In this document: one piece after another, positions 1 through 33,644 of the stretch | How positions within the stretch are numbered: position 1 is the stretch's first letter | Layout of the letters: every line of letters starts with the position of its first letter | Origin: Candidatus Omnitrophota bacterium | Lineage (GTDB): Bacteria > Omnitrophota > Gorgyraeia > 2-01-FULL-45-10 | Direction: 5' to 3' | Length of the DNA: 33,644 nt | NCBI GenBank assembly: GCA_026387165.1 | Contig: JAPLMG010000099.1 | Coordinates: 1-33,644 of the forward strand | Translations under genes and position numbers: made by a program | Notes under the pieces: model-generated | Databases searched by the model: none | Seen by the model: only the letters and a program-made list of their open reading frames with translations | Told to the model about the DNA's origin: nothing

Positions 1-15
1 TTTACCGTCGGTAAA
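1..15. promoter_or_regulatory. Palindromic putative operator TTTACCG-T-CGGTAAA
   Basis: Perfect 7-bp inverted repeat with a 1-nt spacer. The same CCG(A/T)CGG core recurs at 74-80 and 91-107. Confidence 0.5.
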
Positions 16-37
16 ACCATTATTTATTATCAATGAT

Positions 38-65
38 AGTATACCACATTCGCGGCATTTTTCAA
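38..65 (-). promoter_or_regulatory. Putative sigma70 promoter for a gene beyond the left edge of the window
   Basis: Minus strand reads TTGAAA (65-60), a 16-nt spacer ending in TGG (extended -10), then TATACT (43-38), in AT-rich intergenic DNA. Confidence 0.5.
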
Positions 66-90
66 TGGCTATTCCGACGGTGAGTCAGTA

Positions 91-107
91 TTTTCCCGAC
101 GGGAAAA
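91..107. promoter_or_regulatory. Palindromic putative operator TTTTCCCG-A-CGGGAAAA
   Basis: Perfect 8-bp inverted repeat with a 1-nt spacer. The loop is too tight for a terminator hairpin, and the site matches the one at 1-15. Confidence 0.5.
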
Positions 108-147
108 CATCGAAAGCTGAATTATTTACGACACAGCCTCTAAATTA

Positions 148-3100
148 TTACAACGATCTCATCGCCAGAGATTGAGCAAGATGCGCGTTACGGGCGTCCT
201 CGGGGCTTACGCGGCCCGCCCTGGGTATCACTCTTATGATGCCCTGTTTCAGGTTATCGGCCGTTAACGGCTGGACCTGATCATCATCGGCGACATAATT
301 CAGAAAAGCATTTAAGAGAGTTAGGTTTACCCCATTTTCGCCTTCTATCTGGCCATAGGCTATCTTGAAAGCCAGATCATACAACATGACGAACGGCACA
401 TAATGCTCGTTTGGATCGAGCCGCACGTTCAGGACCGTGCCCGCCACGTCATTCAGGCTTGCATGAGCTATCCACGCGGCATATCCCTTTATCGCCTCGA
501 GGGTCGCGTCTCCCGCTATCGTCACGACGAAGGTATCTTTGTCATTCAACCTTCTCTTTGCCTCCTCGATCCGTTCGGCAAGCCTTTGCCCTTCGCCACG
601 CGCTATTATCAGCTTTCCGTCGTAATGTTCCTCAAGATACTCTTCCGTCGCCTGGGCGACGAGCCTGGCATCGTCCTCCATTTCCGGATTGAGCGCGGTA
701 TCATGGGCGATGATCACCGGCTTACGCCCTATATCGGACAGGACGATGGCGTTGATCGTCGTCTCCAACGCCGTCAGCTCCACCTTCATTCTCCGGACGA
801 CTTCCGGCAGAAGCGTTTTACCTGTTTTAGCGATAGCGGCGTCGACCATCCCGTCAACGGTTTCGCTGACCGGGAATTCGGCATATATTGAAGACGGCAC
901 GCGAGCTCCGGGGTCAGCGGGCGGCGCTATGATCGGCGCCCTCTCTTCTTCCGTGGGCGCGAAAGCCAGGATCTCCCTCTCGTAACCAAGCCCGGAGAGG
1001 GCTATCTTTATCCGGGCGGCATCTTTTCTCATGCCCTCAATAAGCCCATTCCGAATATCTTTTATAAAAGAAGGCATCTTATTCCCAAGGCCTGCCACGC
1101 CGCCGCCTATCACAATATTGTCCGCAAAGCCCTCTTTTCTCACCTGCCAATATCTTACGTATGCCGCAATGCCCATACCGAACTCTCTTGCCGCCGTTTT
1201 GATCAATCTCCTGGCGATCATATTGCCTTTGCCCGCGAGCCTGTTAATATCCGTTAACTCCAGCTCGGTCACGTCCTTCTTATCCGCCTGCCTCAATAAT
1301 TGCGCGCCGTCCACATCTTTGGAAATTTGCCGCCGCATTCTCTTGATAAGTGTGGGGCCCGCCATGCGCGACTCAAAATATTCTTCGCCTTCTTTCAAAC
1401 CCGGGATTTCTGCCGAGGCCCGATACACATATCTTCCGTCCGGGGACCTTATGACCATATGGCCTATCTCGCTGACCATATTTCCCATGATTTTGTCGCC
1501 AACATAAGACTTGCCTTCTCTTATTACGCCATTTCCTATGCCCGTGCCCCATGTAACGAATGTGATGTCGCCGGTATTCGGCATAGTGCCGCGCGCGCCC
1601 GCTTCTCCCAAAGCGCCCATGCTCGCGTCATGTCCCACTATTACAGGCACGTGCCTTGAATATCTTTCGAGGAAACGCTTCTCAAGCCGGCTCTTCAACG
1701 GAAAGCCGGAGAGCGGTATATTCTCTGTATTGCCTATAATGCCGGTCTCGGGATCTAAAGGCCCGGGCGAAGCTACGCCTATCTTTACCACCTTCTCCTC
1801 GCCTACGCGCTCTATTACCCGCTCTATCTGGGACCATAACGCCTCAAAGAGCGCTTCGGCCGACTCTTTCGGCGTCGATACTTCCGGGACTTTGGCAAGC
1901 AGATCCGCATTTAGATTAACCGCCGCCGCGCCTATCTTGGTTCCGCCCAGGCTTACGCCCACCGAAACGCCTAAAGAAGCCGTGTCGAGCGTCCGCTGAA
2001 TTTTCACTATATCGGCCACATTGCTCATCGCCACATCATTTGTAAATTCATTTAAGGCCGCTAAAATTATTTGGCGGGTATCGCTTTCTCTATCTATGCC
2101 TTCCCCGGGGGTATTCAGATATCCGACCGCTTCTCCGACAGTGCTGAATCTGCCGGCCAACGCCAGTATCTCTACATAAGCCTGTTCATAATCCGATTCG
2201 TCCTCGATAAAAGAGACTGGGCCTTCCCACACATTATTACGTTCAATGTAACTCAACACGGAATCTGTGGAAACAGGACTTACTATGTTTTTATTATTGG
2301 CTCTGACCGCTCTTCTAACGAAGATTATGAGCTTGTCCAAAGCCATAGGCGCAAAACCGGTGGAATGGGCGCCAGCCAGCGACACGGTAGCTTCGCCGAC
2401 AGCCCCTTTGGTTGTCGAATAAGGATAGACTCTTTTATTACTTATAGCGTTGACGATGCGCACTATGCCGCTATTCGTGCTTCCGTTTGTCGCGGCCGCT
2501 ACCTGCCGCTCCTTGGCGTCTCTAAGAAGATGAGCGGGCCGCTTTGCGCCTTTTGATTTTAAATTTCTCCGCGCCTCTTTCGCAAGATCAACGATAAAGG
2601 AGCCAGGCCCTTCTGCCGGCCCGCGCTCCTCATATGCGGCAAGGTATTCATAAACGTCTTTGACAACTTCGGGCTTCACATTTAAAAAACGCAATAGTTC
2701 TATTGTAATAAGAGAAGCCGTTGCCGCGTCATCATGCAGATCGGCGACGAAGATGCCGTTATCGCTGGCGTGGCCCCATATCGCCGTACCATCTCCAAGC
2801 GTATAGATCGGCTTTCCGCTTGTCCGCAGGATATGGATACGCGGCTGGTGTTCCGCCCCTTTCTCTATTCGCTCGTTTGTGCCCAATAGCAGATCTTGGT
2901 ACGCTTCTCTCAGGGATGACACCATAAAAAAAGATTTCAAAATTTTGCTTGTAGGCCCCGCGAGGCCGCCCATGTTGATCAGATTTTCTACCAGGCCTTG
3001 CCTGAAATAATTCTTTTCTATCCTTGTGTCGAGATCGTCATGAATGCCCTGATCCGTTATGCCTACCAGCGGCACGGGTCTTCCGGCGGCATCCAGGGTA

Positions 3101-3666
3101 AATGGCTTCGTATCCTTTGATGCAGTGGCTACTGTCACCTCCCGCGAGGCCTGAGCATCAAACAGTCTTTTAATAATGGCCGGGGCGAGAGCCTTGACGG
3201 CGGCCGCGTTCCTATTCAACGTCCCTATTTCTCTTTCAGAAACCCGGTAGCTCAGCTTTCCGCGCGCCGCGATATGCTTTTCTATAGACGAATCCACGTC
3301 GCTCATAAACAGGCGAAGCGCTGCCGCGGCCGTAAGCGGTATTCCCCTCGCGTCGGCTTTTTCACGCACTCTATCAAGCCATCTTTCTATAATATAGTCC
3401 GCCCAAGCCCTATTATCATCATCCGCACGCTCCTCTGCAAGCCTTCTAACGGGACGATTAAGAAGGCTTGTAAAGAGCGGCGGCGCAAGCATGCCGCCCT
3501 TCGCGCTTTCCGGTCCGGTGGTGATCCGGGTTTCTTTTTTGGTATCGAGCGCGGATGTCATCGGTATCTCTGCGAACGCGATGTTTGTAAAAATAAAAGA
3601 GCCGGCGACAATTGACAATATCGCCTTCTTAAATCGCATGCATGACGGTAAATTTGCAGGATCCAT
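148..3666 (-). CDS. Exported multidomain protein (1172 aa): signal peptide, degenerate zincin-like module, ROK-family sugar kinase, conserved C-terminal domain
   Basis: Strong RBS (AGGAGGAGAAGAGGAT) before ATG 3666; an alternative ATG lies at 3639. Signal peptide RFKKAILSIVAGSFIFTNIAFA. ROK motifs SLGGTKI, GVASPGPLD, HDAxxxALGE, GTGIGNG, EIGHM, IGGGVA. The C-terminus is homologous to that of ORF 10249..12855. TAA stop. Confidence 0.9.
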   Translation of the reverse strand: MDPANLPSCMRFKKAILSIVAGSFIFTNIAFAEIPMTSALDTKKETRITTGPESAKGGMLAPPLFTSLLNRPVRRLAEERADDDNRAWADYIIERWLDRVREKADARGIPLTAAAALRLFMSDVDSSIEKHIAARGKLSYRVSEREIGTLNRNAAAVKALAPAIIKRLFDAQASREVTVATASKDTKPFTLDAAGRPVPLVGITDQGIHDDLDTRIEKNYFRQGLVENLINMGGLAGPTSKILKSFFMVSSLREAYQDLLLGTNERIEKGAEHQPRIHILRTSGKPIYTLGDGTAIWGHASDNGIFVADLHDDAATASLITIELLRFLNVKPEVVKDVYEYLAAYEERGPAEGPGSFIVDLAKEARRNLKSKGAKRPAHLLRDAKERQVAAATNGSTNSGIVRIVNAISNKRVYPYSTTKGAVGEATVSLAGAHSTGFAPMALDKLIIFVRRAVRANNKNIVSPVSTDSVLSYIERNNVWEGPVSFIEDESDYEQAYVEILALAGRFSTVGEAVGYLNTPGEGIDRESDTRQIILAALNEFTNDVAMSNVADIVKIQRTLDTASLGVSVGVSLGGTKIGAAAVNLNADLLAKVPEVSTPKESAEALFEALWSQIERVIERVGEEKVVKIGVASPGPLDPETGIIGNTENIPLSGFPLKSRLEKRFLERYSRHVPVIVGHDASMGALGEAGARGTMPNTGDITFVTWGTGIGNGVIREGKSYVGDKIMGNMVSEIGHMVIRSPDGRYVYRASAEIPGLKEGEEYFESRMAGPTLIKRMRRQISKDVDGAQLLRQADKKDVTELELTDINRLAGKGNMIARRLIKTAAREFGMGIAAYVRYWQVRKEGFADNIVIGGGVAGLGNKMPSFIKDIRNGLIEGMRKDAARIKIALSGLGYEREILAFAPTEEERAPIIAPPADPGARVPSSIYAEFPVSETVDGMVDAAIAKTGKTLLPEVVRRMKVELTALETTINAIVLSDIGRKPVIIAHDTALNPEMEDDARLVAQATEEYLEEHYDGKLIIARGEGQRLAERIEEAKRRLNDKDTFVVTIAGDATLEAIKGYAAWIAHASLNDVAGTVLNVRLDPNEHYVPFVMLYDLAFKIAYGQIEGENGVNLTLLNAFLNYVADDDQVQPLTADNLKQGIIRVIPRAGRVSPEDARNAHLAQSLAMRSL
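960..1980 (-). other. ROK-family (glucokinase-like) domain
   Basis: ROK motifs appear in the expected order. The canonical DxGGT Asp is replaced by Ser, and the Cys-rich zinc motif is absent. Confidence 0.85.
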
Positions 3667-3692
3667 ATCCTCTTCTCCTCCTGATTTCGTCT

Positions 3693-6600
3693 TTACGCGG
3701 ATCGTATGAATTCCAGAAGATTATCGTTGAGGCGCCTCAGTTCCGAAGAATCTTTTATCTCAACGGCCGGCAGGGTGAATATGAGCCTCTTGATAAGGTC
3801 TCTGATATCTTCGGGCATCGATTCGGTTATTTTAATTCCGGTAAGTATGGCATAGATCTTCAACAGGGCTTCCCTGTCGTTCCTCTGGACCGCCCTCAAT
3901 GCCGCTATGATGCCTTCAAGCTGTCTGAAGTTGCACTCGCCGAGCTCAGGCTTAAAGACGAGCGACAGGATATTGGCCTTCTCAAGTTGAGCCTGTTTTG
4001 CCGGATCTCTCGTAGCGACATCTATTATGGCGTCCGGATATTTCTTAAGTATACCGGCTATCGTATCTTCCAGCGGCTCCCACCCCTTCCCTATTACCAC
4101 CTTCTCTTTAAAATCATCGCCGCGGGTCAGCTTGTTTATAAGCGTTGCCAAGCCTGCCTGCTCTTCGGGAATAAGCATAGGATCTATTACGTGAAATACC
4201 ATCCTGCTTTTATCAATGGCCGCGGGCGCAAGTATCCTGTGCGCTTCATGGATAGCTTGCATCGACAACTCCGCCGCGCTTACATGCTCTTCCCCCGGCA
4301 GCGCGTTGAGGCTTGAACCAAGAGAGGTCAGACGCACGTCCGTCATCTTCTTCATATCGGCCGACGGCTGCTCGGCGTTGAGCAGGATAAGTTTTAAAAC
4401 CTGCCCCAGGTCCTTTGTTTTGCCGTTAAAAACGTAGTCCGTGGAATTTTTGGACCTCTTTTCCGAGGCCTTAAGCCTCGCCGCAAGTTCTTCGGATTTC
4501 TCTACAAGCGAAGGCAGGAGAGAGTCTGTTTTAGATATCCTGAAGTTTCCGGACAGTATAATATTCACATATTTGTTCTTCGAGTTAATGTTATATACCT
4601 GCCTGATAATATCGGACAGAGTAGTGCGAGTACCGCCGTGAAACAATATGAACGACTTTTTCACCAGATCGATGTCATGCGCGATACCTTCGTTCCTTAT
4701 TCCTACGCTTTCAATGGTATCGCGTATCCCGGCCACAACTTTATCCGCATCGGGCCCGTCTATATGAAGTATCGAAGGCCTGCTGTGCGCCCAGGCGGAC
4801 TTTGCCACGGCGAGCACCGCGCCGGCCACCGCAACGAGGCTCTTCTGGCGCGGCATCGCGGGCATGGCGACAGCGCCGAATTCTTCGAGGGGCTGGTCAT
4901 CCCTTAATATGGCTCCGGCCTTTATCTGATCGGATTCCGTAATGATCTGATCGAGCCGTTTTACAAGCGATTTACCCTCCGGCGTCTTTCCCGCTATAGT
5001 ACCTACGGGAACTAATTTTATCACGCCCCGGTCCGGATCCTGATAAAGATCGGAACACGCGACGCCCTGGCCGGTCGATCTCTCTTTTACTGCCTCTGCC
5101 GCTTTCTTCGCAAGACCGCGCGCGAAATTCCTTTCGCCTTCCGTAGGCACCGTTCCTCTCGGGGTAAATCCCAGGACCTCTATCTCAGGATGAAGCTCCT
5201 TCAGTATCGCGGCGATAAACTCCGCCGCGATACCCTGCGGAATTATAAGATTATGGTGAGCGTCTTCCCTGATATTTTTGATCGCCGCCGCAAGAACAGG
5301 ATTATCTTTAATGAGCCTGTCGTAATCTGGGTCATCCTTCGAAAGCTTGAACCCTTCAGCAGCCACTACGGTTACACCGCCGTAACGCCGCATTCTCGCG
5401 AGCGCCTGCTTCCTGATGCCCTCTATGCTTACAATATGTTCCGGTATAAGCGTCATTATGGTGGGCCTTGAGTACTCTATCTTCCTCTGAAGATGAGGTG
5501 AAAGTTCTTTAAAATTATCGGGATACCTGTTGGCCGCCTGAAGCGCGAGGCTGCCCATATTGCGGCCCATACCTTCGACTATAACGCACCTGTTGCTTCC
5601 CGGCACCGCGGCCGCGCGGTAGACCTCTTCCCTTGCGATCGCGACCGAGCTTAAGACGCCAAGAGCCGTGGTATTCATAGTATCATTATCTATCGTCTTC
5701 GGGATAGCTATCACGGTTATGCCGTACGGCTTCAAAAGTTCCGCCAGTTTTGCGGCTTCGTTGAGATGGTCATTACCGCCTATAACGACTATCGTGCGGG
5801 CGGTGGCGGCTATATTAGCTATCGCCTGTTTAGCTTCGTCCGACCCGTCCTCGAGGCTTTTTCTTGTGGACCCGAAATCGACGCTCGACCAGTAGGGCAT
5901 CCTCGCCGACATCTCCCTGCCCACCGGAACTATGTTGCGCGAGAAATCGCTCTTGATAAGCCCCTCCAGCCCCTTATTAACGCCCGCCACGGCTATACCC
6001 TGCGCGGCGAGCTCTGAAGAGAGATATCCTATGAACGGATTCAGCCCCGCGCAGTCCCCGCCGCTGACAAATACGAGGCATCTATTTTCCGCGCCTGTGT
6101 CGCCCCATGCGGGCCATGCATTCCTCGGATCCTTCAGGTCCGAAACAGCCTTGGCCGTTTGCCGCGAGTTCTCCTCTTCGACCTTACGGAGAGCGGCTAT
6201 TATGCTTCCGAAATGATGGCTATTTTCGCTTAACTCCTCGTAATTCAGATCGCTCCTGTCCCCTACCATGGCATCAAGCCGCTCGACAAAACCGTTGCCC
6301 ATCGATATCAATATGGCCCTGAACTCACTTCCGTCCGGATCGAGTTCGCGAAAATACCCTTTTAAGAAACTTTCCGCAAGCCCGGGGAAGTTAACGGTCC
6401 CCCACTCCCTCGTATCGTCAACGACATCTTCATACTCCCTTATCTTAAGCGCGTCGTATAGGACTCTCGAAACATCGAGAAACCTGTCGGCCGCCCTCTC
6501 CGCAAGAGAGTTCGTGGAGATATCCTGCGCGTCATTGAGATCGCGTAATATGATCCTCCATGCGAGATCATCGTCCGTCCTCAAGCCTATATTGCCTATG

Positions 6601-9600
6601 TGAGGCCAGCGATGAGAATACCCCTGGTCGTGAAAATATCTCAGCGAAAGACCGATCTTCTCATAGATAGATGGAAGGCCCGGACTGATATCTGTCGCTA
6701 ATCCTGCGGGTATATTTACAAGCGCTATACGGCCCGGTTCTACACCGTTGCGCCCAAACTGCAAAAATCCCAATCTATGGTCATCAAACTCCATTCCGCA
6801 AATGACGTATCCTACCGGCCCGTTTTTGTAGCGCAGATCCCTATACCGCCCAACCCCGATAGGAAGATCCGCTCCGCATTTCGATCCGTGGAATCTCTCC
6901 ATCAGCTCATATTCTGTCAGCGCTTCAGGATATAATAGCGATCCGAGCGGTCCCGGATGGCCCGGCCTCACAAGGATAGCGCCGCTCGAATAGCTCTCCA
7001 TGACCCGCCTGACCGAACCCCAGCCTTTATAATCCTTAACGCTGCGTTTATCTTTTTCTACAACCGGCCGCGCGCCTTTTATTCTTAAAAGCCCTAATGA
7101 CATGCCGTCTACCTCGATACGATCCCTGAGCCTGATGTAGACCGTCCGGCCTTCATCCGGCATAGTCTCGTCGTAAGAGACCCTTATCCGGCCTGCGGAG
7201 GAGTCGATTATTTTTTTCAATTTCTCCGGATTCGCGGCCGCAAGCACTTTCATCAGGTCACGCCTGTCTTTAGGCGCCATCCGGTCATATACCTGCGGCT
7301 TTATCCTCAGGGTGGACTTGGTATCGTTCTTCGCGGCGCCTACTTCGATCATCTTAAGAGGTATCCTGCAAAGATATGTGAGGAATTTATTTATCTGTGC
7401 CTTGTCCTGCCGGCTTAGCGGCGGAGATATGCTGAATATATAGTCCCTGAGCTCGTGAGGCTTCGCGCCCTTTATGCGGAGCGGATCCTTCAACAGCTCT
7501 TTATAGAACGCGTTTATGGCGCCGCTCGCGCTCCAAGTGTGCCTGGCTATCGTATCGAGCCAGAGCCTCGTCCATACGATCTCCGGCGAAGCGTTCTCCG
7601 GAAGCTTTATCCTTTTGAATAATCTCCACAGGTGGACGGTCTTGCGCTCCATCATGATCGATGATATGTAATCTATCTGAAGCGAAGAGAGCGCGGGATC
7701 GTACAGCCTTGGCAGGACCTTCCAGCTTTCGGCGCAGCCAAAGCTGCCCTGCCGCGTAAATTTGATGAACTCTCCGGACTTTTTAACGAAATATGCTTTA
7801 ATGTCCGGCCTTATGGAGTCCGAGATATTCCAAAGATTGGCGGCTTTAAAATCGTCCTCCTTATTGCCTATACCATCGACCGAGAAGAGGAGCGCCGAAG
7901 GCTTGCCCAAATTTGTCATCATCGAGCCGTACCTCCCGAAACCGGGGGCCTTATCGACTATGCCGAGCTTCCACAGATTCTCCTGCAGGCCGAACCACAG
8001 GTCGACATATCCGGCCGCTTCTGCGGTATCTGCCTGTGCGAGGACTTCGCCGAAAGACGTTATCCTGTTCTGGATCAGGACGCGCGGGATTATTTTACCG
8101 TCTATCTTTATATTCAGCTTTGCGAAGTTCACGAACGAGGTGGGGACCACAAAATCCCCTCCCACCAAAGCGAGAAAGCCTATGTCCGGCAGGGCCCTAT
8201 CCGTCTTGGGCGCCTTCACGACCATGCCGTTCTTAAGAAAGAACACATCGTACGACGTGCTCTCTATTTTGCGTTCATATTGAAGCTCACCGCCCGATGA
8301 GGACCTCCTCAACTCGTTCAATACGTAATCTTCTTCTATCCTATCGAGCTCTTCATAAAGCTGCTGCGGGTCGAGGCCCATCATCATAACAACGGGCGCG
8401 AATTTATCCTCGAGAAGCTGCCCTTTCCTGTAAAGAGAGAAGATGCTCTCGGCCCTCGATTCAGTGGTACCGACGAATTCGGCCCGGTCTCTCGCCGCGT
8501 ATATGAAAGGGTCTTCAAGCTTCTCTTTTCTCTGCATGAATAGATTGACATACTTGAGCGCGTCTTCCAGGGGCATCGGCCGGCCGTTCCTGGTTTCGGC
8601 CCTCGACCTCTCCCTCGCGAAACCCCTTTCAAGGCGTATCTCAAAGTTCGCGTCGATGAATAGCGATGTCGTATAAAGACTCGGCAGCCTCTTCTCCTGC
8701 GGGACATCAGGATCGTCGTAAAGCGACAGTATACCTTCGATTATAAATATGCCTTCTTCGTGCGGTATGCGCTCCTTTATCTTCCACGGCTTGCCGTTAA
8801 GCTTACCGTCCTTTCCTATATACCCGCCATTTGTAATAGTAACGGCTGTTTCGGCTATCAGCTCTCCGCTGTCCGGATCGATCATGTCTTTGGCGGGGTT
8901 GCCTTTATCGTCCATTATCCGGACGCTGCGGCCTCCGTTTTCCTCAAGAGGCCCGATACGCATAAACGTATCGATCATCCTTAATATGATCTCGCCGATC
9001 TTCGCTCCCTTTTCCACGCCAAGAGTGATTCCGAATTGTTCGACGGCCGCCGCCTCCTCAATGACCTTTCCGGCTTCATCGCGCACCGAAAGAACGGGGC
9101 CCTTCTGCGATTCAACTATATATATTTTTCTCCTGGGCCCGAATAATATGACCGGCGCGCCTTTATCGTCGAGCGTAAGTTTCAGCGTCCCCTTTGCCGT
9201 CTGGCCGTAGACCGGTTTCAGCAGGTCCTGCCCCCTTATAAACGCTTTCATCGAGCTGTTGAAGAGGCCCGCCTCAAATTTTTTCAGCACGTCCTCGGTA
9301 GTTTTTTTGGTCACAGGATCTATCTCCCTGTCGGAAGCCTGCAGAAGCCAGTCGTCGAAGTATATGATCCTGACGTTGGAAAATTCCTCAGACAGTTCCT
9401 TTTGGACGGTCGCGGCTATCGTAGTCTTGCCGGATGCCGCGCTGCCCGTGATGCCTATCGTGATAACGGAAGTTTTCTTATTTTGCCTGTCGGCGGCTCT
9501 GACCTTTCTGATCTTAGGAAACATCCTGCTATCAAAGATCTCGCGGTAGACCTGCTCTTCGTTCAGGCGCTCCCTCTCTTTGTGCGAGAAGCGCCTGTAT

Positions 9601-10220
9601 AGTCTAAAGGTCTTTTCCGAAGCCAGCCGGGCCATGGAGTCCCGCCAGATCGTGTCGAGACTTTCCACCCTGGCGCCCGGGTTTTTATGTTCCGGGGGCA
9701 CCGTTACAACATCTACCGCATAGAGGCTGCCCGAACCGCGCTCCAATAGCGTTTCACCGTCAGCGACCGGCATCCCGGACGGAAAACCCGAGGCCGAGTA
9801 TACCCTTGCCTCCATGGACCCGCCGTAAGGAATATAAAGAACTCCCGCCTTCGGGTCCATCCTGATATTCGCGACATCGAACCTGGCAAGCTCTTCGGCG
9901 AACGACGGTGAAACATCCGCGTACCGCATGATCTCGCGGACGATGTCGGCTGCGGGCATTCTCTCCCTGCCTACCAACAGGGAAGCGTAGAGGTCGAACG
10001 CTATCGACAGGAACTCCTTCTTCGATATGAGCGCGTGATTGAATTCTTCGGAATGTTCATCGGGGTGTGACGACCTGAAGACGGATGGCGCCGCAAGCGT
10101 GGATACTTCGTTTAAACTTTTAGGATCGGCGTAAACTTCCGGGCCGGAGATCTGGCTTAATAGAAAGGCCCAGACCAACAGCCCCGAAATGATATGTCGA
10201 AACATCTTGTTGCCGCTCAT
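3693..10220 (-). CDS. Giant exported multidomain protein (2175 aa): signal peptide, uridine-kinase/PRK-like P-loop domain, kinase-like domain(s), phosphofructokinase domain, conserved C-terminal domain
   Basis: Uninterrupted 6.5-kb ORF. N-terminal FRHIISGLLVWAFLLSQ...VYA. P-loop GITGSAASGKTT..FDDW..IIEGIL. Kinase-like RIKG..HDQGYSHRWPHIGN..LRDL. PFK motifs SGGDCAGLN, GGND, PKTIDND, EGMGR, LIPE, AAEG, LGFTPRG. TAA stop. Confidence 0.9.
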   Translation of the reverse strand: MSGNKMFRHIISGLLVWAFLLSQISGPEVYADPKSLNEVSTLAAPSVFRSSHPDEHSEEFNHALISKKEFLSIAFDLYASLLVGRERMPAADIVREIMRYADVSPSFAEELARFDVANIRMDPKAGVLYIPYGGSMEARVYSASGFPSGMPVADGETLLERGSGSLYAVDVVTVPPEHKNPGARVESLDTIWRDSMARLASEKTFRLYRRFSHKERERLNEEQVYREIFDSRMFPKIRKVRAADRQNKKTSVITIGITGSAASGKTTIAATVQKELSEEFSNVRIIYFDDWLLQASDREIDPVTKKTTEDVLKKFEAGLFNSSMKAFIRGQDLLKPVYGQTAKGTLKLTLDDKGAPVILFGPRRKIYIVESQKGPVLSVRDEAGKVIEEAAAVEQFGITLGVEKGAKIGEIILRMIDTFMRIGPLEENGGRSVRIMDDKGNPAKDMIDPDSGELIAETAVTITNGGYIGKDGKLNGKPWKIKERIPHEEGIFIIEGILSLYDDPDVPQEKRLPSLYTTSLFIDANFEIRLERGFARERSRAETRNGRPMPLEDALKYVNLFMQRKEKLEDPFIYAARDRAEFVGTTESRAESIFSLYRKGQLLEDKFAPVVMMMGLDPQQLYEELDRIEEDYVLNELRRSSSGGELQYERKIESTSYDVFFLKNGMVVKAPKTDRALPDIGFLALVGGDFVVPTSFVNFAKLNIKIDGKIIPRVLIQNRITSFGEVLAQADTAEAAGYVDLWFGLQENLWKLGIVDKAPGFGRYGSMMTNLGKPSALLFSVDGIGNKEDDFKAANLWNISDSIRPDIKAYFVKKSGEFIKFTRQGSFGCAESWKVLPRLYDPALSSLQIDYISSIMMERKTVHLWRLFKRIKLPENASPEIVWTRLWLDTIARHTWSASGAINAFYKELLKDPLRIKGAKPHELRDYIFSISPPLSRQDKAQINKFLTYLCRIPLKMIEVGAAKNDTKSTLRIKPQVYDRMAPKDRRDLMKVLAAANPEKLKKIIDSSAGRIRVSYDETMPDEGRTVYIRLRDRIEVDGMSLGLLRIKGARPVVEKDKRSVKDYKGWGSVRRVMESYSSGAILVRPGHPGPLGSLLYPEALTEYELMERFHGSKCGADLPIGVGRYRDLRYKNGPVGYVICGMEFDDHRLGFLQFGRNGVEPGRIALVNIPAGLATDISPGLPSIYEKIGLSLRYFHDQGYSHRWPHIGNIGLRTDDDLAWRIILRDLNDAQDISTNSLAERAADRFLDVSRVLYDALKIREYEDVVDDTREWGTVNFPGLAESFLKGYFRELDPDGSEFRAILISMGNGFVERLDAMVGDRSDLNYEELSENSHHFGSIIAALRKVEEENSRQTAKAVSDLKDPRNAWPAWGDTGAENRCLVFVSGGDCAGLNPFIGYLSSELAAQGIAVAGVNKGLEGLIKSDFSRNIVPVGREMSARMPYWSSVDFGSTRKSLEDGSDEAKQAIANIAATARTIVVIGGNDHLNEAAKLAELLKPYGITVIAIPKTIDNDTMNTTALGVLSSVAIAREEVYRAAAVPGSNRCVIVEGMGRNMGSLALQAANRYPDNFKELSPHLQRKIEYSRPTIMTLIPEHIVSIEGIRKQALARMRRYGGVTVVAAEGFKLSKDDPDYDRLIKDNPVLAAAIKNIREDAHHNLIIPQGIAAEFIAAILKELHPEIEVLGFTPRGTVPTEGERNFARGLAKKAAEAVKERSTGQGVACSDLYQDPDRGVIKLVPVGTIAGKTPEGKSLVKRLDQIITESDQIKAGAILRDDQPLEEFGAVAMPAMPRQKSLVAVAGAVLAVAKSAWAHSRPSILHIDGPDADKVVAGIRDTIESVGIRNEGIAHDIDLVKKSFILFHGGTRTTLSDIIRQVYNINSKNKYVNIILSGNFRISKTDSLLPSLVEKSEELAARLKASEKRSKNSTDYVFNGKTKDLGQVLKLILLNAEQPSADMKKMTDVRLTSLGSSLNALPGEEHVSAAELSMQAIHEAHRILAPAAIDKSRMVFHVIDPMLIPEEQAGLATLINKLTRGDDFKEKVVIGKGWEPLEDTIAGILKKYPDAIIDVATRDPAKQAQLEKANILSLVFKPELGECNFRQLEGIIAALRAVQRNDREALLKIYAILTGIKITESMPEDIRDLIKRLIFTLPAVEIKDSSELRRLNDNLLEFIRSA
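4950..6085 (-). other. PfkA-superfamily phosphofructokinase domain
   Basis: Motifs SGGDxxGxN, GGND, IPKTIDND, VEGMGR and LGxxxRG in the correct order. Confidence 0.85.
6200..7150 (-). other. Protein-kinase-like fold domain (atypical kinase or phosphotransferase)
   Basis: LRIKG lysine strand, HxxGxxHxxxHxGN catalytic-loop-like segment, and LRDL Mg-binding-like segment. Confidence 0.5.
8470..9470 (-). other. Uridine kinase/phosphoribulokinase-like P-loop domain with a large insertion
   Basis: IGITGSAASGKTT, YFDDW, KPVY, IIEGILSL, LFIDA..IRLER..RE. Confidence 0.8.
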
Positions 10221-10248
10221 TAATATGGTATATGCGCAAGTTTAAGCG

Positions 10249-12855
10249 TTACAGCGATATAAGGGCCTGTTGGGCTGCCTTATAAGCTGCCGCGGCTTCT
10301 GAAGGATTGACCGGCACTATCTTAGGCAGTATCATAAGAACGCCTCTTGATAACAATGCCTCGACATCATCTTTGGTGAACGGTCTGTTGTCAGGGTTTA
10401 TGGCTATCCTGTTTAAAGACAGGAGGACGTCATCGATCGAAGAGTCGTAGGCTATTCTCAAGGCCACTTCGTACAGCCCTATTATGGGTATGTACCTGTT
10501 GTCCGGATTCTGTATATTGAGGACCTTACCTATCCTGGTGAGGTACTGGCCCACTTCATTCATAGTGCTGTTTCCCGCGATAGTCACCACCTTGTAAGGA
10601 ATGCCTGCTGCCTGCAGCTCCTGCGCGGCCTGAGCGATATTATCCAATAGCTTCCTGCCCGTTGCCCTGATGTCTACCAGCTTGCCTTCAAGATATTTGT
10701 TTATCGGCCGCTCACCAGCCTGCGCCACCTGTCCGGGCGCGACCGCCGTATCATGCGCGATTATGACCGCCCTGTTGTCGAGCGCGCCTCTCAGTGCCAA
10801 TGAAGCGAGATACTTCTGCAACGAATCTCTTTCCGGTATAGTCGAAACCTGATAGATCTGCTCGGCCGTCACCTTTCCGGCGCCTTCCCCGGCGGGATAC
10901 TTCTTCTCGCCGTCCCGGCCGGCCCTGGATAGCCGCGCAAGCTCTCCGGTAAAGCTTTCATAGAACGCCTTTATCAGCGCTTTTACATCCTCATCGGCCT
11001 CATTGCACTCAAATAGTACGGTCGGCGACACTTCGGCCATGCGCCTTATATTCGGCATGGTCATGGCATCATTGGTCTGGTGCACATTTGCGCCCTCGAC
11101 AGTAGCGCCGTCCCCTTTTCTCGGCGGAACGAGCTGCCTCTTCTCGACGGCCTTCCCGCCTCCGGCATCGACCTCGATATCAACCGTGTTCTTAAATCCC
11201 CTGCCGGTCACCTTATTGTCGATGAGCCTTCTCGTATTTATGAAGATGTTTACTGTCTTGTCGCCTAAAAGCGGCCCGGGCGTATTTGATTCCGCCTGAT
11301 TGGCAAGATTCCCCTCAAGCCCCTTATGCGACCAGAGCGGGAAGAGGGCAGTCTGCACGATCCACCCCTGCCTGCCAAGTTCTGATCCGTAGGCTTCTCT
11401 TCTCAGGCCCCCGACAAATTCCTGCAGGCCCTCACTGCCGACGAACAGGTTTAGCCTGTCGCGCCCTTTTAATTTCCCGGCGAGCTGCGCGGCGATATCT
11501 TTGCCCAGCTGTCTTGCCTGCGTTGCCGTATTCATGGCATTTTGCTTTCCGTCAGCGCCTATGGCGGGAGATCCGGGATTGCCCGAGCTAACCAGAAGCT
11601 CTGTTTTGCCCTGACCTATAAGATCCTGCGCATACTTTCTTTCATTGTCTCTCCACCCGGCAACTCTGTCTGACGTATATTCGCGGACCTTCTTCACGTT
11701 AGGGTTAGAATTGGCATCGACCCTGAGAAGAGAGGTAAAGACCGTCACCAGATCCGTCCATAATATATCCAATGCCGCCTGCTGGTTTGGCGTCATGCCG
11801 ACGTCAATTACCTTGCCTGTGCCATCGGTGATCTTTGTGCCTTCCACGGTAAGGATCATCACGGGCATCGCTTCAGCGACGCTCTTCACCCTTTTCCTGT
11901 CCTTGTCATATGTGGGCGATGATCTGTCCAGAAGCGCCATGCCGACACATTTCTTACCGGCCGGACTGCTCACAAGCGTTTCCAGTACTGCCGGCGGTTC
12001 ATAGACCTCATCGGCAAGATCATGAATACCCATGGAAATAACATCTCTTTTGTTCGAGCCTTCCATTATATACTGTTCCCATTCGGTTCCCGCGCGGCGC
12101 AGGGACTCCGTATTTGTCATGAATACGATATGCTCGGCGCCAAGCAAGTACATGGCGCCATGCAGGAATCTCCCTGCGCTGACGGGAAGCGATCCATCCT
12201 CATCGGAGAAATCATTCGCCCGGTCGAATTTGTCATGGAGCCTGGCAAATTCTACGGAATCCATTGAAGGCAGGAAGATGCCAGCTATAGTCTGTACCGT
12301 ATAGTAGATGGAGGTCTTTCTATGCATGTTTCTGCCGCCTATATCGGGGCTGAGCTCTATGACTAAGGGCGCGACGGTGGTCTTTTCGGTCTTGCTTCTC
12401 GCTTGCGCCGCCGCTATTGCTATGTCCTTACTGGGCCCGCCGTTAACTATCGCTATACGCTTATTAAATCCTTCCTGCAGTGAACGGCTTGCCACCTCCA
12501 GGCCTTCCCAGGTCGCCCCGGATCGTGTTATGTCCACAAAGATCGTGGAATCCGGTTTGATCTTGCCTTCGCTGTAGAGGCGCGCGAACTCCCTCGCTGT
12601 CGCCGCGTGATACCAGACCGGCGCGCCGGCCGGCTTATTTTCATTGTACATCTTAATCAACGACCACATGAACTGATCATTGGCGCCTATTCCGTTGGTC
12701 ACTATAGCTTTGAGATTTTGGCCATTCGGGCCGAACGCCTGCTCTATGAAAGAGCGGATCTTTCCGTACCATTCAGGTTTAAAATAGTTTTCGAAAAATT
12801 GCAAAACAGTCTGCTTAGTCCCGGTCCCGCGGTAGTTATATCCTCCCCGCGCCAT
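10249..12855 (-). CDS. C-terminal fragment: glucose-6-phosphate isomerase-like (SIS) domain plus conserved C-terminal domain
   Basis: Motifs VTNGIGAN (cf. GIGGS), DITRSGAT (cf. SKSGTT), DIGGR, EQYIMEGSNK (cf. QLxxESxGK) and NPNVKK (cf. QPGVExxK). Linker DGEKKYPAGE precedes the C-terminal domain. No RBS is evident at 12855. Confidence 0.7.
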   Translation of the reverse strand: MARGGYNYRGTGTKQTVLQFFENYFKPEWYGKIRSFIEQAFGPNGQNLKAIVTNGIGANDQFMWSLIKMYNENKPAGAPVWYHAATAREFARLYSEGKIKPDSTIFVDITRSGATWEGLEVASRSLQEGFNKRIAIVNGGPSKDIAIAAAQARSKTEKTTVAPLVIELSPDIGGRNMHRKTSIYYTVQTIAGIFLPSMDSVEFARLHDKFDRANDFSDEDGSLPVSAGRFLHGAMYLLGAEHIVFMTNTESLRRAGTEWEQYIMEGSNKRDVISMGIHDLADEVYEPPAVLETLVSSPAGKKCVGMALLDRSSPTYDKDRKRVKSVAEAMPVMILTVEGTKITDGTGKVIDVGMTPNQQAALDILWTDLVTVFTSLLRVDANSNPNVKKVREYTSDRVAGWRDNERKYAQDLIGQGKTELLVSSGNPGSPAIGADGKQNAMNTATQARQLGKDIAAQLAGKLKGRDRLNLFVGSEGLQEFVGGLRREAYGSELGRQGWIVQTALFPLWSHKGLEGNLANQAESNTPGPLLGDKTVNIFINTRRLIDNKVTGRGFKNTVDIEVDAGGGKAVEKRQLVPPRKGDGATVEGANVHQTNDAMTMPNIRRMAEVSPTVLFECNEADEDVKALIKAFYESFTGELARLSRAGRDGEKKYPAGEGAGKVTAEQIYQVSTIPERDSLQKYLASLALRGALDNRAVIIAHDTAVAPGQVAQAGERPINKYLEGKLVDIRATGRKLLDNIAQAAQELQAAGIPYKVVTIAGNSTMNEVGQYLTRIGKVLNIQNPDNRYIPIIGLYEVALRIAYDSSIDDVLLSLNRIAINPDNRPFTKDDVEALLSRGVLMILPKIVPVNPSEAAAAYKAAQQALISL

Positions 12856-12893
12856 GTCGGCGCCGACCGCAGACTGATACTGCTGAAGCGCTA

Positions 12894-15800
12894 TCAGCTG
12901 CTTAAGGTCGGCCGTGCTGCCGTCAGGGACAAGGAGCTTTTTCCGTATGTCAGGGACAACTGCTCTATAAGTCCGCTCACATCTACGGAATCGAGAATGA
13001 TCCTCTCCAGCCGCAATGGCGTCAAGTCCGTCAATCTCAGGCCCTTTATTTGGATGCTTATGAATTTCTCCAGCAGGACTCTGCTGAACAACGCATCTGT
13101 CAGTATATATGTTTCGTCCCCGGTCACTTCCGCTAAACCGGCCTGCGCCATGTTCTTTAAAGCCGCTGTTCTTTTGATCCCGACCGATTCGGCAAAATTG
13201 GTCAGAAGCGTATTTGTATCAATTTTTGACCTTACCGCATCCCGGACCCTGGCCTTGTCCATTTTGAGAACGGACGCCAATCTTGAAATATCCTGTTCAA
13301 ATGTCATGCTCGCTATCTCACTTGTCAGCGGCATTACCTTCAATAACTCAGGTAAATATCCGAGCGAGCTCTTAGCCTTACCGTCCCCTCTATTGATGCT
13401 TACAACAAGTCCGTAGATAGAAGCCCTGCGCACATCTACGCCGCTATCACTCAAATATTTGACAGCCGCGTCGTCGACAGTCAGAGGGGCCGTGCTCTTC
13501 TTGGCCATGTTGGCCGGATCGCCCGCGGCCCGCGTAGTGAGATAGATCCTGTCGAATAAGAGCGTGGCGAACTGCGCCGACTGCGCCGTTACCCGGCTCA
13601 GAAGTTCCGGATCATTCCTAATCGCCCACTCATAGCGCTCGACCCCATAGGGCACGGCTATAGAGCGCTCTTCGATATATTCGTCTATGAGCAGCTTAAA
13701 TACGCTGAGGCCCAGCTTCTCTATGCCATCGGGCTTGTTACGCAGCGCAATGCCGACCCTTGACGCGATATCACTCTTGTAATCGCCTTTACGCGTCAGG
13801 TCATCATACTCTTTGTCGTAGTCAAGCAATTTTATATAGTCCACCTGGTCGCTTATGAGCGCCGTATCAAATAGTTCGGCGAATTTGGCGCCGCTTATCT
13901 TCTCGATAAAATTGATCAGCTCGCTGAGGCTCAATCCTACAGTCTCGTTGTCCTCGTTGGGATTAAATACGAAGATGCTCCTCACGCCCCTCGCCCTGGC
14001 GGCTTTGATCGCCTCTACTACGCCATCGCATAACAGGTGGGAACAGAGCGATGTAAAGAAGCTGCCCGGCCCGGTCAATATATAGCCGCCGCTCGAGACG
14101 TTATTGATCATTTCAACGGCCACCTGGTTGGTATCGTCCCGGGATATCGATTTCGCTTCCGCGGAGGGAGCGGAAAATACCCGGTGCTCTTCCCTTACTT
14201 CATTGCCTCCCTCGGCGCTCACGACTATATTCTCTTCTTTAACTTCGGCAAAACCATACTCCACTATCTTTGAGAGATTTACCGTTTCGGTAACGTGCGT
14301 CTGCATGGCGATAAAGCGCGGGACAAAGAGAGCGCCCAGGCCCTCGCCGTTGAAACCGAGCACTTTGTCCTTATAACCACATCCCGGATTGTCATTCTTT
14401 AGCCTTATCTTTTTATCGTCCTTAACAAGATATGTGACATCCCCGGACTCGCTTTCGTCGACCACCCAGTGGTCCCCGTTAAGCGAAAAATACGCCTTGC
14501 CCTCTTTGTCGAGGCCGACCTCTATCGCGTTTAAGATATTTCCGTGGCTGTCCAGTGTCTTGATCAGTATATCCTGTCCTCTCGATAAAGTCTTTATAAG
14601 GGGTGTGCCTGAAATCCGGCTCGCCTCGTCCGTACCGTCAGGATTTCTGATAACCATGCTCGGGCCATGCCTCTGGTCTATGGTCACCACAAGGCTATTG
14701 CCGTTATTTTCGGTATGAAAGCGCGTGTTCCTCTGTATCTTTTCATCGAGGCTGATATTTTCCCACCACGCAAGAACGTTGTCCTGATATCTTGCATATA
14801 CAACCGAGGGCTTAAAACTCGACATGCTGACCTGCCCGTTCGTGATGCCTACGGCCTTCGCAAGTCTGTTAACAGCCATTTGGTATCTGCGCATCTTATC
14901 TTTCGTATCAACGGCATTCCTGCCCTCCGGTAACCGGAGGTCCCTTACGAAGACACCCTCGTCATATAAAACCGCCAGGAGAAGCAGGTTTCGTATGCTC
15001 TGGTTCTGTTTTAGGAGCGTCTTCATGTTAAAGATCGGTTTGCCGTCGAACCCCGGGATACCTTTATCCACTATGTCGGCAAGATTTAACAGGTTCGCGC
15101 TGAACGTCAAAAAATCCGCGCTTAAATTTCTCTCGTGAGACCTTCTGATGCTTTCGAGATTTCTAGGCTTTCTCTGCTCCAGGGCCGCGGCAAGAAGCGC
15201 TTCCGCTCCGTCATATCGCATGTCAAGATTTACTGCCTGGGAAGTCTTCGCCAGCCCTATACCGGCCAGCGTCACCTTTATTTTCTCGAGGCATTCTCCC
15301 GCCTTTTCGAAATCTCCCGCATCCATCGCCGCAAGCGCCTGACCGAATAAATTATCCCTTATCTTCGCCTGCCGTAAAGCTATTGCCATGACATCTCTTA
15401 AGCTCATCCCGAGAAGCTCTTCTTCGCTCAGGCCCATATACCCGATCTTTATCCTTCCGCTGTCATCAAGCATGGTAAATATCTTGTCTGCTTTAAGGAA
15501 GCTGTTAAAGAGAGAATTTACCTGGTCGCCAAGAGGAGGCGTTATCCCATAACCGTTCTCTCTGAGCGCATTTATAATGTGCTGCGTGGCGCCCCCGTCA
15601 TCGACGTTGGTAACAAGCGCGTTGATCGAAAGGCCCGGATTGAGGCCCAAAAGGATCGGAGCCCATAACCTGGATGCCGAGCCCCCGGAAAGCAGAAGGA
15701 CGTCCGAAGAAAAGTCAGGCGGACCCTGCGCCGTTTGGCTTACGCCTGAAAGCTTCTGGCGGAGTTTCTTTGCATCGTCGCCGAACCTGCCTATAACGAT

Positions 15801-16376
15801 ATCGACAACGCTCGCCTTGTTCCTGGCGGCCTCTTCCAGCAGGTCTCTTTGCAATTCTCTTTCATTTCCGCCGTAAACATCCAATAGCCTGCCGTAATTA
15901 TCTGTTTTTTGAAGCGCTTCGCTGAATTCATTTCCGGAGGCTCCGGCCGGATAACTCTTCTCTCCATCCTTCGGAGGTTCGGAGACGGCTGTGCCGCCGC
16001 TGAGGCGCGCGTAAAGGATGTGGAAAGCGCTCTTGAATTCAGCGTTGCCGGTTATGGCTGCCGCTATTTCCTTCGCACGGGCTTGCGGCTGATCGGCACT
16101 GATTAAAGCGGCCTCCATCGCGCCCCTGTACGCATCGAGCATGATCGCTTCGTTCTGAGCGTATCCTCTCTCGCTCGCAATCATGAGGGTCTTATCGAGC
16201 CACCTCTGGACCCCAAAAGACTCCCAGCCTCGCTCAACCCGCCGCTCTCTCGCTATGATCTCTTTTATAAGAGCTTCAAGCTGATCCTTATCTACGCCGT
16301 CAACCTCTGAAAGGATCACCTTTATGCGCTCCTGGCTTATGCCGACGAGCCTCGATAACAGTATCGGGGCGAGCAT
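12894..16376 (-). CDS. Middle fragment: YvcK/GlmR-CofD (UPF0052)-like domain with insertions
   Basis: Motifs LLSGGSA, VTNVDDGGAT, PPLGD and GPGSFFTSL..L. Preceded by linker DGEKSYPAG. Confidence 0.7.
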   Translation of the reverse strand: MLAPILLSRLVGISQERIKVILSEVDGVDKDQLEALIKEIIARERRVERGWESFGVQRWLDKTLMIASERGYAQNEAIMLDAYRGAMEAALISADQPQARAKEIAAAITGNAEFKSAFHILYARLSGGTAVSEPPKDGEKSYPAGASGNEFSEALQKTDNYGRLLDVYGGNERELQRDLLEEAARNKASVVDIVIGRFGDDAKKLRQKLSGVSQTAQGPPDFSSDVLLLSGGSASRLWAPILLGLNPGLSINALVTNVDDGGATQHIINALRENGYGITPPLGDQVNSLFNSFLKADKIFTMLDDSGRIKIGYMGLSEEELLGMSLRDVMAIALRQAKIRDNLFGQALAAMDAGDFEKAGECLEKIKVTLAGIGLAKTSQAVNLDMRYDGAEALLAAALEQRKPRNLESIRRSHERNLSADFLTFSANLLNLADIVDKGIPGFDGKPIFNMKTLLKQNQSIRNLLLLAVLYDEGVFVRDLRLPEGRNAVDTKDKMRRYQMAVNRLAKAVGITNGQVSMSSFKPSVVYARYQDNVLAWWENISLDEKIQRNTRFHTENNGNSLVVTIDQRHGPSMVIRNPDGTDEASRISGTPLIKTLSRGQDILIKTLDSHGNILNAIEVGLDKEGKAYFSLNGDHWVVDESESGDVTYLVKDDKKIRLKNDNPGCGYKDKVLGFNGEGLGALFVPRFIAMQTHVTETVNLSKIVEYGFAEVKEENIVVSAEGGNEVREEHRVFSAPSAEAKSISRDDTNQVAVEMINNVSSGGYILTGPGSFFTSLCSHLLCDGVVEAIKAARARGVRSIFVFNPNEDNETVGLSLSELINFIEKISGAKFAELFDTALISDQVDYIKLLDYDKEYDDLTRKGDYKSDIASRVGIALRNKPDGIEKLGLSVFKLLIDEYIEERSIAVPYGVERYEWAIRNDPELLSRVTAQSAQFATLLFDRIYLTTRAAGDPANMAKKSTAPLTVDDAAVKYLSDSGVDVRRASIYGLVVSINRGDGKAKSSLGYLPELLKVMPLTSEIASMTFEQDISRLASVLKMDKARVRDAVRSKIDTNTLLTNFAESVGIKRTAALKNMAQAGLAEVTGDETYILTDALFSRVLLEKFISIQIKGLRLTDLTPLRLERIILDSVDVSGLIEQLSLTYGKSSLSLTAARPTLSS

Positions 16377-16427
16377 GCTCCCTTTTACATTTTTAGCGTC
16401 CGCCGCGCCCGTATCGGATAGTATCTC

Positions 16428-17963
16428 CTACAGCGGCGTGCGCTGGTTCGTGAGTATCTTGATGTAGGGCGTTTCAACATCCTTAGTGATATTGGGGCAA
16501 ACCACCATATACGATATATTCTGTTTCTCCAGTATCTTGGCTATGCCCTCCGAGTGGAATCCTCCCGTTACGAGCACGGAGACCTGAGCGTTCTCTTTAT
16601 TCATCGCCTGTATCGTATTATCCACGAGAGCCTTATCGCGTTTTATCGCGATGGCGTAGAAATCCTCTAATTTAGGCATGCTCTCCGTAACGGCCTGTGA
16701 AGGCGCGTCAACTTCGTAAGCAAAGCCGTAGCGTGTGGTCATCTTCTTTATAAAGTCCGAGAAAGCCTCATACGCGAACTCTTCTTTGTGCGCTTTGTAA
16801 TAATCGAAATCGCCGTTCAATAGCTTTATGTTGACCAGGCCTATCAGTGTATTTATGTGCCGGGACAGTTTCTCGAGGGTCCTCTGATCATCATTCGCGA
16901 AGAGCTTCTCTTTTACCGCCTCTTCGAACTTCTTTATGTCGTTGAATAACTGCTCATTCTCTATTCGCGAGTACACGGAGTTGTATATTATATAGTTGAA
17001 GAGGTTCGGATATTCCGTAGAAAGCAATACGCCGTACTTCACGGCGAGCGCTCTAAGGTAATCATAGTATTCCGCGGATGATATCTTCCCGACCTTAAAT
17101 TCGAGAGACCTGCTTACAAGCTCCGTAAGCTTCTCTTTATCGAGCTTCTTGGTGATAAGGTCTATTAACGCGGCGCGCTCTTTATCCACTACGCTGAAAT
17201 CTATTTTCTTTTCGTAGATGAGCACGCTTATGAGCTTAAAGAGGTTGCCGTATTGGCGCAGGGCCACTTTATGCTTTTCGCCGAGAGACTCCAGATACTT
17301 AACATAGTCGGTGAACGAAAGTTTCTTGGCCTCATAGTCCTGGTTCTTCGCATCAAGCTCTTTCATCTCTTCACTGTAGACATAGGTTTTGAGCTTATTG
17401 ATGATGGTCTTTATCTGATTGAGGTATCTTTCGGTATCTTCCTTTAAGGGGTAGCTGGAGGTGAATGCGTTTAAATTCTCTATGTAGTAGGAGCGGGTTT
17501 CGGCGCCGAAAAGCTTTATGGGCAGGTCGCTCGTTATTGAAAGGAATTCCGGGCCCGTTATCTCGCCCTTCTTCATGAAGTAATCGGCCACTTCTTTTCT
17601 TATATCGGCATCCGGAAAGGCCTTGAACCATGAGGTATCTATAAAACCATCGGCGCCTTCCACCGATATTAAACTCAAACCATCATTATTAACAAGGCAT
17701 TCCAGTATCTTTATTATGTTGGACTGGGCCTCATAATTGCAATGGGCGTCCTGAATATGGATAACAAGTTTTCCCGGGTCCTTGGACGCATATTTGGCCT
17801 TGATGAGCCCGTAATCGCGCGGGATAACTATCTTTTCGGGATCGGTGGTGATCTGGACTGCCTTTTTGGTATCAGGTGCGGAAGTTTTTGGTATATCAGC
17901 GAATGCGATGTTTGTGAATACGAAGGCGAAGAGAACCAGCGAAGAAACTGATTTCTTAAACAT
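16428..17963 (-). CDS. N-terminal fragment: signal peptide plus conserved IQDAH/EG/GxE/RD/GGFH domain
   Basis: RBS GGAGGA lies ~7 nt before ATG 17963 (MFKKSVSSLVLFAFVFTNIAFA). Colinear homology with the first ~500 residues of the 4969-aa protein. Confidence 0.8.
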   Translation of the reverse strand: MFKKSVSSLVLFAFVFTNIAFADIPKTSAPDTKKAVQITTDPEKIVIPRDYGLIKAKYASKDPGKLVIHIQDAHCNYEAQSNIIKILECLVNNDGLSLISVEGADGFIDTSWFKAFPDADIRKEVADYFMKKGEITGPEFLSITSDLPIKLFGAETRSYYIENLNAFTSSYPLKEDTERYLNQIKTIINKLKTYVYSEEMKELDAKNQDYEAKKLSFTDYVKYLESLGEKHKVALRQYGNLFKLISVLIYEKKIDFSVVDKERAALIDLITKKLDKEKLTELVSRSLEFKVGKISSAEYYDYLRALAVKYGVLLSTEYPNLFNYIIYNSVYSRIENEQLFNDIKKFEEAVKEKLFANDDQRTLEKLSRHINTLIGLVNIKLLNGDFDYYKAHKEEFAYEAFSDFIKKMTTRYGFAYEVDAPSQAVTESMPKLEDFYAIAIKRDKALVDNTIQAMNKENAQVSVLVTGGFHSEGIAKILEKQNISYMVVCPNITKDVETPYIKILTNQRTPL

Positions 17964-18033
17964 AAACACATTCCTCCATTGTTTGTAAATTCGTGACCTA
18001 CCTTTTTATTTCTAACTTTCTGTTAGTACTAAT

Positions 18034-18061
18034 ACTATACTCTATATATACGATGTGTCAA
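18034..18061 (-). promoter_or_regulatory. Putative sigma70 promoter for the 17963-to-148 transcription unit
   Basis: Minus strand reads TTGACA (18061-18056), 16 nt, then TATAGT (18039-18034) in an AT-rich intergenic gap. Palindrome TTAGTACTAA lies at 18023-18032, just downstream. Confidence 0.6.
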
Positions 18062-18105
18062 CCAAAAATAACAAACTATTTTGTTCTTTAACATTTTCCA
18101 CAATC

Positions 18106-21100
18106 TTACGCCGCGCTTAAAATCGCTCTCAGCGCCCGCTGATGCTCGCGCACCTCTTTATCGTAATATATCGGCACGGCCTTCGGTACATATATGAATA
18201 TTCTTCTCATCTCATCTCTCGAAACGCCGGGTATATCAGGCAATTCCCCGACGGTAAACAGCTCAAACAACGCCTCGTAGCTATTAGTGTCAACGAAGAC
18301 GCCGTTAATGTCGCCCAACTCCAGTATTACAAGCGGCGGGATAGCAGATCTTAAGGTTTCGTAATCCTTTATTTCACCTTTCCTGATCCTTAGTCCAACA
18401 TGTCCGGGCGTTCCACTAAATAAGGTAGATAGGCCGTTGACCTCTTCTGCCGTACGCGCAAACGCATGATCGACATATCCTTCCAGGCCAAGGGCCGAGA
18501 TGTACCGTTTCGCGGCATCGTCGTTTCTGACTCTCGGGTCGGTTATTGCCACAACTTCCTTAATAGGATCATCCCCCTTATCGTGTATATCCATCTTCTG
18601 CCATCTGGCGCGTATCTTGTCTCTCAAAGAATAGAGCATGCCCGATTCAACCACGCCTTGTGTCGTTATCGAGACAGCCTTATCCCTCTTTTCAAACAGG
18701 GTATTGAGAGCGGCACTATTGGCGTGAGCGAAGCTCGGGCTTATGGCCTTCGTGCGGCGCTCAAGATCGGCCTTCAGGGCCTCTATGCTGGCCGGCGCCA
18801 CTGCCGGGAGCAGCCGCTCGATCTCAGTGACTTTGGCCGTAAGATCACCGAGCGGTATTGAATCTATATTCGAAGCGTTTATTATCGCTATGTCGGCATG
18901 CGCTTCCCTGAACGCCTTGTCAGACAGTGCCTGGAGGTGCGCTATCGTCTCCCGGATGCCGGCGCCGGACCCTATGTCGAGCACCGCGCCGTATTTTATG
19001 CCGCGTCTCTTCGCCTCGGCCATGAGCTCGGCCGGATTTGACGACTTCATTACGTAGATTTCCGCGCTGCCATTAAATATCCTGTCAATTTCCCGCGCAA
19101 TGGCGGGTCTCTCAAGCGGCGGCACAGAGTCCCCCGGCATACCGACAATGTACGACTTTAGAGATTTCGGCTTCGCGGCTTCACCGGTCTTTATTACCGC
19201 CGAAGACCTCACGAACTCTGTATCCTCGTCTGCGACTATACTGTAATTCCCGGTCTGGGCGGTAACAAATAGATAAGGATTCCGGGCGTTCAATTCTCCG
19301 AGCGCCGTCTTTCCGTCGCCCGAAACTATTCGCGCTCTTCCTGATATCAAATTCAACGTATGATAGCTCTTAAACGTATCGAACTTGGCCGTCCGGCCTT
19401 TCTTAAGCTTCACGCTTTCGGCGTCGATGTTTCTGTCTATTTTTTTGCCATATTGATTCAACACCCACATTCCCAGCATTTCGACAGGCGCAGCCTCAAT
19501 AGCCTCGTCAAGACTAAAATCGACGGTCTGAAGATGTATCCTCCCCGATCTTATGCTCAATACGGAGTTGCATCTTATAGCAATGGTTATGCCGTCTCTG
19601 CTCCTTATCTTGCGTATAACTCTTAAGAGATCGCCACTCTTATGGTTTATGGGCAATTCCCGCAGTTCGTCCGCCAGGGCCTGCAATCGCCCGAAACGAG
19701 TGCCGAGTTGATAGTAATGCCACGGCTTCGGATAGCTCCGAAGCTTCACGGCGTCAAAAAATCTTCTGCCGGCCCTTTCTATCGCGCCTTCGCCGATGAG
19801 CGGCGTTATAGACGGGTCGTATTGTATATTTTTCGGATACTTAAGCTCGTAAGGCCGGGTGAACCGCTCCACGAATCTCGGCATCACCTCTAAATGCTCA
19901 GATCTCTCCACGCCTTCGCGCCTATATTCGGTCAGGCCCAGGACGTCGTTGCTCACGAGCACCTGTCCGTCGGCCTCATTGCCGCTTCCTATACCTATCG
20001 TAGGTATGGTAAGATGTTTTGATACCATCTCAGCCGTACCATCATATACCATCTCAAGAACTATGCTGAATGCGCCTGCTTCTTCCAGCGTGGCGGCGTC
20101 TTCGAGGAGTTTCATCATCTCTATCTTGCTGCCGCCGAATACGCGCGGCCTCCCGAACTGCGGCATGTAGCCGATGTGGCCCATGACGGGGATGCCCGCG
20201 CTAACGAGCGCCCTGACTATCCGGCCCATGTCTCTGCCGCCTTCCATCTTTACCGCATCGGCTCCGGCCTCTATCATGAGTCTCGCGCTGGCTAACGCCT
20301 CCTCGGGTGTATCGTATGAACGATACGGCATGTCGCCTATAACTACCGTCCTCGATCTATCGGCGCCTTCGGAGACCATCCTGATATGTTTTAACATCAT
20401 CTCCATCGTGGCGTAATTTGTCGTCGGATAACCGTACTTGACCATCGCGACCGAGTCTCCGACTAAGAGCATCTCGATGCCCGCGTTGCTGAATGCCCGC
20501 GCCGTTACGGCATCGTAGGCCGTAAGCATCGTTATCTTCTCGCCATTGGCCTTCAATTCCTGTATACGCCGTATCCTGTCGTACGCATCCTCTTCGGCGG
20601 GATAGGCCTTTTCACCGGATGCCGGGACGGACGCGAGTAATATCGGCTCGGCATTCTCTACCATCCTCTTCCCTGAGCGCCAGTTGAGCTGGAGCTCTTC
20701 GTCAACCAATCTCTTGTCTCCCAAAAGCGCCATCATGGCGCCTATATAAGTTCCGTGGCCGAACAATATTACGGTTTTCCCCTTATGCTCCCTGTTAACC
20801 ATGTCTAAAAATTTTCGCGCTCTGATAAGAAGATCCGCAAAGCTTTCTCCGCCCCGCGGCCTGACGTTCGCATCAAAATGTTCACGGTACCTGATCGCAA
20901 GCTTTTTGTCTTCTTCGGAAAGGTCCCGAGGAACTTTATTTTCCCATACCCCGAACGATATCTCGTTCGTCATCCTGTCCGTTATTACGGGAATCTCTCT
21001 GCCCGTCCTCTCTTTGACAAGTTTAGCGAACGCCGCCGCGGTATCTTTTGAGCGGCCGAGCCCGCTTGAGAGAATGACAGGCTCGTCGCCTGATCTTATC

Positions 21101-24100
21101 CTGCTCTCCAGCGCGGCGAATAATTTCCCGGCCGCTTCCACGGACTGCCTCATCCCAACTTCGTCGAGCTGATTCATCTCCCCGTCTACATCTCCCTGGA
21201 AGACATCCGTGATGGTATTGGCTCTTGTGCGGCCGTGACGGACAACCCACAGATCAACTTCGCTCTTTACGACAGGTCCTTCCGGCCCGTATCTGATCCG
21301 GCCGGTATTCGGGTTAACGGCTATTTTACCGTCCAGTCCCGCCAGCGGCGTCCAATCATCCGCAGCCTTAATACCCTTATCGGCGAGGAGCCGGGCGAAA
21401 ATATAGAAAGAGCCGGGGTCCGGCGCGTCACCGTCGTGATAAACATAGTTGAGGCCTCTCAGGCCGGCCTGCGCGGCAGTCTTAAGGACTCTCTCGTTGT
21501 CGTCCACAAAGAGTATCTCGTCCTCACTTATGCCCAATTTGCGGGAAGCCCGCTCTCTGGCTCTGGCAAAAAGCTCAACGTCGTCTTTTCCCAAATGCTC
21601 ATCGCACGTGAAGACGATAAGATCGTTATCGTCAAATATGCAGGGATAAGCTTCATTCAATTTCTTCAGTATAACGGCCGGATCCCCGTTCCACCGGCTG
21701 GAAAGCAATCCGAACTTTATCCCGTTCTGCTTAAGGAGTGAAAACATTGCGGCTACTTTCGCATTCGGGCCTCTTATCTCATACCGCAGCTCGAAAAGCT
21801 GTTCCGGAGTAAAGTCTCTCTTTAGGCCGAACCTTCTCAGCTCTTCGTTTACATAAGTGATATATTCTTCGGCAGAGACCAGGCCGCGCATGACTTTCTT
21901 CTCATATTCTTTATCGCCGTAACAATACAGAAGGCGCTCCAACTCCTCCGCCGCTATCTTTACACCGTAATCTTCCAGGCGCCTGGCCATCTTTATATAT
22001 CTGTCGCCGGGACATTTCAGGAGCACGCCGTCTATATCGAAGAATATCATCTTCGGCAGCTTCTCCTCTGCCGCGGGGTATTGCTTTTCACCGCTACTTT
22101 TGCCGGCGACGCGGGCTTTTAGATAGCTGATAGCTCTTTCCGTTTCGCTCTTCAAAATTGTATGGACGTCCTGTTTCCCGCCTATGCCGTCGAGCAGGGA
22201 TATCGTCAATTCACCGCCCAGATGGCGCCTGAAGCTCTCCAACCCGGGCCATATATTCTTTACAGTGGCCGACCTATCATAAATGGGCAGCCCTATCGCT
22301 TCCAGTAGCGAGAGGGTCCGCTCCAGCTCATTTTTTGAAATATAGCCTCTCGCGTAGGAGATATGGGTATCTATCGCCATGCCGACAGCCACGGCCTCAC
22401 CGTGATTGAGCCGGTGATCTGTCACCATTTCGAGCCTGTGGCCCCACTCATGCCCGTAGTCAAGCGGCCGGGCGAGCTTCGTTTCATACGGGTCGGTGCA
22501 TATCTGTCCCAGATGGGCCATTATGGTGCCCCAGATTATATCCTTCATCCTGCTCCCGGCTGACAGGTCATTATTCAGGACATCCTTGTAATGCCCTTCC
22601 ACTACTTCGAACAGGCCTCTATCCTTTATCAGGGATACTTTAACGACTTCAGCCATCCCGGAACGCATCTGCCTTGTATCAAGCGTCGACAGGATCGTCG
22701 GGTCTATTATCACGGTCTTCGGCGGCTGGAAGACGCCTAAGAAATTCTTCTGTCCGGCGTAATTTACGGCGTTCTTCGTCCCGACGCCCGCGTCGTCCTG
22801 CGCCAATAACGTCGAGGGTATGCGGATATGCTCTACGCCGCGGTGCAGTATACTCGCCGCGAAGCCCGCCATATCGAGGACGGCTCCGCCGCCCACGAGG
22901 ACCATCATCTCTTTCCTGTCGATGCCGAATTTTTCCGCCTCTCTTATGACCCTGTACACATGCCTCATGCCGGCCTTCATGTCTTCTCCGCCCGGCACGA
23001 CCATTATATGCGCGTTTATACCGTATCGTTCTGTATATGCTTTTATCTTCCCGGTCAGCGCCTTGCCCACTCCGCCGTCCACCACGAAGAACGTCTTTTT
23101 GCCGCCTATCTCGCCGGCCAAAAGTCCGTTGGATACGTCGAATACCCCGATGGATAATTTAACTTCGAAACTCTCATCCGGCCGGACACCGACTTTAAAA
23201 GCCCTCTCCGGATTCTTCTCCTTCGCCGGATAGGATTTTTCGCCGTCCTTCAGCAAGCTCAGGACAGGCTCAGGGCCGCTTGTGCCATAAATTAACTTCT
23301 CCCCTTTTCTTACATATATATCGGCGTCTTTGACCGCCGCATTGTCCGGCACCTCAAAGCTTCCGTCGTACGGGTCTTCAAATTTTACATTGAGGCGGCC
23401 GCGTATGATCACGTTTTTGCCTATCTTTATCTCTCTTCCGCCAAGATAGGCCATAGAAGCGCCCTCTATCCGCCAATTCCGGCCGACCTTCCCTTTTATA
23501 TCGTCCTGGTGGAGAGCGAAAGCGGAAGAAAATTCCAACGTGCTCTCTTCCGATACCTGCGCGTCAACGCCGGATTGAGCGAGCCATCTTTTGGCAAGGT
23601 TTGAAATGGCCTTCGCTACGGCAGCCGGCGAATCTTCGCCCGTCATCTCCTTAAAAGAAGCGAAGCATTCGGCGCGGTCGAGCGTGATATAAGATGCCGT
23701 CTTGGCCTGGCCGATGGCATCGAATACCAGGGATTCAAATTTATCTATCAGGCCGTCTGTTACTGCGCCATCTTTAAATATCTTCGCCTTTTTATTCCTG
23801 ACATAGCGGAACGGCGGCGGAGTTGCCGAGGCGAGAAAATCGTATGAATAGACAAAGCGCGAGATAGAACCGTATTCGTAGCCATTCCTGTCTCTTATAA
23901 CCCCGGCTGCCGGCTGATTATATTCCACCACAAAAGGTTCTCCTGTGATCGCGTCTTTTGCCGGCATGCCCAATCCTTCCCCGGGGCTTCTTTTGCGGAC
24001 TAAAACCGTGGTGTGGTCAGAATGTTTTTTTGAATGGTACCCGAGAAGCATTTTGTCTATGACCGGCGTCGGGTTGTCTATCTGGCAGTAAAGGAACGTA

Positions 24101-27100
24101 TCTATACCCCTCATCCCGGCCTCTCTCAAAGCGCTTACGGCGCTTACGGCGCCTCCGCCCGTTCGCGCTTTCACCGTGCGCATCGCGCGGTATAGCCCGC
24201 CGTGGCCATTGGCGGCCCTGAAGAAGACGCCGTCTCCCGCCATGGCCGGATTATCACTGCCCGCTTCACGCGCCGGCAAGCTCTCCTGTTTTATAAAGAT
24301 GACATTCTCTTTGCCCAGGCTGAGATAATTATTCGCGGCGAAATATTCACGCGTAGCGGTATCGTTAAGCTCTGACGTCATTATGAACCACGGGATTATG
24401 CTGCCGTAATGCTTTCCCGCCGCCAGTATCTCATCGGCCCTCGCCTCAAACAATGTCCTGGAGGTTACCGGCATGATGGGGTGCATCCCCTTCGGATAAT
24501 TTATCCCCGCCCTCGCCGCCATTCCGCCGGCGACAGTTATCACTCCGACCCTGCCGCTTCTCAATAATTCCTCGCCCGATTTTTCCATTTCGGAATTCTC
24601 TTCTTTATTATCCGGGAAGATGATATCCTGTGGAGCAATAAGGCCCGCATCTATCTCCTCTTTATCTATCACGGCAAATTCCGCATCGGCGACTTTTATA
24701 TTTTTAAGGACGATCCTGTGGCCGGCCTTCTCTTCGCCTGCCGCGCTTTCAGCAATTAATTGCGGAAGCGCACGGGATAGATCGACGCACCTTTCTATCG
24801 TACCAAAACCTTCCGGATAGAGCAGGCCGTCAAATGATGACGCCGCCCTGTCCATATCCCTTTCGGAACAATTCGGCGGGGATGTGCTTATATGGACCGT
24901 GGAGGGAATAACGCCGTCTTTATTAATAACCTCTTTGATGAAATCCGCTATCTGCCGGCTCTCCGCGGCATCCGTATCTATGTTGAATATTGCCTTGGTC
25001 CGGCGCGGCCTCGTCCCCACGCTGAAATAATCCTGACTGCGGCACATTCTGTTCTCAAGGCCGAGTTTTTCAAGTTCCTCATCCGGCTCTTCCGGACCTG
25101 CCCTGCCGCGACCGAATGAGACCCATATGTGGTGCATCAACCGGCCTTTTTCGGCTATTGTCTTCGCGATCCTCGCGTCCAAGTCGCCTATCTCCTGCGT
25201 ATCCATGTGGTCATCTATAAATATCTGATGATTATCGCTGCTTGAGACATCTGCGCGCTCTACGGCCTCCTCAAGATATTCTCCCGAATCAGAATGACTA
25301 TCGAACACATATACGCTGTAACCGGCATTCGTGCGTATCACTACGTGATATTCCATATCTGTCGGGGCCGCGCCTTCTTTCTGTGAGCGCTTCACGTCTT
25401 CCCATGTTCCGAGGATAAGCCGCCTGCCTTTGACGACCTCGCGGTACCAGTGATTATTTTCGGCATCCCACCTGTAATGCGCCTTATCATAATCGTCCAG
25501 CTGTAGTCCGGATGCGTGAGGATCCGGATATTTTAACAGGGCTCGGCCTTCGTCACCTGCAGGATAGGCTTTTCCGACGCCCGCAAGTTCGGAAACTTCC
25601 CCGGCGGGAATAGCTTTCTCTGCCGGATGGAATTTGAAACTGAACGAATAGAACGAATCTATAAATCTTTCTGCCGTCTCCCGCAATTCGGAGGGAGCGT
25701 CATCTTTATGTACGTCCAGGAAATGCTTAAAGAAAGTTTTCGCTCTGGACCTAAAGCCGGTCTCATCGAAGAAGCGGTCGACCTCGGCTTTCAGTTCCGG
25801 GTGAGCGCATAGATAGCGGTAGAGCGGCATATCGACATCGATAAAATTGCTCCTCTCCTCCATCGCCTCTTCTTTGTCGGTGCCCATCGTGTTTCCGTGG
25901 TTCAATTCGTGGGCAACTTTTTCGGCGGTGATCCATGGTATAGCCCTGGGATATCTATCTCTGTACATTATGAGAGTTTCGATGAATTTTTGGTCGAGCG
26001 TAAGGTGCACGCTGCCGTTCACTATCGTCTTTCCGACCAGGTGGGGTTTGTAAGGTATGACGTGGACCGGGATGGGCGGGCCGCGCTGCGGTATTATTTT
26101 GGAGACGTCTAAAAGCGCCACGCGCAATAGGTCGGCCAGGTCCTGAACTTTTTTAGGAAGACCATTCTTTACCTCAACCCCGCTATTTTTATATATCGTG
26201 ATGCCATCGTATGAAAGCACTCTTTCCCTCATACAGCTATTTTTGCTCGCGATAAATCCTCCGGCTTGGTCATAGTAATAGCCTTCTCTGTCGAGCGATT
26301 CCTGCCACGGCATGCCGGGGATCCTCGATATCCATACGGGCAGTTCCGGTTCTCCCTGTGCGGGATAACCCTTCTCTCCGGACTTTCCCCGCTTTGCCCT
26401 CTTCCATGAATCGGTCACAGCTACGATATCCGGATCGATATTTTCAGTGAGCAGGTAGTCAAAATATGACGGCAGGCTTATCCTTTGCAGCACATCTCTA
26501 ACAAAGCCTTCCGGCGCTTTTATGCTATCCCTCGAGGCTCTTCTATACGCGCTCGACGCGGGTTTCGCGAGCATGAGCGCCTTCAAGTCATAACAATCGC
26601 TCCACTTATCCTGCAGCGCGTAATTTCCTTCGATTATGACTACGGTATCGCGCGTTATCTTAACGGCCTGCTTAAGGCTTAACTTGCCGCCGTTAAGTTC
26701 CGCGTATAGATCTGCGAGATCGAGCGAGATCTCGGGCTCGCCGCTCTTTCTGAAACGCCGCAGCTTCTCGAGCACGTCCTGCTCAAATTTCTCTTCCCTT
26801 AATGAGATACGCTTCCAATTGACGCTAGTAGCGGCTCTACCCATCTCGTCGGCGTATTTAGGATATCTGTCATTGTAGCGGTCACGCAGGAACCAGTCGA
26901 CCCTGACGATCTCGGCTTTCTGACCGGACGATCCCAGTACGGATCTCAGCTCTTTTGCCATCGTCGTCTTCAATGAGCCGGAATTCCCGTCTATCGCTAT
27001 GACGAACGGGCCATCTCTCTTCTGGGCGCGCCATTTCGCTATCTCATCTAATATATATTCTTTTGTATCCCTGGCATCCCTGACAACATTACCGCCGCTG

Positions 27101-30100
27101 AATTTCCCGAGGCATTCTTTATACAATTTACTTAACATGCCCTGTATCTTGATATGGGCTGCCGCGGCTTTAACCGTTCTCTTTAAGGCCGCAAAGCTCC
27201 CCTCTCTTCTCTTCGCGCCGCCCGCTGCCGAGCCCTTCATATTTCCGGCCGGATATGCCTTCTCGCCGGAGAGGGGTCTTCGCACAAGTATGCAGGACCC
27301 TATGGGGCGGCGCTCCCCGAGATTTTTTGTATCAGATTTTTTTCTCGCGCTCGCCCATGTCGTATAGCTTATTCCTTTATCCTTCCCATCTCTTTGAAAT
27401 GTCTGCACGTCGGCGCTCGAGCCTAAAAGAACCGCGTCGGTCACACCCAGATCTTTCAGAACGTCTATGACATCGGCTATGCGGGCCTCGTTATCTCTTG
27501 CCGGAATCCCGGATAGGTCTATCCGGACGAGCTTGCCGTCCTTATTGTATCCCATCGCTGAAAATGCCATCTGCTGATCGGCTGGCCATAGCAGGTCGTT
27601 GCCCTGCCTCGGCGGCCTTACGCCAAATTTAAGCTCCTGCATCATGCTTTGACCGTTAATGAGAAGCGGCGAGCCGGCTATACCATTATGTATGGGAAGA
27701 TCACTTACCGGTTTACCGTCCCTCAGGCCTATTTCATATACGCCTCTTTTGTCTCTGTCAAAACTTAATACCCAAAATCTGCCGCTCAACGGCACGTATT
27801 CCTGCTGGAATAATCCGCGCGCGCCGGCTGATTTTGCGATGACCTCTCCGCCCTTTATTATAAGGCTTGTTTGATCCCAGAACCCGCCCTGCGTTCCGCT
27901 GAATGCAAGAACGATATTCTCTTTATCCTGCGCGCCATCTACATACTTCTCTATGACCTTGCCGCCGGGCAGCGCTCCTGGAACATTCATCGGACGAGAT
28001 ATCATGTCGCGGGAGCGCAGGCCTTCATCTATTTCCTGGCTTATATCTACTTTGGCGGGATCGATAATGAACGCCTCTCCCTGAACGTCCACATCGCCCC
28101 TCTTGAGGGATAGCCCCATCTTTTCCACGCCGCCGCATATGGCCGCTGTTTTTTTAGACAATCGCTCGCGCACCGCTTCAAAATATTGCCTGTCGGCGTA
28201 CTTACACATCTCATTGAACTGGTCTATCTGGACCTGTACCGGTAAAACCCCCTGAGCTATATCGCCCGCTATATTCGCGGTGAGCACGGCCATAAAGGAC
28301 TCGAAGTCTATCCCGGCTTTGTCGAGATCGCGCAGCAGATCATCGATGTATCCGGCGGCCTTCTGCACATCCCGGAAGGGGCGGATCTTTACATCCGCCA
28401 GATATATGTCGGCCAATATGAAATGATTTTTGATGAGTATCCTTAAGAATTCCTTTTCATAAGATGGGATCTCAAAGCCTTTCGAGCGCAATTCTTTTAT
28501 CACGGCATCTTCAAATATTTCGGCGCCCCTCTCTGGATGATCAAAGATATCTAGCTTCCTGCCTCCGACAACTGCGCCTATGTCGGCCTTTCCTATGTCA
28601 TGCACCATAGGAATGAGGTCCATCACACGGCTGTTCCTGACGTCCTTTTTTACGGCCCGCGCAAGCGAATCGTGAACCTTTTTCATCACGCCGAAGTATG
28701 CTTCTTTAGAACCGTCTTTTATCGCCGCGCCGGACATTGCCTCTTTTGTCATGCGCATGAGGTAGCCATAATCCTCTTTTATAAGCGCGCGCACGCCTCT
28801 TATCACCAGAGCCGTATGATGGTAATGCGTCCTCGCGTATCCTTTTCCCGTTGGCATGCGCCGCATCTTATGGAAGACAGGCAGTTCACTGATGAGGCCC
28901 CACAGCTCGGCAGGGCTGATATATTTCACGGAACGCATATCTCCTTTTATAGGAGGCAACGGTGAACCGGGAGTCTCTGAATATGGGCCCTCAAGCGCCT
29001 TTCCGGCCGGATAGGCCTTCTCGCCGGAAACACCGGATAACTTTGTATCCCCTTTCCTTCCACGCTGGGACCGGAGAAACTCGTCAAGAAGCTGTGTGCC
29101 TATCGCGTAGTAGGCCAGAGTATGCTTGCCGCTCGGGTCCTGGCTCAGGCGGTTTGGCGCGTCCGTGATAAAATGTGTGGCCTCGGCAAAGAGGGCTTTC
29201 TCCAGCCACAGGGGTTCATCTTTTAAAAGTTCCATAAGGCGCGGCTGATTACGCAGCATTTCCGGCAGGCGGCGCCTTACCTCAAGGAAATTGGCAACCG
29301 CGCTCTTTGAGGTGTGATACTTTATATCGAAAGCGAATGTTCCGCCCTCCTTGCGCACCGATATGTCAAAAAGGTTATTGCGCACGATCTCCAGGAGAAA
29401 TGAGTGCAGGATCTTTCCGAGCTCATAGGTAAGGTCTATTCTCGACGGGGAGTTTCCCGGAAGGTCAACGCCGCGCACGTCAAAAAGCCGGAAATTGCCG
29501 TCGCCCATCCTCATTACATTTCTTAATAGGAGGTCGCCATGCGCGTATTTAAGGATGGAGCGCGGCTTAAGCCGCTCGATCAGTCCGTGATCGGCCTTTA
29601 CCTCCGATATCAGGCGCGGAAGGTTCGTGTGATCGACACCGTTGATCCTGATGACCGGAGCCTTCGACAGCTCTTCAAACATATAAGAGATATCGTCGTA
29701 TCGCGCATTCTCTATGGCAAACGGACGGCCCGATATAAGCTTGTCATAGACATCTCCCTCTTTTTTCGTCAATAGCCCGAACCTGTAGTCTACTCTCGCG
29801 AGGTGGACCTTTTGGACATAATCTACGGGCACTTCAAGGTTACCCCGCGAATAGAGGTGGCGGCAGAACTGATCTATCATGCTTTCGAGGTCGTCCAGGA
29901 AAGGCTGCGCTCCGCCGGAAGCGTGCTCGAGAAAATAGAAAGGCAGCGGCTTGCCTCCTTCGAGGTACTGCATACTGTAGAAGGCGAGTTCGTTCGTCTC
30001 ATGATATTCGTACACCTCCGGTATCATCGCCGCGCCTTCGGGGCCGAGCGACTGCTTCAGCTCCTTAAGCCTTTTATACTGCGCCCTGAGCCACGGAATG

Positions 30101-33015
30101 CCGTTCGATCCGACCCCTGCCCAGGTGGAATGTTTTACTATAACCTGCCTCCCCTGCCTGTCCCTCGCCAGAAATGTGTCGGCGCTCGATCCGCCGGTAG
30201 TGTACGGCTTGATGATCTCATACCGGTCAGAGATCTCTTTAGGGACTTTTATGCCTGACGGCTGCAGTTGCGCGGAATACGCGTTCTTTCTTGAGGCCCC
30301 TACCGGCCCTGTGAACCAGCCGATATCTTCTTTGAGCCCCAACTCCCGCTTCAACTTATCCGTCCTCAGTCCGCCTTTTTTTGGGCGCCTGGCTTTTCTA
30401 TGCATATCATCTGAATTACAGGCGGTCAAACGCGATCTGTCAAATTTCAGGATATCGGCCAATCTATCGGCAATTTCATACCTGTTAAGATATTCCGCTC
30501 CGCCTACGTGATAGATCCCGACTTTACCCTTAGAGACCAACTCTTCGATTATTTCGGCTAAGCTCTCCGCGGCGACAGGATTGGCGTAGATATCCACAGG
30601 AAGCTTGGCCTCTCCTCCTGCCTCAACTGTCTTCAAAAGCCCCATAACGAATCTCGACCGCAAGCCTAAGATCAGCGGGGCTCTTACTATCAGATAATCG
30701 TCAAGCAGGCTTTTGACAACACCCTCAGACTCTAACTTCGTCCTGCCGTAAACATTGACTGGCGACGGACTATCCTCTTCGGAATAAGGGCCGTTCTCAC
30801 CGTCGAACACTTGATCGGTGGAGATATAAACCATTTTTGCCCCTACGGCTTTACAGGCCAGAGCTACATTTCTCGCGCCGTTTACAATTACTTTATGGGC
30901 CTGTGCGCTGTGTTCCTCGCAGTAATCCACATCCGCTAAAACGGCCGTGTGCACTACGACTTTAGGCCTTATTGAATTGAACAGGTCGAGCACCTGTCTT
31001 CTGTTAGTTATATCCAGCTGAAGCAGCTCTCCCTTCTCTGTCGTATGATAGGTGCCGAGCGCCGTATGTTTTTTGGATAATTGAGCGAGGGCGGCTTCCC
31101 CTAAAAATCCGGATGAACCTATAACCAGAAAATCCGCCTTGCTCTCCTGCCGCGGCCGCGCTTTTTGCGGATGAGTTAAAAGGGAGCGTAAAAATTCTTC
31201 GACCCCGGCGGGATCGCGCATTTCCGAACGCTTCCCGGGATCCTGCGCCGCGAAGCCTTCGTAGAGATCGCGGTAGTTCCCGGCCCACTGCTCCACAAGA
31301 GCCTTCATTTTTGCGGACTTTCCCTGATGGTCTTCGATACCCGCGACAGCATCGGCAAGAGCCTCCTTAAAACGTTCTCCGTACTTCGCGAGCCTTGCCT
31401 CTTCCGGCACAGCCGGGTCGGCGTCGAAATACGCGGCCGTCGCGAGATAATACTGCCCGCTCTTCAATACCGATTCATATCTGTCTTTCCTGTTCGTGAG
31501 CACTGTAACGTATGGACGTTCGCTCTTGGCTGAATCGAACTTCGGCAGGATAATCAGATACGACGTATCTTTATCTTTAAGTAGTTTTGTAAGGCCCTTC
31601 GTGTGGAATCCTCCCGTGACGAGCGCCGCGATATTGCGGCCTTCCTGCCTCATCCTCTTTATCGTATTTTCGAGAATGACGGAGTCCCTCTTCCGGGCAG
31701 TTTCATAGAATTTAAGCGCCTCCGGAATATCTGACAGTATATTATTAAGATCGCAGTAACGCGCCGTCCTTGTCTTATATTTCAAGGAGAGCTCTTTTAT
31801 TAAGCTCTCTATCTCCCCGGCCGAACCTAAAAGGCCCATATCCTCTTTAAGATACCCGAAGTCTTCGTTTGTAAGCTTTATTTCGAATAGGCCTTTTATT
31901 GAGAACGCGTACCTTGAAAGCCTGTAGAGTCTTCTCTGGTCATCATTCGAGAATAACTTTTCCCTCACGGCGGATTCGAAGGCCTTCGCCTCTTCGAATA
32001 TCGAGATCGGATCTATGGACTCGTAGAGCGTAATGTACTCCGCGTAGGCTGCCAGGTTCCTGTATTTAGCCGTCTCAACGCCCCATTTGCGGGAGATATT
32101 CCCAAGGAAGAGATAAAATTCTCCGACAGATATCCTGCCCATCTTGAAATCGACCGACTTCAACATAAGCTCTTCGAGGCCATTTTTGTCCGATCTTTCG
32201 CTCAATTCGCCTATCAGAAGCTCGCGCTCATGGTTCGCTTTATCGAAGTCTATTCTTTTTTCAAGCTCGAGGCTCTTAACGAATTTCGAGAGGCTCATGT
32301 ATGATCTATAGTCGGCTCCTATCCTGGTGGCAAGCTCTCTGACCGACTGCCATCTCTCTTTGAAGGCCGTGGTATCATCACCTCCGGCCGCCGGACTATC
32401 CTCGAGCGCTCGAAGTTCGGGCGAATAGACCTTATCTTTAAGGCCTTTCACGGCATAGAGAAGGCCGTCTATATCTTTCCTGACGGATTCGTTCATCTCA
32501 TAAATGCGGCGGAACTCTTCCACGTTCTTCTTATAGAGCGCCCTGTCCTCTATACCGTACAGCGCTATATTTTTTCCTGAAGTTATCGAGAATAACTCTG
32601 CCGCTGACATAAGCCCTCTTGCCATCAGATCCTTAGCCGCGCTATCGCGCACCTTCTGATCCGGAAAAGTCTTCAAAAGAGAGGTGTCTATGTAGCCGCT
32701 TGACCCTTCTATGGCGACTACGCTGAGATCGTAATTTGTGACGAGCGAATTGAGGATCGAAACGATCGATTCCTGCGCATTCAATGAAGCGTGGGCGTCC
32801 TGTATGTTTATGATCGTATTGGGTATCGGGTATTGAGTATTGGGTTGAGGGGCTTTATAGGACTCTTGGGAGGAGACGAGGTTCTTCGGCACGGATATCC
32901 CGGCAAGGCCGCCTTGGGCAAAGACGATATCCTGGCTCAGGAATGTGATCAGTAAAGGTGCCGCTATTATCTTTATCCAGATCTTGCTTTTGCTCATAGA
33001 CATTATCTTATACAA
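18106..33015 (-). CDS. Giant exported polyprotein-like enzyme mosaic (4969 aa)
   Basis: Uninterrupted 14.9-kb ORF; the true start is probably ATG 33003 or 32997. Signal peptide KIWIKIIAAPLLITFLSQDIVFA. At least 12 recognisable modules, mostly separated by GEKxYPA. Family C-terminus and TAA stop. Confidence 0.92.
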   Translation of the reverse strand: MYKIMSMSKSKIWIKIIAAPLLITFLSQDIVFAQGGLAGISVPKNLVSSQESYKAPQPNTQYPIPNTIINIQDAHASLNAQESIVSILNSLVTNYDLSVVAIEGSSGYIDTSLLKTFPDQKVRDSAAKDLMARGLMSAAELFSITSGKNIALYGIEDRALYKKNVEEFRRIYEMNESVRKDIDGLLYAVKGLKDKVYSPELRALEDSPAAGGDDTTAFKERWQSVRELATRIGADYRSYMSLSKFVKSLELEKRIDFDKANHERELLIGELSERSDKNGLEELMLKSVDFKMGRISVGEFYLFLGNISRKWGVETAKYRNLAAYAEYITLYESIDPISIFEEAKAFESAVREKLFSNDDQRRLYRLSRYAFSIKGLFEIKLTNEDFGYLKEDMGLLGSAGEIESLIKELSLKYKTRTARYCDLNNILSDIPEALKFYETARKRDSVILENTIKRMRQEGRNIAALVTGGFHTKGLTKLLKDKDTSYLIILPKFDSAKSERPYVTVLTNRKDRYESVLKSGQYYLATAAYFDADPAVPEEARLAKYGERFKEALADAVAGIEDHQGKSAKMKALVEQWAGNYRDLYEGFAAQDPGKRSEMRDPAGVEEFLRSLLTHPQKARPRQESKADFLVIGSSGFLGEAALAQLSKKHTALGTYHTTEKGELLQLDITNRRQVLDLFNSIRPKVVVHTAVLADVDYCEEHSAQAHKVIVNGARNVALACKAVGAKMVYISTDQVFDGENGPYSEEDSPSPVNVYGRTKLESEGVVKSLLDDYLIVRAPLILGLRSRFVMGLLKTVEAGGEAKLPVDIYANPVAAESLAEIIEELVSKGKVGIYHVGGAEYLNRYEIADRLADILKFDRSRLTACNSDDMHRKARRPKKGGLRTDKLKRELGLKEDIGWFTGPVGASRKNAYSAQLQPSGIKVPKEISDRYEIIKPYTTGGSSADTFLARDRQGRQVIVKHSTWAGVGSNGIPWLRAQYKRLKELKQSLGPEGAAMIPEVYEYHETNELAFYSMQYLEGGKPLPFYFLEHASGGAQPFLDDLESMIDQFCRHLYSRGNLEVPVDYVQKVHLARVDYRFGLLTKKEGDVYDKLISGRPFAIENARYDDISYMFEELSKAPVIRINGVDHTNLPRLISEVKADHGLIERLKPRSILKYAHGDLLLRNVMRMGDGNFRLFDVRGVDLPGNSPSRIDLTYELGKILHSFLLEIVRNNLFDISVRKEGGTFAFDIKYHTSKSAVANFLEVRRRLPEMLRNQPRLMELLKDEPLWLEKALFAEATHFITDAPNRLSQDPSGKHTLAYYAIGTQLLDEFLRSQRGRKGDTKLSGVSGEKAYPAGKALEGPYSETPGSPLPPIKGDMRSVKYISPAELWGLISELPVFHKMRRMPTGKGYARTHYHHTALVIRGVRALIKEDYGYLMRMTKEAMSGAAIKDGSKEAYFGVMKKVHDSLARAVKKDVRNSRVMDLIPMVHDIGKADIGAVVGGRKLDIFDHPERGAEIFEDAVIKELRSKGFEIPSYEKEFLRILIKNHFILADIYLADVKIRPFRDVQKAAGYIDDLLRDLDKAGIDFESFMAVLTANIAGDIAQGVLPVQVQIDQFNEMCKYADRQYFEAVRERLSKKTAAICGGVEKMGLSLKRGDVDVQGEAFIIDPAKVDISQEIDEGLRSRDMISRPMNVPGALPGGKVIEKYVDGAQDKENIVLAFSGTQGGFWDQTSLIIKGGEVIAKSAGARGLFQQEYVPLSGRFWVLSFDRDKRGVYEIGLRDGKPVSDLPIHNGIAGSPLLINGQSMMQELKFGVRPPRQGNDLLWPADQQMAFSAMGYNKDGKLVRIDLSGIPARDNEARIADVIDVLKDLGVTDAVLLGSSADVQTFQRDGKDKGISYTTWASARKKSDTKNLGERRPIGSCILVRRPLSGEKAYPAGNMKGSAAGGAKRREGSFAALKRTVKAAAAHIKIQGMLSKLYKECLGKFSGGNVVRDARDTKEYILDEIAKWRAQKRDGPFVIAIDGNSGSLKTTMAKELRSVLGSSGQKAEIVRVDWFLRDRYNDRYPKYADEMGRAATSVNWKRISLREEKFEQDVLEKLRRFRKSGEPEISLDLADLYAELNGGKLSLKQAVKITRDTVVIIEGNYALQDKWSDCYDLKALMLAKPASSAYRRASRDSIKAPEGFVRDVLQRISLPSYFDYLLTENIDPDIVAVTDSWKRAKRGKSGEKGYPAQGEPELPVWISRIPGMPWQESLDREGYYYDQAGGFIASKNSCMRERVLSYDGITIYKNSGVEVKNGLPKKVQDLADLLRVALLDVSKIIPQRGPPIPVHVIPYKPHLVGKTIVNGSVHLTLDQKFIETLIMYRDRYPRAIPWITAEKVAHELNHGNTMGTDKEEAMEERSNFIDVDMPLYRYLCAHPELKAEVDRFFDETGFRSRAKTFFKHFLDVHKDDAPSELRETAERFIDSFYSFSFKFHPAEKAIPAGEVSELAGVGKAYPAGDEGRALLKYPDPHASGLQLDDYDKAHYRWDAENNHWYREVVKGRRLILGTWEDVKRSQKEGAAPTDMEYHVVIRTNAGYSVYVFDSHSDSGEYLEEAVERADVSSSDNHQIFIDDHMDTQEIGDLDARIAKTIAEKGRLMHHIWVSFGRGRAGPEEPDEELEKLGLENRMCRSQDYFSVGTRPRRTKAIFNIDTDAAESRQIADFIKEVINKDGVIPSTVHISTSPPNCSERDMDRAASSFDGLLYPEGFGTIERCVDLSRALPQLIAESAAGEEKAGHRIVLKNIKVADAEFAVIDKEEIDAGLIAPQDIIFPDNKEENSEMEKSGEELLRSGRVGVITVAGGMAARAGINYPKGMHPIMPVTSRTLFEARADEILAAGKHYGSIIPWFIMTSELNDTATREYFAANNYLSLGKENVIFIKQESLPAREAGSDNPAMAGDGVFFRAANGHGGLYRAMRTVKARTGGGAVSAVSALREAGMRGIDTFLYCQIDNPTPVIDKMLLGYHSKKHSDHTTVLVRKRSPGEGLGMPAKDAITGEPFVVEYNQPAAGVIRDRNGYEYGSISRFVYSYDFLASATPPPFRYVRNKKAKIFKDGAVTDGLIDKFESLVFDAIGQAKTASYITLDRAECFASFKEMTGEDSPAAVAKAISNLAKRWLAQSGVDAQVSEESTLEFSSAFALHQDDIKGKVGRNWRIEGASMAYLGGREIKIGKNVIIRGRLNVKFEDPYDGSFEVPDNAAVKDADIYVRKGEKLIYGTSGPEPVLSLLKDGEKSYPAKEKNPERAFKVGVRPDESFEVKLSIGVFDVSNGLLAGEIGGKKTFFVVDGGVGKALTGKIKAYTERYGINAHIMVVPGGEDMKAGMRHVYRVIREAEKFGIDRKEMMVLVGGGAVLDMAGFAASILHRGVEHIRIPSTLLAQDDAGVGTKNAVNYAGQKNFLGVFQPPKTVIIDPTILSTLDTRQMRSGMAEVVKVSLIKDRGLFEVVEGHYKDVLNNDLSAGSRMKDIIWGTIMAHLGQICTDPYETKLARPLDYGHEWGHRLEMVTDHRLNHGEAVAVGMAIDTHISYARGYISKNELERTLSLLEAIGLPIYDRSATVKNIWPGLESFRRHLGGELTISLLDGIGGKQDVHTILKSETERAISYLKARVAGKSSGEKQYPAAEEKLPKMIFFDIDGVLLKCPGDRYIKMARRLEDYGVKIAAEELERLLYCYGDKEYEKKVMRGLVSAEEYITYVNEELRRFGLKRDFTPEQLFELRYEIRGPNAKVAAMFSLLKQNGIKFGLLSSRWNGDPAVILKKLNEAYPCIFDDNDLIVFTCDEHLGKDDVELFARARERASRKLGISEDEILFVDDNERVLKTAAQAGLRGLNYVYHDGDAPDPGSFYIFARLLADKGIKAADDWTPLAGLDGKIAVNPNTGRIRYGPEGPVVKSEVDLWVVRHGRTRANTITDVFQGDVDGEMNQLDEVGMRQSVEAAGKLFAALESRIRSGDEPVILSSGLGRSKDTAAAFAKLVKERTGREIPVITDRMTNEISFGVWENKVPRDLSEEDKKLAIRYREHFDANVRPRGGESFADLLIRARKFLDMVNREHKGKTVILFGHGTYIGAMMALLGDKRLVDEELQLNWRSGKRMVENAEPILLASVPASGEKAYPAEEDAYDRIRRIQELKANGEKITMLTAYDAVTARAFSNAGIEMLLVGDSVAMVKYGYPTTNYATMEMMLKHIRMVSEGADRSRTVVIGDMPYRSYDTPEEALASARLMIEAGADAVKMEGGRDMGRIVRALVSAGIPVMGHIGYMPQFGRPRVFGGSKIEMMKLLEDAATLEEAGAFSIVLEMVYDGTAEMVSKHLTIPTIGIGSGNEADGQVLVSNDVLGLTEYRREGVERSEHLEVMPRFVERFTRPYELKYPKNIQYDPSITPLIGEGAIERAGRRFFDAVKLRSYPKPWHYYQLGTRFGRLQALADELRELPINHKSGDLLRVIRKIRSRDGITIAIRCNSVLSIRSGRIHLQTVDFSLDEAIEAAPVEMLGMWVLNQYGKKIDRNIDAESVKLKKGRTAKFDTFKSYHTLNLISGRARIVSGDGKTALGELNARNPYLFVTAQTGNYSIVADEDTEFVRSSAVIKTGEAAKPKSLKSYIVGMPGDSVPPLERPAIAREIDRIFNGSAEIYVMKSSNPAELMAEAKRRGIKYGAVLDIGSGAGIRETIAHLQALSDKAFREAHADIAIINASNIDSIPLGDLTAKVTEIERLLPAVAPASIEALKADLERRTKAISPSFAHANSAALNTLFEKRDKAVSITTQGVVESGMLYSLRDKIRARWQKMDIHDKGDDPIKEVVAITDPRVRNDDAAKRYISALGLEGYVDHAFARTAEEVNGLSTLFSGTPGHVGLRIRKGEIKDYETLRSAIPPLVILELGDINGVFVDTNSYEALFELFTVGELPDIPGVSRDEMRRIFIYVPKAVPIYYDKEVREHQRALRAILSAA
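19720..20570 (-). other. panB: Ketopantoate hydroxymethyltransferase (PanB) domain
   Basis: ITMLTAYD, LLVGDS, GDMPYxSY, AVKMEGG, VMGHIG, IPTIGIGSG, DGQVLV. Confidence 0.92.
20630..21260 (-). other. Histidine phosphatase (phosphoglycerate mutase-like) domain
   Basis: VVRHGRT, SSxLxR, EISFGVWE, GES, FGHG. Confidence 0.88.
21390..22060 (-). other. HAD-family phosphatase domain
   Basis: FFDIDGVL (motif I), LLSS (motif II), GK (motif III), LFVDD (motif IV). Confidence 0.88.
22110..23200 (-). other. 3-dehydroquinate synthase-like sugar-phosphate cyclase domain
   Basis: GGGAVLDMAGFAA, RG, PSTLLAQDDAGVGTKN, RPLDYGHEWGHRLE, HGEAVAVGM. Confidence 0.88.
23280..24620 (-). other. UDP-N-acetylglucosamine/UDP-sugar pyrophosphorylase (UAP/UDPGP family) domain
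   Basis: AGGMAARAG..PKG, IPWFIMTS, ANGHGG, QIDNP, VEY, KFESLVFD, RAECFASFK. Confidence 0.85.
24770..25400 (-). other. Arginase/deacetylase-fold (UPF0489-like) domain
   Basis: DSH, IFIDDHMD, NIDTD and ISTSP metal-site-like motifs. Confidence 0.5.
25630..26340 (-). other. Zincin-like HExxH module
   Basis: RGPP..VHV upstream, AHELNH at ~25897-25914, and a downstream EE. Confidence 0.5.
26400..27050 (-). other. Uridine kinase-like P-loop domain
   Basis: IAIDGNSGSLKTT, VDWF, IIEGNY, RxxRD. Confidence 0.8.
27280..28100 (-). other. Phosphodiester glycosidase (NAGPA)-like domain, divergent
   Basis: AGSPLLING, SAMGYNKDGKL, LGVTDAVLLGSS (cf. AxNLDGGGS) and RPIGSCILV. Confidence 0.5.
28170..28900 (-). 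other. HD-domain metal-dependent phosphohydrolase
   Basis: HT..., HDIGK, HPERGA, NH and a distal D. Confidence 0.75.
29060..30230 (-). other. APH/choline-kinase-like phosphotransferase domain
   Basis: GGSSADT glycine loop, IVKH, MQYL, HGDLLLRN, LFDVRG, YELGK. Confidence 0.78.
30330..31140 (-). other. dTDP-4-dehydrorhamnose reductase (RmlD-like) SDR domain
   Basis: GSSGFLG, LDIT, HTA..DVD.CE, YISTDQVFDG, PVNVYGRTKLESE, ARRP. Confidence 0.9.
31490..32815 (-). other. Conserved N-terminal domain with a TIKI/TraB/ChaN-like motif order
   Basis: IQDAH, VAIEG, LYGIED, KRD, LVTGGFH, SY. All are also conserved in the ORF at 16428..17963. Confidence 0.55.
32816..32843. repeat. Four tandem heptamers (GTATTGG/GTATCGG/GTATTGA/GTATTGG) inside the CDS
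   Basis: Seen directly. Encodes PNTQYPIPNT, which is absent from the paralog. Confidence 0.7.
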
Positions 33016-33075
33016 TCGTCATTGCGAGCCCGAGCGAAGCGCATGGTACATGGCTCCGCTCCTCGCAATGACGAT
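33015..33075. repeat. Intergenic palindromic element with 14-bp perfect terminal inverted repeats (REP/MITE-like)
   Basis: ATCGTCATTGCGAG (33015-33028) and CTCGCAATGACGAT (33062-33075). Confidence 0.75.
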
Positions 33076-33083
33076 AAGTAACG

Positions 33084-33644
33084 TTACGCCGCCGCTAACG
33101 CGGTTCTCCTGGCGTAGTAGTTCCTGTTTAATTCTCCGTAGTCCTTAGGCTCCGCCTTAGGTATCAGCATGATAAACCTTAACGCTTTGTCATAAGAATC
33201 TAATTTTACCATCGGTATATTCGGCGGATCTTTTCCGGCGGCTATATCCAATGCCACGGATAACATCTCGAGTATCTTTACATCGAGATGTATTGACGGG
33301 TCTTTATTATCCTTAATGAAGGCTTCCAGTTCAGCGGGGTCTATTGCCGCGATAAAAGCCTTCGCTTCCGTAGGCGTGCTCCTTAACGAGTCGAAGCTTG
33401 ACGATGCAACGGTTCCTTTGGACGCCAGGATGACTACATTCGAGAGCTTCGTATTGGCCTTATCGGCTTCCTTCAATACGGAAGCCGCTATCTCTTTTGA
33501 GTTGGATCTTACAAATACCACGTTATCAAGGCCCATCGAGCGGAGGATATCCGGGATAGATTCGATCTGCTGTATGACCGGGTTCATCGCCTGATGCTGG
33601 AGGCTGCCTGTTTCGTTGTAGCCCGGTATCCAGTCTGTCTCGAG
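33084..33644 (-). CDS. 3' end of another member of the same protein family (partial; runs off the window)
   Basis: The frame is open to the window edge (LETDWIPGYNETGSLQHQAMNP..). It ends with the family signature FIMLIPKAEPKDYGELNRNYYARRTALAAA and a TAA stop. Confidence 0.85.
   Translation of the reverse strand, partial: LETDWIPGYNETGSLQHQAMNPVIQQIESIPDILRSMGLDNVVFVRSNSKEIAASVLKEADKANTKLSNVVILASKGTVASSSFDSLRSTPTEAKAFIAAIDPAELEAFIKDNKDPSIHLDVKILEMLSVALDIAAGKDPPNIPMVKLDSYDKALRFIMLIPKAEPKDYGELNRNYYARRTALAAA

Follow-up and report, generated by a model that had tools for sequence, protein, structure and literature searches.

The C-terminal domain (CTD) of T9SS cargo is a beta-sandwich of about 70-100 residues. 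T4SS tails are disordered, charge-biased C-terminal stretches on proteins without an N-terminal signal peptide, and the T1SS signal lies in the unstructured last ~60 residues of proteins that have no N-terminal signal peptide and usually carry RTX repeats upstream. Here we describe a conserved domain that closes large multi-enzyme proteins of a Candidatus Omnitrophota bacterium (hereafter the end-domain), found in a window of 33,644 nucleotides (the whole stretch of DNA analysed). It resembles the T9SS CTD in combining an N-terminal Sec signal with a conserved, folded domain that is confined to the C-terminus of varied cargo proteins, and in having its most conserved motifs in the last secondary-structure elements. 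It differs in being an alpha/beta domain of ~190 residues and in occurring in a different phylum. The analogy to the T9SS CTD drawn in the initial annotation failed, both for want of a match to its models (e.g. TIGR04183 Por_Secre_tail) and in fold class, as did that to T4SS tails, since the tail of the end-domain is structured in our model and near-neutral in charge. A T1SS C-terminal signal was also considered and rejected: leaders are present, the tail is structured in the model and there was no RTX-type Pfam match.

Cellulosomal dockerins and the docking domains of polyketide and non-ribosomal systems are likewise small, terminal, non-catalytic modules borne by many enzymes, with several specificity types per organism, and by analogy such a role would account for the presence of a head and a tail on either side of the cargo. 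The end-domain differs from them in fold and size, and no cohesin-like partner is known. A dockerin proper, with its duplicated calcium-binding loops, was rejected, as PF00404 matched none of the window proteins or tails.

Giant multi-enzyme membrane-associated proteins of Omnitrophota have been described as 'Archaeovorins' and 'multi-enzyme metabolic clusters' (bioRxiv 10.1101/2023.11.21.568195 and 10.64898/2026.06.07.730766). As presented in the main texts of these preprints, they share with the present proteins the phylum, the tiling of sugar-metabolism and kinase modules in one polypeptide, an N-terminal signal peptide or membrane segment and an arrangement of genes in rows; they differ in length (at least 10000 aa, against mostly 1000-5500 aa here). 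The main-text accounts of both mention no shared C-terminal domain or conserved leader bracketing the cargo, and we found no printed description of Omnitrophota leader-and-tail families. Both main texts treat as an open question why Omnitrophota join cytoplasmic-type enzymes into very large proteins bearing export signals; a constant end-domain and leader give a handle on it.

Five genes of the window end in a common signature

The window contains seven large open reading frames (ORFs), all on the minus strand, which make up five units.

148..3666, minus strand: unit 1, P0001, 1172 aa; Sec-type leader, ROK-family sugar kinase module, subfamily A C-terminal domain
151..750, minus strand: unit 1 C-terminal alpha/beta domain (alignment A2), closing at the last residue
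151-285, minus strand: unit 1 tail signature
3693..10220, minus strand: unit 2, P0006, 2175 aa; leader, uridine-kinase-like P-loop, phosphofructokinase module, subfamily B C-terminal domain
3696..4295, minus strand: unit 2 C-terminal region (alignment A6)
3696-3830, minus strand: unit 2 tail signature
10249..12855, minus strand: unit 3 last piece, P0002, 868 aa; divergent cargo, subfamily A C-terminal domain
10252..10896, minus strand: unit 3 modelled C-terminal domain, 215 aa (AlphaFold2 on alignment A4)
10252-10386, minus strand: unit 3 tail signature (strand E186-191, helix H198-214)
12894..16376, minus strand: unit 3 middle piece, P0003, 1160 aa; CofD/YvcK-like module
12925..12936, no strand: join bridged by no contig of runs X1-X3, whose contigs diverge there
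16428..16430, minus strand: in-frame TAG between P0004 and P0003; Glu (GAG) elsewhere
16428..17969, minus strand: unit 3 first piece, P0004, 513 aa; Sec-type leader and conserved ~480-aa head domain
18106..33015, minus strand: unit 4, P0007, 4969 aa; leader, head domain, at least 8 enzyme modules, C-terminal domain
18109..18678, minus strand: unit 4 C-terminal domain (row in alignment A3; BLAST links to L033 and L027)
18109-18243, minus strand: unit 4 tail signature
33084..33644, minus strand: unit 5, P0005, last 186 aa of a gene running on into contig C62; subfamily C C-terminal domain
33087-33221, minus strand: unit 5 tail signature

All five C-termini quoted in the initial annotation are present in the translations, at stops 148, 3693, 10249, 18106 and 33084. 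P0001 has a hydrophobic segment at its N-terminus, a ROK module (Pfam ROK, E 2.7e-26) and a match to the domain profile over residues 970-1172 of 1172. The phosphofructokinase module of P0006 matches Pfam PFK (E 4e-32), and both its leader and its tail are common to the relatives P0115-P0117. The modules of P0007 include RmlD, uridine-kinase-like, UDPGP, DHQ synthase, HAD, His-phosphatase and PanB. Unit 5 joins C62 through an exact 141-nt overlap with the end of that contig, which carries a leader-bearing ORF at the 5' end.

Two of the seven ORFs (12894-16376 and 16428-17969) lack the tail. Both are pieces of the gene ending at 10249, and the original statement that all five genes bear the signature therefore stands. 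All three pieces align in order along the relative P0012 (3678 aa): residues 12-521 of P0012 are 82% identical to P0004, and its residues 2782-3672 align with P0002 at 49% identity, the start Met of P0002 being an internal residue in P0012. The TAG at 16428-16430 corresponds to Glu in the four homologues whose alignments were inspected, HSPs span the site in 34 of 42 BLAST hits, and contigs of runs X1 and X3 show GAG there (A>C at 16430). The apparent end of P0003 is not reproduced in the public contigs of X1-X3, none of which bridges 12926-12935, and P0012 has ~80 residues between its counterparts of P0003 and P0002; the join at 12925-12936 that separates the two is probably an assembly artefact. 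P0002 has no leader of its own, and its cargo has no Pfam match. Thus, P0004, P0003 and P0002 are pieces of one leader-to-tail gene, and that the two apparent exceptions are probable assembly artefacts is relevant to any annotation of this genome.

A strand-Pro-helix tail closes 13 of the 29 ORFs of at least 1000 aa in this genome. When an HMM was built from the five window tails, its best matches outside the window fell on the exact C-termini of giant ORFs on contigs C81 (E 7e-4), C306 (E 0.93) and C31 (E 3.2), against a best match of E 4.3 to reversed control sequences. The tail pattern thus exceeds chance.

The signature is the end of a folded domain

AlphaFold2 modelled the domain with a pLDDT of 93.2 and a pTM of 0.90 as a ~190-residue alpha/beta fold with a five- to six-stranded sheet. 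The signature comprises its last beta-strand (E186-191), a Pro(-Lys/Arg) turn and the closing helix (H198-214), and the last 40 residues, modelled at pLDDT ~90-97, are part of the fold. The signature is therefore no brief linear motif set at a constant distance from the terminus but the last elements of a confidently folded domain, and the fixed Pro-to-end distance follows from that fold.

Details of the proposed pattern fared variously. In 87 of 89 family-A sequences and in 41 of 46 other tails, 23-25 residues separate the Pro from the C-terminus, so that its near-fixed position is borne out but its invariance is not, two subfamilies being without it. Amphipathicity of the terminal helix is no more than moderate (mean z 1.05 against shuffled sequences), and P0005 shows none. 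For the (S/A)(A/L)-COOH ending, the termini observed are AA, SL, SA, SV and AL, of which SV departs from the rule. The last 25 residues have a mean net charge of +0.3 (range -4 to +4). Conserved positions of the closing helix are mostly small or hydrophobic and presumably face the domain core; if these tail positions are buried, tail conservation alone is no pointer to an exposed binding surface.

The domain had no match in Pfam, NCBIfam or PDB sequences. Its best fold match was 5bra_A (Z 6.7, rmsd 3.9 over 150 residues); none of the 48161 chains compared reached Z 8, and Foldseek TM-scores were at most 0.37. The parallel strand and helix arrangement is that of flavodoxin-like folds (type I periplasmic binding protein lobes, CheY-like receivers, B12-binding domains and lumazine synthase), a common arrangement and no evidence of kinship. 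Receiver domains scored Z 5.2-5.7 against the model and differ from the end-domain, in which the phospho-acceptor position is not conserved.

Comparison of profiles A2 and A3 (probability 96.8%, E 2.9e-10, 159 columns) places these subfamilies in one family. The unit 2 profile, A6, matched A3 over the final 58 columns (E 2.3e-4) and A4 over 165 columns in register (E 0.0094), which is only suggestive of whole-domain homology between the unit 2 C-terminal region and the other subfamilies. At least 4-7 tail subfamilies coexist in one genome, at 13-30% identity to each other. Family A has an Asp after strand 1 (90%) and an Arg-x-x-Gly after strand 2 (Arg 90%, Gly 87%); this Asp and Arg vary in subfamily C and are not kept in the P0007 type. 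Conservation that extends to every subfamily lies in the terminal strand and helix.

A known catalytic domain had been named as grounds for dismissing the initial proposal; no match in the region rose above threshold in Pfam or NCBIfam. The NCBIfam scan of all seven window proteins (E 0.001) listed only enzyme families, and a Pfam scan of the five tails to E 10 gave nothing related. A weak HAD match (Hydrolase_6, E 0.11) fell below the 27-bit cut-off. Of the HAD motif I, Asp-x-Asp, the aligned rows hold the one 90% conserved Asp after strand 1 and no second Asp, and there was no HAD chain among the structural matches listed. The end-domain is, from its sequence, apparently non-catalytic.

The domain is strictly terminal and accompanies a conserved leader

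The domain profile matched 107 proteins among 1.84 billion, none of them internally: 101 matches end 0-1 residue from the terminus, and the remaining six are truncated matches. Among other Omnitrophota genomes, all 27 matches examined (excluding the partial match L030) end -1 to 4 residues from the stop codon, the distance being 0 in 17, 1 in eight, -1 in one and 4 in one. A model of 16 tails matched 20 of 201 genomes of the phylum, with nearly all hits in open frames of 1000-11000 aa, the end-domain occurring on frames of as much as 10000-11000 aa; the domain profiles were found in 15-20 of the 201, mainly in one order. Relatives are of Omnitrophota origin. The end-domain thus defines a family by sequence, spanning ~100 clusters at 50% identity and families of a class.

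The expected co-occurrence with signal peptides was also found. Leaders, called from hydropathy and visible AxA-type ends with no trained predictor, are present on 43 of the 54 profile hits of at least 700 aa, and on 10 of the 13 tail-bearing giant ORFs of this genome as judged by eye. The hydrophobic core of the leader is unusually conserved, leader type goes with tail type in the A and B subfamilies, and the head motif occurs in 33 of 54 relatives. Cargo modules are diverse (ROK, PFK, transaldolase, PanB and others). The end-domain rides on second, divergent copies of enzymes also present as ordinary standalone genes: PFK (two copies), DHQ synthase and PanB are encoded on their own elsewhere in the genome, and score far higher than the fused versions. 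Relatives keep head and tail while the middle differs; for P0013 and P0012, for example, the match to unit 3 is confined to the ends and to certain parts. A GEKxYP linker precedes the domain in only two of 69 relatives, among which there is no conserved cleavage motif ahead of it. In a near-complete relative the neighbouring genes are ordinary (RND efflux, glucoamylases, a solute-binding protein and a two-component system), and we found neither a partner nor a transporter, chaperone or receptor. The family consists of a conserved leader, often followed by a head domain, then interchangeable cytoplasmic-type enzyme modules and the terminal domain, and is lineage-specific to Omnitrophota.

Possible functions of the end-domain

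Our preferred reading, held tentatively, is that the end-domain may serve exported multi-enzyme proteins as a folded module for docking or addressing. The leader would bring about Sec-dependent export or membrane anchoring, after which a partner (another end-domain, the head domain, or an envelope scaffold or receptor) would recognise the folded end-domain as a whole. Such recognition would fix the position of the enzyme chain, in the manner of dockerins or assembly-line docking domains, and the several subfamilies per genome would provide different address codes. In favour of this reading are the strictly terminal place, the confident fold, the accompanying leaders, the variety of enzymes carried and the second copies of enzymes; against it are the ordinary gene neighbours and the occurrence of the profiles in only part of the phylum. 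Of the secretion or targeting signal originally proposed, the strictly terminal place and the company of Sec-type leaders are retained; the signal is not a linear one, and targeting is what we infer. The end-domain would make a small, well-folding bait for binding or localisation work, and its subfamilies could show which enzyme chains belong together.

A strictly terminal domain on very diverse cargo behind a Sec-type leader would also suit a translocation signal, a folded C-terminus read by an envelope or outer-membrane export machine and perhaps then removed, as with the T9SS CTD. The conserved leader core hints at a dedicated route, and the main text of the West-Roberts preprint places type II secretion and pilus genes beside giant Omnitrophota genes. 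We nevertheless think this unlikely, given that no T9SS or other sorting-signal model matches, that the fold is not a beta-sandwich, that subfamilies so divergent within one genome are awkward for a single receptor, that no cleavage motif is conserved before the domain and that no export machinery came to light. Rather less likely again is a regulatory module, which would hold a cofactor or a phosphate-bearing metabolite along the C-terminal edge of its sheet and modulate the enzymes fused to it, in the manner of ACT or CBS domains. The family-A Asp and Arg-x-x-Gly sit at the usual ligand positions of such folds, and the best fold matches are ligand-binding (sugar-binding protein lobes, receivers, B12-binding), all below Z 7; yet these polar residues are lost in subfamily C and the P0007 type, conservation across subfamilies lies in the terminal strand and helix, and regulation needs neither a strictly terminal place nor an export leader.

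It is improbable that leader and end-domain are merely the constant ends of an inherited frame whose cargo is swapped by recombination, the end-domain only aiding the folding or solubility of long chains. Relatives alike at head and tail and unlike in the middle, and the pairing of leader and tail types in the A and B subfamilies, are what this would produce, but persistence of the domain across so many clusters and families, with a Pro conserved at 99%, argues for selection on the domain itself. Leader and tail could also be co-inherited simply by descent, a possibility that counts against the docking reading. Most improbable is a linear tag, in which the last residues (a small one followed by Leu, Ala or Val) would act as a degron or secretion signal and be read directly by a system like T1SS or T4SS or by a PDZ-type protease or chaperone. 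The restricted set of terminal residue pairs and the fixed Pro-to-end spacing fit such a tag, whereas the confidently folded tail, the near-neutral charge, the N-terminal leaders (unlike T1SS substrates) and the lack of RTX repeats in Pfam searches do not.

Docking might extend to a phylum-specific sorting and assembly system, in which leader (with or without head) and end-domain bracket swappable central-metabolism enzymes for extracytoplasmic, envelope-bound assembly, with the subfamilies as address codes that would determine which chains come to lie together. This broader proposal is doubtful; were it true, these bacteria would export a second set of core-metabolism enzymes and organise it through docking of heads and tails.

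Five leader-to-tail units in the window

Every large ORF of the window lies on the minus strand, and their cargo consists of tandem enzyme modules of cytoplasmic type. Close relatives carry the name Candidatus Omnitrophica.

Table. Large ORFs of the window
148-3666, minus strand: P0001, ROK kinase module
3693-10220, minus strand: P0006, uridine-kinase-like P-loop and phosphofructokinase (PFK)
10249-12855, minus strand: P0002, large ORF
12894-16376, minus strand: P0003, CofD/YvcK-like module
16428-17969, minus strand: P0004, large ORF
18106-33015, minus strand: P0007, RmlD, UDPGP, 3-dehydroquinate synthase, HAD, histidine phosphatase and PanB
33084 to the window's end, minus strand: P0005, large ORF

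The initial annotation had proposed a C-terminal signature common to five genes, and the C-termini it quoted were found exactly where it had placed them, in the translations of P0001, P0002, P0005, P0006 and P0007. This signature (or tail) comprises the last strand, a proline turn and the closing helix of a C-terminal end-domain of approximately 190 residues. It is absent from P0003 and P0004. Since these two ORFs are pieces of the third unit, together with P0002, and P0005 continues on contig C62, the window contains five units running from an N-terminal Sec-type leader to a tail, and all five are tailed.

P0004 and P0003 share one frame, interrupted by a single TAG at 16428-16430. The site was spanned by 34 of 42 BLAST hits, with glutamate at this position in the four alignments inspected, and C replaces A at 16430 to give GAG in contigs of the public sequencing runs X1 and X3, which come from one study in which X1 may be the source sample. 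The in-frame TAG is a base error or minor variant of the assembly; read-through was rejected for the site because the homologues inspected have glutamate and the public contigs GAG. The join between P0003 and P0002 at 12925-12936 is likely to be a misassembly or deletion. None of the contigs of X1, X2 and X3 bridged 12926-12935, and the flanking contigs continue into other sequence. A relative of 3678 residues, P0012, matches in the same order along its length P0004 (82% identity), the final part of P0003, and P0002 (49% identity), and the first methionine of P0002 is an internal residue in P0012. An open frame of 3684 codons with the same arrangement is present in a further genome, G021. Given the shared frame, the Glu and GAG at the TAG site, the unbridged join and the colinearity with P0012 and G021, P0003 and P0004 are not separate genes.

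Two further giant ORF pairs of the genome, on contigs C62 and C251, are also split by a single TAG.

P0005 extends onto C62 through an exact overlap of 141 nt. There (25124-25597 and 25492-30750), its gene has a leader-bearing ORF at the 5' end, in a different frame from the body, an apparent frameshift. A near-copy of the gene on contig C199, with 39 nt in common with the window's end, may be a strain variant or repeat.

The signature lies at the ends of giant proteins

Within the genome, phmmer and jackhmmer linked close pairs of tails and no others, and single-sequence hhalign gave weak matches between tails, in register. When an HMM was built from the five window tails only, its top outside matches were the exact ends of giant ORFs on contigs C81 (E 7e-4), C306 (E 0.93) and C31 (E 3.2), with a best match of E 4.3 to reversed sequences. 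By eye and then by HMM, the tail was located on 13 of the 29 stop-ended ORFs of at least 1000 aa in the genome and on 2 of 6104 shorter ones, both of them window pieces; since these ORFs had themselves supplied the HMM, the count is informative only as to where the tail is missing.

Of 201 genomes from the phylum, 20 had matches to a model of 16 tails, with few exceptions in open frames 1000-11000 aa long. Matches were obtained in 8 of 9 genomes of the same family, in both genomes of a second family of the order and in 6 of 10 of a third, and in none of the 63 genomes of the largest other family. Excluding one partial match (L030) from the 28 other-genome matches with a locus, all 27 end between -1 and 4 residues from the stop (17 at 0, 8 at 1).

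The end-domain is a folded, strictly terminal family

The C-terminal ~200 residues of P0001 and of P0002 can be aligned with relatives over their full length. A profile of this alignment was searched against 1.84 billion representative proteins and retrieved 107 at E ≤0.001, two of which are the window's own and 52 of which are at least 1000 aa long. The initial annotation's expectation that such matches would be strictly C-terminal was borne out: the profile ends at the last or next-to-last residue in 101 of the 107, the remaining six are truncated matches, and no match lies inside a protein.

An AlphaFold2 model of the last 215 residues of P0002 (window 10252-10896), from a 32-row alignment, is an alpha/beta domain predicted with high confidence (pLDDT 93.2, pTM 0.90), in which the hydrophobic strand of the initial annotation corresponds to E186-191 and its helix to the closing helix H198-214. 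A model of the window's truncated P0005 piece was poor (pLDDT 70.6) and was set aside; a fold search with it returned no match. In subfamily A, the proline is the most conserved residue (88/89), and Glu, Tyr and Lys/Arg positions of the closing helix, presumably exposed, are conserved too. The proline had been described as invariant, some 24-25 residues from the end. The spacing is indeed near-fixed: 87 of the 89 sequences in family A, and 41 of the 46 remaining tails, have the proline 23-25 residues from the end. Two subfamilies, however, lack the residue. Similarly, the proposed terminal helix is present, although its amphipathicity is merely moderate. Its conserved positions in family A are chiefly Ala and Leu, from which we infer a buried stripe.

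Compared profile to profile, subfamily A is linked to the types of P0005 and P0007 across 159 columns (probability 96.8%, E 2.9e-10). For the P0006 type, the similarity covers the final 58 columns (E 2.3e-4), while a longer alignment of 165 columns keeps the register but falls short of significance.

Searches of Pfam and NCBIfam returned nothing over threshold for the end-domain, neither the profile nor P0002 had a credible match among PDB sequences, and no score of at least 0.9 was obtained in the ESM Atlas. Fold searches retrieved generic flavodoxin-like matches only (Foldseek TM ≤0.37; best VIA Z 6.7), with none of 48161 chains compared at Z ≥8. Kinship with inactive members of the HAD superfamily could not be confirmed from the Pfam and fold searches. 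Multi-enzyme proteins of Omnitrophota, long or giant and bearing signal peptides, have been described (bioRxiv 10.1101/2023.11.21.568195 and 10.64898/2026.06.07.730766); the passages of both preprints consulted make no mention of a shared end-domain. Seymour et al. 2023 treats giant ORFs in general terms only, and no description of the end-domain was found in the literature consulted. The family is real, lineage-restricted and unpublished.

Leaders and head domain

A signal-peptide-like hydrophobic start is present on 43 of the 54 profile matches of at least 700 aa, and the leader core is conserved as well. Counted from N-termini, 10 of the 13 tailed giant ORFs of the genome bear a leader, the 5' end of the other three being open or ambiguous. 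The P0006 subfamily combines a distinct leader type with a distinct tail type. After the leader lies a conserved head domain of ~480 residues:

16428-17830: head domain of P0004 (residues ~50-513)
31426-32900: head domain at the start of P0007

Its motif recurs in 33 of the same 54 matches. The head domain belongs to no Pfam family, a sub-threshold match to the ChaN/Tiki superfamily (E 0.096) being at most a lead.

Possible roles of the end-domain

The end-domain is folded, non-enzyme-like and always terminal, is carried by leader-bearing proteins with diverse enzymes, and has diversified into subfamilies inside one genome. The initial annotation's targeting idea gains partial support from this terminal placement on leader-bearing carriers, while the mechanism is our proposal. 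We tentatively favour, at somewhat below even probability, a scheme in which the leader would direct the chain to the inner membrane or through it, after which a partner would bind the folded end-domain and so set the chain's position.

A translocation-signal domain resembling that of the T9SS would also be terminal on a leader-bearing chain, and we regard it as unlikely: the end-domain lacked the membership features tested for T9SS CTDs and, equally, for dockerins, the likeness to both being in logic only. Features tested for T1SS and T4SS signals were likewise absent. A regulatory ligand-binding module, for a fold with generic flavodoxin-like matches and constant terminal position, is judged less likely still. 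It is quite improbable that the frame is simply inherited, although leaders and tails go together. Least probable of all is a linear signal recognised at the carboxyl terminus; the near-fixed distance to the end speaks for it, the folded domain of ~190 residues against it.

Fused enzymes, junction motif and gene neighbourhood

The genome encodes ordinary standalone versions of three of the enzymes on contigs C26, C46, C168 and C170, namely PFK (in two copies), 3-dehydroquinate synthase and PanB. These score far higher against Pfam models than their fused counterparts, which form a second set. A Gly-Glu-Lys-x-Tyr-Pro (GEKxYP) linker occurs in the window at:

29008-29025
27250-27267
26362-26379
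23227-23244
22075-22092
20599-20616
15948-15965
10894-10911

By position, the motif falls in gaps between Pfam domain ranges. The genome holds 16 copies in 6 ORFs. GEKxYP is a lineage-specific junction motif, as only 2 of 69 relatives have one before the end-domain; a universal processing site at that point was rejected on the same count.

The gene context of the tailed genes in the near-complete relative G033 offered no candidate partner. At one locus of this genome (L047, G033:C4:93000-112999), the genes immediately upstream of a series of tailed giants form an RND efflux set, composed of an outer-membrane factor, a membrane-fusion protein and two AcrB-type pumps. This adjacency may be due to chance.

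What the first reader, a model, noticed from the sequence alone, without database searches (positions are those of the whole stretch)
148..33644. Array of signal-peptide-bearing giant proteins loaded with cytoplasmic metabolic enzymes
Seen: five co-oriented paralogous scaffolds with a common C-terminal signature, four of them complete and starting with signal peptides, but with different cargo. Established: these cargo enzymes need ATP/PPi, UTP, NAD(P)H or folate, which are not normally available outside the cytoplasm. Inference: they act in the cytoplasm of another cell, as a modular effector arsenal of a predatory or episymbiotic bacterium. The architecture resembles Omnitrophota giant proteins.
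Basis: partly seen in the sequence, partly recalled or inferred. Interest (0 to 1): 0.8.

Follow-up and report, generated by a model that had tools for sequence, protein, structure and literature searches.

The report
Omnitrophota modular exported multi-enzyme giant proteins
This contig from an uncultured Omnitrophota bacterium is an array of very large proteins that carry an export signal, strings of swappable sugar-metabolism enzyme modules and a shared end domain, a kind of protein recently noted in this phylum whose place of action is still unknown.

Summary
The window is a whole 33.6-kb contig of an Omnitrophota MAG. It holds only co-oriented giant genes on the minus strand. Each starts with a signal-peptide-like leader, carries strings of enzyme domains and ends in a shared C-terminal domain.

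The three ORFs P0005, P0004 and P0003 are one gene. Independent contigs read the in-frame TAG as GAG, and none bridges the P0004/P0003 junction.

New details:
- Two genes start with a ~470-aa TIKI/EreA/ChaN-fold domain with invariant D-x-H…E…H. It heads giant ORFs in 34 of 40 relatives.
- The C-terminal domain (99 clusters among 1.84 billion proteins) always closes the protein.
- Module junctions carry a GEKxYPA(G) motif, 13 DNA matches in this genome against at most 1 in each of 400 other Omnitrophota genomes.
- Orthologues keep both ends but swap cargo, and three of six breakpoints lie at this motif.

Stand-alone panB, two pfk and aroB exist elsewhere in the genome, so the embedded copies are accessory.

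Delivery into another cell is not shown, and no secretion genes lie in the window. Glycolytic and multi-enzyme domains in signal-bearing Omnitrophota giant proteins were already reported in preprints of 2023 and 2026. I call this a new variant of a known kind, of moderate interest.

The parts
33084..33644 (-). Last 186 aa (C-terminal domain) of an upstream family member. Its 5' part lies on contig C62, with a signal-like leader and four GEKxYPAG linkers.
   Evidence: 141-nt overlap of the C62 end with the window; linkers on C62; leader ORF on C62.
18106..33015 (-). P0006, 4969 aa (probable ATG at 32997). Order: signal peptide, TIKI-like N-domain, RmlD, kinase-like, HD, NAGPA-like, PRK-like, HExxH module, unknown, UDPGP, sugar-phosphate cyclase (DHQS-like), HAD, His-phosphatase, PanB, unknown, C-terminal region.
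   Evidence: The start is inferred from orthologue P0107 and database entry P0106.
31456..32997 (-). Signal peptide plus TIKI/EreA/ChaN-fold N-domain of P0006.
   Evidence: 35% identical to P0005. A member of alignment A1.
29005..29025 (-). Linker GEKAYPA (P0006, around residue 1333).
27247..27267 (-). Linker GEKAYPA (P0006, around residue 1919).
26359..26379 (-). Linker GEKGYPA (P0006, around residue 2215). Mosaic breakpoint with P0107.
25582..26352 (-). HExxH module flanked by linkers, 74% identical in P0107. It recurs inside giant ORFs of 13 of 400 other Omnitrophota genomes. No family match.
25561..25575 (-). Degenerate linker GKAYPA (P0006, around residue 2482). Mosaic breakpoint.
23224..23244 (-). 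Linker GEKSYPA (P0006, around residue 3260).
22072..22092 (-). Linker GEKQYPA (P0006, around residue 3644). Mosaic breakpoint.
20596..20616 (-). Linker GEKAYPA (P0006, around residue 4136), just before PanB.
18109..19239 (-). Conserved C-terminal 377 aa of P0006, 80% identical in P0107.
16428..17969 (-). P0005: signal peptide plus TIKI-like N-domain (invariant D74, H76, E104, H472). It is the 5' part of one gene with P0004 and P0003.
16428..16430 (-). In-frame TAG that splits P0005 from P0004. Orthologues have Glu here, and Logan contigs of runs X1 and X3 read GAG.
12894..16427 (-). P0004 frame (open from 16427; 1160 aa from the ATG at 16376): conserved post-N-domain segment, linker GEKSYPA at 15945-15965, CofD/YvcK-like domain.
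12925..12936 (.). Junction not bridged by any contig of runs X1-X3, with loose ends on both sides. Probably a missing segment or mis-join, which creates the apparent P0004 stop and the frame change to P0003.
   Evidence: The G017 orthologue is continuous across the equivalent place.
10249..12855 (-). P0003 (frame open upstream to 13218): divergent SIS/PGI-like region (weak lead), linker GEKKYPA at 10891-10911, C-terminal domain at 10252-10881.
3693..10220 (-). P0002, 2175 aa: signal-like leader, udk/PRK-like P-loop domain, unknown region, divergent PFK (GGNDH in place of GGDGS; TIDND and MGR kept), C-terminal signature.
   Evidence: Motif names are recalled.
148..3666 (-). P0001, 1172 aa: leader 64% identical to that of P0005 over 42 aa, no N-domain, divergent ROK domain, C-terminal domain at 151-810.

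Best explanation
The window is an operon-like array (gaps of 26-136 nt) from an Omnitrophota genome. It encodes five members of a phylum-wide family of modular giant proteins.

Each member has:
1. A Sec-type, apparently cleavable signal peptide with a family-specific leader.
2. In two of the five, a ~470-aa TIKI/EreA/ChaN-fold hydrolase domain. It has an invariant D-x-H…E…H set and a ~290-aa helical insert.
3. A variable string of enzyme modules, mostly hexose-phosphate, nucleotide-sugar and cyclitol chemistry.
4. A C-terminal alpha/beta domain that always closes the protein.

The two ends are conserved between orthologues. The cargo between them is exchanged module by module. In this lineage the junctions carry the peptide GEKxYPA(G).

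I infer that the proteins are exported across the inner membrane. I infer that they act as accessory, fast-changing multi-enzyme toolkits in the periplasm, on the surface or at the contact zone with a host cell. They are not housekeeping enzymes.

Shown: the architecture, the family distribution, the mosaic structure, the duplicate housekeeping genes, and that the 'split' gene is one gene. Inferred: export, the site of action, enzyme activity, and any role of the linker motif (processing site, docking site or recombination joint).
For: Domains.

Leaders:
- One N-terminal hydrophobic segment and no internal TM.
- n-h-c layout with small residues at -3/-1.
- The strict leader motif is present in 54 of 74 family N-termini.
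- Signal peptidase I is present in the genome.

N-domain:
- Found in 35 of 41 genomes including G000, heading open frames up to 14,048 aa.
- Model pLDDT is 87.1.
- The five best VIA rows are all TIKI-superfamily structures: HopBA1 Z 9.1, EreC 8.9, ChaN 8.6, 2qgm 8.4, 2rad 7.8.
- D74, H76, E104 and H472 are invariant in 21 sequences. The H-to-E spacing is 28, as for His85/Glu113 of Bcr135 and H3902/E3930 of RRSP (passages of PMC6254334).

C-domain:
- 99 clusters at E<=1e-3 among 1.84 billion representatives.
- Every listed match ends within 20 residues of the C-terminus.
- Model pLDDT is 91.5.

Mosaicism:
- P0005 orthologues are 79-82% identical but carry different cargo.
- P0006 and P0107 share four blocks at 66-80% identity and differ elsewhere.

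Linker:
- 9 motif copies in window proteins, all between domain envelopes.
- Codons vary synonymously.
- 13 DNA matches in G000 with 0 control matches; 0 in the five same-genus genomes; at most 1 in each of 400 other genomes.

Accessory status: stand-alone panB, two pfk and aroB exist. The embedded copies are 26-45% identical to them.

Literature: the multi-enzyme class and the 94% SP/TM share.
Against: - ATP, UTP, NAD(P)H and methylene-tetrahydrofolate are not expected outside the cytoplasm, so exported enzymes would lack co-substrates unless a host supplies them.
- No signal-peptide predictor was run.
- Several modules are strongly divergent. PFK scores 115 bits against 363-380 for the stand-alone copies. 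ROK lacks its cysteine motif and has Ser where I recall Asp. They may not be catalytic.
- No secretion genes lie in the window.
- The genome is 77% complete with 5.5% contamination. The contig's GC (0.518) is above the bin's 95th percentile (0.506), so mis-binning within Omnitrophota is possible.
- The Pfam match of the N-domain to the ChaN/Tiki family is below threshold (best E 0.045, 9 of 21 members).
- Foldseek gave no match at E<=0.001 for the N-domain.
- No protease co-varies with the linker. The N-domain is phylum-wide, and the HExxH module occurs in 13 of 400 other genomes that lack the motif.
Confidence: 0.6

Rival explanations
1. First reader's reading, sharpened. The proteins are polyprotein effectors delivered into a prey or host cell. 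There they are cut at the GEKxYPA(G) junctions, by the TIKI-like N-domain, the HExxH module or a host factor. The released enzymes use host ATP, UTP, NAD(P)H and folate to redirect host sugar metabolism. This works like a MARTX toxin.
For: - Signal-bearing proteins with conserved ends and a variable middle.
- A strictly conserved 7-8 residue peptide at module junctions, with synonymous codon variation.
- A TIKI-fold domain with the full catalytic set.
- TIKI-family RRSP is an endopeptidase that cuts after Tyr in EKY|DP of Rap1 (passage of PMC6254334). That is a loose likeness to E-K-x-Y-P.
- Co-substrates are absent outside cells.
- Housekeeping copies exist elsewhere.
- Omnitrophota are described as host-dependent or predatory (abstracts).
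Against: - No translocation apparatus, pore-forming repeats or autoprocessing domain was identified. Pfam gave no RTX repeats and no C80 peptidase.
- The motif is confined to one lineage, while both candidate proteases are widespread.
- P0001 and P0002 have no motif.
- There is no evidence of cleavage or of host contact.
Confidence: 0.18
2. The proteins are membrane-tethered or soluble cytoplasmic metabolons. The N-terminal hydrophobic segment is not cleaved, or is not used for export. The enzyme strings work inside the producer, channelling sugar phosphates and nucleotide sugars for envelope or storage-polymer synthesis.
For: - All cargo chemistry is cytoplasmic (established knowledge).
- The themes recur: ROK, PFK, PGI/GPI, PGM, UDPGP, CofD/YvcK.
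- Nielsen and Lui consider this reading for the TM-only 46% of giants.
Against: - Positive charges precede the hydrophobic segment, not follow it, which predicts N-in/C-out.
- A-x-A type sites are conserved across distant paralogues.
- There is no second TM to bring the chain back.
- Cargo differs between close relatives while stand-alone housekeeping copies are kept.
Confidence: 0.14
3. P0006 and P0107 are fused biosynthetic assembly lines for a sugar-derived small molecule (C7-cyclitol or amino-deoxysugar type) rather than general metabolic cargo.
For: - The DHQS-like module is closest to the 2-epi-5-epi-valiolone synthase ValA and to a desmethyl-4-deoxygadusol-synthase entry (4p53, 5tpr).
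- Its neighbours are kinases, a nucleotidyltransferase, an RmlD-type reductase and two phosphatases.
- P0107 carries DegT aminotransferase and B12-radical SAM modules.
Against: - The module sets differ between the two orthologues, so no one pathway is conserved.
- The other array members carry glycolysis-type domains.
- There is no glycosyltransferase or exporter in the window.
- The signal peptide is unexplained by this reading.
Confidence: 0.06
4. The array is decaying or artefactual: pseudogenes or assembly chimeras without function.
For: - An in-frame TAG and an unsupported junction lie in the window.
- Two more in-frame TAGs lie in neighbouring giant frames.
- The MAG is fragmented.
Against: - Independent contigs read the window's TAG as GAG.
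- Frames of up to 4969 codons stay open.
- The ends are conserved at 66-82% in other genomes and metagenomes.
- PanB and the cyclase module exceed NCBIfam's curated cut-offs.
Confidence: 0.02

Closest known systems
Omnitrophota giant proteins, 'multi-enzyme metabolic cluster' class (Nielsen & Lui 2026 preprint, 10.64898/2026.06.07.730766) and Archaeovorins (West-Roberts et al. 2023 preprint, 10.1101/2023.11.21.568195)
   Same: - Same phylum.
- Many different enzyme Pfams tile one polypeptide.
- Sugar-metabolism content (ROK, PGM/PMM, HAD, HD).
- Signal peptide or TM in 94% of the catalogue.
- Glycolytic domains predicted outside the cell are noted as a puzzle (sections read).
   Different: - The window's proteins are 1.2-5 kaa, below the 10-30 kaa thresholds of those surveys, and have a signal peptide only, without internal TM helices.
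- In the parts I read, neither preprint describes the TIKI-fold N-domain, the C-terminal closing domain, a junction motif, or cargo exchange between orthologues.
- The word search of the 2026 text for 'linker' and 'polyprotein' gave 0 hits.
- The 2023 text says that N-terminal regions generally lack identifiable domains and that cleavage points are unknown.
MARTX toxins (multifunctional autoprocessing repeats-in-toxin)
   Same: - Very large exported proteins with conserved ends and a variable central string of enzyme modules exchanged between strains.
- One MARTX module (RRSP) has the same TIKI fold as the N-domain here (VIA Z 5.9; PMC6254334 passages).
   Different: - No RTX or MARTX repeats and no C80 cysteine protease domain in Pfam.
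- An N-terminal Sec signal instead of type I secretion.
- The cargo is metabolic enzymes, not known cytotoxic effectors.
- No evidence of autoprocessing.
TIKI superfamily (Tiki, TraB/PrgY, erythromycin esterases, ChaN, HopBA1, RRSP)
   Same: - A parallel beta-sheet core with flanking helices.
- A two-His, two-acid set at equivalent places.
- His-to-Glu spacing of 28.
   Different: - A ~290-aa all-helical insert (residues 157-445 of P0005).
- Asp in place of the first Glu.
- The sequence match to Pfam PF04187 is below threshold.
- Fused to the head of giant multi-enzyme proteins.
- Substrate unknown.
Cellulosome-type and other modular extracellular multi-enzyme systems
   Same: Signal-bearing proteins that string several catalytic modules together through short conserved linkers.
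   Different: - No cohesin or dockerin domains in the window.
- The modules are cytoplasm-type kinases, isomerases and transferases rather than glycoside hydrolases.

Membership tests
Omnitrophota multi-enzyme giant proteins (Nielsen & Lui class 1) | Encoded by Omnitrophota | tested here: met
   The best relatives of P0005 are mostly records titled Candidatus Omnitrophota. Some TPA records are labelled uncultured Planctomycetia.
Omnitrophota multi-enzyme giant proteins (Nielsen & Lui class 1) | Many distinct Pfam families tile the polypeptide and none dominates | tested here: met
   P0006 matches 17 Pfam families, covering at least 9 separate domains, with no repeats.
Omnitrophota multi-enzyme giant proteins (Nielsen & Lui class 1) | Length of at least 10,000 aa (the catalogue's threshold) | tested here: not met
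   The longest window protein is 4969 aa. A neighbouring frame on C251/C62 reaches at least 14,070 aa if one TAG is read through.
Omnitrophota multi-enzyme giant proteins (Nielsen & Lui class 1) | Signal peptide and/or TM helices | tested here: inconclusive
   The N-termini have n-h-c features and A-x-A type sites. No predictor (SignalP, DeepTMHMM) was available.
TIKI superfamily | Core fold: parallel beta-sheet flanked by helices | tested here: met
   VIA-wide ranks 1-5 are HopBA1, EreC, ChaN, 2qgm and 2rad, Z 9.1-7.8 with 157-181 residues aligned. Foldseek alone was not significant.
TIKI superfamily | Two-His/two-Glu catalytic set | tested here: met
   D74, H76, E104 and H472 are invariant in 21 sequences. 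Spacing is as in Bcr135 and RRSP. The first acid is Asp, not Glu.
TIKI superfamily | Significant sequence-profile match to a member family | tested here: inconclusive
   PF04187 is matched by 9 of 21 members at best E 0.045, below the cut-off. The PDB profile search found nothing relevant.
MARTX toxins | N- and C-terminal glycine-rich RTX-type repeats | tested here: not met
   No such Pfam family at E<=0.01 in any window protein.
MARTX toxins | Inositol-phosphate-activated cysteine protease domain (C80) | tested here: not met
   No match in Pfam.
MARTX toxins | Type I secretion without an N-terminal signal peptide | tested here: not met
   N-terminal signal-like leaders are present.
Housekeeping PanB / AroB / PFK / PGI | Sole genomic copy of the enzyme | tested here: not met
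   Stand-alone panB, aroB and two pfk are found. For PGI no PF00342 match was found anywhere in a 77%-complete genome, so that case is open.
3-dehydroquinate synthase (aroB proper) | Closest relatives are DHQ synthases of the shikimate pathway | tested here: inconclusive
   NF004852, named DHQ synthase, is passed (355.7 against 333 bits). But the best solved relatives are the sedoheptulose-7-phosphate cyclases 4p53 and 5tpr, and TIGR01357 aroB is below its cut-off (246.8 against 305).

The most novel reading that the evidence does not exclude
These are bacterial polyproteins. The GEKxYPA(G) junctions would be processing sites, cut by a TIKI-fold or HExxH module carried in the same proteins. 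After export, and perhaps transfer into a host cell, the giant protein would fall apart into a strain-specific set of free metabolic enzymes that run on the host's ATP, UTP and cofactors. This would give the first defined cleavage points for Omnitrophota giant proteins. It would also be a metabolic counterpart of MARTX effector delivery.
Probability: 0.12. Interest if true: 0.85.

Novelty: new variant of a known kind. Interest (0 to 1): 0.5.

Why it matters
Omnitrophota are abundant, uncultured, host-dependent ultra-small bacteria. Their giant genes take up a large share of small genomes, yet nobody knows how the products are built, sorted or used.

This locus is small enough to handle and gives the family a clear anatomy:
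- a conserved leader;
- a probable TIKI-type hydrolase head;
- exchangeable enzyme modules;
- a defined junction motif;
- a closing domain.

That turns a vague puzzle (cytoplasm-type enzymes behind a signal peptide) into experiments. One can test export of the leader, look for peptide ends at the motif in metaproteomes, and assay the head domain on linker substrates.

It also shows that part of the apparent fragmentation of such genes in MAGs comes from assembly.

Tried and rejected
- **TAG reassignment or programmed readthrough.**
  - Three in-frame TAGs lie in giant frames.
  - Rejected as a code change: TAG ends 202 of 841 long ORFs, with a normal distance to the next stop.
  - No suppressor tRNA is among the 35 tRNAs found.
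  - Other contigs read the window's TAG as GAG.
- **Foreign origin of cargo by composition.** GC3 is alike in the N-domain and the cargo (0.52-0.69). No signal.
- **Linker motif in relatives.** The two single matches looked at (G022, G038) are chance: one lies in a frame with stops, the other in an MnmG-like gene.
- **Other repeated junction motifs.** None was found in six orthologous giant ORFs or in 15 other giant ORFs of G000.
- **C-terminal domain fold.** Foldseek gave nothing at E<=0.001. The best VIA Z was 6.7, to periplasmic sugar-binding and receiver-type alpha/beta folds, not above background.
- **HExxH module.** No Pfam family (best E 0.021, to an unrelated viral family). No usable Atlas hit.
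- **Other unassigned stretches.** P0006 residues 2490-2790 and 4400-4969, P0002 residues 600-1340 and P0001 residues 200-560 gave no Pfam family at E<=0.01.
- **P0003.** No hit against PDB sequences.
- **RNA evidence.** No RNA holder was listed among the 8 runs, so expression is untested.
- **Iterative HMM for all C-terminal subfamilies.** It did not grow beyond its 6 seeds. The subfamilies share only the last ~35 residues.

Full report
**What is there**

The window is the whole contig C293 of a 1.93-Mb, 308-contig MAG. The MAG is 77.5% complete with 5.5% contamination.

All long ORFs lie on the minus strand. They are P0007 (3' end only), P0006 (4969 aa), P0005 (513), P0004 (1160), P0003 (868), P0002 (2175) and P0001 (1172). 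The gaps between the real genes are 26-136 nt.

Pfam and NCBIfam find enzyme domains strung along them:
- P0006: RmlD (197 bits), a PRK/udk-like P-loop domain, UDPGP, a DHQ-synthase-like domain (NF004852, 355.7 bits against a cut-off of 333), HAD, a histidine phosphatase and PanB (TIGR00222, 209.7 against 207.55).
- P0002: PFK and a udk-like domain.
- P0001: ROK.
- P0004: a CofD/YvcK-like domain.

By sequence against solved structures, the DHQS-like module is closest to sugar-phosphate cyclases (4p53 and 5tpr).

P0003 has no Pfam or PDB sequence match. The Atlas gives only a lead to SIS/PGI-like clusters (score 0.90).

**Signal peptides**

By Kyte-Doolittle scan, P0001, P0005 and P0006 each have one N-terminal hydrophobic segment. 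None of the proteins has an internal TM candidate. The single internal peak in P0006 is the glycine-rich loop of the cyclase module.

P0001, P0002, P0005 and P0006 all have two or three Lys/Arg before the hydrophobic stretch. They end in A-F-A, V-Y-A or V-F-A, followed by a polar residue.

I read 74 N-termini of family members from other genomes. Of these, 54 carry the strict motif [S/Y]-N-hydrophobic-[S/A/G]-F-A, with Ala at -1 in 50 of the 54. Most of the other 20 still end in an A-x-A type site.

This is what a cleaved Sec signal looks like. The conservation goes beyond what signal peptidase I needs, which I cannot explain. No predictor was available.

**One gene, not three**

Orthologues of P0005 are 79-82% identical in the same genus and family. 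They head single open frames of 3362-4897 aa.

Aligned to them, the window's TAG after P0005 sits where all six orthologues have Glu. The next 17 codons before P0004's ATG are conserved.

Logan contigs of two runs read window position 16430 as C, which makes the codon GAG. One of these runs may be the source sample.

At the other split, no contig of three runs bridges 12925-12936, and loose ends diverge on both sides. The G017 orthologue is continuous from the P0004 tail into P0003, at 49% identity over 924 aa, and P0003's Met is internal there.

So P0005, P0004 and P0003 are one gene whose window copy carries one wrong or minority base and a missing or mis-joined piece.

The fifth gene begins on contig C62, which overlaps the window end by 141 nt. 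It begins with a signal-like leader in a frame-shifted ORF.

**The head domain**

P0005 and the first ~520 residues of P0006 are paralogues (35% identical). Four more copies lie on contigs C251, C7, C68 and C81.

The domain occurs in 35 of 41 genomes searched, including G000. There are several copies per genome, at the head of open frames up to 14,048 aa.

A 21-sequence alignment has invariant Q-D-A-H (73-76), E104, R444 and G-G-x-H (469-472). The AlphaFold model has pLDDT 87.1. It is an alpha/beta core split by a ~290-residue helical insert.

Foldseek found nothing at E<=0.001. The all-against-representatives VIA search put five TIKI-superfamily structures in the first five places: HopBA1 Z 9.1, EreC 8.9, ChaN 8.6, 2qgm 8.4 and 2rad 7.8. 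RRSP scored 5.9.

The RRSP structure paper (passages read) names a two-His/two-Glu catalytic set for this superfamily: E3900, H3902, E3930 and H4030, with H85/E113 in Bcr135. D74, H76, E104 and H472 match it in order and in the His-to-Glu spacing of 28.

Pfam's ChaN/Tiki family is matched only below threshold (9 of 21 members, best E 0.045).

I therefore take the head to be a probably active TIKI-type hydrolase. Whether it is a peptidase or an esterase, and what its substrate is, remain unknown.

**The closing domain**

The last ~35 residues are alike in P0001, P0002, P0003, P0006 and P0007. The same signature ends the largest ORFs of the genome.

For the P0001/P0003 subfamily, I searched a profile of the last ~210 residues against 1.84 billion representatives. 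It found 99 clusters at E<=1e-3 (50 at <=1e-30). Every listed match ended within 20 residues of the C-terminus, in proteins up to 4735 aa.

The model (pLDDT 91.5) is a compact alpha/beta domain. The signature forms its last strand and helix, so it is not a disordered tail. No solved structure stands out.

**The junction motif**

K-x-Y-P-A occurs nine times in the window's proteins: seven in P0006, one in P0004 and one in P0003. It is mostly S/D-G-E-K-x-Y-P-A-G. All nine copies fall between domain envelopes.

In the six-frame translation of the genome, the motif is otherwise found only in the C62 gene (4 copies), C199 (3, a near copy of that gene) and C264 (1). Two further matches (C55, C229) look like chance.

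Codons vary synonymously, so the peptide is what is kept.

The back-translated DNA pattern matches 13 times in G000, with 0 control matches. It matches 0 times in five genomes of the same genus. In a sample of 400 other Omnitrophota genomes, 10 have one match each and none has more. The two single matches that I checked (G022, G038) are chance.

The only long homologue of P0006's middle part in the 5.8-billion-protein library is P0107 (3278 aa). It shares four blocks with P0006:
- residues 7-618 of P0006 at 76% identity;
- the HExxH module with both of its linkers (2204-2489) at 74%;
- the linker plus HAD module (3643-3882) at 66%;
- the last 377 residues at 80%.

Elsewhere P0107 carries other modules: B12-radical SAM, a DegT aminotransferase and a ROK-like region. 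Three of the six internal block ends lie within 11 residues of a motif copy.

The orthologues of the P0005 gene likewise keep the head and swap the middle, carrying PGM/PMM, PFK, PGI, cupin-type GPI, CofD and UDPGP.

The motif therefore marks joints at which modules are gained and lost. It may be a protease site, a docking or modification site, or simply the joint that recombination has spread. This is open. Neither candidate protease follows the motif's narrow distribution.

**Accessory, not housekeeping**

Stand-alone panB (401 bits), two pfk (380 and 363 bits) and aroB (148 bits) lie on other contigs. The embedded domains score lower (262, 115 and 128 bits) and are only 45%, 26% and 31% identical to them.

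No PF00342 PGI was found anywhere, which cannot be read as absence in a 77%-complete genome.

The genome has four secretins, several T2SS/T4P ATPases, TolC-like proteins and signal peptidase I. None of them is on this contig.

**What it most likely is**

It is an array of exported modular multi-enzyme proteins of an Omnitrophota-wide family. They are accessory and fast-changing in cargo. Their site of action is unresolved: periplasm, surface, contact zone or host cytoplasm.

Its main appeal is that it solves the co-substrate problem.

**What is known**

West-Roberts et al. (2023 preprint; abstract, passages and section 8 read) already report glycolytic enzyme domains in predicted extracellular parts of Omnitrophota giant proteins. 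They suggest proteolytic processing but state that cleavage points are unknown.

Nielsen and Lui (2026 preprint; abstract and sections 8, 9 and 21 read) define a 'multi-enzyme metabolic cluster' class. They report that 94% of long proteins carry a signal peptide or TM helices.

Seymour et al. 2023 was seen only in the search listing.

The head-domain fold, the closing domain, the junction motif and the orthologue mosaics are not in the parts I read. A word search of the 2026 text for 'linker' and 'polyprotein' gave none. A library search joining Omnitrophota with Tiki, ChaN, erythromycin esterase or polyprotein listed nothing relevant among the 12 papers shown. The preprints' supplements were not open to me.

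Noticed in passing
G000 contigs C251 (21033-21035) and C62 (7290-7292): Two more in-frame TAG codons split giant frames (6014|8055 aa and 2429|5535 aa). A TolC-like OEP Pfam match runs across the C251 TAG in a 14,070-aa frame. C251, C62 and the window overlap end to end (15 and 141 nt), so the locus may hold a frame of more than 20,000 aa.
   Followed up: partly
window 16430 and 12925-12936: The window differs from independent Logan contigs at one base that creates a stop codon, and at a junction that no contig bridges. Gene splits in this MAG may be assembly products.
   Followed up: yes
N-termini of family members (window 3580-3666, 17880-17969, 32900-32997; loci L036-L115): The leader motif F-x-x-[S/Y]-N-hydrophobic-[S/A/G]-F-A is conserved far beyond an ordinary signal peptide (54 of 74). 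This hints at a dedicated recognition step.
   Followed up: partly
window ~3480-3500 (P0001) and ~16360-16376 (P0004): A short conserved segment, K-G-x-M-L-A-P, follows either the signal peptide (P0001) or the head domain (P0004 and its orthologues). P0001 looks like a head-domain-deleted derivative of a P0005-type gene. Its C-domain is 53% identical to that of the G001 orthologue.
   Followed up: partly
P0005 residues 157-445 (window ~16635-17500): The helical insert of the head domain drew weak Foldseek rows to ClyA-family pore-forming toxins (AhlB, SmhB, MakA/E; E 0.1-0.4, probability <=0.14). This may be no more than long helical bundles.
   Followed up: no
L118 (G000:C62) 99-695: A small HD-GYP-like gene (HDIGK … HHSRFGGGGYP) lies between the 5535-aa gene and the fifth family member, upstream of the window.
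   Followed up: no
G000 contig C199: A near-duplicate of the 3' gene of C62, with three linkers and a ROK-like domain. Its end overlaps the window start by 39 nt. It is a strain variant or a repeat that broke the assembly.
   Followed up: no
L034 12466-14001 and L035 1-2370: P0002-like genes, with the same leader and first conserved segment, follow the P0005-type gene in G009 and G006. The gene order of the array is therefore partly conserved in the family.
   Followed up: partly
Genome-search hits in G246, G359 and G146: The HExxH module recurs inside open frames of 19,582 to 68,606 aa in other Omnitrophota genomes, three times within one 58,052-aa frame.
   Followed up: no

Follow-up and report, generated by a model that had tools for sequence, protein, structure and literature searches.

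Giant proteins in which many unrelated enzymes share one chain raise the question of whether the chain is cut and, if so, where. The locus analysed here poses it in concrete form. It lies in a stretch of 33,644 nucleotides (the window; contig JAPLMG010000099.1, assembly GCA_026387165.1, Candidatus Omnitrophota bacterium), in which a reading of the sequence alone had noticed a short peptide, GEKxYPA, repeated between the enzyme domains of a 4969-aa protein and of a neighbouring split gene. That reading proposed a protease recognition site that releases individual enzymes. The host is an uncultured freshwater bacterium, present in sediment samples.

Results

A seven-residue word in giant multi-enzyme ORFs

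The 4969-aa ORF, P0001, begins with a signal-like N-terminus and a Tiki/ChaN/EreA-like N-terminal domain (N-domain), followed by RmlD, a kinase-like region, a region with NAGPA (weak match), PRK, an HExxH module, a region with UDPGP, DHQS, HAD with a His-phosphatase, PanB, a further region and a conserved C-terminal domain (C-domain). More than ten distinct enzyme families are represented, with many Pfams of which none dominates by copy number. In the split gene, P0006 and P0002 are divided by one in-frame TAG (16428-16430) and by nothing else. Longer open frames occur in this genome, one of at least 8055 aa and one of 6014 aa, and in the giant ORFs of relatives the N- and C-ends are conserved while the middles differ. 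The C-domain gave no lead in the ESM Atlas, and a Pfam scan of the small ORFs adjoining the locus returned an HD domain and nothing else.

All ten motif copies that the sequence-only reading had listed were found at their given places on the minus strand: eight strict copies of GEKxYPA, six in P0001 and two in the split gene, and two degenerate ones, all within giant multi-enzyme ORFs (Table 1). The reading had also suggested a scan of the genome, which we ran with the strict pattern. Strict copies in the six-frame translation of the 1.9-Mb genome numbered 16, where residue frequencies predict 0.06, and the reversed-pattern control gave 0 matches. All 16 copies were held by open frames of at least 989 aa; the eight outside the window lie on contigs C62, C199 and C264, one of those on C62 just 17 residues into its open frame. 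Because independent contigs from two samples continue uninterrupted across the motif sites, the motif junctions are not assembly chimeras.

Table 1. Seam sites, ORFs and domains of the locus, with positions in the window and residue numbers in the ORF named
Feature	Position	Strand	Remarks
P0001	18106..33015	-	4969-aa multi-enzyme ORF
N-domain of P0001	31486..32814	-	P0006 homologue; Tiki/ChaN/EreA-like fold; candidate hydrolase
GEKAYPA seam	29005..29025	-	P0001 aa 1331-1337; S before
GEKAYPA seam	27247..27267	-	P0001 aa 1917-1923; NAGPA (weak match, ends 1883) before, PRK (starts ~1987) after
GEKGYPA seam	26359..26379	-	P0001 aa 2213-2219; upstream flank of HExxH module
HExxH module	25645..26220	-	Confidently folded core; candidate zincin peptidase
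AEKAIPA seam, degenerate	25603..25623	-	P0001 aa 2465-2471; downstream flank of HExxH module
VGKAYPA seam, degenerate	25558..25578	-	P0001 aa 2480-2486; VEKSYPA in P0010
GEKSYPA seam	23224..23244	-	P0001 aa 3258-3264; DHQS envelope 17 aa further on
GEKQYPA seam	22072..22092	-	P0001 aa 3642-3648; DHQS ends 3639, HAD starts 3655
GEKAYPA seam	20596..20616	-	P0001 aa 4134-4140; His-phosphatase ends ~4111, PanB starts 4147
C-domain of P0001	18109..18990	-	Conserved; common to relatives' giant ORFs
P0006	16428..17969	-	Free-standing copy of P0001 N-domain
P0002	12894..16376	-	CofD/YvcK-like; middle piece of split gene
GEKSYPA seam	15945..15965	-	P0002 aa 138-144; DGEKKYPA in orthologue P0031
P0003	10249..12855	-	Last piece of split gene; conserved C-domain at its end (10252-10773)
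GEKKYPA seam	10891..10911	-	P0003 aa 649-655; directly before conserved C-domain; DGEKNYPA in P0031

The motif marks the edges of exchangeable cassettes

Wherever domains could be called, the motif lay between them, as had been claimed: no GEKxYPA copy fell inside any called domain envelope, and at DHQS, HAD and PanB the distance from seam to envelope edge was 3-17 aa (for example DHQS to 3639, motif at 3642-3648, HAD from 3655). The linkers that carry it at the seams between enzyme units are predicted to be disordered; around the HExxH module the seam-bearing flanks had a pLDDT below 50 and the core one of 80-95. Of the domain boundaries of P0001, roughly half have no motif, among them those between N-domain and RmlD, RmlD and the kinase-like region, and HAD and His-phosphatase, and GEKxYPA was found at no boundary of P0004 and P0005, two multi-domain proteins encoded nearby.

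Free-standing homologues begin or end approximately at seam positions. P0162 stops five residues past the helix in front of the seam; P0164 starts in the stretch right behind that seam. Cassette content differed between P0001 and its relative P0010, with breakpoints at seams in two of four cases, and between C62 and C199, which are variants with different middles (two of two); in P0010, the HExxH module is fused straight to HAD through one hybrid seam. About half of the P0001 linkers carry seams, so that four of six breakpoints at seams is hardly above the expectation for breakpoints confined to linkers. GEKxYPA is located at the boundaries of complete, exchangeable enzyme cassettes, in short disordered linkers. 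In three samples, searched at the level of contigs (a weak test), no seam showed a supported joint, and the three joints listed there have short sides and positions away from seams.

Conservation of the peptide and of its DNA

In all 13 DNA copies with no more than two mismatches to the consensus, the differences were confined to third codon positions. At strict sites for which an orthologue was available, the six fixed residues were kept in four of four cases and x was altered in three of four, at local identities of 43-86%; thus the GEKGYPA seam at 26359..26379 is retained in P0010 as SGEKGYPA, and the GEKQYPA seam at 22072..22092 has GEKHYPA as its counterpart in P0161, a fragment with 86% identity. 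Mismatches at third positions and fixed residues retained in orthologues agree with the earlier view that the peptide, and not a DNA repeat, is the target of selection, and the sequence comparisons show that purifying selection maintains GEKxYPA at the peptide level. The information in its six invariant residues is comparable to that of site-specific protease sites and exceeds the needs of a plain flexible linker.

The synonymous codon variation that had been noted is free in only half of the genome's copies. In the eight window copies, synonymous codons were near the expectation from genome usage (7.1% of 5000 simulations were equally concentrated), whereas on C62, C199 and C264 the DNA of the eight copies hardly differs (0 of 5000 simulations were equally uniform). 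With half of the genome's copies so alike, the GEKxYPA copies share descent too. A shared DNA repeat as the basis of the motif was ruled out by flanking DNA that is unrelated between copies. Nor was a conserved RNA hairpin found at the motif, as structures vary from copy to copy; RNA windows around it were somewhat more stable than background (-23.1 versus -19.0 kcal/mol).

Other seam words in related giants

GEKxYPA is restricted to its own lineage: in a survey of the phylum, none of 440 other genomes had more than two copies. Related giants use other seam words at equivalent positions. RAEVR occurs 24 times in P0008 and xLDNGG seven times in P0163, in both proteins with no copy inside a Pfam envelope, and a DHQS cassette shared by P0001 and P0008 is flanked by GEKxYPA in the former and by RAEVR in the latter, at equivalent positions. 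All 21 RAEVR near-copies with at most two mismatches still encode RAEVR; at the DNA level, 12 of the 24 copies are an identical 15-mer, a quasi-palindrome, and codon uniformity is strong. RAEVR is also found with three structured "double seam" elements. Among 192 long proteins, an isolated 5-mer repeated at least four times with unrelated flanks was present in just P0001 (with duplicate records), P0008 and P0163, so that seam motifs are sporadic. The GERQSxSG linker of genome G026 was set aside as a clean parallel, since it resembles a recent low-complexity DNA duplication, and RAEVR or LDNGG as an other-frame reading of the same DNA was rejected by eye.

Candidate hydrolases within the giant proteins

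Two domains of P0001 were considered as possible hydrolases. The AF2 model of the N-domain had a pLDDT of 89.4, and its five best matches among 48,161 chains were ChaN 2g5g (Z 9.0), HopBA1 5t09 (9.0), 2qgm (8.7), EreC 6xcq (8.5) and 2rad (8.4), two of the five being EreA-like; these values of 8.4-9.0 exceed the usual background of 7-8 by no more than a modest margin. RRSP (Z 5.9) and PMT were weak fold matches, and Foldseek gave no match at E <= 0.001. The model thus points to the Tiki/TraB/ChaN/erythromycin-esterase alpha/beta fold. In an alignment of 38 sequences, H76, E104, E141, E157 and H472 were among 25 invariant columns. The Tiki/EreA-like N-domain heads more than 8,000 family representatives, and GEKxYPA was present in one of its 150 best relatives.

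In the HExxH module, H165, H169 and D191 were invariant across 15 sequences and E161, E166 and E182 nearly so. The alignment suggests an HExxH with a downstream third ligand, with no single residue singled out for that role. Foldseek found no match to this module at E <= 0.001. VIA-align gave BlaR1 (6.4), 3e11 (5.6), selecase (5.6), jannalysin (5.3) and Wss1 (5.1), matches that were interleaved with TetR helices reaching 6.6, the best Z, and the Atlas lead, DUF6639/peptidase MA, scored 0.79, under the lead level of 0.9. Two motif-free genomes, G020 and G001, have the module; the RAEVR protein lacks it. Neither of its flanking seams was docked onto the module's core in the monomer model of P0001's copy, and a complex prediction of N-domain, HExxH core and a 40-aa seam peptide (score 0.02, mark 0.32) bears neither way on binding.

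When solved structures were searched by sequence, P0006 and the HExxH module gave nothing below E 0.5, and Pfam detected no protease family at E <= 1e-4 in the six other giant ORFs of the genome. A retropepsin, which would cut Y|P, was considered on account of a PF13650 gene on contig C237 of G000; a gene above the family cut-off was also found in 9 of 20 other genomes, and the candidate is not discriminating because motif-free members of the same genus have one as well. No protease tied to the motif was found; the HExxH module and the N-domain both occur in relatives without it.

Discussion

Possible processing at the seams and its alternatives

It is quite possible, if somewhat short of probable, that a site-specific endopeptidase recognises GEKxYPA in a polyprotein-like processing system. 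The giant precursor would be exported and then cut at its seams, yielding units of one to three domains, and seam word and endopeptidase specificity would drift together lineage by lineage. The endopeptidase might reside in the protein itself, either in the N-terminal Tiki/ChaN/EreA-like domain or in the HExxH module, which has seams on either side. Enrichment, position at cassette edges, agreement with natural termini, accessible linkers, selection on the peptide, the information content of the word, the parallel seam words and the candidate hydrolases in the protein all support processing. Opposed to it are boundaries that lack the motif, the occurrence of the candidate domains in motif-free relatives, the ambiguous fold matches of the HExxH module and its undocked seams, the uniform codons, and the C62 copy near the start of its frame, where cleavage would free merely a short peptide. 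Codon uniformity in 8 of 16 copies and in RAEVR indicates DNA-level copy-and-paste as well. Of the original proposal, the position at seams between enzyme units stands; cleavage is inferred, and the release of individual enzymes is too strong a phrase, since about half of the boundaries have no motif and the units that it does bound comprise one to three domains. A wider view would make the multi-enzyme giants of Omnitrophota true bacterial polyproteins, with lineage-specific seam codes read by a co-evolving endopeptidase, possibly the N-domain, and with enzymes freed outside the cell or in a host or prey cell; we regard this as doubtful.

Much of this evidence can be read in other ways. The seam might be a docking or modification motif, with its Lys or Tyr being modified, or with a partner binding there (a scaffold, a chaperone, an export factor, or the conserved N- or C-domain of the chain itself), while the chain stays uncut. 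A disordered accessible linker, peptide selection and lineage-specific words fit that role equally well, and it accounts both for a motif at just some boundaries and for a copy close to the N-terminus of an ORF; conserved inter-domain linkers that are not cleaved do exist, the TGEKP linker of C2H2 proteins being one. However, no partner or modifying enzyme was found, a docking site need not coincide with the natural ends of whole enzymes, where the motif always lies, and the three lineage words have no common chemistry. We consider the role somewhat improbable. The seam could also be genetic, mainly the footprint or handle of a DNA process that adds, removes and swaps cassettes in frame; every insertion would then copy the seam, with the peptide simply tolerated. 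Near-identical DNA in the eight copies on C62, C199 and C264, the RAEVR 15-mer and the cassette breakpoints at seams all point that way. A DNA-recognition site would nevertheless not confine mismatches to third positions, sparing the first and second, and the window copies are near-random in synonymous codons with the peptide intact. The motif is also kept in orthologues at 43% local identity, 15-21 nt of shared DNA between unrelated flanks is short for homologous recombination, and the samples gave no supported joints at seams; a genetic origin of this kind is unlikely.

Very improbable, in our estimate, is translational punctuation, in which codons or nascent peptide would slow translation at the end of each cassette, leaving time for one enzyme to fold or be exported before the following one appears. 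Its appeal lies in the placement right at domain ends, codons that in half of the copies are more biased than usage predicts, a GAGGTG in the RAEVR DNA that looks to us Shine-Dalgarno-like, and the more stable folding of the motif windows. Yet no RNA structure is common to the copies, the energy gap may reflect GC-rich Gly/Pro/Ala codons, and synonymous codons in the window copies are near-random. In addition, the 440 other genomes have giant ORFs too, and at most two motif copies per genome, and lineage-specific arrest peptides are unexpected given that ribosome tunnels are conserved. An internal translation start behind the seam was rejected, as the start codon there is not consistent.

Comparison with known systems

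In MARTX toxins of Vibrio, conserved N- and C-regions enclose unrelated enzyme modules whose array varies from strain to strain. Unstructured linkers connect the modules, which processing at these linkers frees, and the repertoire shifts by recombination. The likeness to MARTX that had been drawn is apt for the conserved ends and exchangeable middle, but not for the machinery: Pfam hits of P0001-P0006 (E <= 0.01) include neither RTX repeats nor the inositol-phosphate-activated C80 cysteine protease domain (Peptidase C80), and the ends of P0001 are a Tiki/EreA-like domain and a conserved C-domain rather than glycine-rich RTX repeats. MARTX cleavage requires little beyond a Leu, whereas the word here has seven residues, and the cargo consists of housekeeping-type metabolic enzymes, not known toxins.

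The heptapeptide of potyvirus NIa/TEV is a viral polyprotein cleavage site. Like such sites, the seams are short, high-information words repeated at unit junctions in one ORF and differing between lineages; they differ in lying on a bacterial chromosome, in being missing at some junctions and in that cleavage here is a proposal. In Mycoplasma hyopneumoniae, surface adhesins undergo endoproteolytic processing at an S/T-X-F|X-D/E motif, with sites mapped by proteomics. That motif too is short and occurs where large exported proteins of a bacterium are disordered, but it is looser and belongs to adhesins rather than enzyme arrays. The TGEKP(Y/F) linker of eukaryotic C2H2 zinc-finger arrays, which caps the preceding helix on DNA binding, is a superficially similar, repeated GEK.Y inter-domain word with no homology implied; the small DNA-binding modules that it joins are identical, and its example demonstrates that conservation of a linker does not by itself mark a site of cleavage.

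Proteins of the P0001 type fit the published class of Omnitrophota giants. In the main text of bioRxiv 10.64898/2026.06.07.730766, "multi-enzyme metabolic cluster" giants are likewise tiled by unrelated metabolic Pfams on one chain with an N-terminal signal or anchor, and ROK, PGM, HAD, HD, radical SAM and methyltransferase domains recur in both. The named relatives P0163 and L051 also come from "Candidatus Omnitrophota" MAGs. The window proteins, at 0.9-5 kAA, are smaller than that set of at least 10 kAA, and P0001 (4969 aa) is under its length cut-off of 10,000 aa. Post-translational cleavage was raised as an open question, with cleavage points unknown, in the main text of West-Roberts et al. 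2023 (bioRxiv 10.1101/2023.11.21.568195), where the missing information on cleavage points is said to have blocked analysis. The main texts of these two preprints mention no recurrent junction motif; "linker" and "polyprotein" appear in neither, and "cleavage" does not appear in that of 10.64898/2026.06.07.730766. For the question of where proteins of this kind might be cleaved, GEKxYPA is the first concrete candidate.

The seam word gives exact places at which to seek cleavage, and the parallel words carry the question beyond one genome. Cut seams would imply that a bacterial chromosome encodes a polyprotein system for metabolic enzymes; uncut ones would still define the exchangeable units by which giants are assembled and reshuffled. 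Seams also offer rational points at which to split giants for structure prediction, and open frames in other genomes of the phylum reach 68,606 aa.

GEKxYPA copies and their genomic setting

Every large open reading frame (ORF) in this stretch is encoded on the minus strand, and translation of P0001 (the multi-enzyme ORF), P0002 and P0003 (the middle and last pieces of a split gene) recovered every motif copy named in the sequence-only reading. A six-frame scan of the 1.93-Mb genome found 16 strict GEKxYPA copies, where residue frequencies predict 0.06, and no match to the reversed DNA pattern used as a control. The eight copies outside the window are on contigs C62 (4), C199 (3) and C264 (1), and all 16 sit in open frames of at least 989 aa. 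Chance or assembly artefact is, for practical purposes, excluded as their source.

The window is one entire contig. An overlap between its right end and an end of C62 means that the giant-gene cluster carries on along C62, where its open frames measure 2429, 5535 and 1753 aa; the last of these bears the motif and continues into the window's first ORF, directly upstream of P0001. C199 matches C62 at its start (141 nt, 100%) and at its end (475 nt, 95%), with an unlike middle of other domain content. It represents another branch at this locus, with different cassettes between common ends, suggesting that cassette content varies between strains or paralogues. Separate PanB-like (C170, 287-aa frame) and DHQS-like (C168, 312-aa frame) genes, with 50% and 33% identity to the respective P0001 modules, make those modules divergent extra copies.

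Features of the giant-gene cluster and orthologous motif sites
Feature	Location	Detail
P0001 ORF	18106-33015, minus	4969 aa
P0001 domains		RmlD, weak NAGPA match, PRK/uridine kinase, UDPGP, DHQS, HAD, His-phosphatase, PanB (Pfam + NCBIfam)
P0002 domains		CofD/YvcK (Pfam + NCBIfam)
P0004 domains		PRK + phosphofructokinase (Pfam + NCBIfam)
P0005 domains		ROK kinase (Pfam + NCBIfam)
Strict GEKxYPA, P0001	residues 1331, 1917, 2213, 3258, 3642, 4134	six copies
Strict GEKxYPA, P0002	residue 138	one copy
Strict GEKxYPA, P0003	residue 649	one copy
Degenerate pair, P0001	residues 2465, 2480	AEKAIPA then VGKAYPA, consecutive
HExxH module, P0001	residues 2221-2464	strict seam upstream, degenerate pair downstream
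DHQS envelope, P0001	residues 3281-3639	seams on both sides, 3258 and 3642
HAD start, P0001	residue 3655	
His-phosphatase end, P0001	residue ~4111	then seam 4134, then PanB start 4147
N-domain	31486-32814; 16428-17969	
C-domain	18109-18990; 10252-10773; 148-720	ends P0001; P0003; P0005
Window's first ORF	33084-33644	continuation of C62 frame
Overlap with C62 end	33504-33644	141 identical bases
P0010 (3278 aa, close relative)	site of P0001-2213	SGEKGYPA
P0161 (86%-identical fragment)	DHQS/HAD seam	GEKHYPA
P0031 (2793 aa)	site of P0002-138	DGEKKYPA, 43% local identity
P0031 (2793 aa)	site of P0003-649	DGEKNYPA, 80% local identity

Position relative to domains

The motif had been described as lying between domains and never inside one. 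Wherever envelopes are called, it is indeed outside and near an edge, but not every boundary carries it: it is missing at the N-domain/RmlD, RmlD/kinase-like and HAD/His-phosphatase boundaries of P0001, and the neighbouring multi-domain proteins P0004 and P0005 contain no copies. Seams, as we call these linker copies and near-copies, therefore bound units of one to three domains. Two free-standing DHQS homologues respectively end (P0162) and begin (P0164) at about the seam positions. When the HExxH module, a candidate zincin peptidase unit, was modelled by AlphaFold together with its flanks, the core (model residues 62-253) had pLDDT values of 80-95, and both seam-bearing flanks fell below 50.

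Conservation of the peptide and of its DNA

DNA flanking the motif copies is unrelated from copy to copy. In a test free of peptide-pattern bias, all genomic 21-mers with at most two mismatches to the DNA consensus were collected; at these 13 sites every mismatch (13/13) fell at a third codon position, and each site still codes for GEKxYPA. Synonymous codon choice in the window's eight copies approximates genome usage (7.1% of 5000 simulations matched their concentration). The earlier view, that selection acts on the peptide while codons vary synonymously, is supported by these eight copies and the third-position mismatches; the eight on C62, C199 and C264 have almost identical DNA (0 of 5000 simulations). 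Most simply, DNA-level copying generates the copies, and peptide selection then retains them as synonymous sites drift.

All four strict sites with an available orthologue keep the six fixed residues, with x altered in three, and the degenerate pair is likewise degenerate in P0010 (AEEKIDV and VEKSYPA). Distant relatives (P0009, P0015, P0023, P0064 and L051) have unrelated linkers of variable length at the same junctions. Each of the 40 nearest genomes has one copy at most, and the five of them in the same genus have none; among 400 other genomes of a phylum-wide sample, none has more than two and 38 have one or two, with the reversed-pattern control giving scattered single matches of the same order. 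Among the 150 best N-domain relatives, P0031 alone carries the motif.

Parallel words in relatives and cassette exchange

Searches with the DHQS module of P0001 led to proteins with other seam words: RAEVR, 24 times in P0008 (6876 aa), and xLDNGG, seven times in P0163 (2280 aa, from a Candidatus Omnitrophota MAG). No copy of either lies inside a Pfam envelope, several being 13-20 aa from domain edges, and RAEVR flanks the DHQS cassette of P0008 at positions equivalent to GEKxYPA in P0001. In the P0008 DNA, 12 of the 24 RAEVR copies are an identical 15-mer (0 of 5000 simulations were as uniform), and all 21 near-copies with at most two mismatches still code for RAEVR, CGC-to-AGG changes included. 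Three double seams there each place two RAEVR copies around a conserved spacer of ~50 nt whose fold has two strong hairpins (the surrounding 108-nt windows reach an MFE of -54 to -69 kcal/mol); it resembles a small, structured in-frame element. Among 192 long proteins, only P0001 (with duplicate records), P0008 and P0163 repeat an isolated 5-mer at least four times with unrelated flanks; the phenomenon is recurrent but sporadic.

Module homology among relatives typically begins or ends within ~15 residues of a seam. The HExxH module of P0010 is joined straight to HAD by one hybrid seam, and P0001 has, by comparison, two extra cassettes and two extra seams between them. Breakpoints fall at seams in 2/4 cases for P0001/P0010 and 2/2 for C62/C199, a count not clearly above expectation for linker-confined breakpoints, since seams occupy about half of the P0001 linkers.

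In a relative's giant ORF (3504 aa, genome G026), the linker word GERQSxSG occurs seven times, often doubled around a PGTPTTGN spacer; it looks like recent duplication because its DNA is largely conserved.

Candidate function of the word

It is firmly established that GEKxYPA is a peptide word of high information content, specific to its lineage, that it occupies accessible linkers where complete enzymes naturally terminate, that purifying selection holds it, and that it has counterparts in related lineages. Its information content, its natural-terminus position and the use of one word per genome, differing among lineages, lead us to prefer, tentatively, a site-specific processing site. A docking or modification motif is rather unlikely. 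A seam marking genetic cassettes would account for the codon uniformity, yet the third-position result speaks against it, and we regard it as unlikely; punctuation of translation is very improbable.

A 2026 preprint on complete Omnitrophota genomes reports multi-enzyme metabolic giants, and its main text contains no occurrence of "linker", "polyprotein" or "cleavage" (bioRxiv 10.64898/2026.06.07.730766). In West-Roberts et al. 2023, cleavage is proposed from the peptidase domains present and the cleavage points are declared unknown (bioRxiv 10.1101/2023.11.21.568195). A full-text search found no literature pairing Omnitrophota with polyprotein.

Shared terminal domains and the HExxH module

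Giant ORFs retrieved from relatives, the longest of 9556 aa, have the first ~615 and last ~290 residues of P0001 in common, not its middle. The N-domain family numbers 8364 representatives in public data (E <= 0.001); in most of them it heads a protein of 1000-5500 aa. Pfam gave no convincing family, the sole match being PF23202 (E 1.2e-05; 25.9 bits, cut-off 25 bits), in which no single stretch passed alone. The model (pLDDT 89.4) includes a helical insert of ~300 residues, which swamped a Foldseek search; the top five of a structural search against representatives were ChaN, HopBA1, two EreA-like proteins and EreC (Z 8.4-9.0), and the MARTX endopeptidase RRSP scored Z 5.9. The N-domain is thus predicted to adopt a ChaN/EreA/Tiki-like fold, with H76, E104, E141, E157 and H472 invariant in 38 sequences. 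This superfamily holds proteases (Tiki, RRSP), esterases and a haem-binding protein.

The HExxH module, with H165, H169 and D191 invariant, occurs in 12 of 401 phylum genomes, each time within giant frames (up to 68,606 aa). Structural comparison gave it weak matches to small zincins (Z 4.6-6.4), interspersed with TetR helices. Neither unit tracks the motif, each being found in motif-free relatives too, and the RAEVR protein has no HExxH module. The conserved C-domain also ends relatives' giants and gave no lead from Pfam, Atlas or solved structures. A basic and then a hydrophobic stretch at the N-termini of P0001, P0004, P0005 and P0006 (a free-standing N-domain copy) reads like a putative signal peptide or anchor.

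P0006 and P0002 share a frame, parted solely by an in-frame TAG (16428-16430). At position 16430 every covering contig from three runs has C, not A, on the plus strand, which would give GAG, and P0031 aligns uninterrupted across it; this split is a variant or assembly error. The P0003 open frame reaches 120 codons upstream of its ATG, overlapping the P0002 end in another frame (12894-13218), where P0031 differs in content; a frameshift may separate the two. Elsewhere, C81 has a 3279-aa open frame (1405-11241) with an intein splicing domain (PF14890, E 1.4e-21).

Follow-up and report, generated by a model that had tools for sequence, protein, structure and literature searches.

Two genes in the window (the whole 33,644-nucleotide stretch analysed here), one encoding a 4969-aa protein and the other apparently split, carry the same N-terminal domain together with copies of a GEKxYPA linker, which raises the question of whether domain and linker are a protease and its own cleavage site, as the first-pass annotation had proposed.

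A shared head domain with a TIKI/Ere-like fold

BLASTP aligned residues 68–510 of the 4969-aa protein with residues 69–510 of a 513-aa ORF, the first piece of the split gene (35% identity, E 1e-90). The common domain is about 445 aa long and, as annotated from the outset, IQDAH, EG, G(I/A)E, KRD and VTGGFH are present in both copies.

31486..32814, minus strand: Ere/TIKI/ChaN-like N-terminal head domain, 4969-aa protein, residues 68–510 (BLASTP, AF2 model, structural matches)
16440..17765, minus strand: second head-domain copy, 513-aa ORF, residues 69–510 (BLASTP, AF2 model)

High-confidence AlphaFold (AF2) models of the two copies (pLDDT 86.5 and pTM 0.77 for the 4969-aa protein; 91.3 and 0.82 for the 513-aa ORF) were each searched against 48,161 PDB chains. 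The top five were identical for both, namely HopBA1, EreC, two Bacillus Ere-like proteins and ChaN (5t09, 6xcq, 2qgm, 2rad and 2g5g; Z 8.4–9.1 for the 4969-aa protein, 8.9–10.3 for the 513-aa ORF, 8.4–10.3 overall), all of them members of the TIKI/Ere/ChaN superfamily, and the TIKI/EreA-like fold predicted earlier was thus recovered. Further matches of the 513-aa ORF model were RRSP (5w6l, Z 6.4) and PMT (2ebf, Z 6.2), and three relatives gave weak PF04187 (ChaN) matches located in the T467–H471 region. From sequence and models, the shared domain is an erythromycin-esterase/TIKI-like ‘head’ and probably catalytic. Esterases and a haem binder also belong to this superfamily, so the fold does not imply the label ‘protease’.

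D73-x-H75, E103, R443 and H471 were all invariant in the alignment (162–182 relatives depending on position).

32791..32799, minus strand: D73-A-H75 (IQDAH motif), directly after strand 1; D and H invariant in 182/182 aligned relatives
32704..32709, minus strand: E103-G104, end of strand 2, 28 residues past H75; invariant in 182/182
32548..32556, minus strand: G154-I-E156, end of strand 3, second conserved acidic residue (alignment of relatives)
31645..32544, minus strand: all-helical insert of about 300 residues (158–457) separating the sheet halves (DSSP, both models)
31684..31692, minus strand: K442-R443-D444; R invariant in 164/164 relatives
31603..31617, minus strand: T467-G-G-F-H471, following strand 4; G468, G469 and H471 invariant in 162/162 relatives

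DSSP placed strand 1 at model residues 8–14 of the 4969-aa protein head and found nothing but helices between core strands three and four in both models; the insert contains an invariant E252, and Y437 and R443 lie on its last helix. G154 is invariant in 185/185 relatives, which at position 156 have either E (157) or D (28), and the residue after R443 is N in 126/164 and D in 36/164.

Export and distribution of the head

The domain was previously unnamed and is found on giant proteins, predicted from their sequences to be exported, throughout the phylum Omnitrophota: giant proteins headed by it form 7,896 clusters across the phylum, and it is present in 49/61 genomes. The source genome has six domain-bearing ORFs, all six with a signal-like segment with an A-x-A-type end 30–60 residues ahead of the domain. 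The leader of the 4969-aa protein, with a Lys-rich start, a hydrophobic core and V-F-A followed by Q-G-G, is a predicted signal peptide.

32917..33003, minus strand: signal-peptide-like leader, 4969-aa protein, residues 5–33 (from the translation)

The ‘split’ gene: probably an artefact in part

16428..16430, minus strand: in-frame TAG closing the 513-aa ORF, probably not real
12926..12935, no strand: unbridged join within the stretch where the 1160-aa and 868-aa frames overlap (public contigs)
3508..3633, minus strand: 1172-aa protein, residues 12–53, leader plus spacer, homologous to the 513-aa ORF leader

The frame stays open beyond the TAG, and contigs from two public runs (X1 and X3) have C instead of A at 16430, so that the codon reads GAG and the 513-aa and 1160-aa pieces form one ORF; the stop is probably not real. 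Orthologous domains in four same-genus genomes all lie in unbroken ORFs (1764–4897 aa). In the 1172-aa protein, leader and spacer (64% identity to the 513-aa ORF leader, E 8e-13) run straight into cargo without a head domain, and the 65 residues that follow resemble those with which the frame resumes beyond the TAG (28% identity, E 0.002). No contig of the three public runs (X1, X2 and X3) spans 12926–12935; they stop at 12925/12935 or begin at 12936, with loose ends that are unlike, and therefore the 868-aa piece may lie outside the domain-bearing gene.

The linker and its relation to the head

29005..29025, minus strand: GEKAYPA copy 1, 4969-aa protein, residues 1331–1337 (motif search)
27247..27267, minus strand: GEKAYPA copy 2, same protein, residues 1917–1923 (motif search)
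26359..26379, minus strand: GEKGYPA copy 3, same protein, residues 2213–2219 (motif search)
25555..25620, minus strand: degenerate pair, same protein, AEKAIPA (2466–2472) and VGKAYPA (2481–2487)
23224..23244, minus strand: GEKSYPA copy 4, same protein, residues 3258–3264, immediately ahead of the 3-dehydroquinate-synthase module
22072..22092, minus strand: GEKQYPA copy 5, same protein, residues 3642–3648 (motif search)
20596..20616, minus strand: GEKAYPA copy 6, same protein, residues 4134–4140 (motif search)
15945..15965, minus strand: GEKSYPA, single copy in the 1160-aa ORF (motif search)
10891..10911, minus strand: GEKKYPA, single copy in the 868-aa ORF, itself a putative piece of the domain-bearing gene

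The exact motif thus occurs six times in the 4969-aa protein and once each in the 1160-aa and 868-aa ORFs, and a search of the 2175-aa and 1172-aa proteins found none. Copy 5 stops 7 residues short of the HAD module, whose Pfam match starts at 3655 (profile position 2), and copy 6 stops 8 residues short of the PanB module, matched from 4148 (profile position 4). Among the genome's stop-to-stop ORFs of at least 800 aa (n = 66) there were 17 matches, far above chance (shuffled mean 0.025, maximum 1, 200 shuffles), and a DNA pattern for the linker matched 16 times in the genome against 0 for the reversed control. Copies also occur on contigs C62 (five), C199 (three) and C264 (one). The linker pattern had no match in five same-genus genomes and was found in 0/150 relatives; multiple copies were seen only in the source genome.

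The claim that the motif is confined to domain-bearing genes holds within the window but fails genome-wide, as the motif-bearing gene on C264 starts with a signal-peptide N-terminus of its own and lacks the head domain. Conversely, four of the six domain-bearing ORFs lack the motif (C251, 6014 aa; C68, 3758 aa; C81, 3279 aa; C7, 1272 aa). A matched protease and GEKxYPA site is not supported, domain and motif being found apart in both directions within the source genome. Across the phylum the head is nearly always without the linker, which is species-specific, and therefore the co-occurrence check proposed for the paired system lends it no support. On the best reading, the head would be a generic Sec-exported Ere/TIKI-type hydrolase, and GEKxYPA would be an inter-module motif separate from it, peptide-level and species-specific.

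Comparison with EreC, Bcr135 and RRSP

The H..E..R..GxxH arrangement noticed at first pass stood up, the D-x-H, E, R and GGxH being family-invariant with spacings that match the catalytic residues of EreC (PMC7979712) and of RRSP and Bcr135 (PMC6254334). The EreC residues compared are E47, H50, E78, R261 and H289 (PMC7979712). Its H50–E78 and R261–H289 spacings, 28 residues each, equal those of H75–E103 and R443–H471 in the head, and E47/H50 are the counterparts of D73/H75 (PMC7979712). H85–E113 of Bcr135 and H3902–E3930 of RRSP are likewise 28 residues apart (PMC6254334), so that E103 corresponds to E78 of EreC, E113 of Bcr135 and E3930 of RRSP (PMC7979712, PMC6254334). R443 has its counterparts in the basic residues R261 of EreC and R4001 of RRSP, and H471 in H289 of EreC and H4030 of RRSP.

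Genes of the window and modules of the 4969-aa protein

Every large gene of the window, which is one of the 308 contigs (C293) of a source genome of 1.93 Mb that is 77% complete, is carried on the minus strand:

18106-33015, minus strand, 4969-aa ORF
16428-17969, minus strand, 513-aa ORF
12894-16376, minus strand, 1160-aa ORF
10249-12855, minus strand, 868-aa ORF
minus strand, 2175-aa ORF
148-3666, minus strand, 1172-aa ORF

Pfam describes the 4969-aa protein as a chain of unrelated enzymes, the first of which begins at residue 630; the first 600 residues, which include the N-terminal domain considered below (the head domain), gave no Pfam match.

Enzyme modules of the 4969-aa protein recognized by Pfam (residue numbers)
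630-895, RmlD-type reductase
2005-2145, uridine-kinase-like
2809-3010, UDPGP
3338-3582, 3-dehydroquinate synthase (DHQS)
3655-3851, HAD
3922-4099, histidine phosphatase
4148-4364, PanB

The fused PanB, DHQS and RmlD modules (window positions 19816-23244 and 30300-31140) are additional copies in this genome, which also has stand-alone paralogs of PanB (45-50% identity, contig C170), DHQS (31-33%, C168) and RmlD (32%, C297); a stand-alone panB is present in all five same-genus genomes as well. The 841-aa stretch running from HAD through the phosphatase and the linker to PanB had no relative at E ≤ 1e-20 among the proteins of 462-1472 aa that were searched. Further upstream in the chain, residues ~2220-2465 (window ~25800-26350) carry an H-E-x-x-H signature (A-H-E-L-N-H). 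This module, which lies between linker copy 3 and the degenerate copies, is perhaps a zinc protease; it gave no Pfam match, and no paralog turned up in the genome's other long ORFs. The 68-base gap (33016-33083) between the start of the 4969-aa gene and the ORF upstream of it (33084-33644) contains an inverted repeat with arms of ~13 bases and a loop of ~35 bases, which could act as a regulatory hairpin or terminate transcription of the upstream gene. A 7317-aa ORF in one of the same-genus genomes (G001, C5:18300-40250) has a nearly identical signal peptide (...FLAQDIVFA) followed by a different first domain; its DHQS module is 51% identical to that of the window, and it has four tandem 96-residue repeats and is without GEKxYPA, the motif found between modules of the 4969-aa protein.

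The second gene that bears the head domain had been described in the first-pass annotation as split. Its 513-aa and 1160-aa ORFs form one frame with a single TAG (16428-16430) between them, and in the assembled contigs of two public freshwater-sediment sequencing runs, one of which may be the window's own source, this codon reads GAG (Glu), the difference lying in the first base. As the related head domains of four same-genus genomes also stand in unbroken ORFs (1764-4897 aa), the TAG is probably an error or a minor variant, and at this point the gene need not be regarded as split. The second interruption is still there: the 1160-aa and 868-aa frames overlap at 12894-13218, and positions 12926-12935 are crossed by no contig of three public runs, all of which end there with loose ends that are unlike one another. 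An assembly problem or strain variation is likely both at 12926-12935 and at 16430. It may be that neither the 868-aa piece nor its copy of the motif belongs to the domain-bearing gene. The cargo of this second gene gave two weak partial matches among 36 same-family genomes.

The head domain has a predicted TIKI/Ere/ChaN-type fold

The head domains of the 4969-aa protein (residues 68-510) and the 513-aa ORF (residues 69-510) are 35% identical (E 1e-90) and both contain the IQDAH, EG, G-x-E, KRD and TGGFH segments, so that the common N-terminal domain noticed on first inspection, ~445 residues long, is confirmed. An AlphaFold2 model of residues 60-520 of the 4969-aa protein (mean pLDDT 86.5, pTM 0.77) shows a core of five strands in which strands 3 and 4 are separated by about 300 residues that are entirely helical, the predicted architecture being a five-stranded alpha/beta core split by a helical insert. 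A replicate model was made from the second copy (pLDDT 91.3, pTM 0.82), and each of the two was aligned to all 48,161 PDB cluster representatives.

The five best matches of the first model were HopBA1 (5t09, Z 9.1, 159 aligned residues), EreC (6xcq, Z 9.1, 158), 2qgm (Z 8.7, 147), Bcr135 (2rad, Z 8.6, 144) and ChaN (2g5g, Z 8.4, 181). The same five structures led for the second model (Z 10.3, 10.0, 9.6, 9.3 and 8.9), which also matched RRSP (5w6l, chain 3891-4058, Z 6.4) and PMT (2ebf, Z 6.2); HopBA1, Bcr135, ChaN and PMT are all among the TIKI-superfamily structures named in the accessible part of PMC6254334. It should be noted that the Z values of the top five (8.4-10.3) are only slightly above the 7-8 that unrelated models can reach with this tool, and that unrelated methyltransferases came next (Z 8.0-8.6). 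With values as middling as these, the case for the superfamily is carried by the recurrence of the same five members at the top for both models. A second look seeded with Foldseek gave a top six consisting entirely of superfamily members; Foldseek against the PDB returned no match at E ≤ 1e-3, with EreC at E 0.029 (probability 0.95). The TIKI-type fold proposed in the first-pass annotation was thus recovered from both models, at moderate Z, as a central parallel beta-sheet flanked by helices that can be superposed over 144-181 residues.

At the level of sequence the domain is far more isolated. Pfam and NCBIfam scans of both window copies gave no match. For further searches this genome's six copies were combined with 35 short database relatives in a family alignment; four of its 41 sequences matched PF04187 (ChaN), at best at E 0.092, and the three matches examined all fell on the R...GGFH region. 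PF01963 (TraB) gave no match in this genome at E ≤ 10 and none in 61 Omnitrophota genomes at E ≤ 1e-5, control genomes being positive, and it was absent from the Pfam scans of head-domain members, so the family profile of TraB/PrgY/GumN does not recognize the domain. Comparison by hhalign of the family alignment, whole or as slices of its N- or C-terminal columns, with a profile of E. coli YbaP (TraB) was not significant (probability 10-36%); this profile is shallow, with 12 enterobacterial sequences of 65-82% identity, the best 120 matches all being close relatives. Sequence searches of PDB chains with the head domain stayed at chance level (translin, troponin C and DsbA, all at E > 0.03). 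The troponin-like matches, which were considered and set aside as non-significant, lie within the helical insert: the family profile at residues ~230-310 matched EF-hand pairs of troponin C at E 0.03-0.1, over two G-K-I-S-x-x-E-F/Y-like segments, and a conserved E-K-x-I-D-F stretch includes the invariant E252. A search of the ESM Atlas returned only unnamed Omnitrophota clusters, and the named database matches of the N-terminal domain were all entered as 'Candidatus Omnitrophica/Omnitrophota hypothetical protein, partial'. Since there is no significant sequence match, we file the head domain not in the TraB or the Ere family but as a putative new family, without a Pfam entry, of the TIKI/erythromycin-esterase/ChaN superfamily.

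An Ere-type catalytic set is conserved in the head domain

Conservation was counted over 186 database relatives and the 513-aa ORF aligned to the family profile (numbering of the 4969-aa protein). D73, H75, Q81, E103 and G104 are invariant (182/182 aligned), as are G154 (185/185), E252 (175/175), Y437 and R443 (164/164), G468, G469, H471 and P491 (162/162) and Y502 (161/161). Position 156 is E in 157 of 185 sequences and D in the other 28, and position 444 is mostly N (126/164) or D (36/164).

For EreC, the accessible part of PMC7979712 gives E47, H50, E78, R261 and H289 as the catalytic residues and a metal-independent mechanism in which water is activated by His. The spacings H75-E103 and R443-H471 are both 28, identical to H50-E78 and R261-H289 of EreC, and the same His-to-Glu spacing is found in Bcr135 (H85-E113) and RRSP (H3902-E3930), as numbered in the part of PMC6254334 available to us. 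Arithmetic from the start points of the structural alignments places H75 at about residue 49-50 of EreC and 84-85 of Bcr135. According to DSSP of the models four of the residues D73, H75, E103, R443 and H471 follow the C-terminal ends of core strands, R443 being the exception, and the five would be expected to cluster in space. The first acidic residue is an Asp at −2 from the His, where EreC has a Glu at −3. The superfamily pattern (E/D)-x-H, E, R, GxxH, made up of two histidines, two acidic residues and one basic residue, is present in the head domain, which on the evidence of the alignment has kept the full Ere-type catalytic set, D73-x-H75, E103, R443 and H471.

The head domain is widespread and heads many different giant proteins

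An exhaustive HMMER scan of 1.84 billion cluster representatives gave 7,896 matches at E ≤ 1e-3, and 2,107 of these reached E ≤ 1e-30. Among the best 150 of the 7,896, 149 have the match within the first ~150 residues, in proteins of up to 7,834 aa. Of 61 Omnitrophota genomes sampled, 49 have the domain, each giving 1-33 matches, and the ORFs that carry it there range from ~400 aa (mostly ~520 or more) to 23,964 aa; it is also found as stand-alone proteins of ~520 aa. All five same-genus genomes have it, and the genome of the window has six copies, at the head of ORFs of 4970, 6014, 3758, 3279, 1272 and 525 (+1177) aa. The 3279-aa ORF (C81:1405-11241) also contains an intein splicing domain (PF14890, E 1.4e-21) at residues 1145-1398.

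In each of the six copies the domain is preceded by a hydrophobic segment resembling a signal peptide with an A-x-A-type end, as read directly from the sequence. The leader and spacer of the 1172-aa protein are 64% identical to those of the 513-aa ORF over 42 residues (E 8e-13), and what follows the leader resembles the start of the cargo after the TAG (28% identity, E 0.002), the 465-residue head domain being absent. The same leader and the same start of cargo can therefore occur without the domain, suggesting that this is an optional cassette that can be inserted or deleted. Taken across the phylum Omnitrophota, it is a generic head of many different giant proteins, placed behind an export-type leader. 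Export sits oddly with a cargo of enzymes that depend on cytoplasmic cofactors (NAD(P), UTP, ATP), and either the proteins act inside another cell or the topology has been misread.

GEKxYPA is a short motif between modules

Six copies of GEKxYPA and two degenerate ones occur in the 4969-aa protein, and there is one copy each in the 1160-aa and 868-aa ORFs; the 2175-aa and 1172-aa proteins have none, as first reported. No other 6-mer recurs as often in the genome's long ORFs: the 114,186 residues of ORFs of at least 800 aa gave 17 matches, where 200 shuffles gave 0.025 on average. The other carriers are genes on contigs C62 (five copies), C199 (three) and C264 (one), those on C62 and C199 having their N-termini off the contigs. 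A degenerate DNA pattern matched 16 times in this genome; the five same-genus genomes gave no match and 55 further relatives no more than one each, while the reversed pattern, used as a control, gave 0-1 matches. The commonest 20-base form gave 17 single matches in 185,579 species genomes and 21 in metagenome contigs, one copy each and in unrelated contexts, although the window's own genome is perhaps excluded from these collections. Within the material searched, GEKxYPA in multiple copies appears to be confined to this species.

Among the 16 copies six of the seven codons differ synonymously (GGC/GGA/GGT, GAG/GAA, AAG/AAA, TAT/TAC, CCC/CCG and GCG/GCC/GCA, the third base of the last codon having been left open in the search pattern), and in four of these codons every change is synonymous. 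S or D stands directly in front of the motif in 15 of 16 copies; otherwise the flanks are unrelated, except for duplicated segments common to C62 and C199. Unrelated flanks and synonymous variation together make a pure DNA-level scar unlikely and call for some selection on the peptide. The motif ends 7 residues before the HAD module, 8 before the Pfam start of PanB and just before the region homologous to stand-alone DHQS; no copy is found at the boundaries between head, RmlD and kinase-like modules or between HAD and histidine phosphatase. This position, a few residues from where the fused enzymes have native-like N-termini, suggests that it marks seams of formerly separate enzymes, if not every seam. 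A short site recurring at module boundaries, as would be looked for in a polyprotein, is present in the six canonical copies of the 4969-aa protein, and GEKxYPA is best described as an inter-module motif kept at the peptide level. Another short recurrent motif with unrelated flanks, G-[AG]-R-[LM]-[AS] (GARLA, GARLS or GARMA), was seen in some head-domain giants of other Omnitrophota: 49 matches were observed in 126 relatives against 5.9 ± 2.7 in their shuffles, concentrated in 17 proteins (carriers include relatives P0050, P0069, P0095, P0100, P0103, P0113, P0137 and P0142). The long ORFs of the window's own genome have just two such matches.

Head domain and motif occur independently of each other

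The first-pass annotation had taken the restriction of the motif to domain-bearing genes as a sign that the two form a paired protease and cleavage-site system. The restriction holds within the window but not in the genome, since the gene on C264 has GEKxYPA and a signal peptide of its own without the head domain. Nor does the domain predict the motif: four of the six domain-bearing ORFs of this genome are without GEKxYPA, the motif is found in none of the 150 best relatives of the domain, and the motif pattern is missing from five same-genus genomes, all of which have the domain. Among 88 relatives of at least 2000 aa, the protein of the window is the only one in which a motif recurs 5-6 times in unrelated flanks. 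Co-occurrence therefore fails in both directions and the proposed pairing is not supported. Moreover, a site seen in one species cannot account for the conservation of a domain found throughout the phylum.

Discussion

The explanation that we prefer, with a probability of about 0.6, is that the head domain is a generic and optional hydrolase head of Ere/TIKI type that is not a dedicated partner of GEKxYPA, the motif being a separate feature. The leader would export the N-terminus, and the head domain would work outside the cytoplasm as an active hydrolase of ester or peptide bonds, probably metal-independent and using water activated by His and Glu as in EreC. Because of its constant N-terminal position on unrelated cargo, its most likely role would be the maturation or release of its own or sibling giant proteins at the cell envelope, with action on envelope or prey substrates a close second. 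That HopBA1 and ChaN belong to the superfamily and yet are not known hydrolases weighs against a catalytic reading.

As to the motif, it is possible, at somewhat less than even odds, that GEKxYPA stays uncut and serves as a structural or docking linker, or that it is a footprint left when modules were joined and shuffled in this lineage. C2H2 zinc fingers are joined by conserved TGEKP linkers, which offer an analogy. The motif also takes the place of the stop/start junction of what were apparently once separate genes, and the modules have stand-alone PanB, DHQS and RmlD paralogs in the same genome; its presence in multiple copies in this genome alone points to a young origin, and the duplicated segments of motif plus flank common to C62 and C199 also speak for this possibility. 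A footprint in the form of a pure DNA-level scar is, on the other hand, at variance with the unrelated flanks of most copies and the synonymous variation of their codons.

Rather unlikely, in our estimation, is that GEKxYPA is a processing site for another, species-peculiar enzyme acting in trans (either a different protease or one specialized head domain of the six), the head domain in general doing something else. An enzyme of this kind would explain the presence of the motif in a gene without the domain (C264), and both the highly non-random retention of the peptide at module borders and the GARLA-type excess in other lineages are in its favour. Apart from the head domain, however, the one protease-like signature seen was the HExxH between copies 3 and 4, and none of the other motif-bearing ORFs has a paralog of that module.

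We doubt strongly that the head domain has kept the ancestral fold without catalysis and serves for binding or anchoring, for example as a ChaN-like binder of a cofactor or haem or as an envelope anchor. ChaN and HopBA1, neither of them a known hydrolase, are among the top structural matches and the weak Pfam matches are to the ChaN family, but no aligned relative departs from the complete Ere-type catalytic set, and PMT, an inactive member of the superfamily, is without the 2His/2Glu set (PMC6254334, accessible part).

Little credence can be given to a broader proposal, namely that Omnitrophota export bacterial 'polyproteins' and that the head is a general maturation hydrolase which, once exported, cuts its own giant chain or a sibling's at short sites that drift from lineage to lineage (GEKxYPA here, GARLA-type elsewhere). 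If this were true, sets of metabolic enzymes would be set free at the surface of the cell or delivered into the cell of a host or prey, and the enzyme long sought for the processing of giant proteins would be the head family, its specificity co-evolving species by species.

Very improbable, finally, is the original suggestion of a self-processing protease, in which the head domain would free the enzyme modules by cutting its own polyprotein at GEKxYPA: the fold and intact catalytic set of the domain fit a superfamily with site-specific endopeptidases (Tiki and RRSP; PMC6254334, accessible part), the motif lies at module boundaries like the sites of viral polyproteins and the two coincide within the window, but against this stand the 150 relatives and four home copies with the domain and no motif, the reverse case on C264, the five same-genus genomes that have the domain alone, the module boundaries that lack the motif and a phylum-wide conservation that a one-species site leaves unexplained.

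The accessible part of West-Roberts et al. (2023) raises the post-translational cleavage of giant proteins as an open question and names C39 and S8 peptidase domains as candidates, and the giant ORFs of Omnitrophota are described as poorly annotated in the part of Seymour et al. (2023; PMC10066038) that was available. The words 'linker' and 'polyprotein' are absent from the accessible main text of West-Roberts et al. (2023) and of the preprint 10.64898/2026.06.07.730766, as is 'TraB' from the latter; likewise, TraB, Tiki and erythromycin esterase go unmentioned in the accessible main text of West-Roberts et al. (2023) and Seymour et al. (2023), whose supplements may hold domain tables. No joint mention of Omnitrophota and polyproteins was found in the literature searched. 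A conserved, apparently catalytic head with five invariant residues, placed directly behind the export signal of hundreds to thousands of giant proteins (7,896 clusters, up to 33 copies per genome), offers a testable handle on their biogenesis. The head family would also enlarge the TIKI/Ere/ChaN superfamily by a large, unnamed group with a novel helical insert of ~300 residues. GEKxYPA, for its part, is a rare example of a peptide-level inter-module motif, in multiple copies in one species and at the starts of fused modules, and makes the idea of a bacterial polyprotein testable.

Comparison with known systems

Among the closest counterparts are the erythromycin esterases EreA-D and the Bacillus cereus Ere-like proteins Bcr135/Bcr136 (6xcq, 2rad/3b55 and 2qgm), with core Z values of 8.6-10.0 over 144-158 residues. 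They are of similar size (~400-450 residues) and also have extra helices between the halves of the core, and H50/E78/R261/H289 of EreC (PMC7979712, accessible part) correspond, with equal spacings, to H75/E103/R443/H471 of the head domain. In contrast, there is no detectable sequence similarity, the head domain has Asp at −2 where Ere has Glu at −3, and its helical insert is much larger (~300 residues) and unrelated. Ere enzymes are free, cytoplasmic proteins, whereas the head domain lies behind a signal-peptide-like leader and is fused to giant cargo.

With Tiki, TraB, PrgY and GumN (PF01963) the head domain has in common the logic GxxH, E, E, R-N, GxxH, which in E. coli YbaP (TraB) is represented by H41, E67, E157/E159, R228-N229 and H252. 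Tiki and PrgY act outside the membrane on secreted peptides or proteins. TraB proteins differ from the head domain in being only ~260 aa long and without the large helical insert, and as comparisons with PF01963 and the YbaP profile were not significant the domain is not a member of that Pfam family.

In MARTX toxins processing is carried out by a cysteine protease domain, and the module with the TIKI fold is an effector carried as cargo. The giant protein of the window has its TIKI-like domain at the N-terminus, as the head, and carries metabolic enzymes (RmlD, UDPGP, DHQS, HAD and PanB); no repeats-in-toxin regions were seen. The likeness is in the overall plan, a very large exported protein with unrelated enzyme modules and short linkers between them, and in the TIKI fold of RRSP, which the second model matched at Z 6.4 over the stretch that contains the RRSP catalytic residues (PMC6254334, accessible part). 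Similar in setting are the 'multi-enzyme metabolic' giants with signal peptides described for Omnitrophota in the accessible part of the 2026 bioRxiv preprint 10.64898/2026.06.07.730766, which belong to the same group of organisms and have the same architecture.
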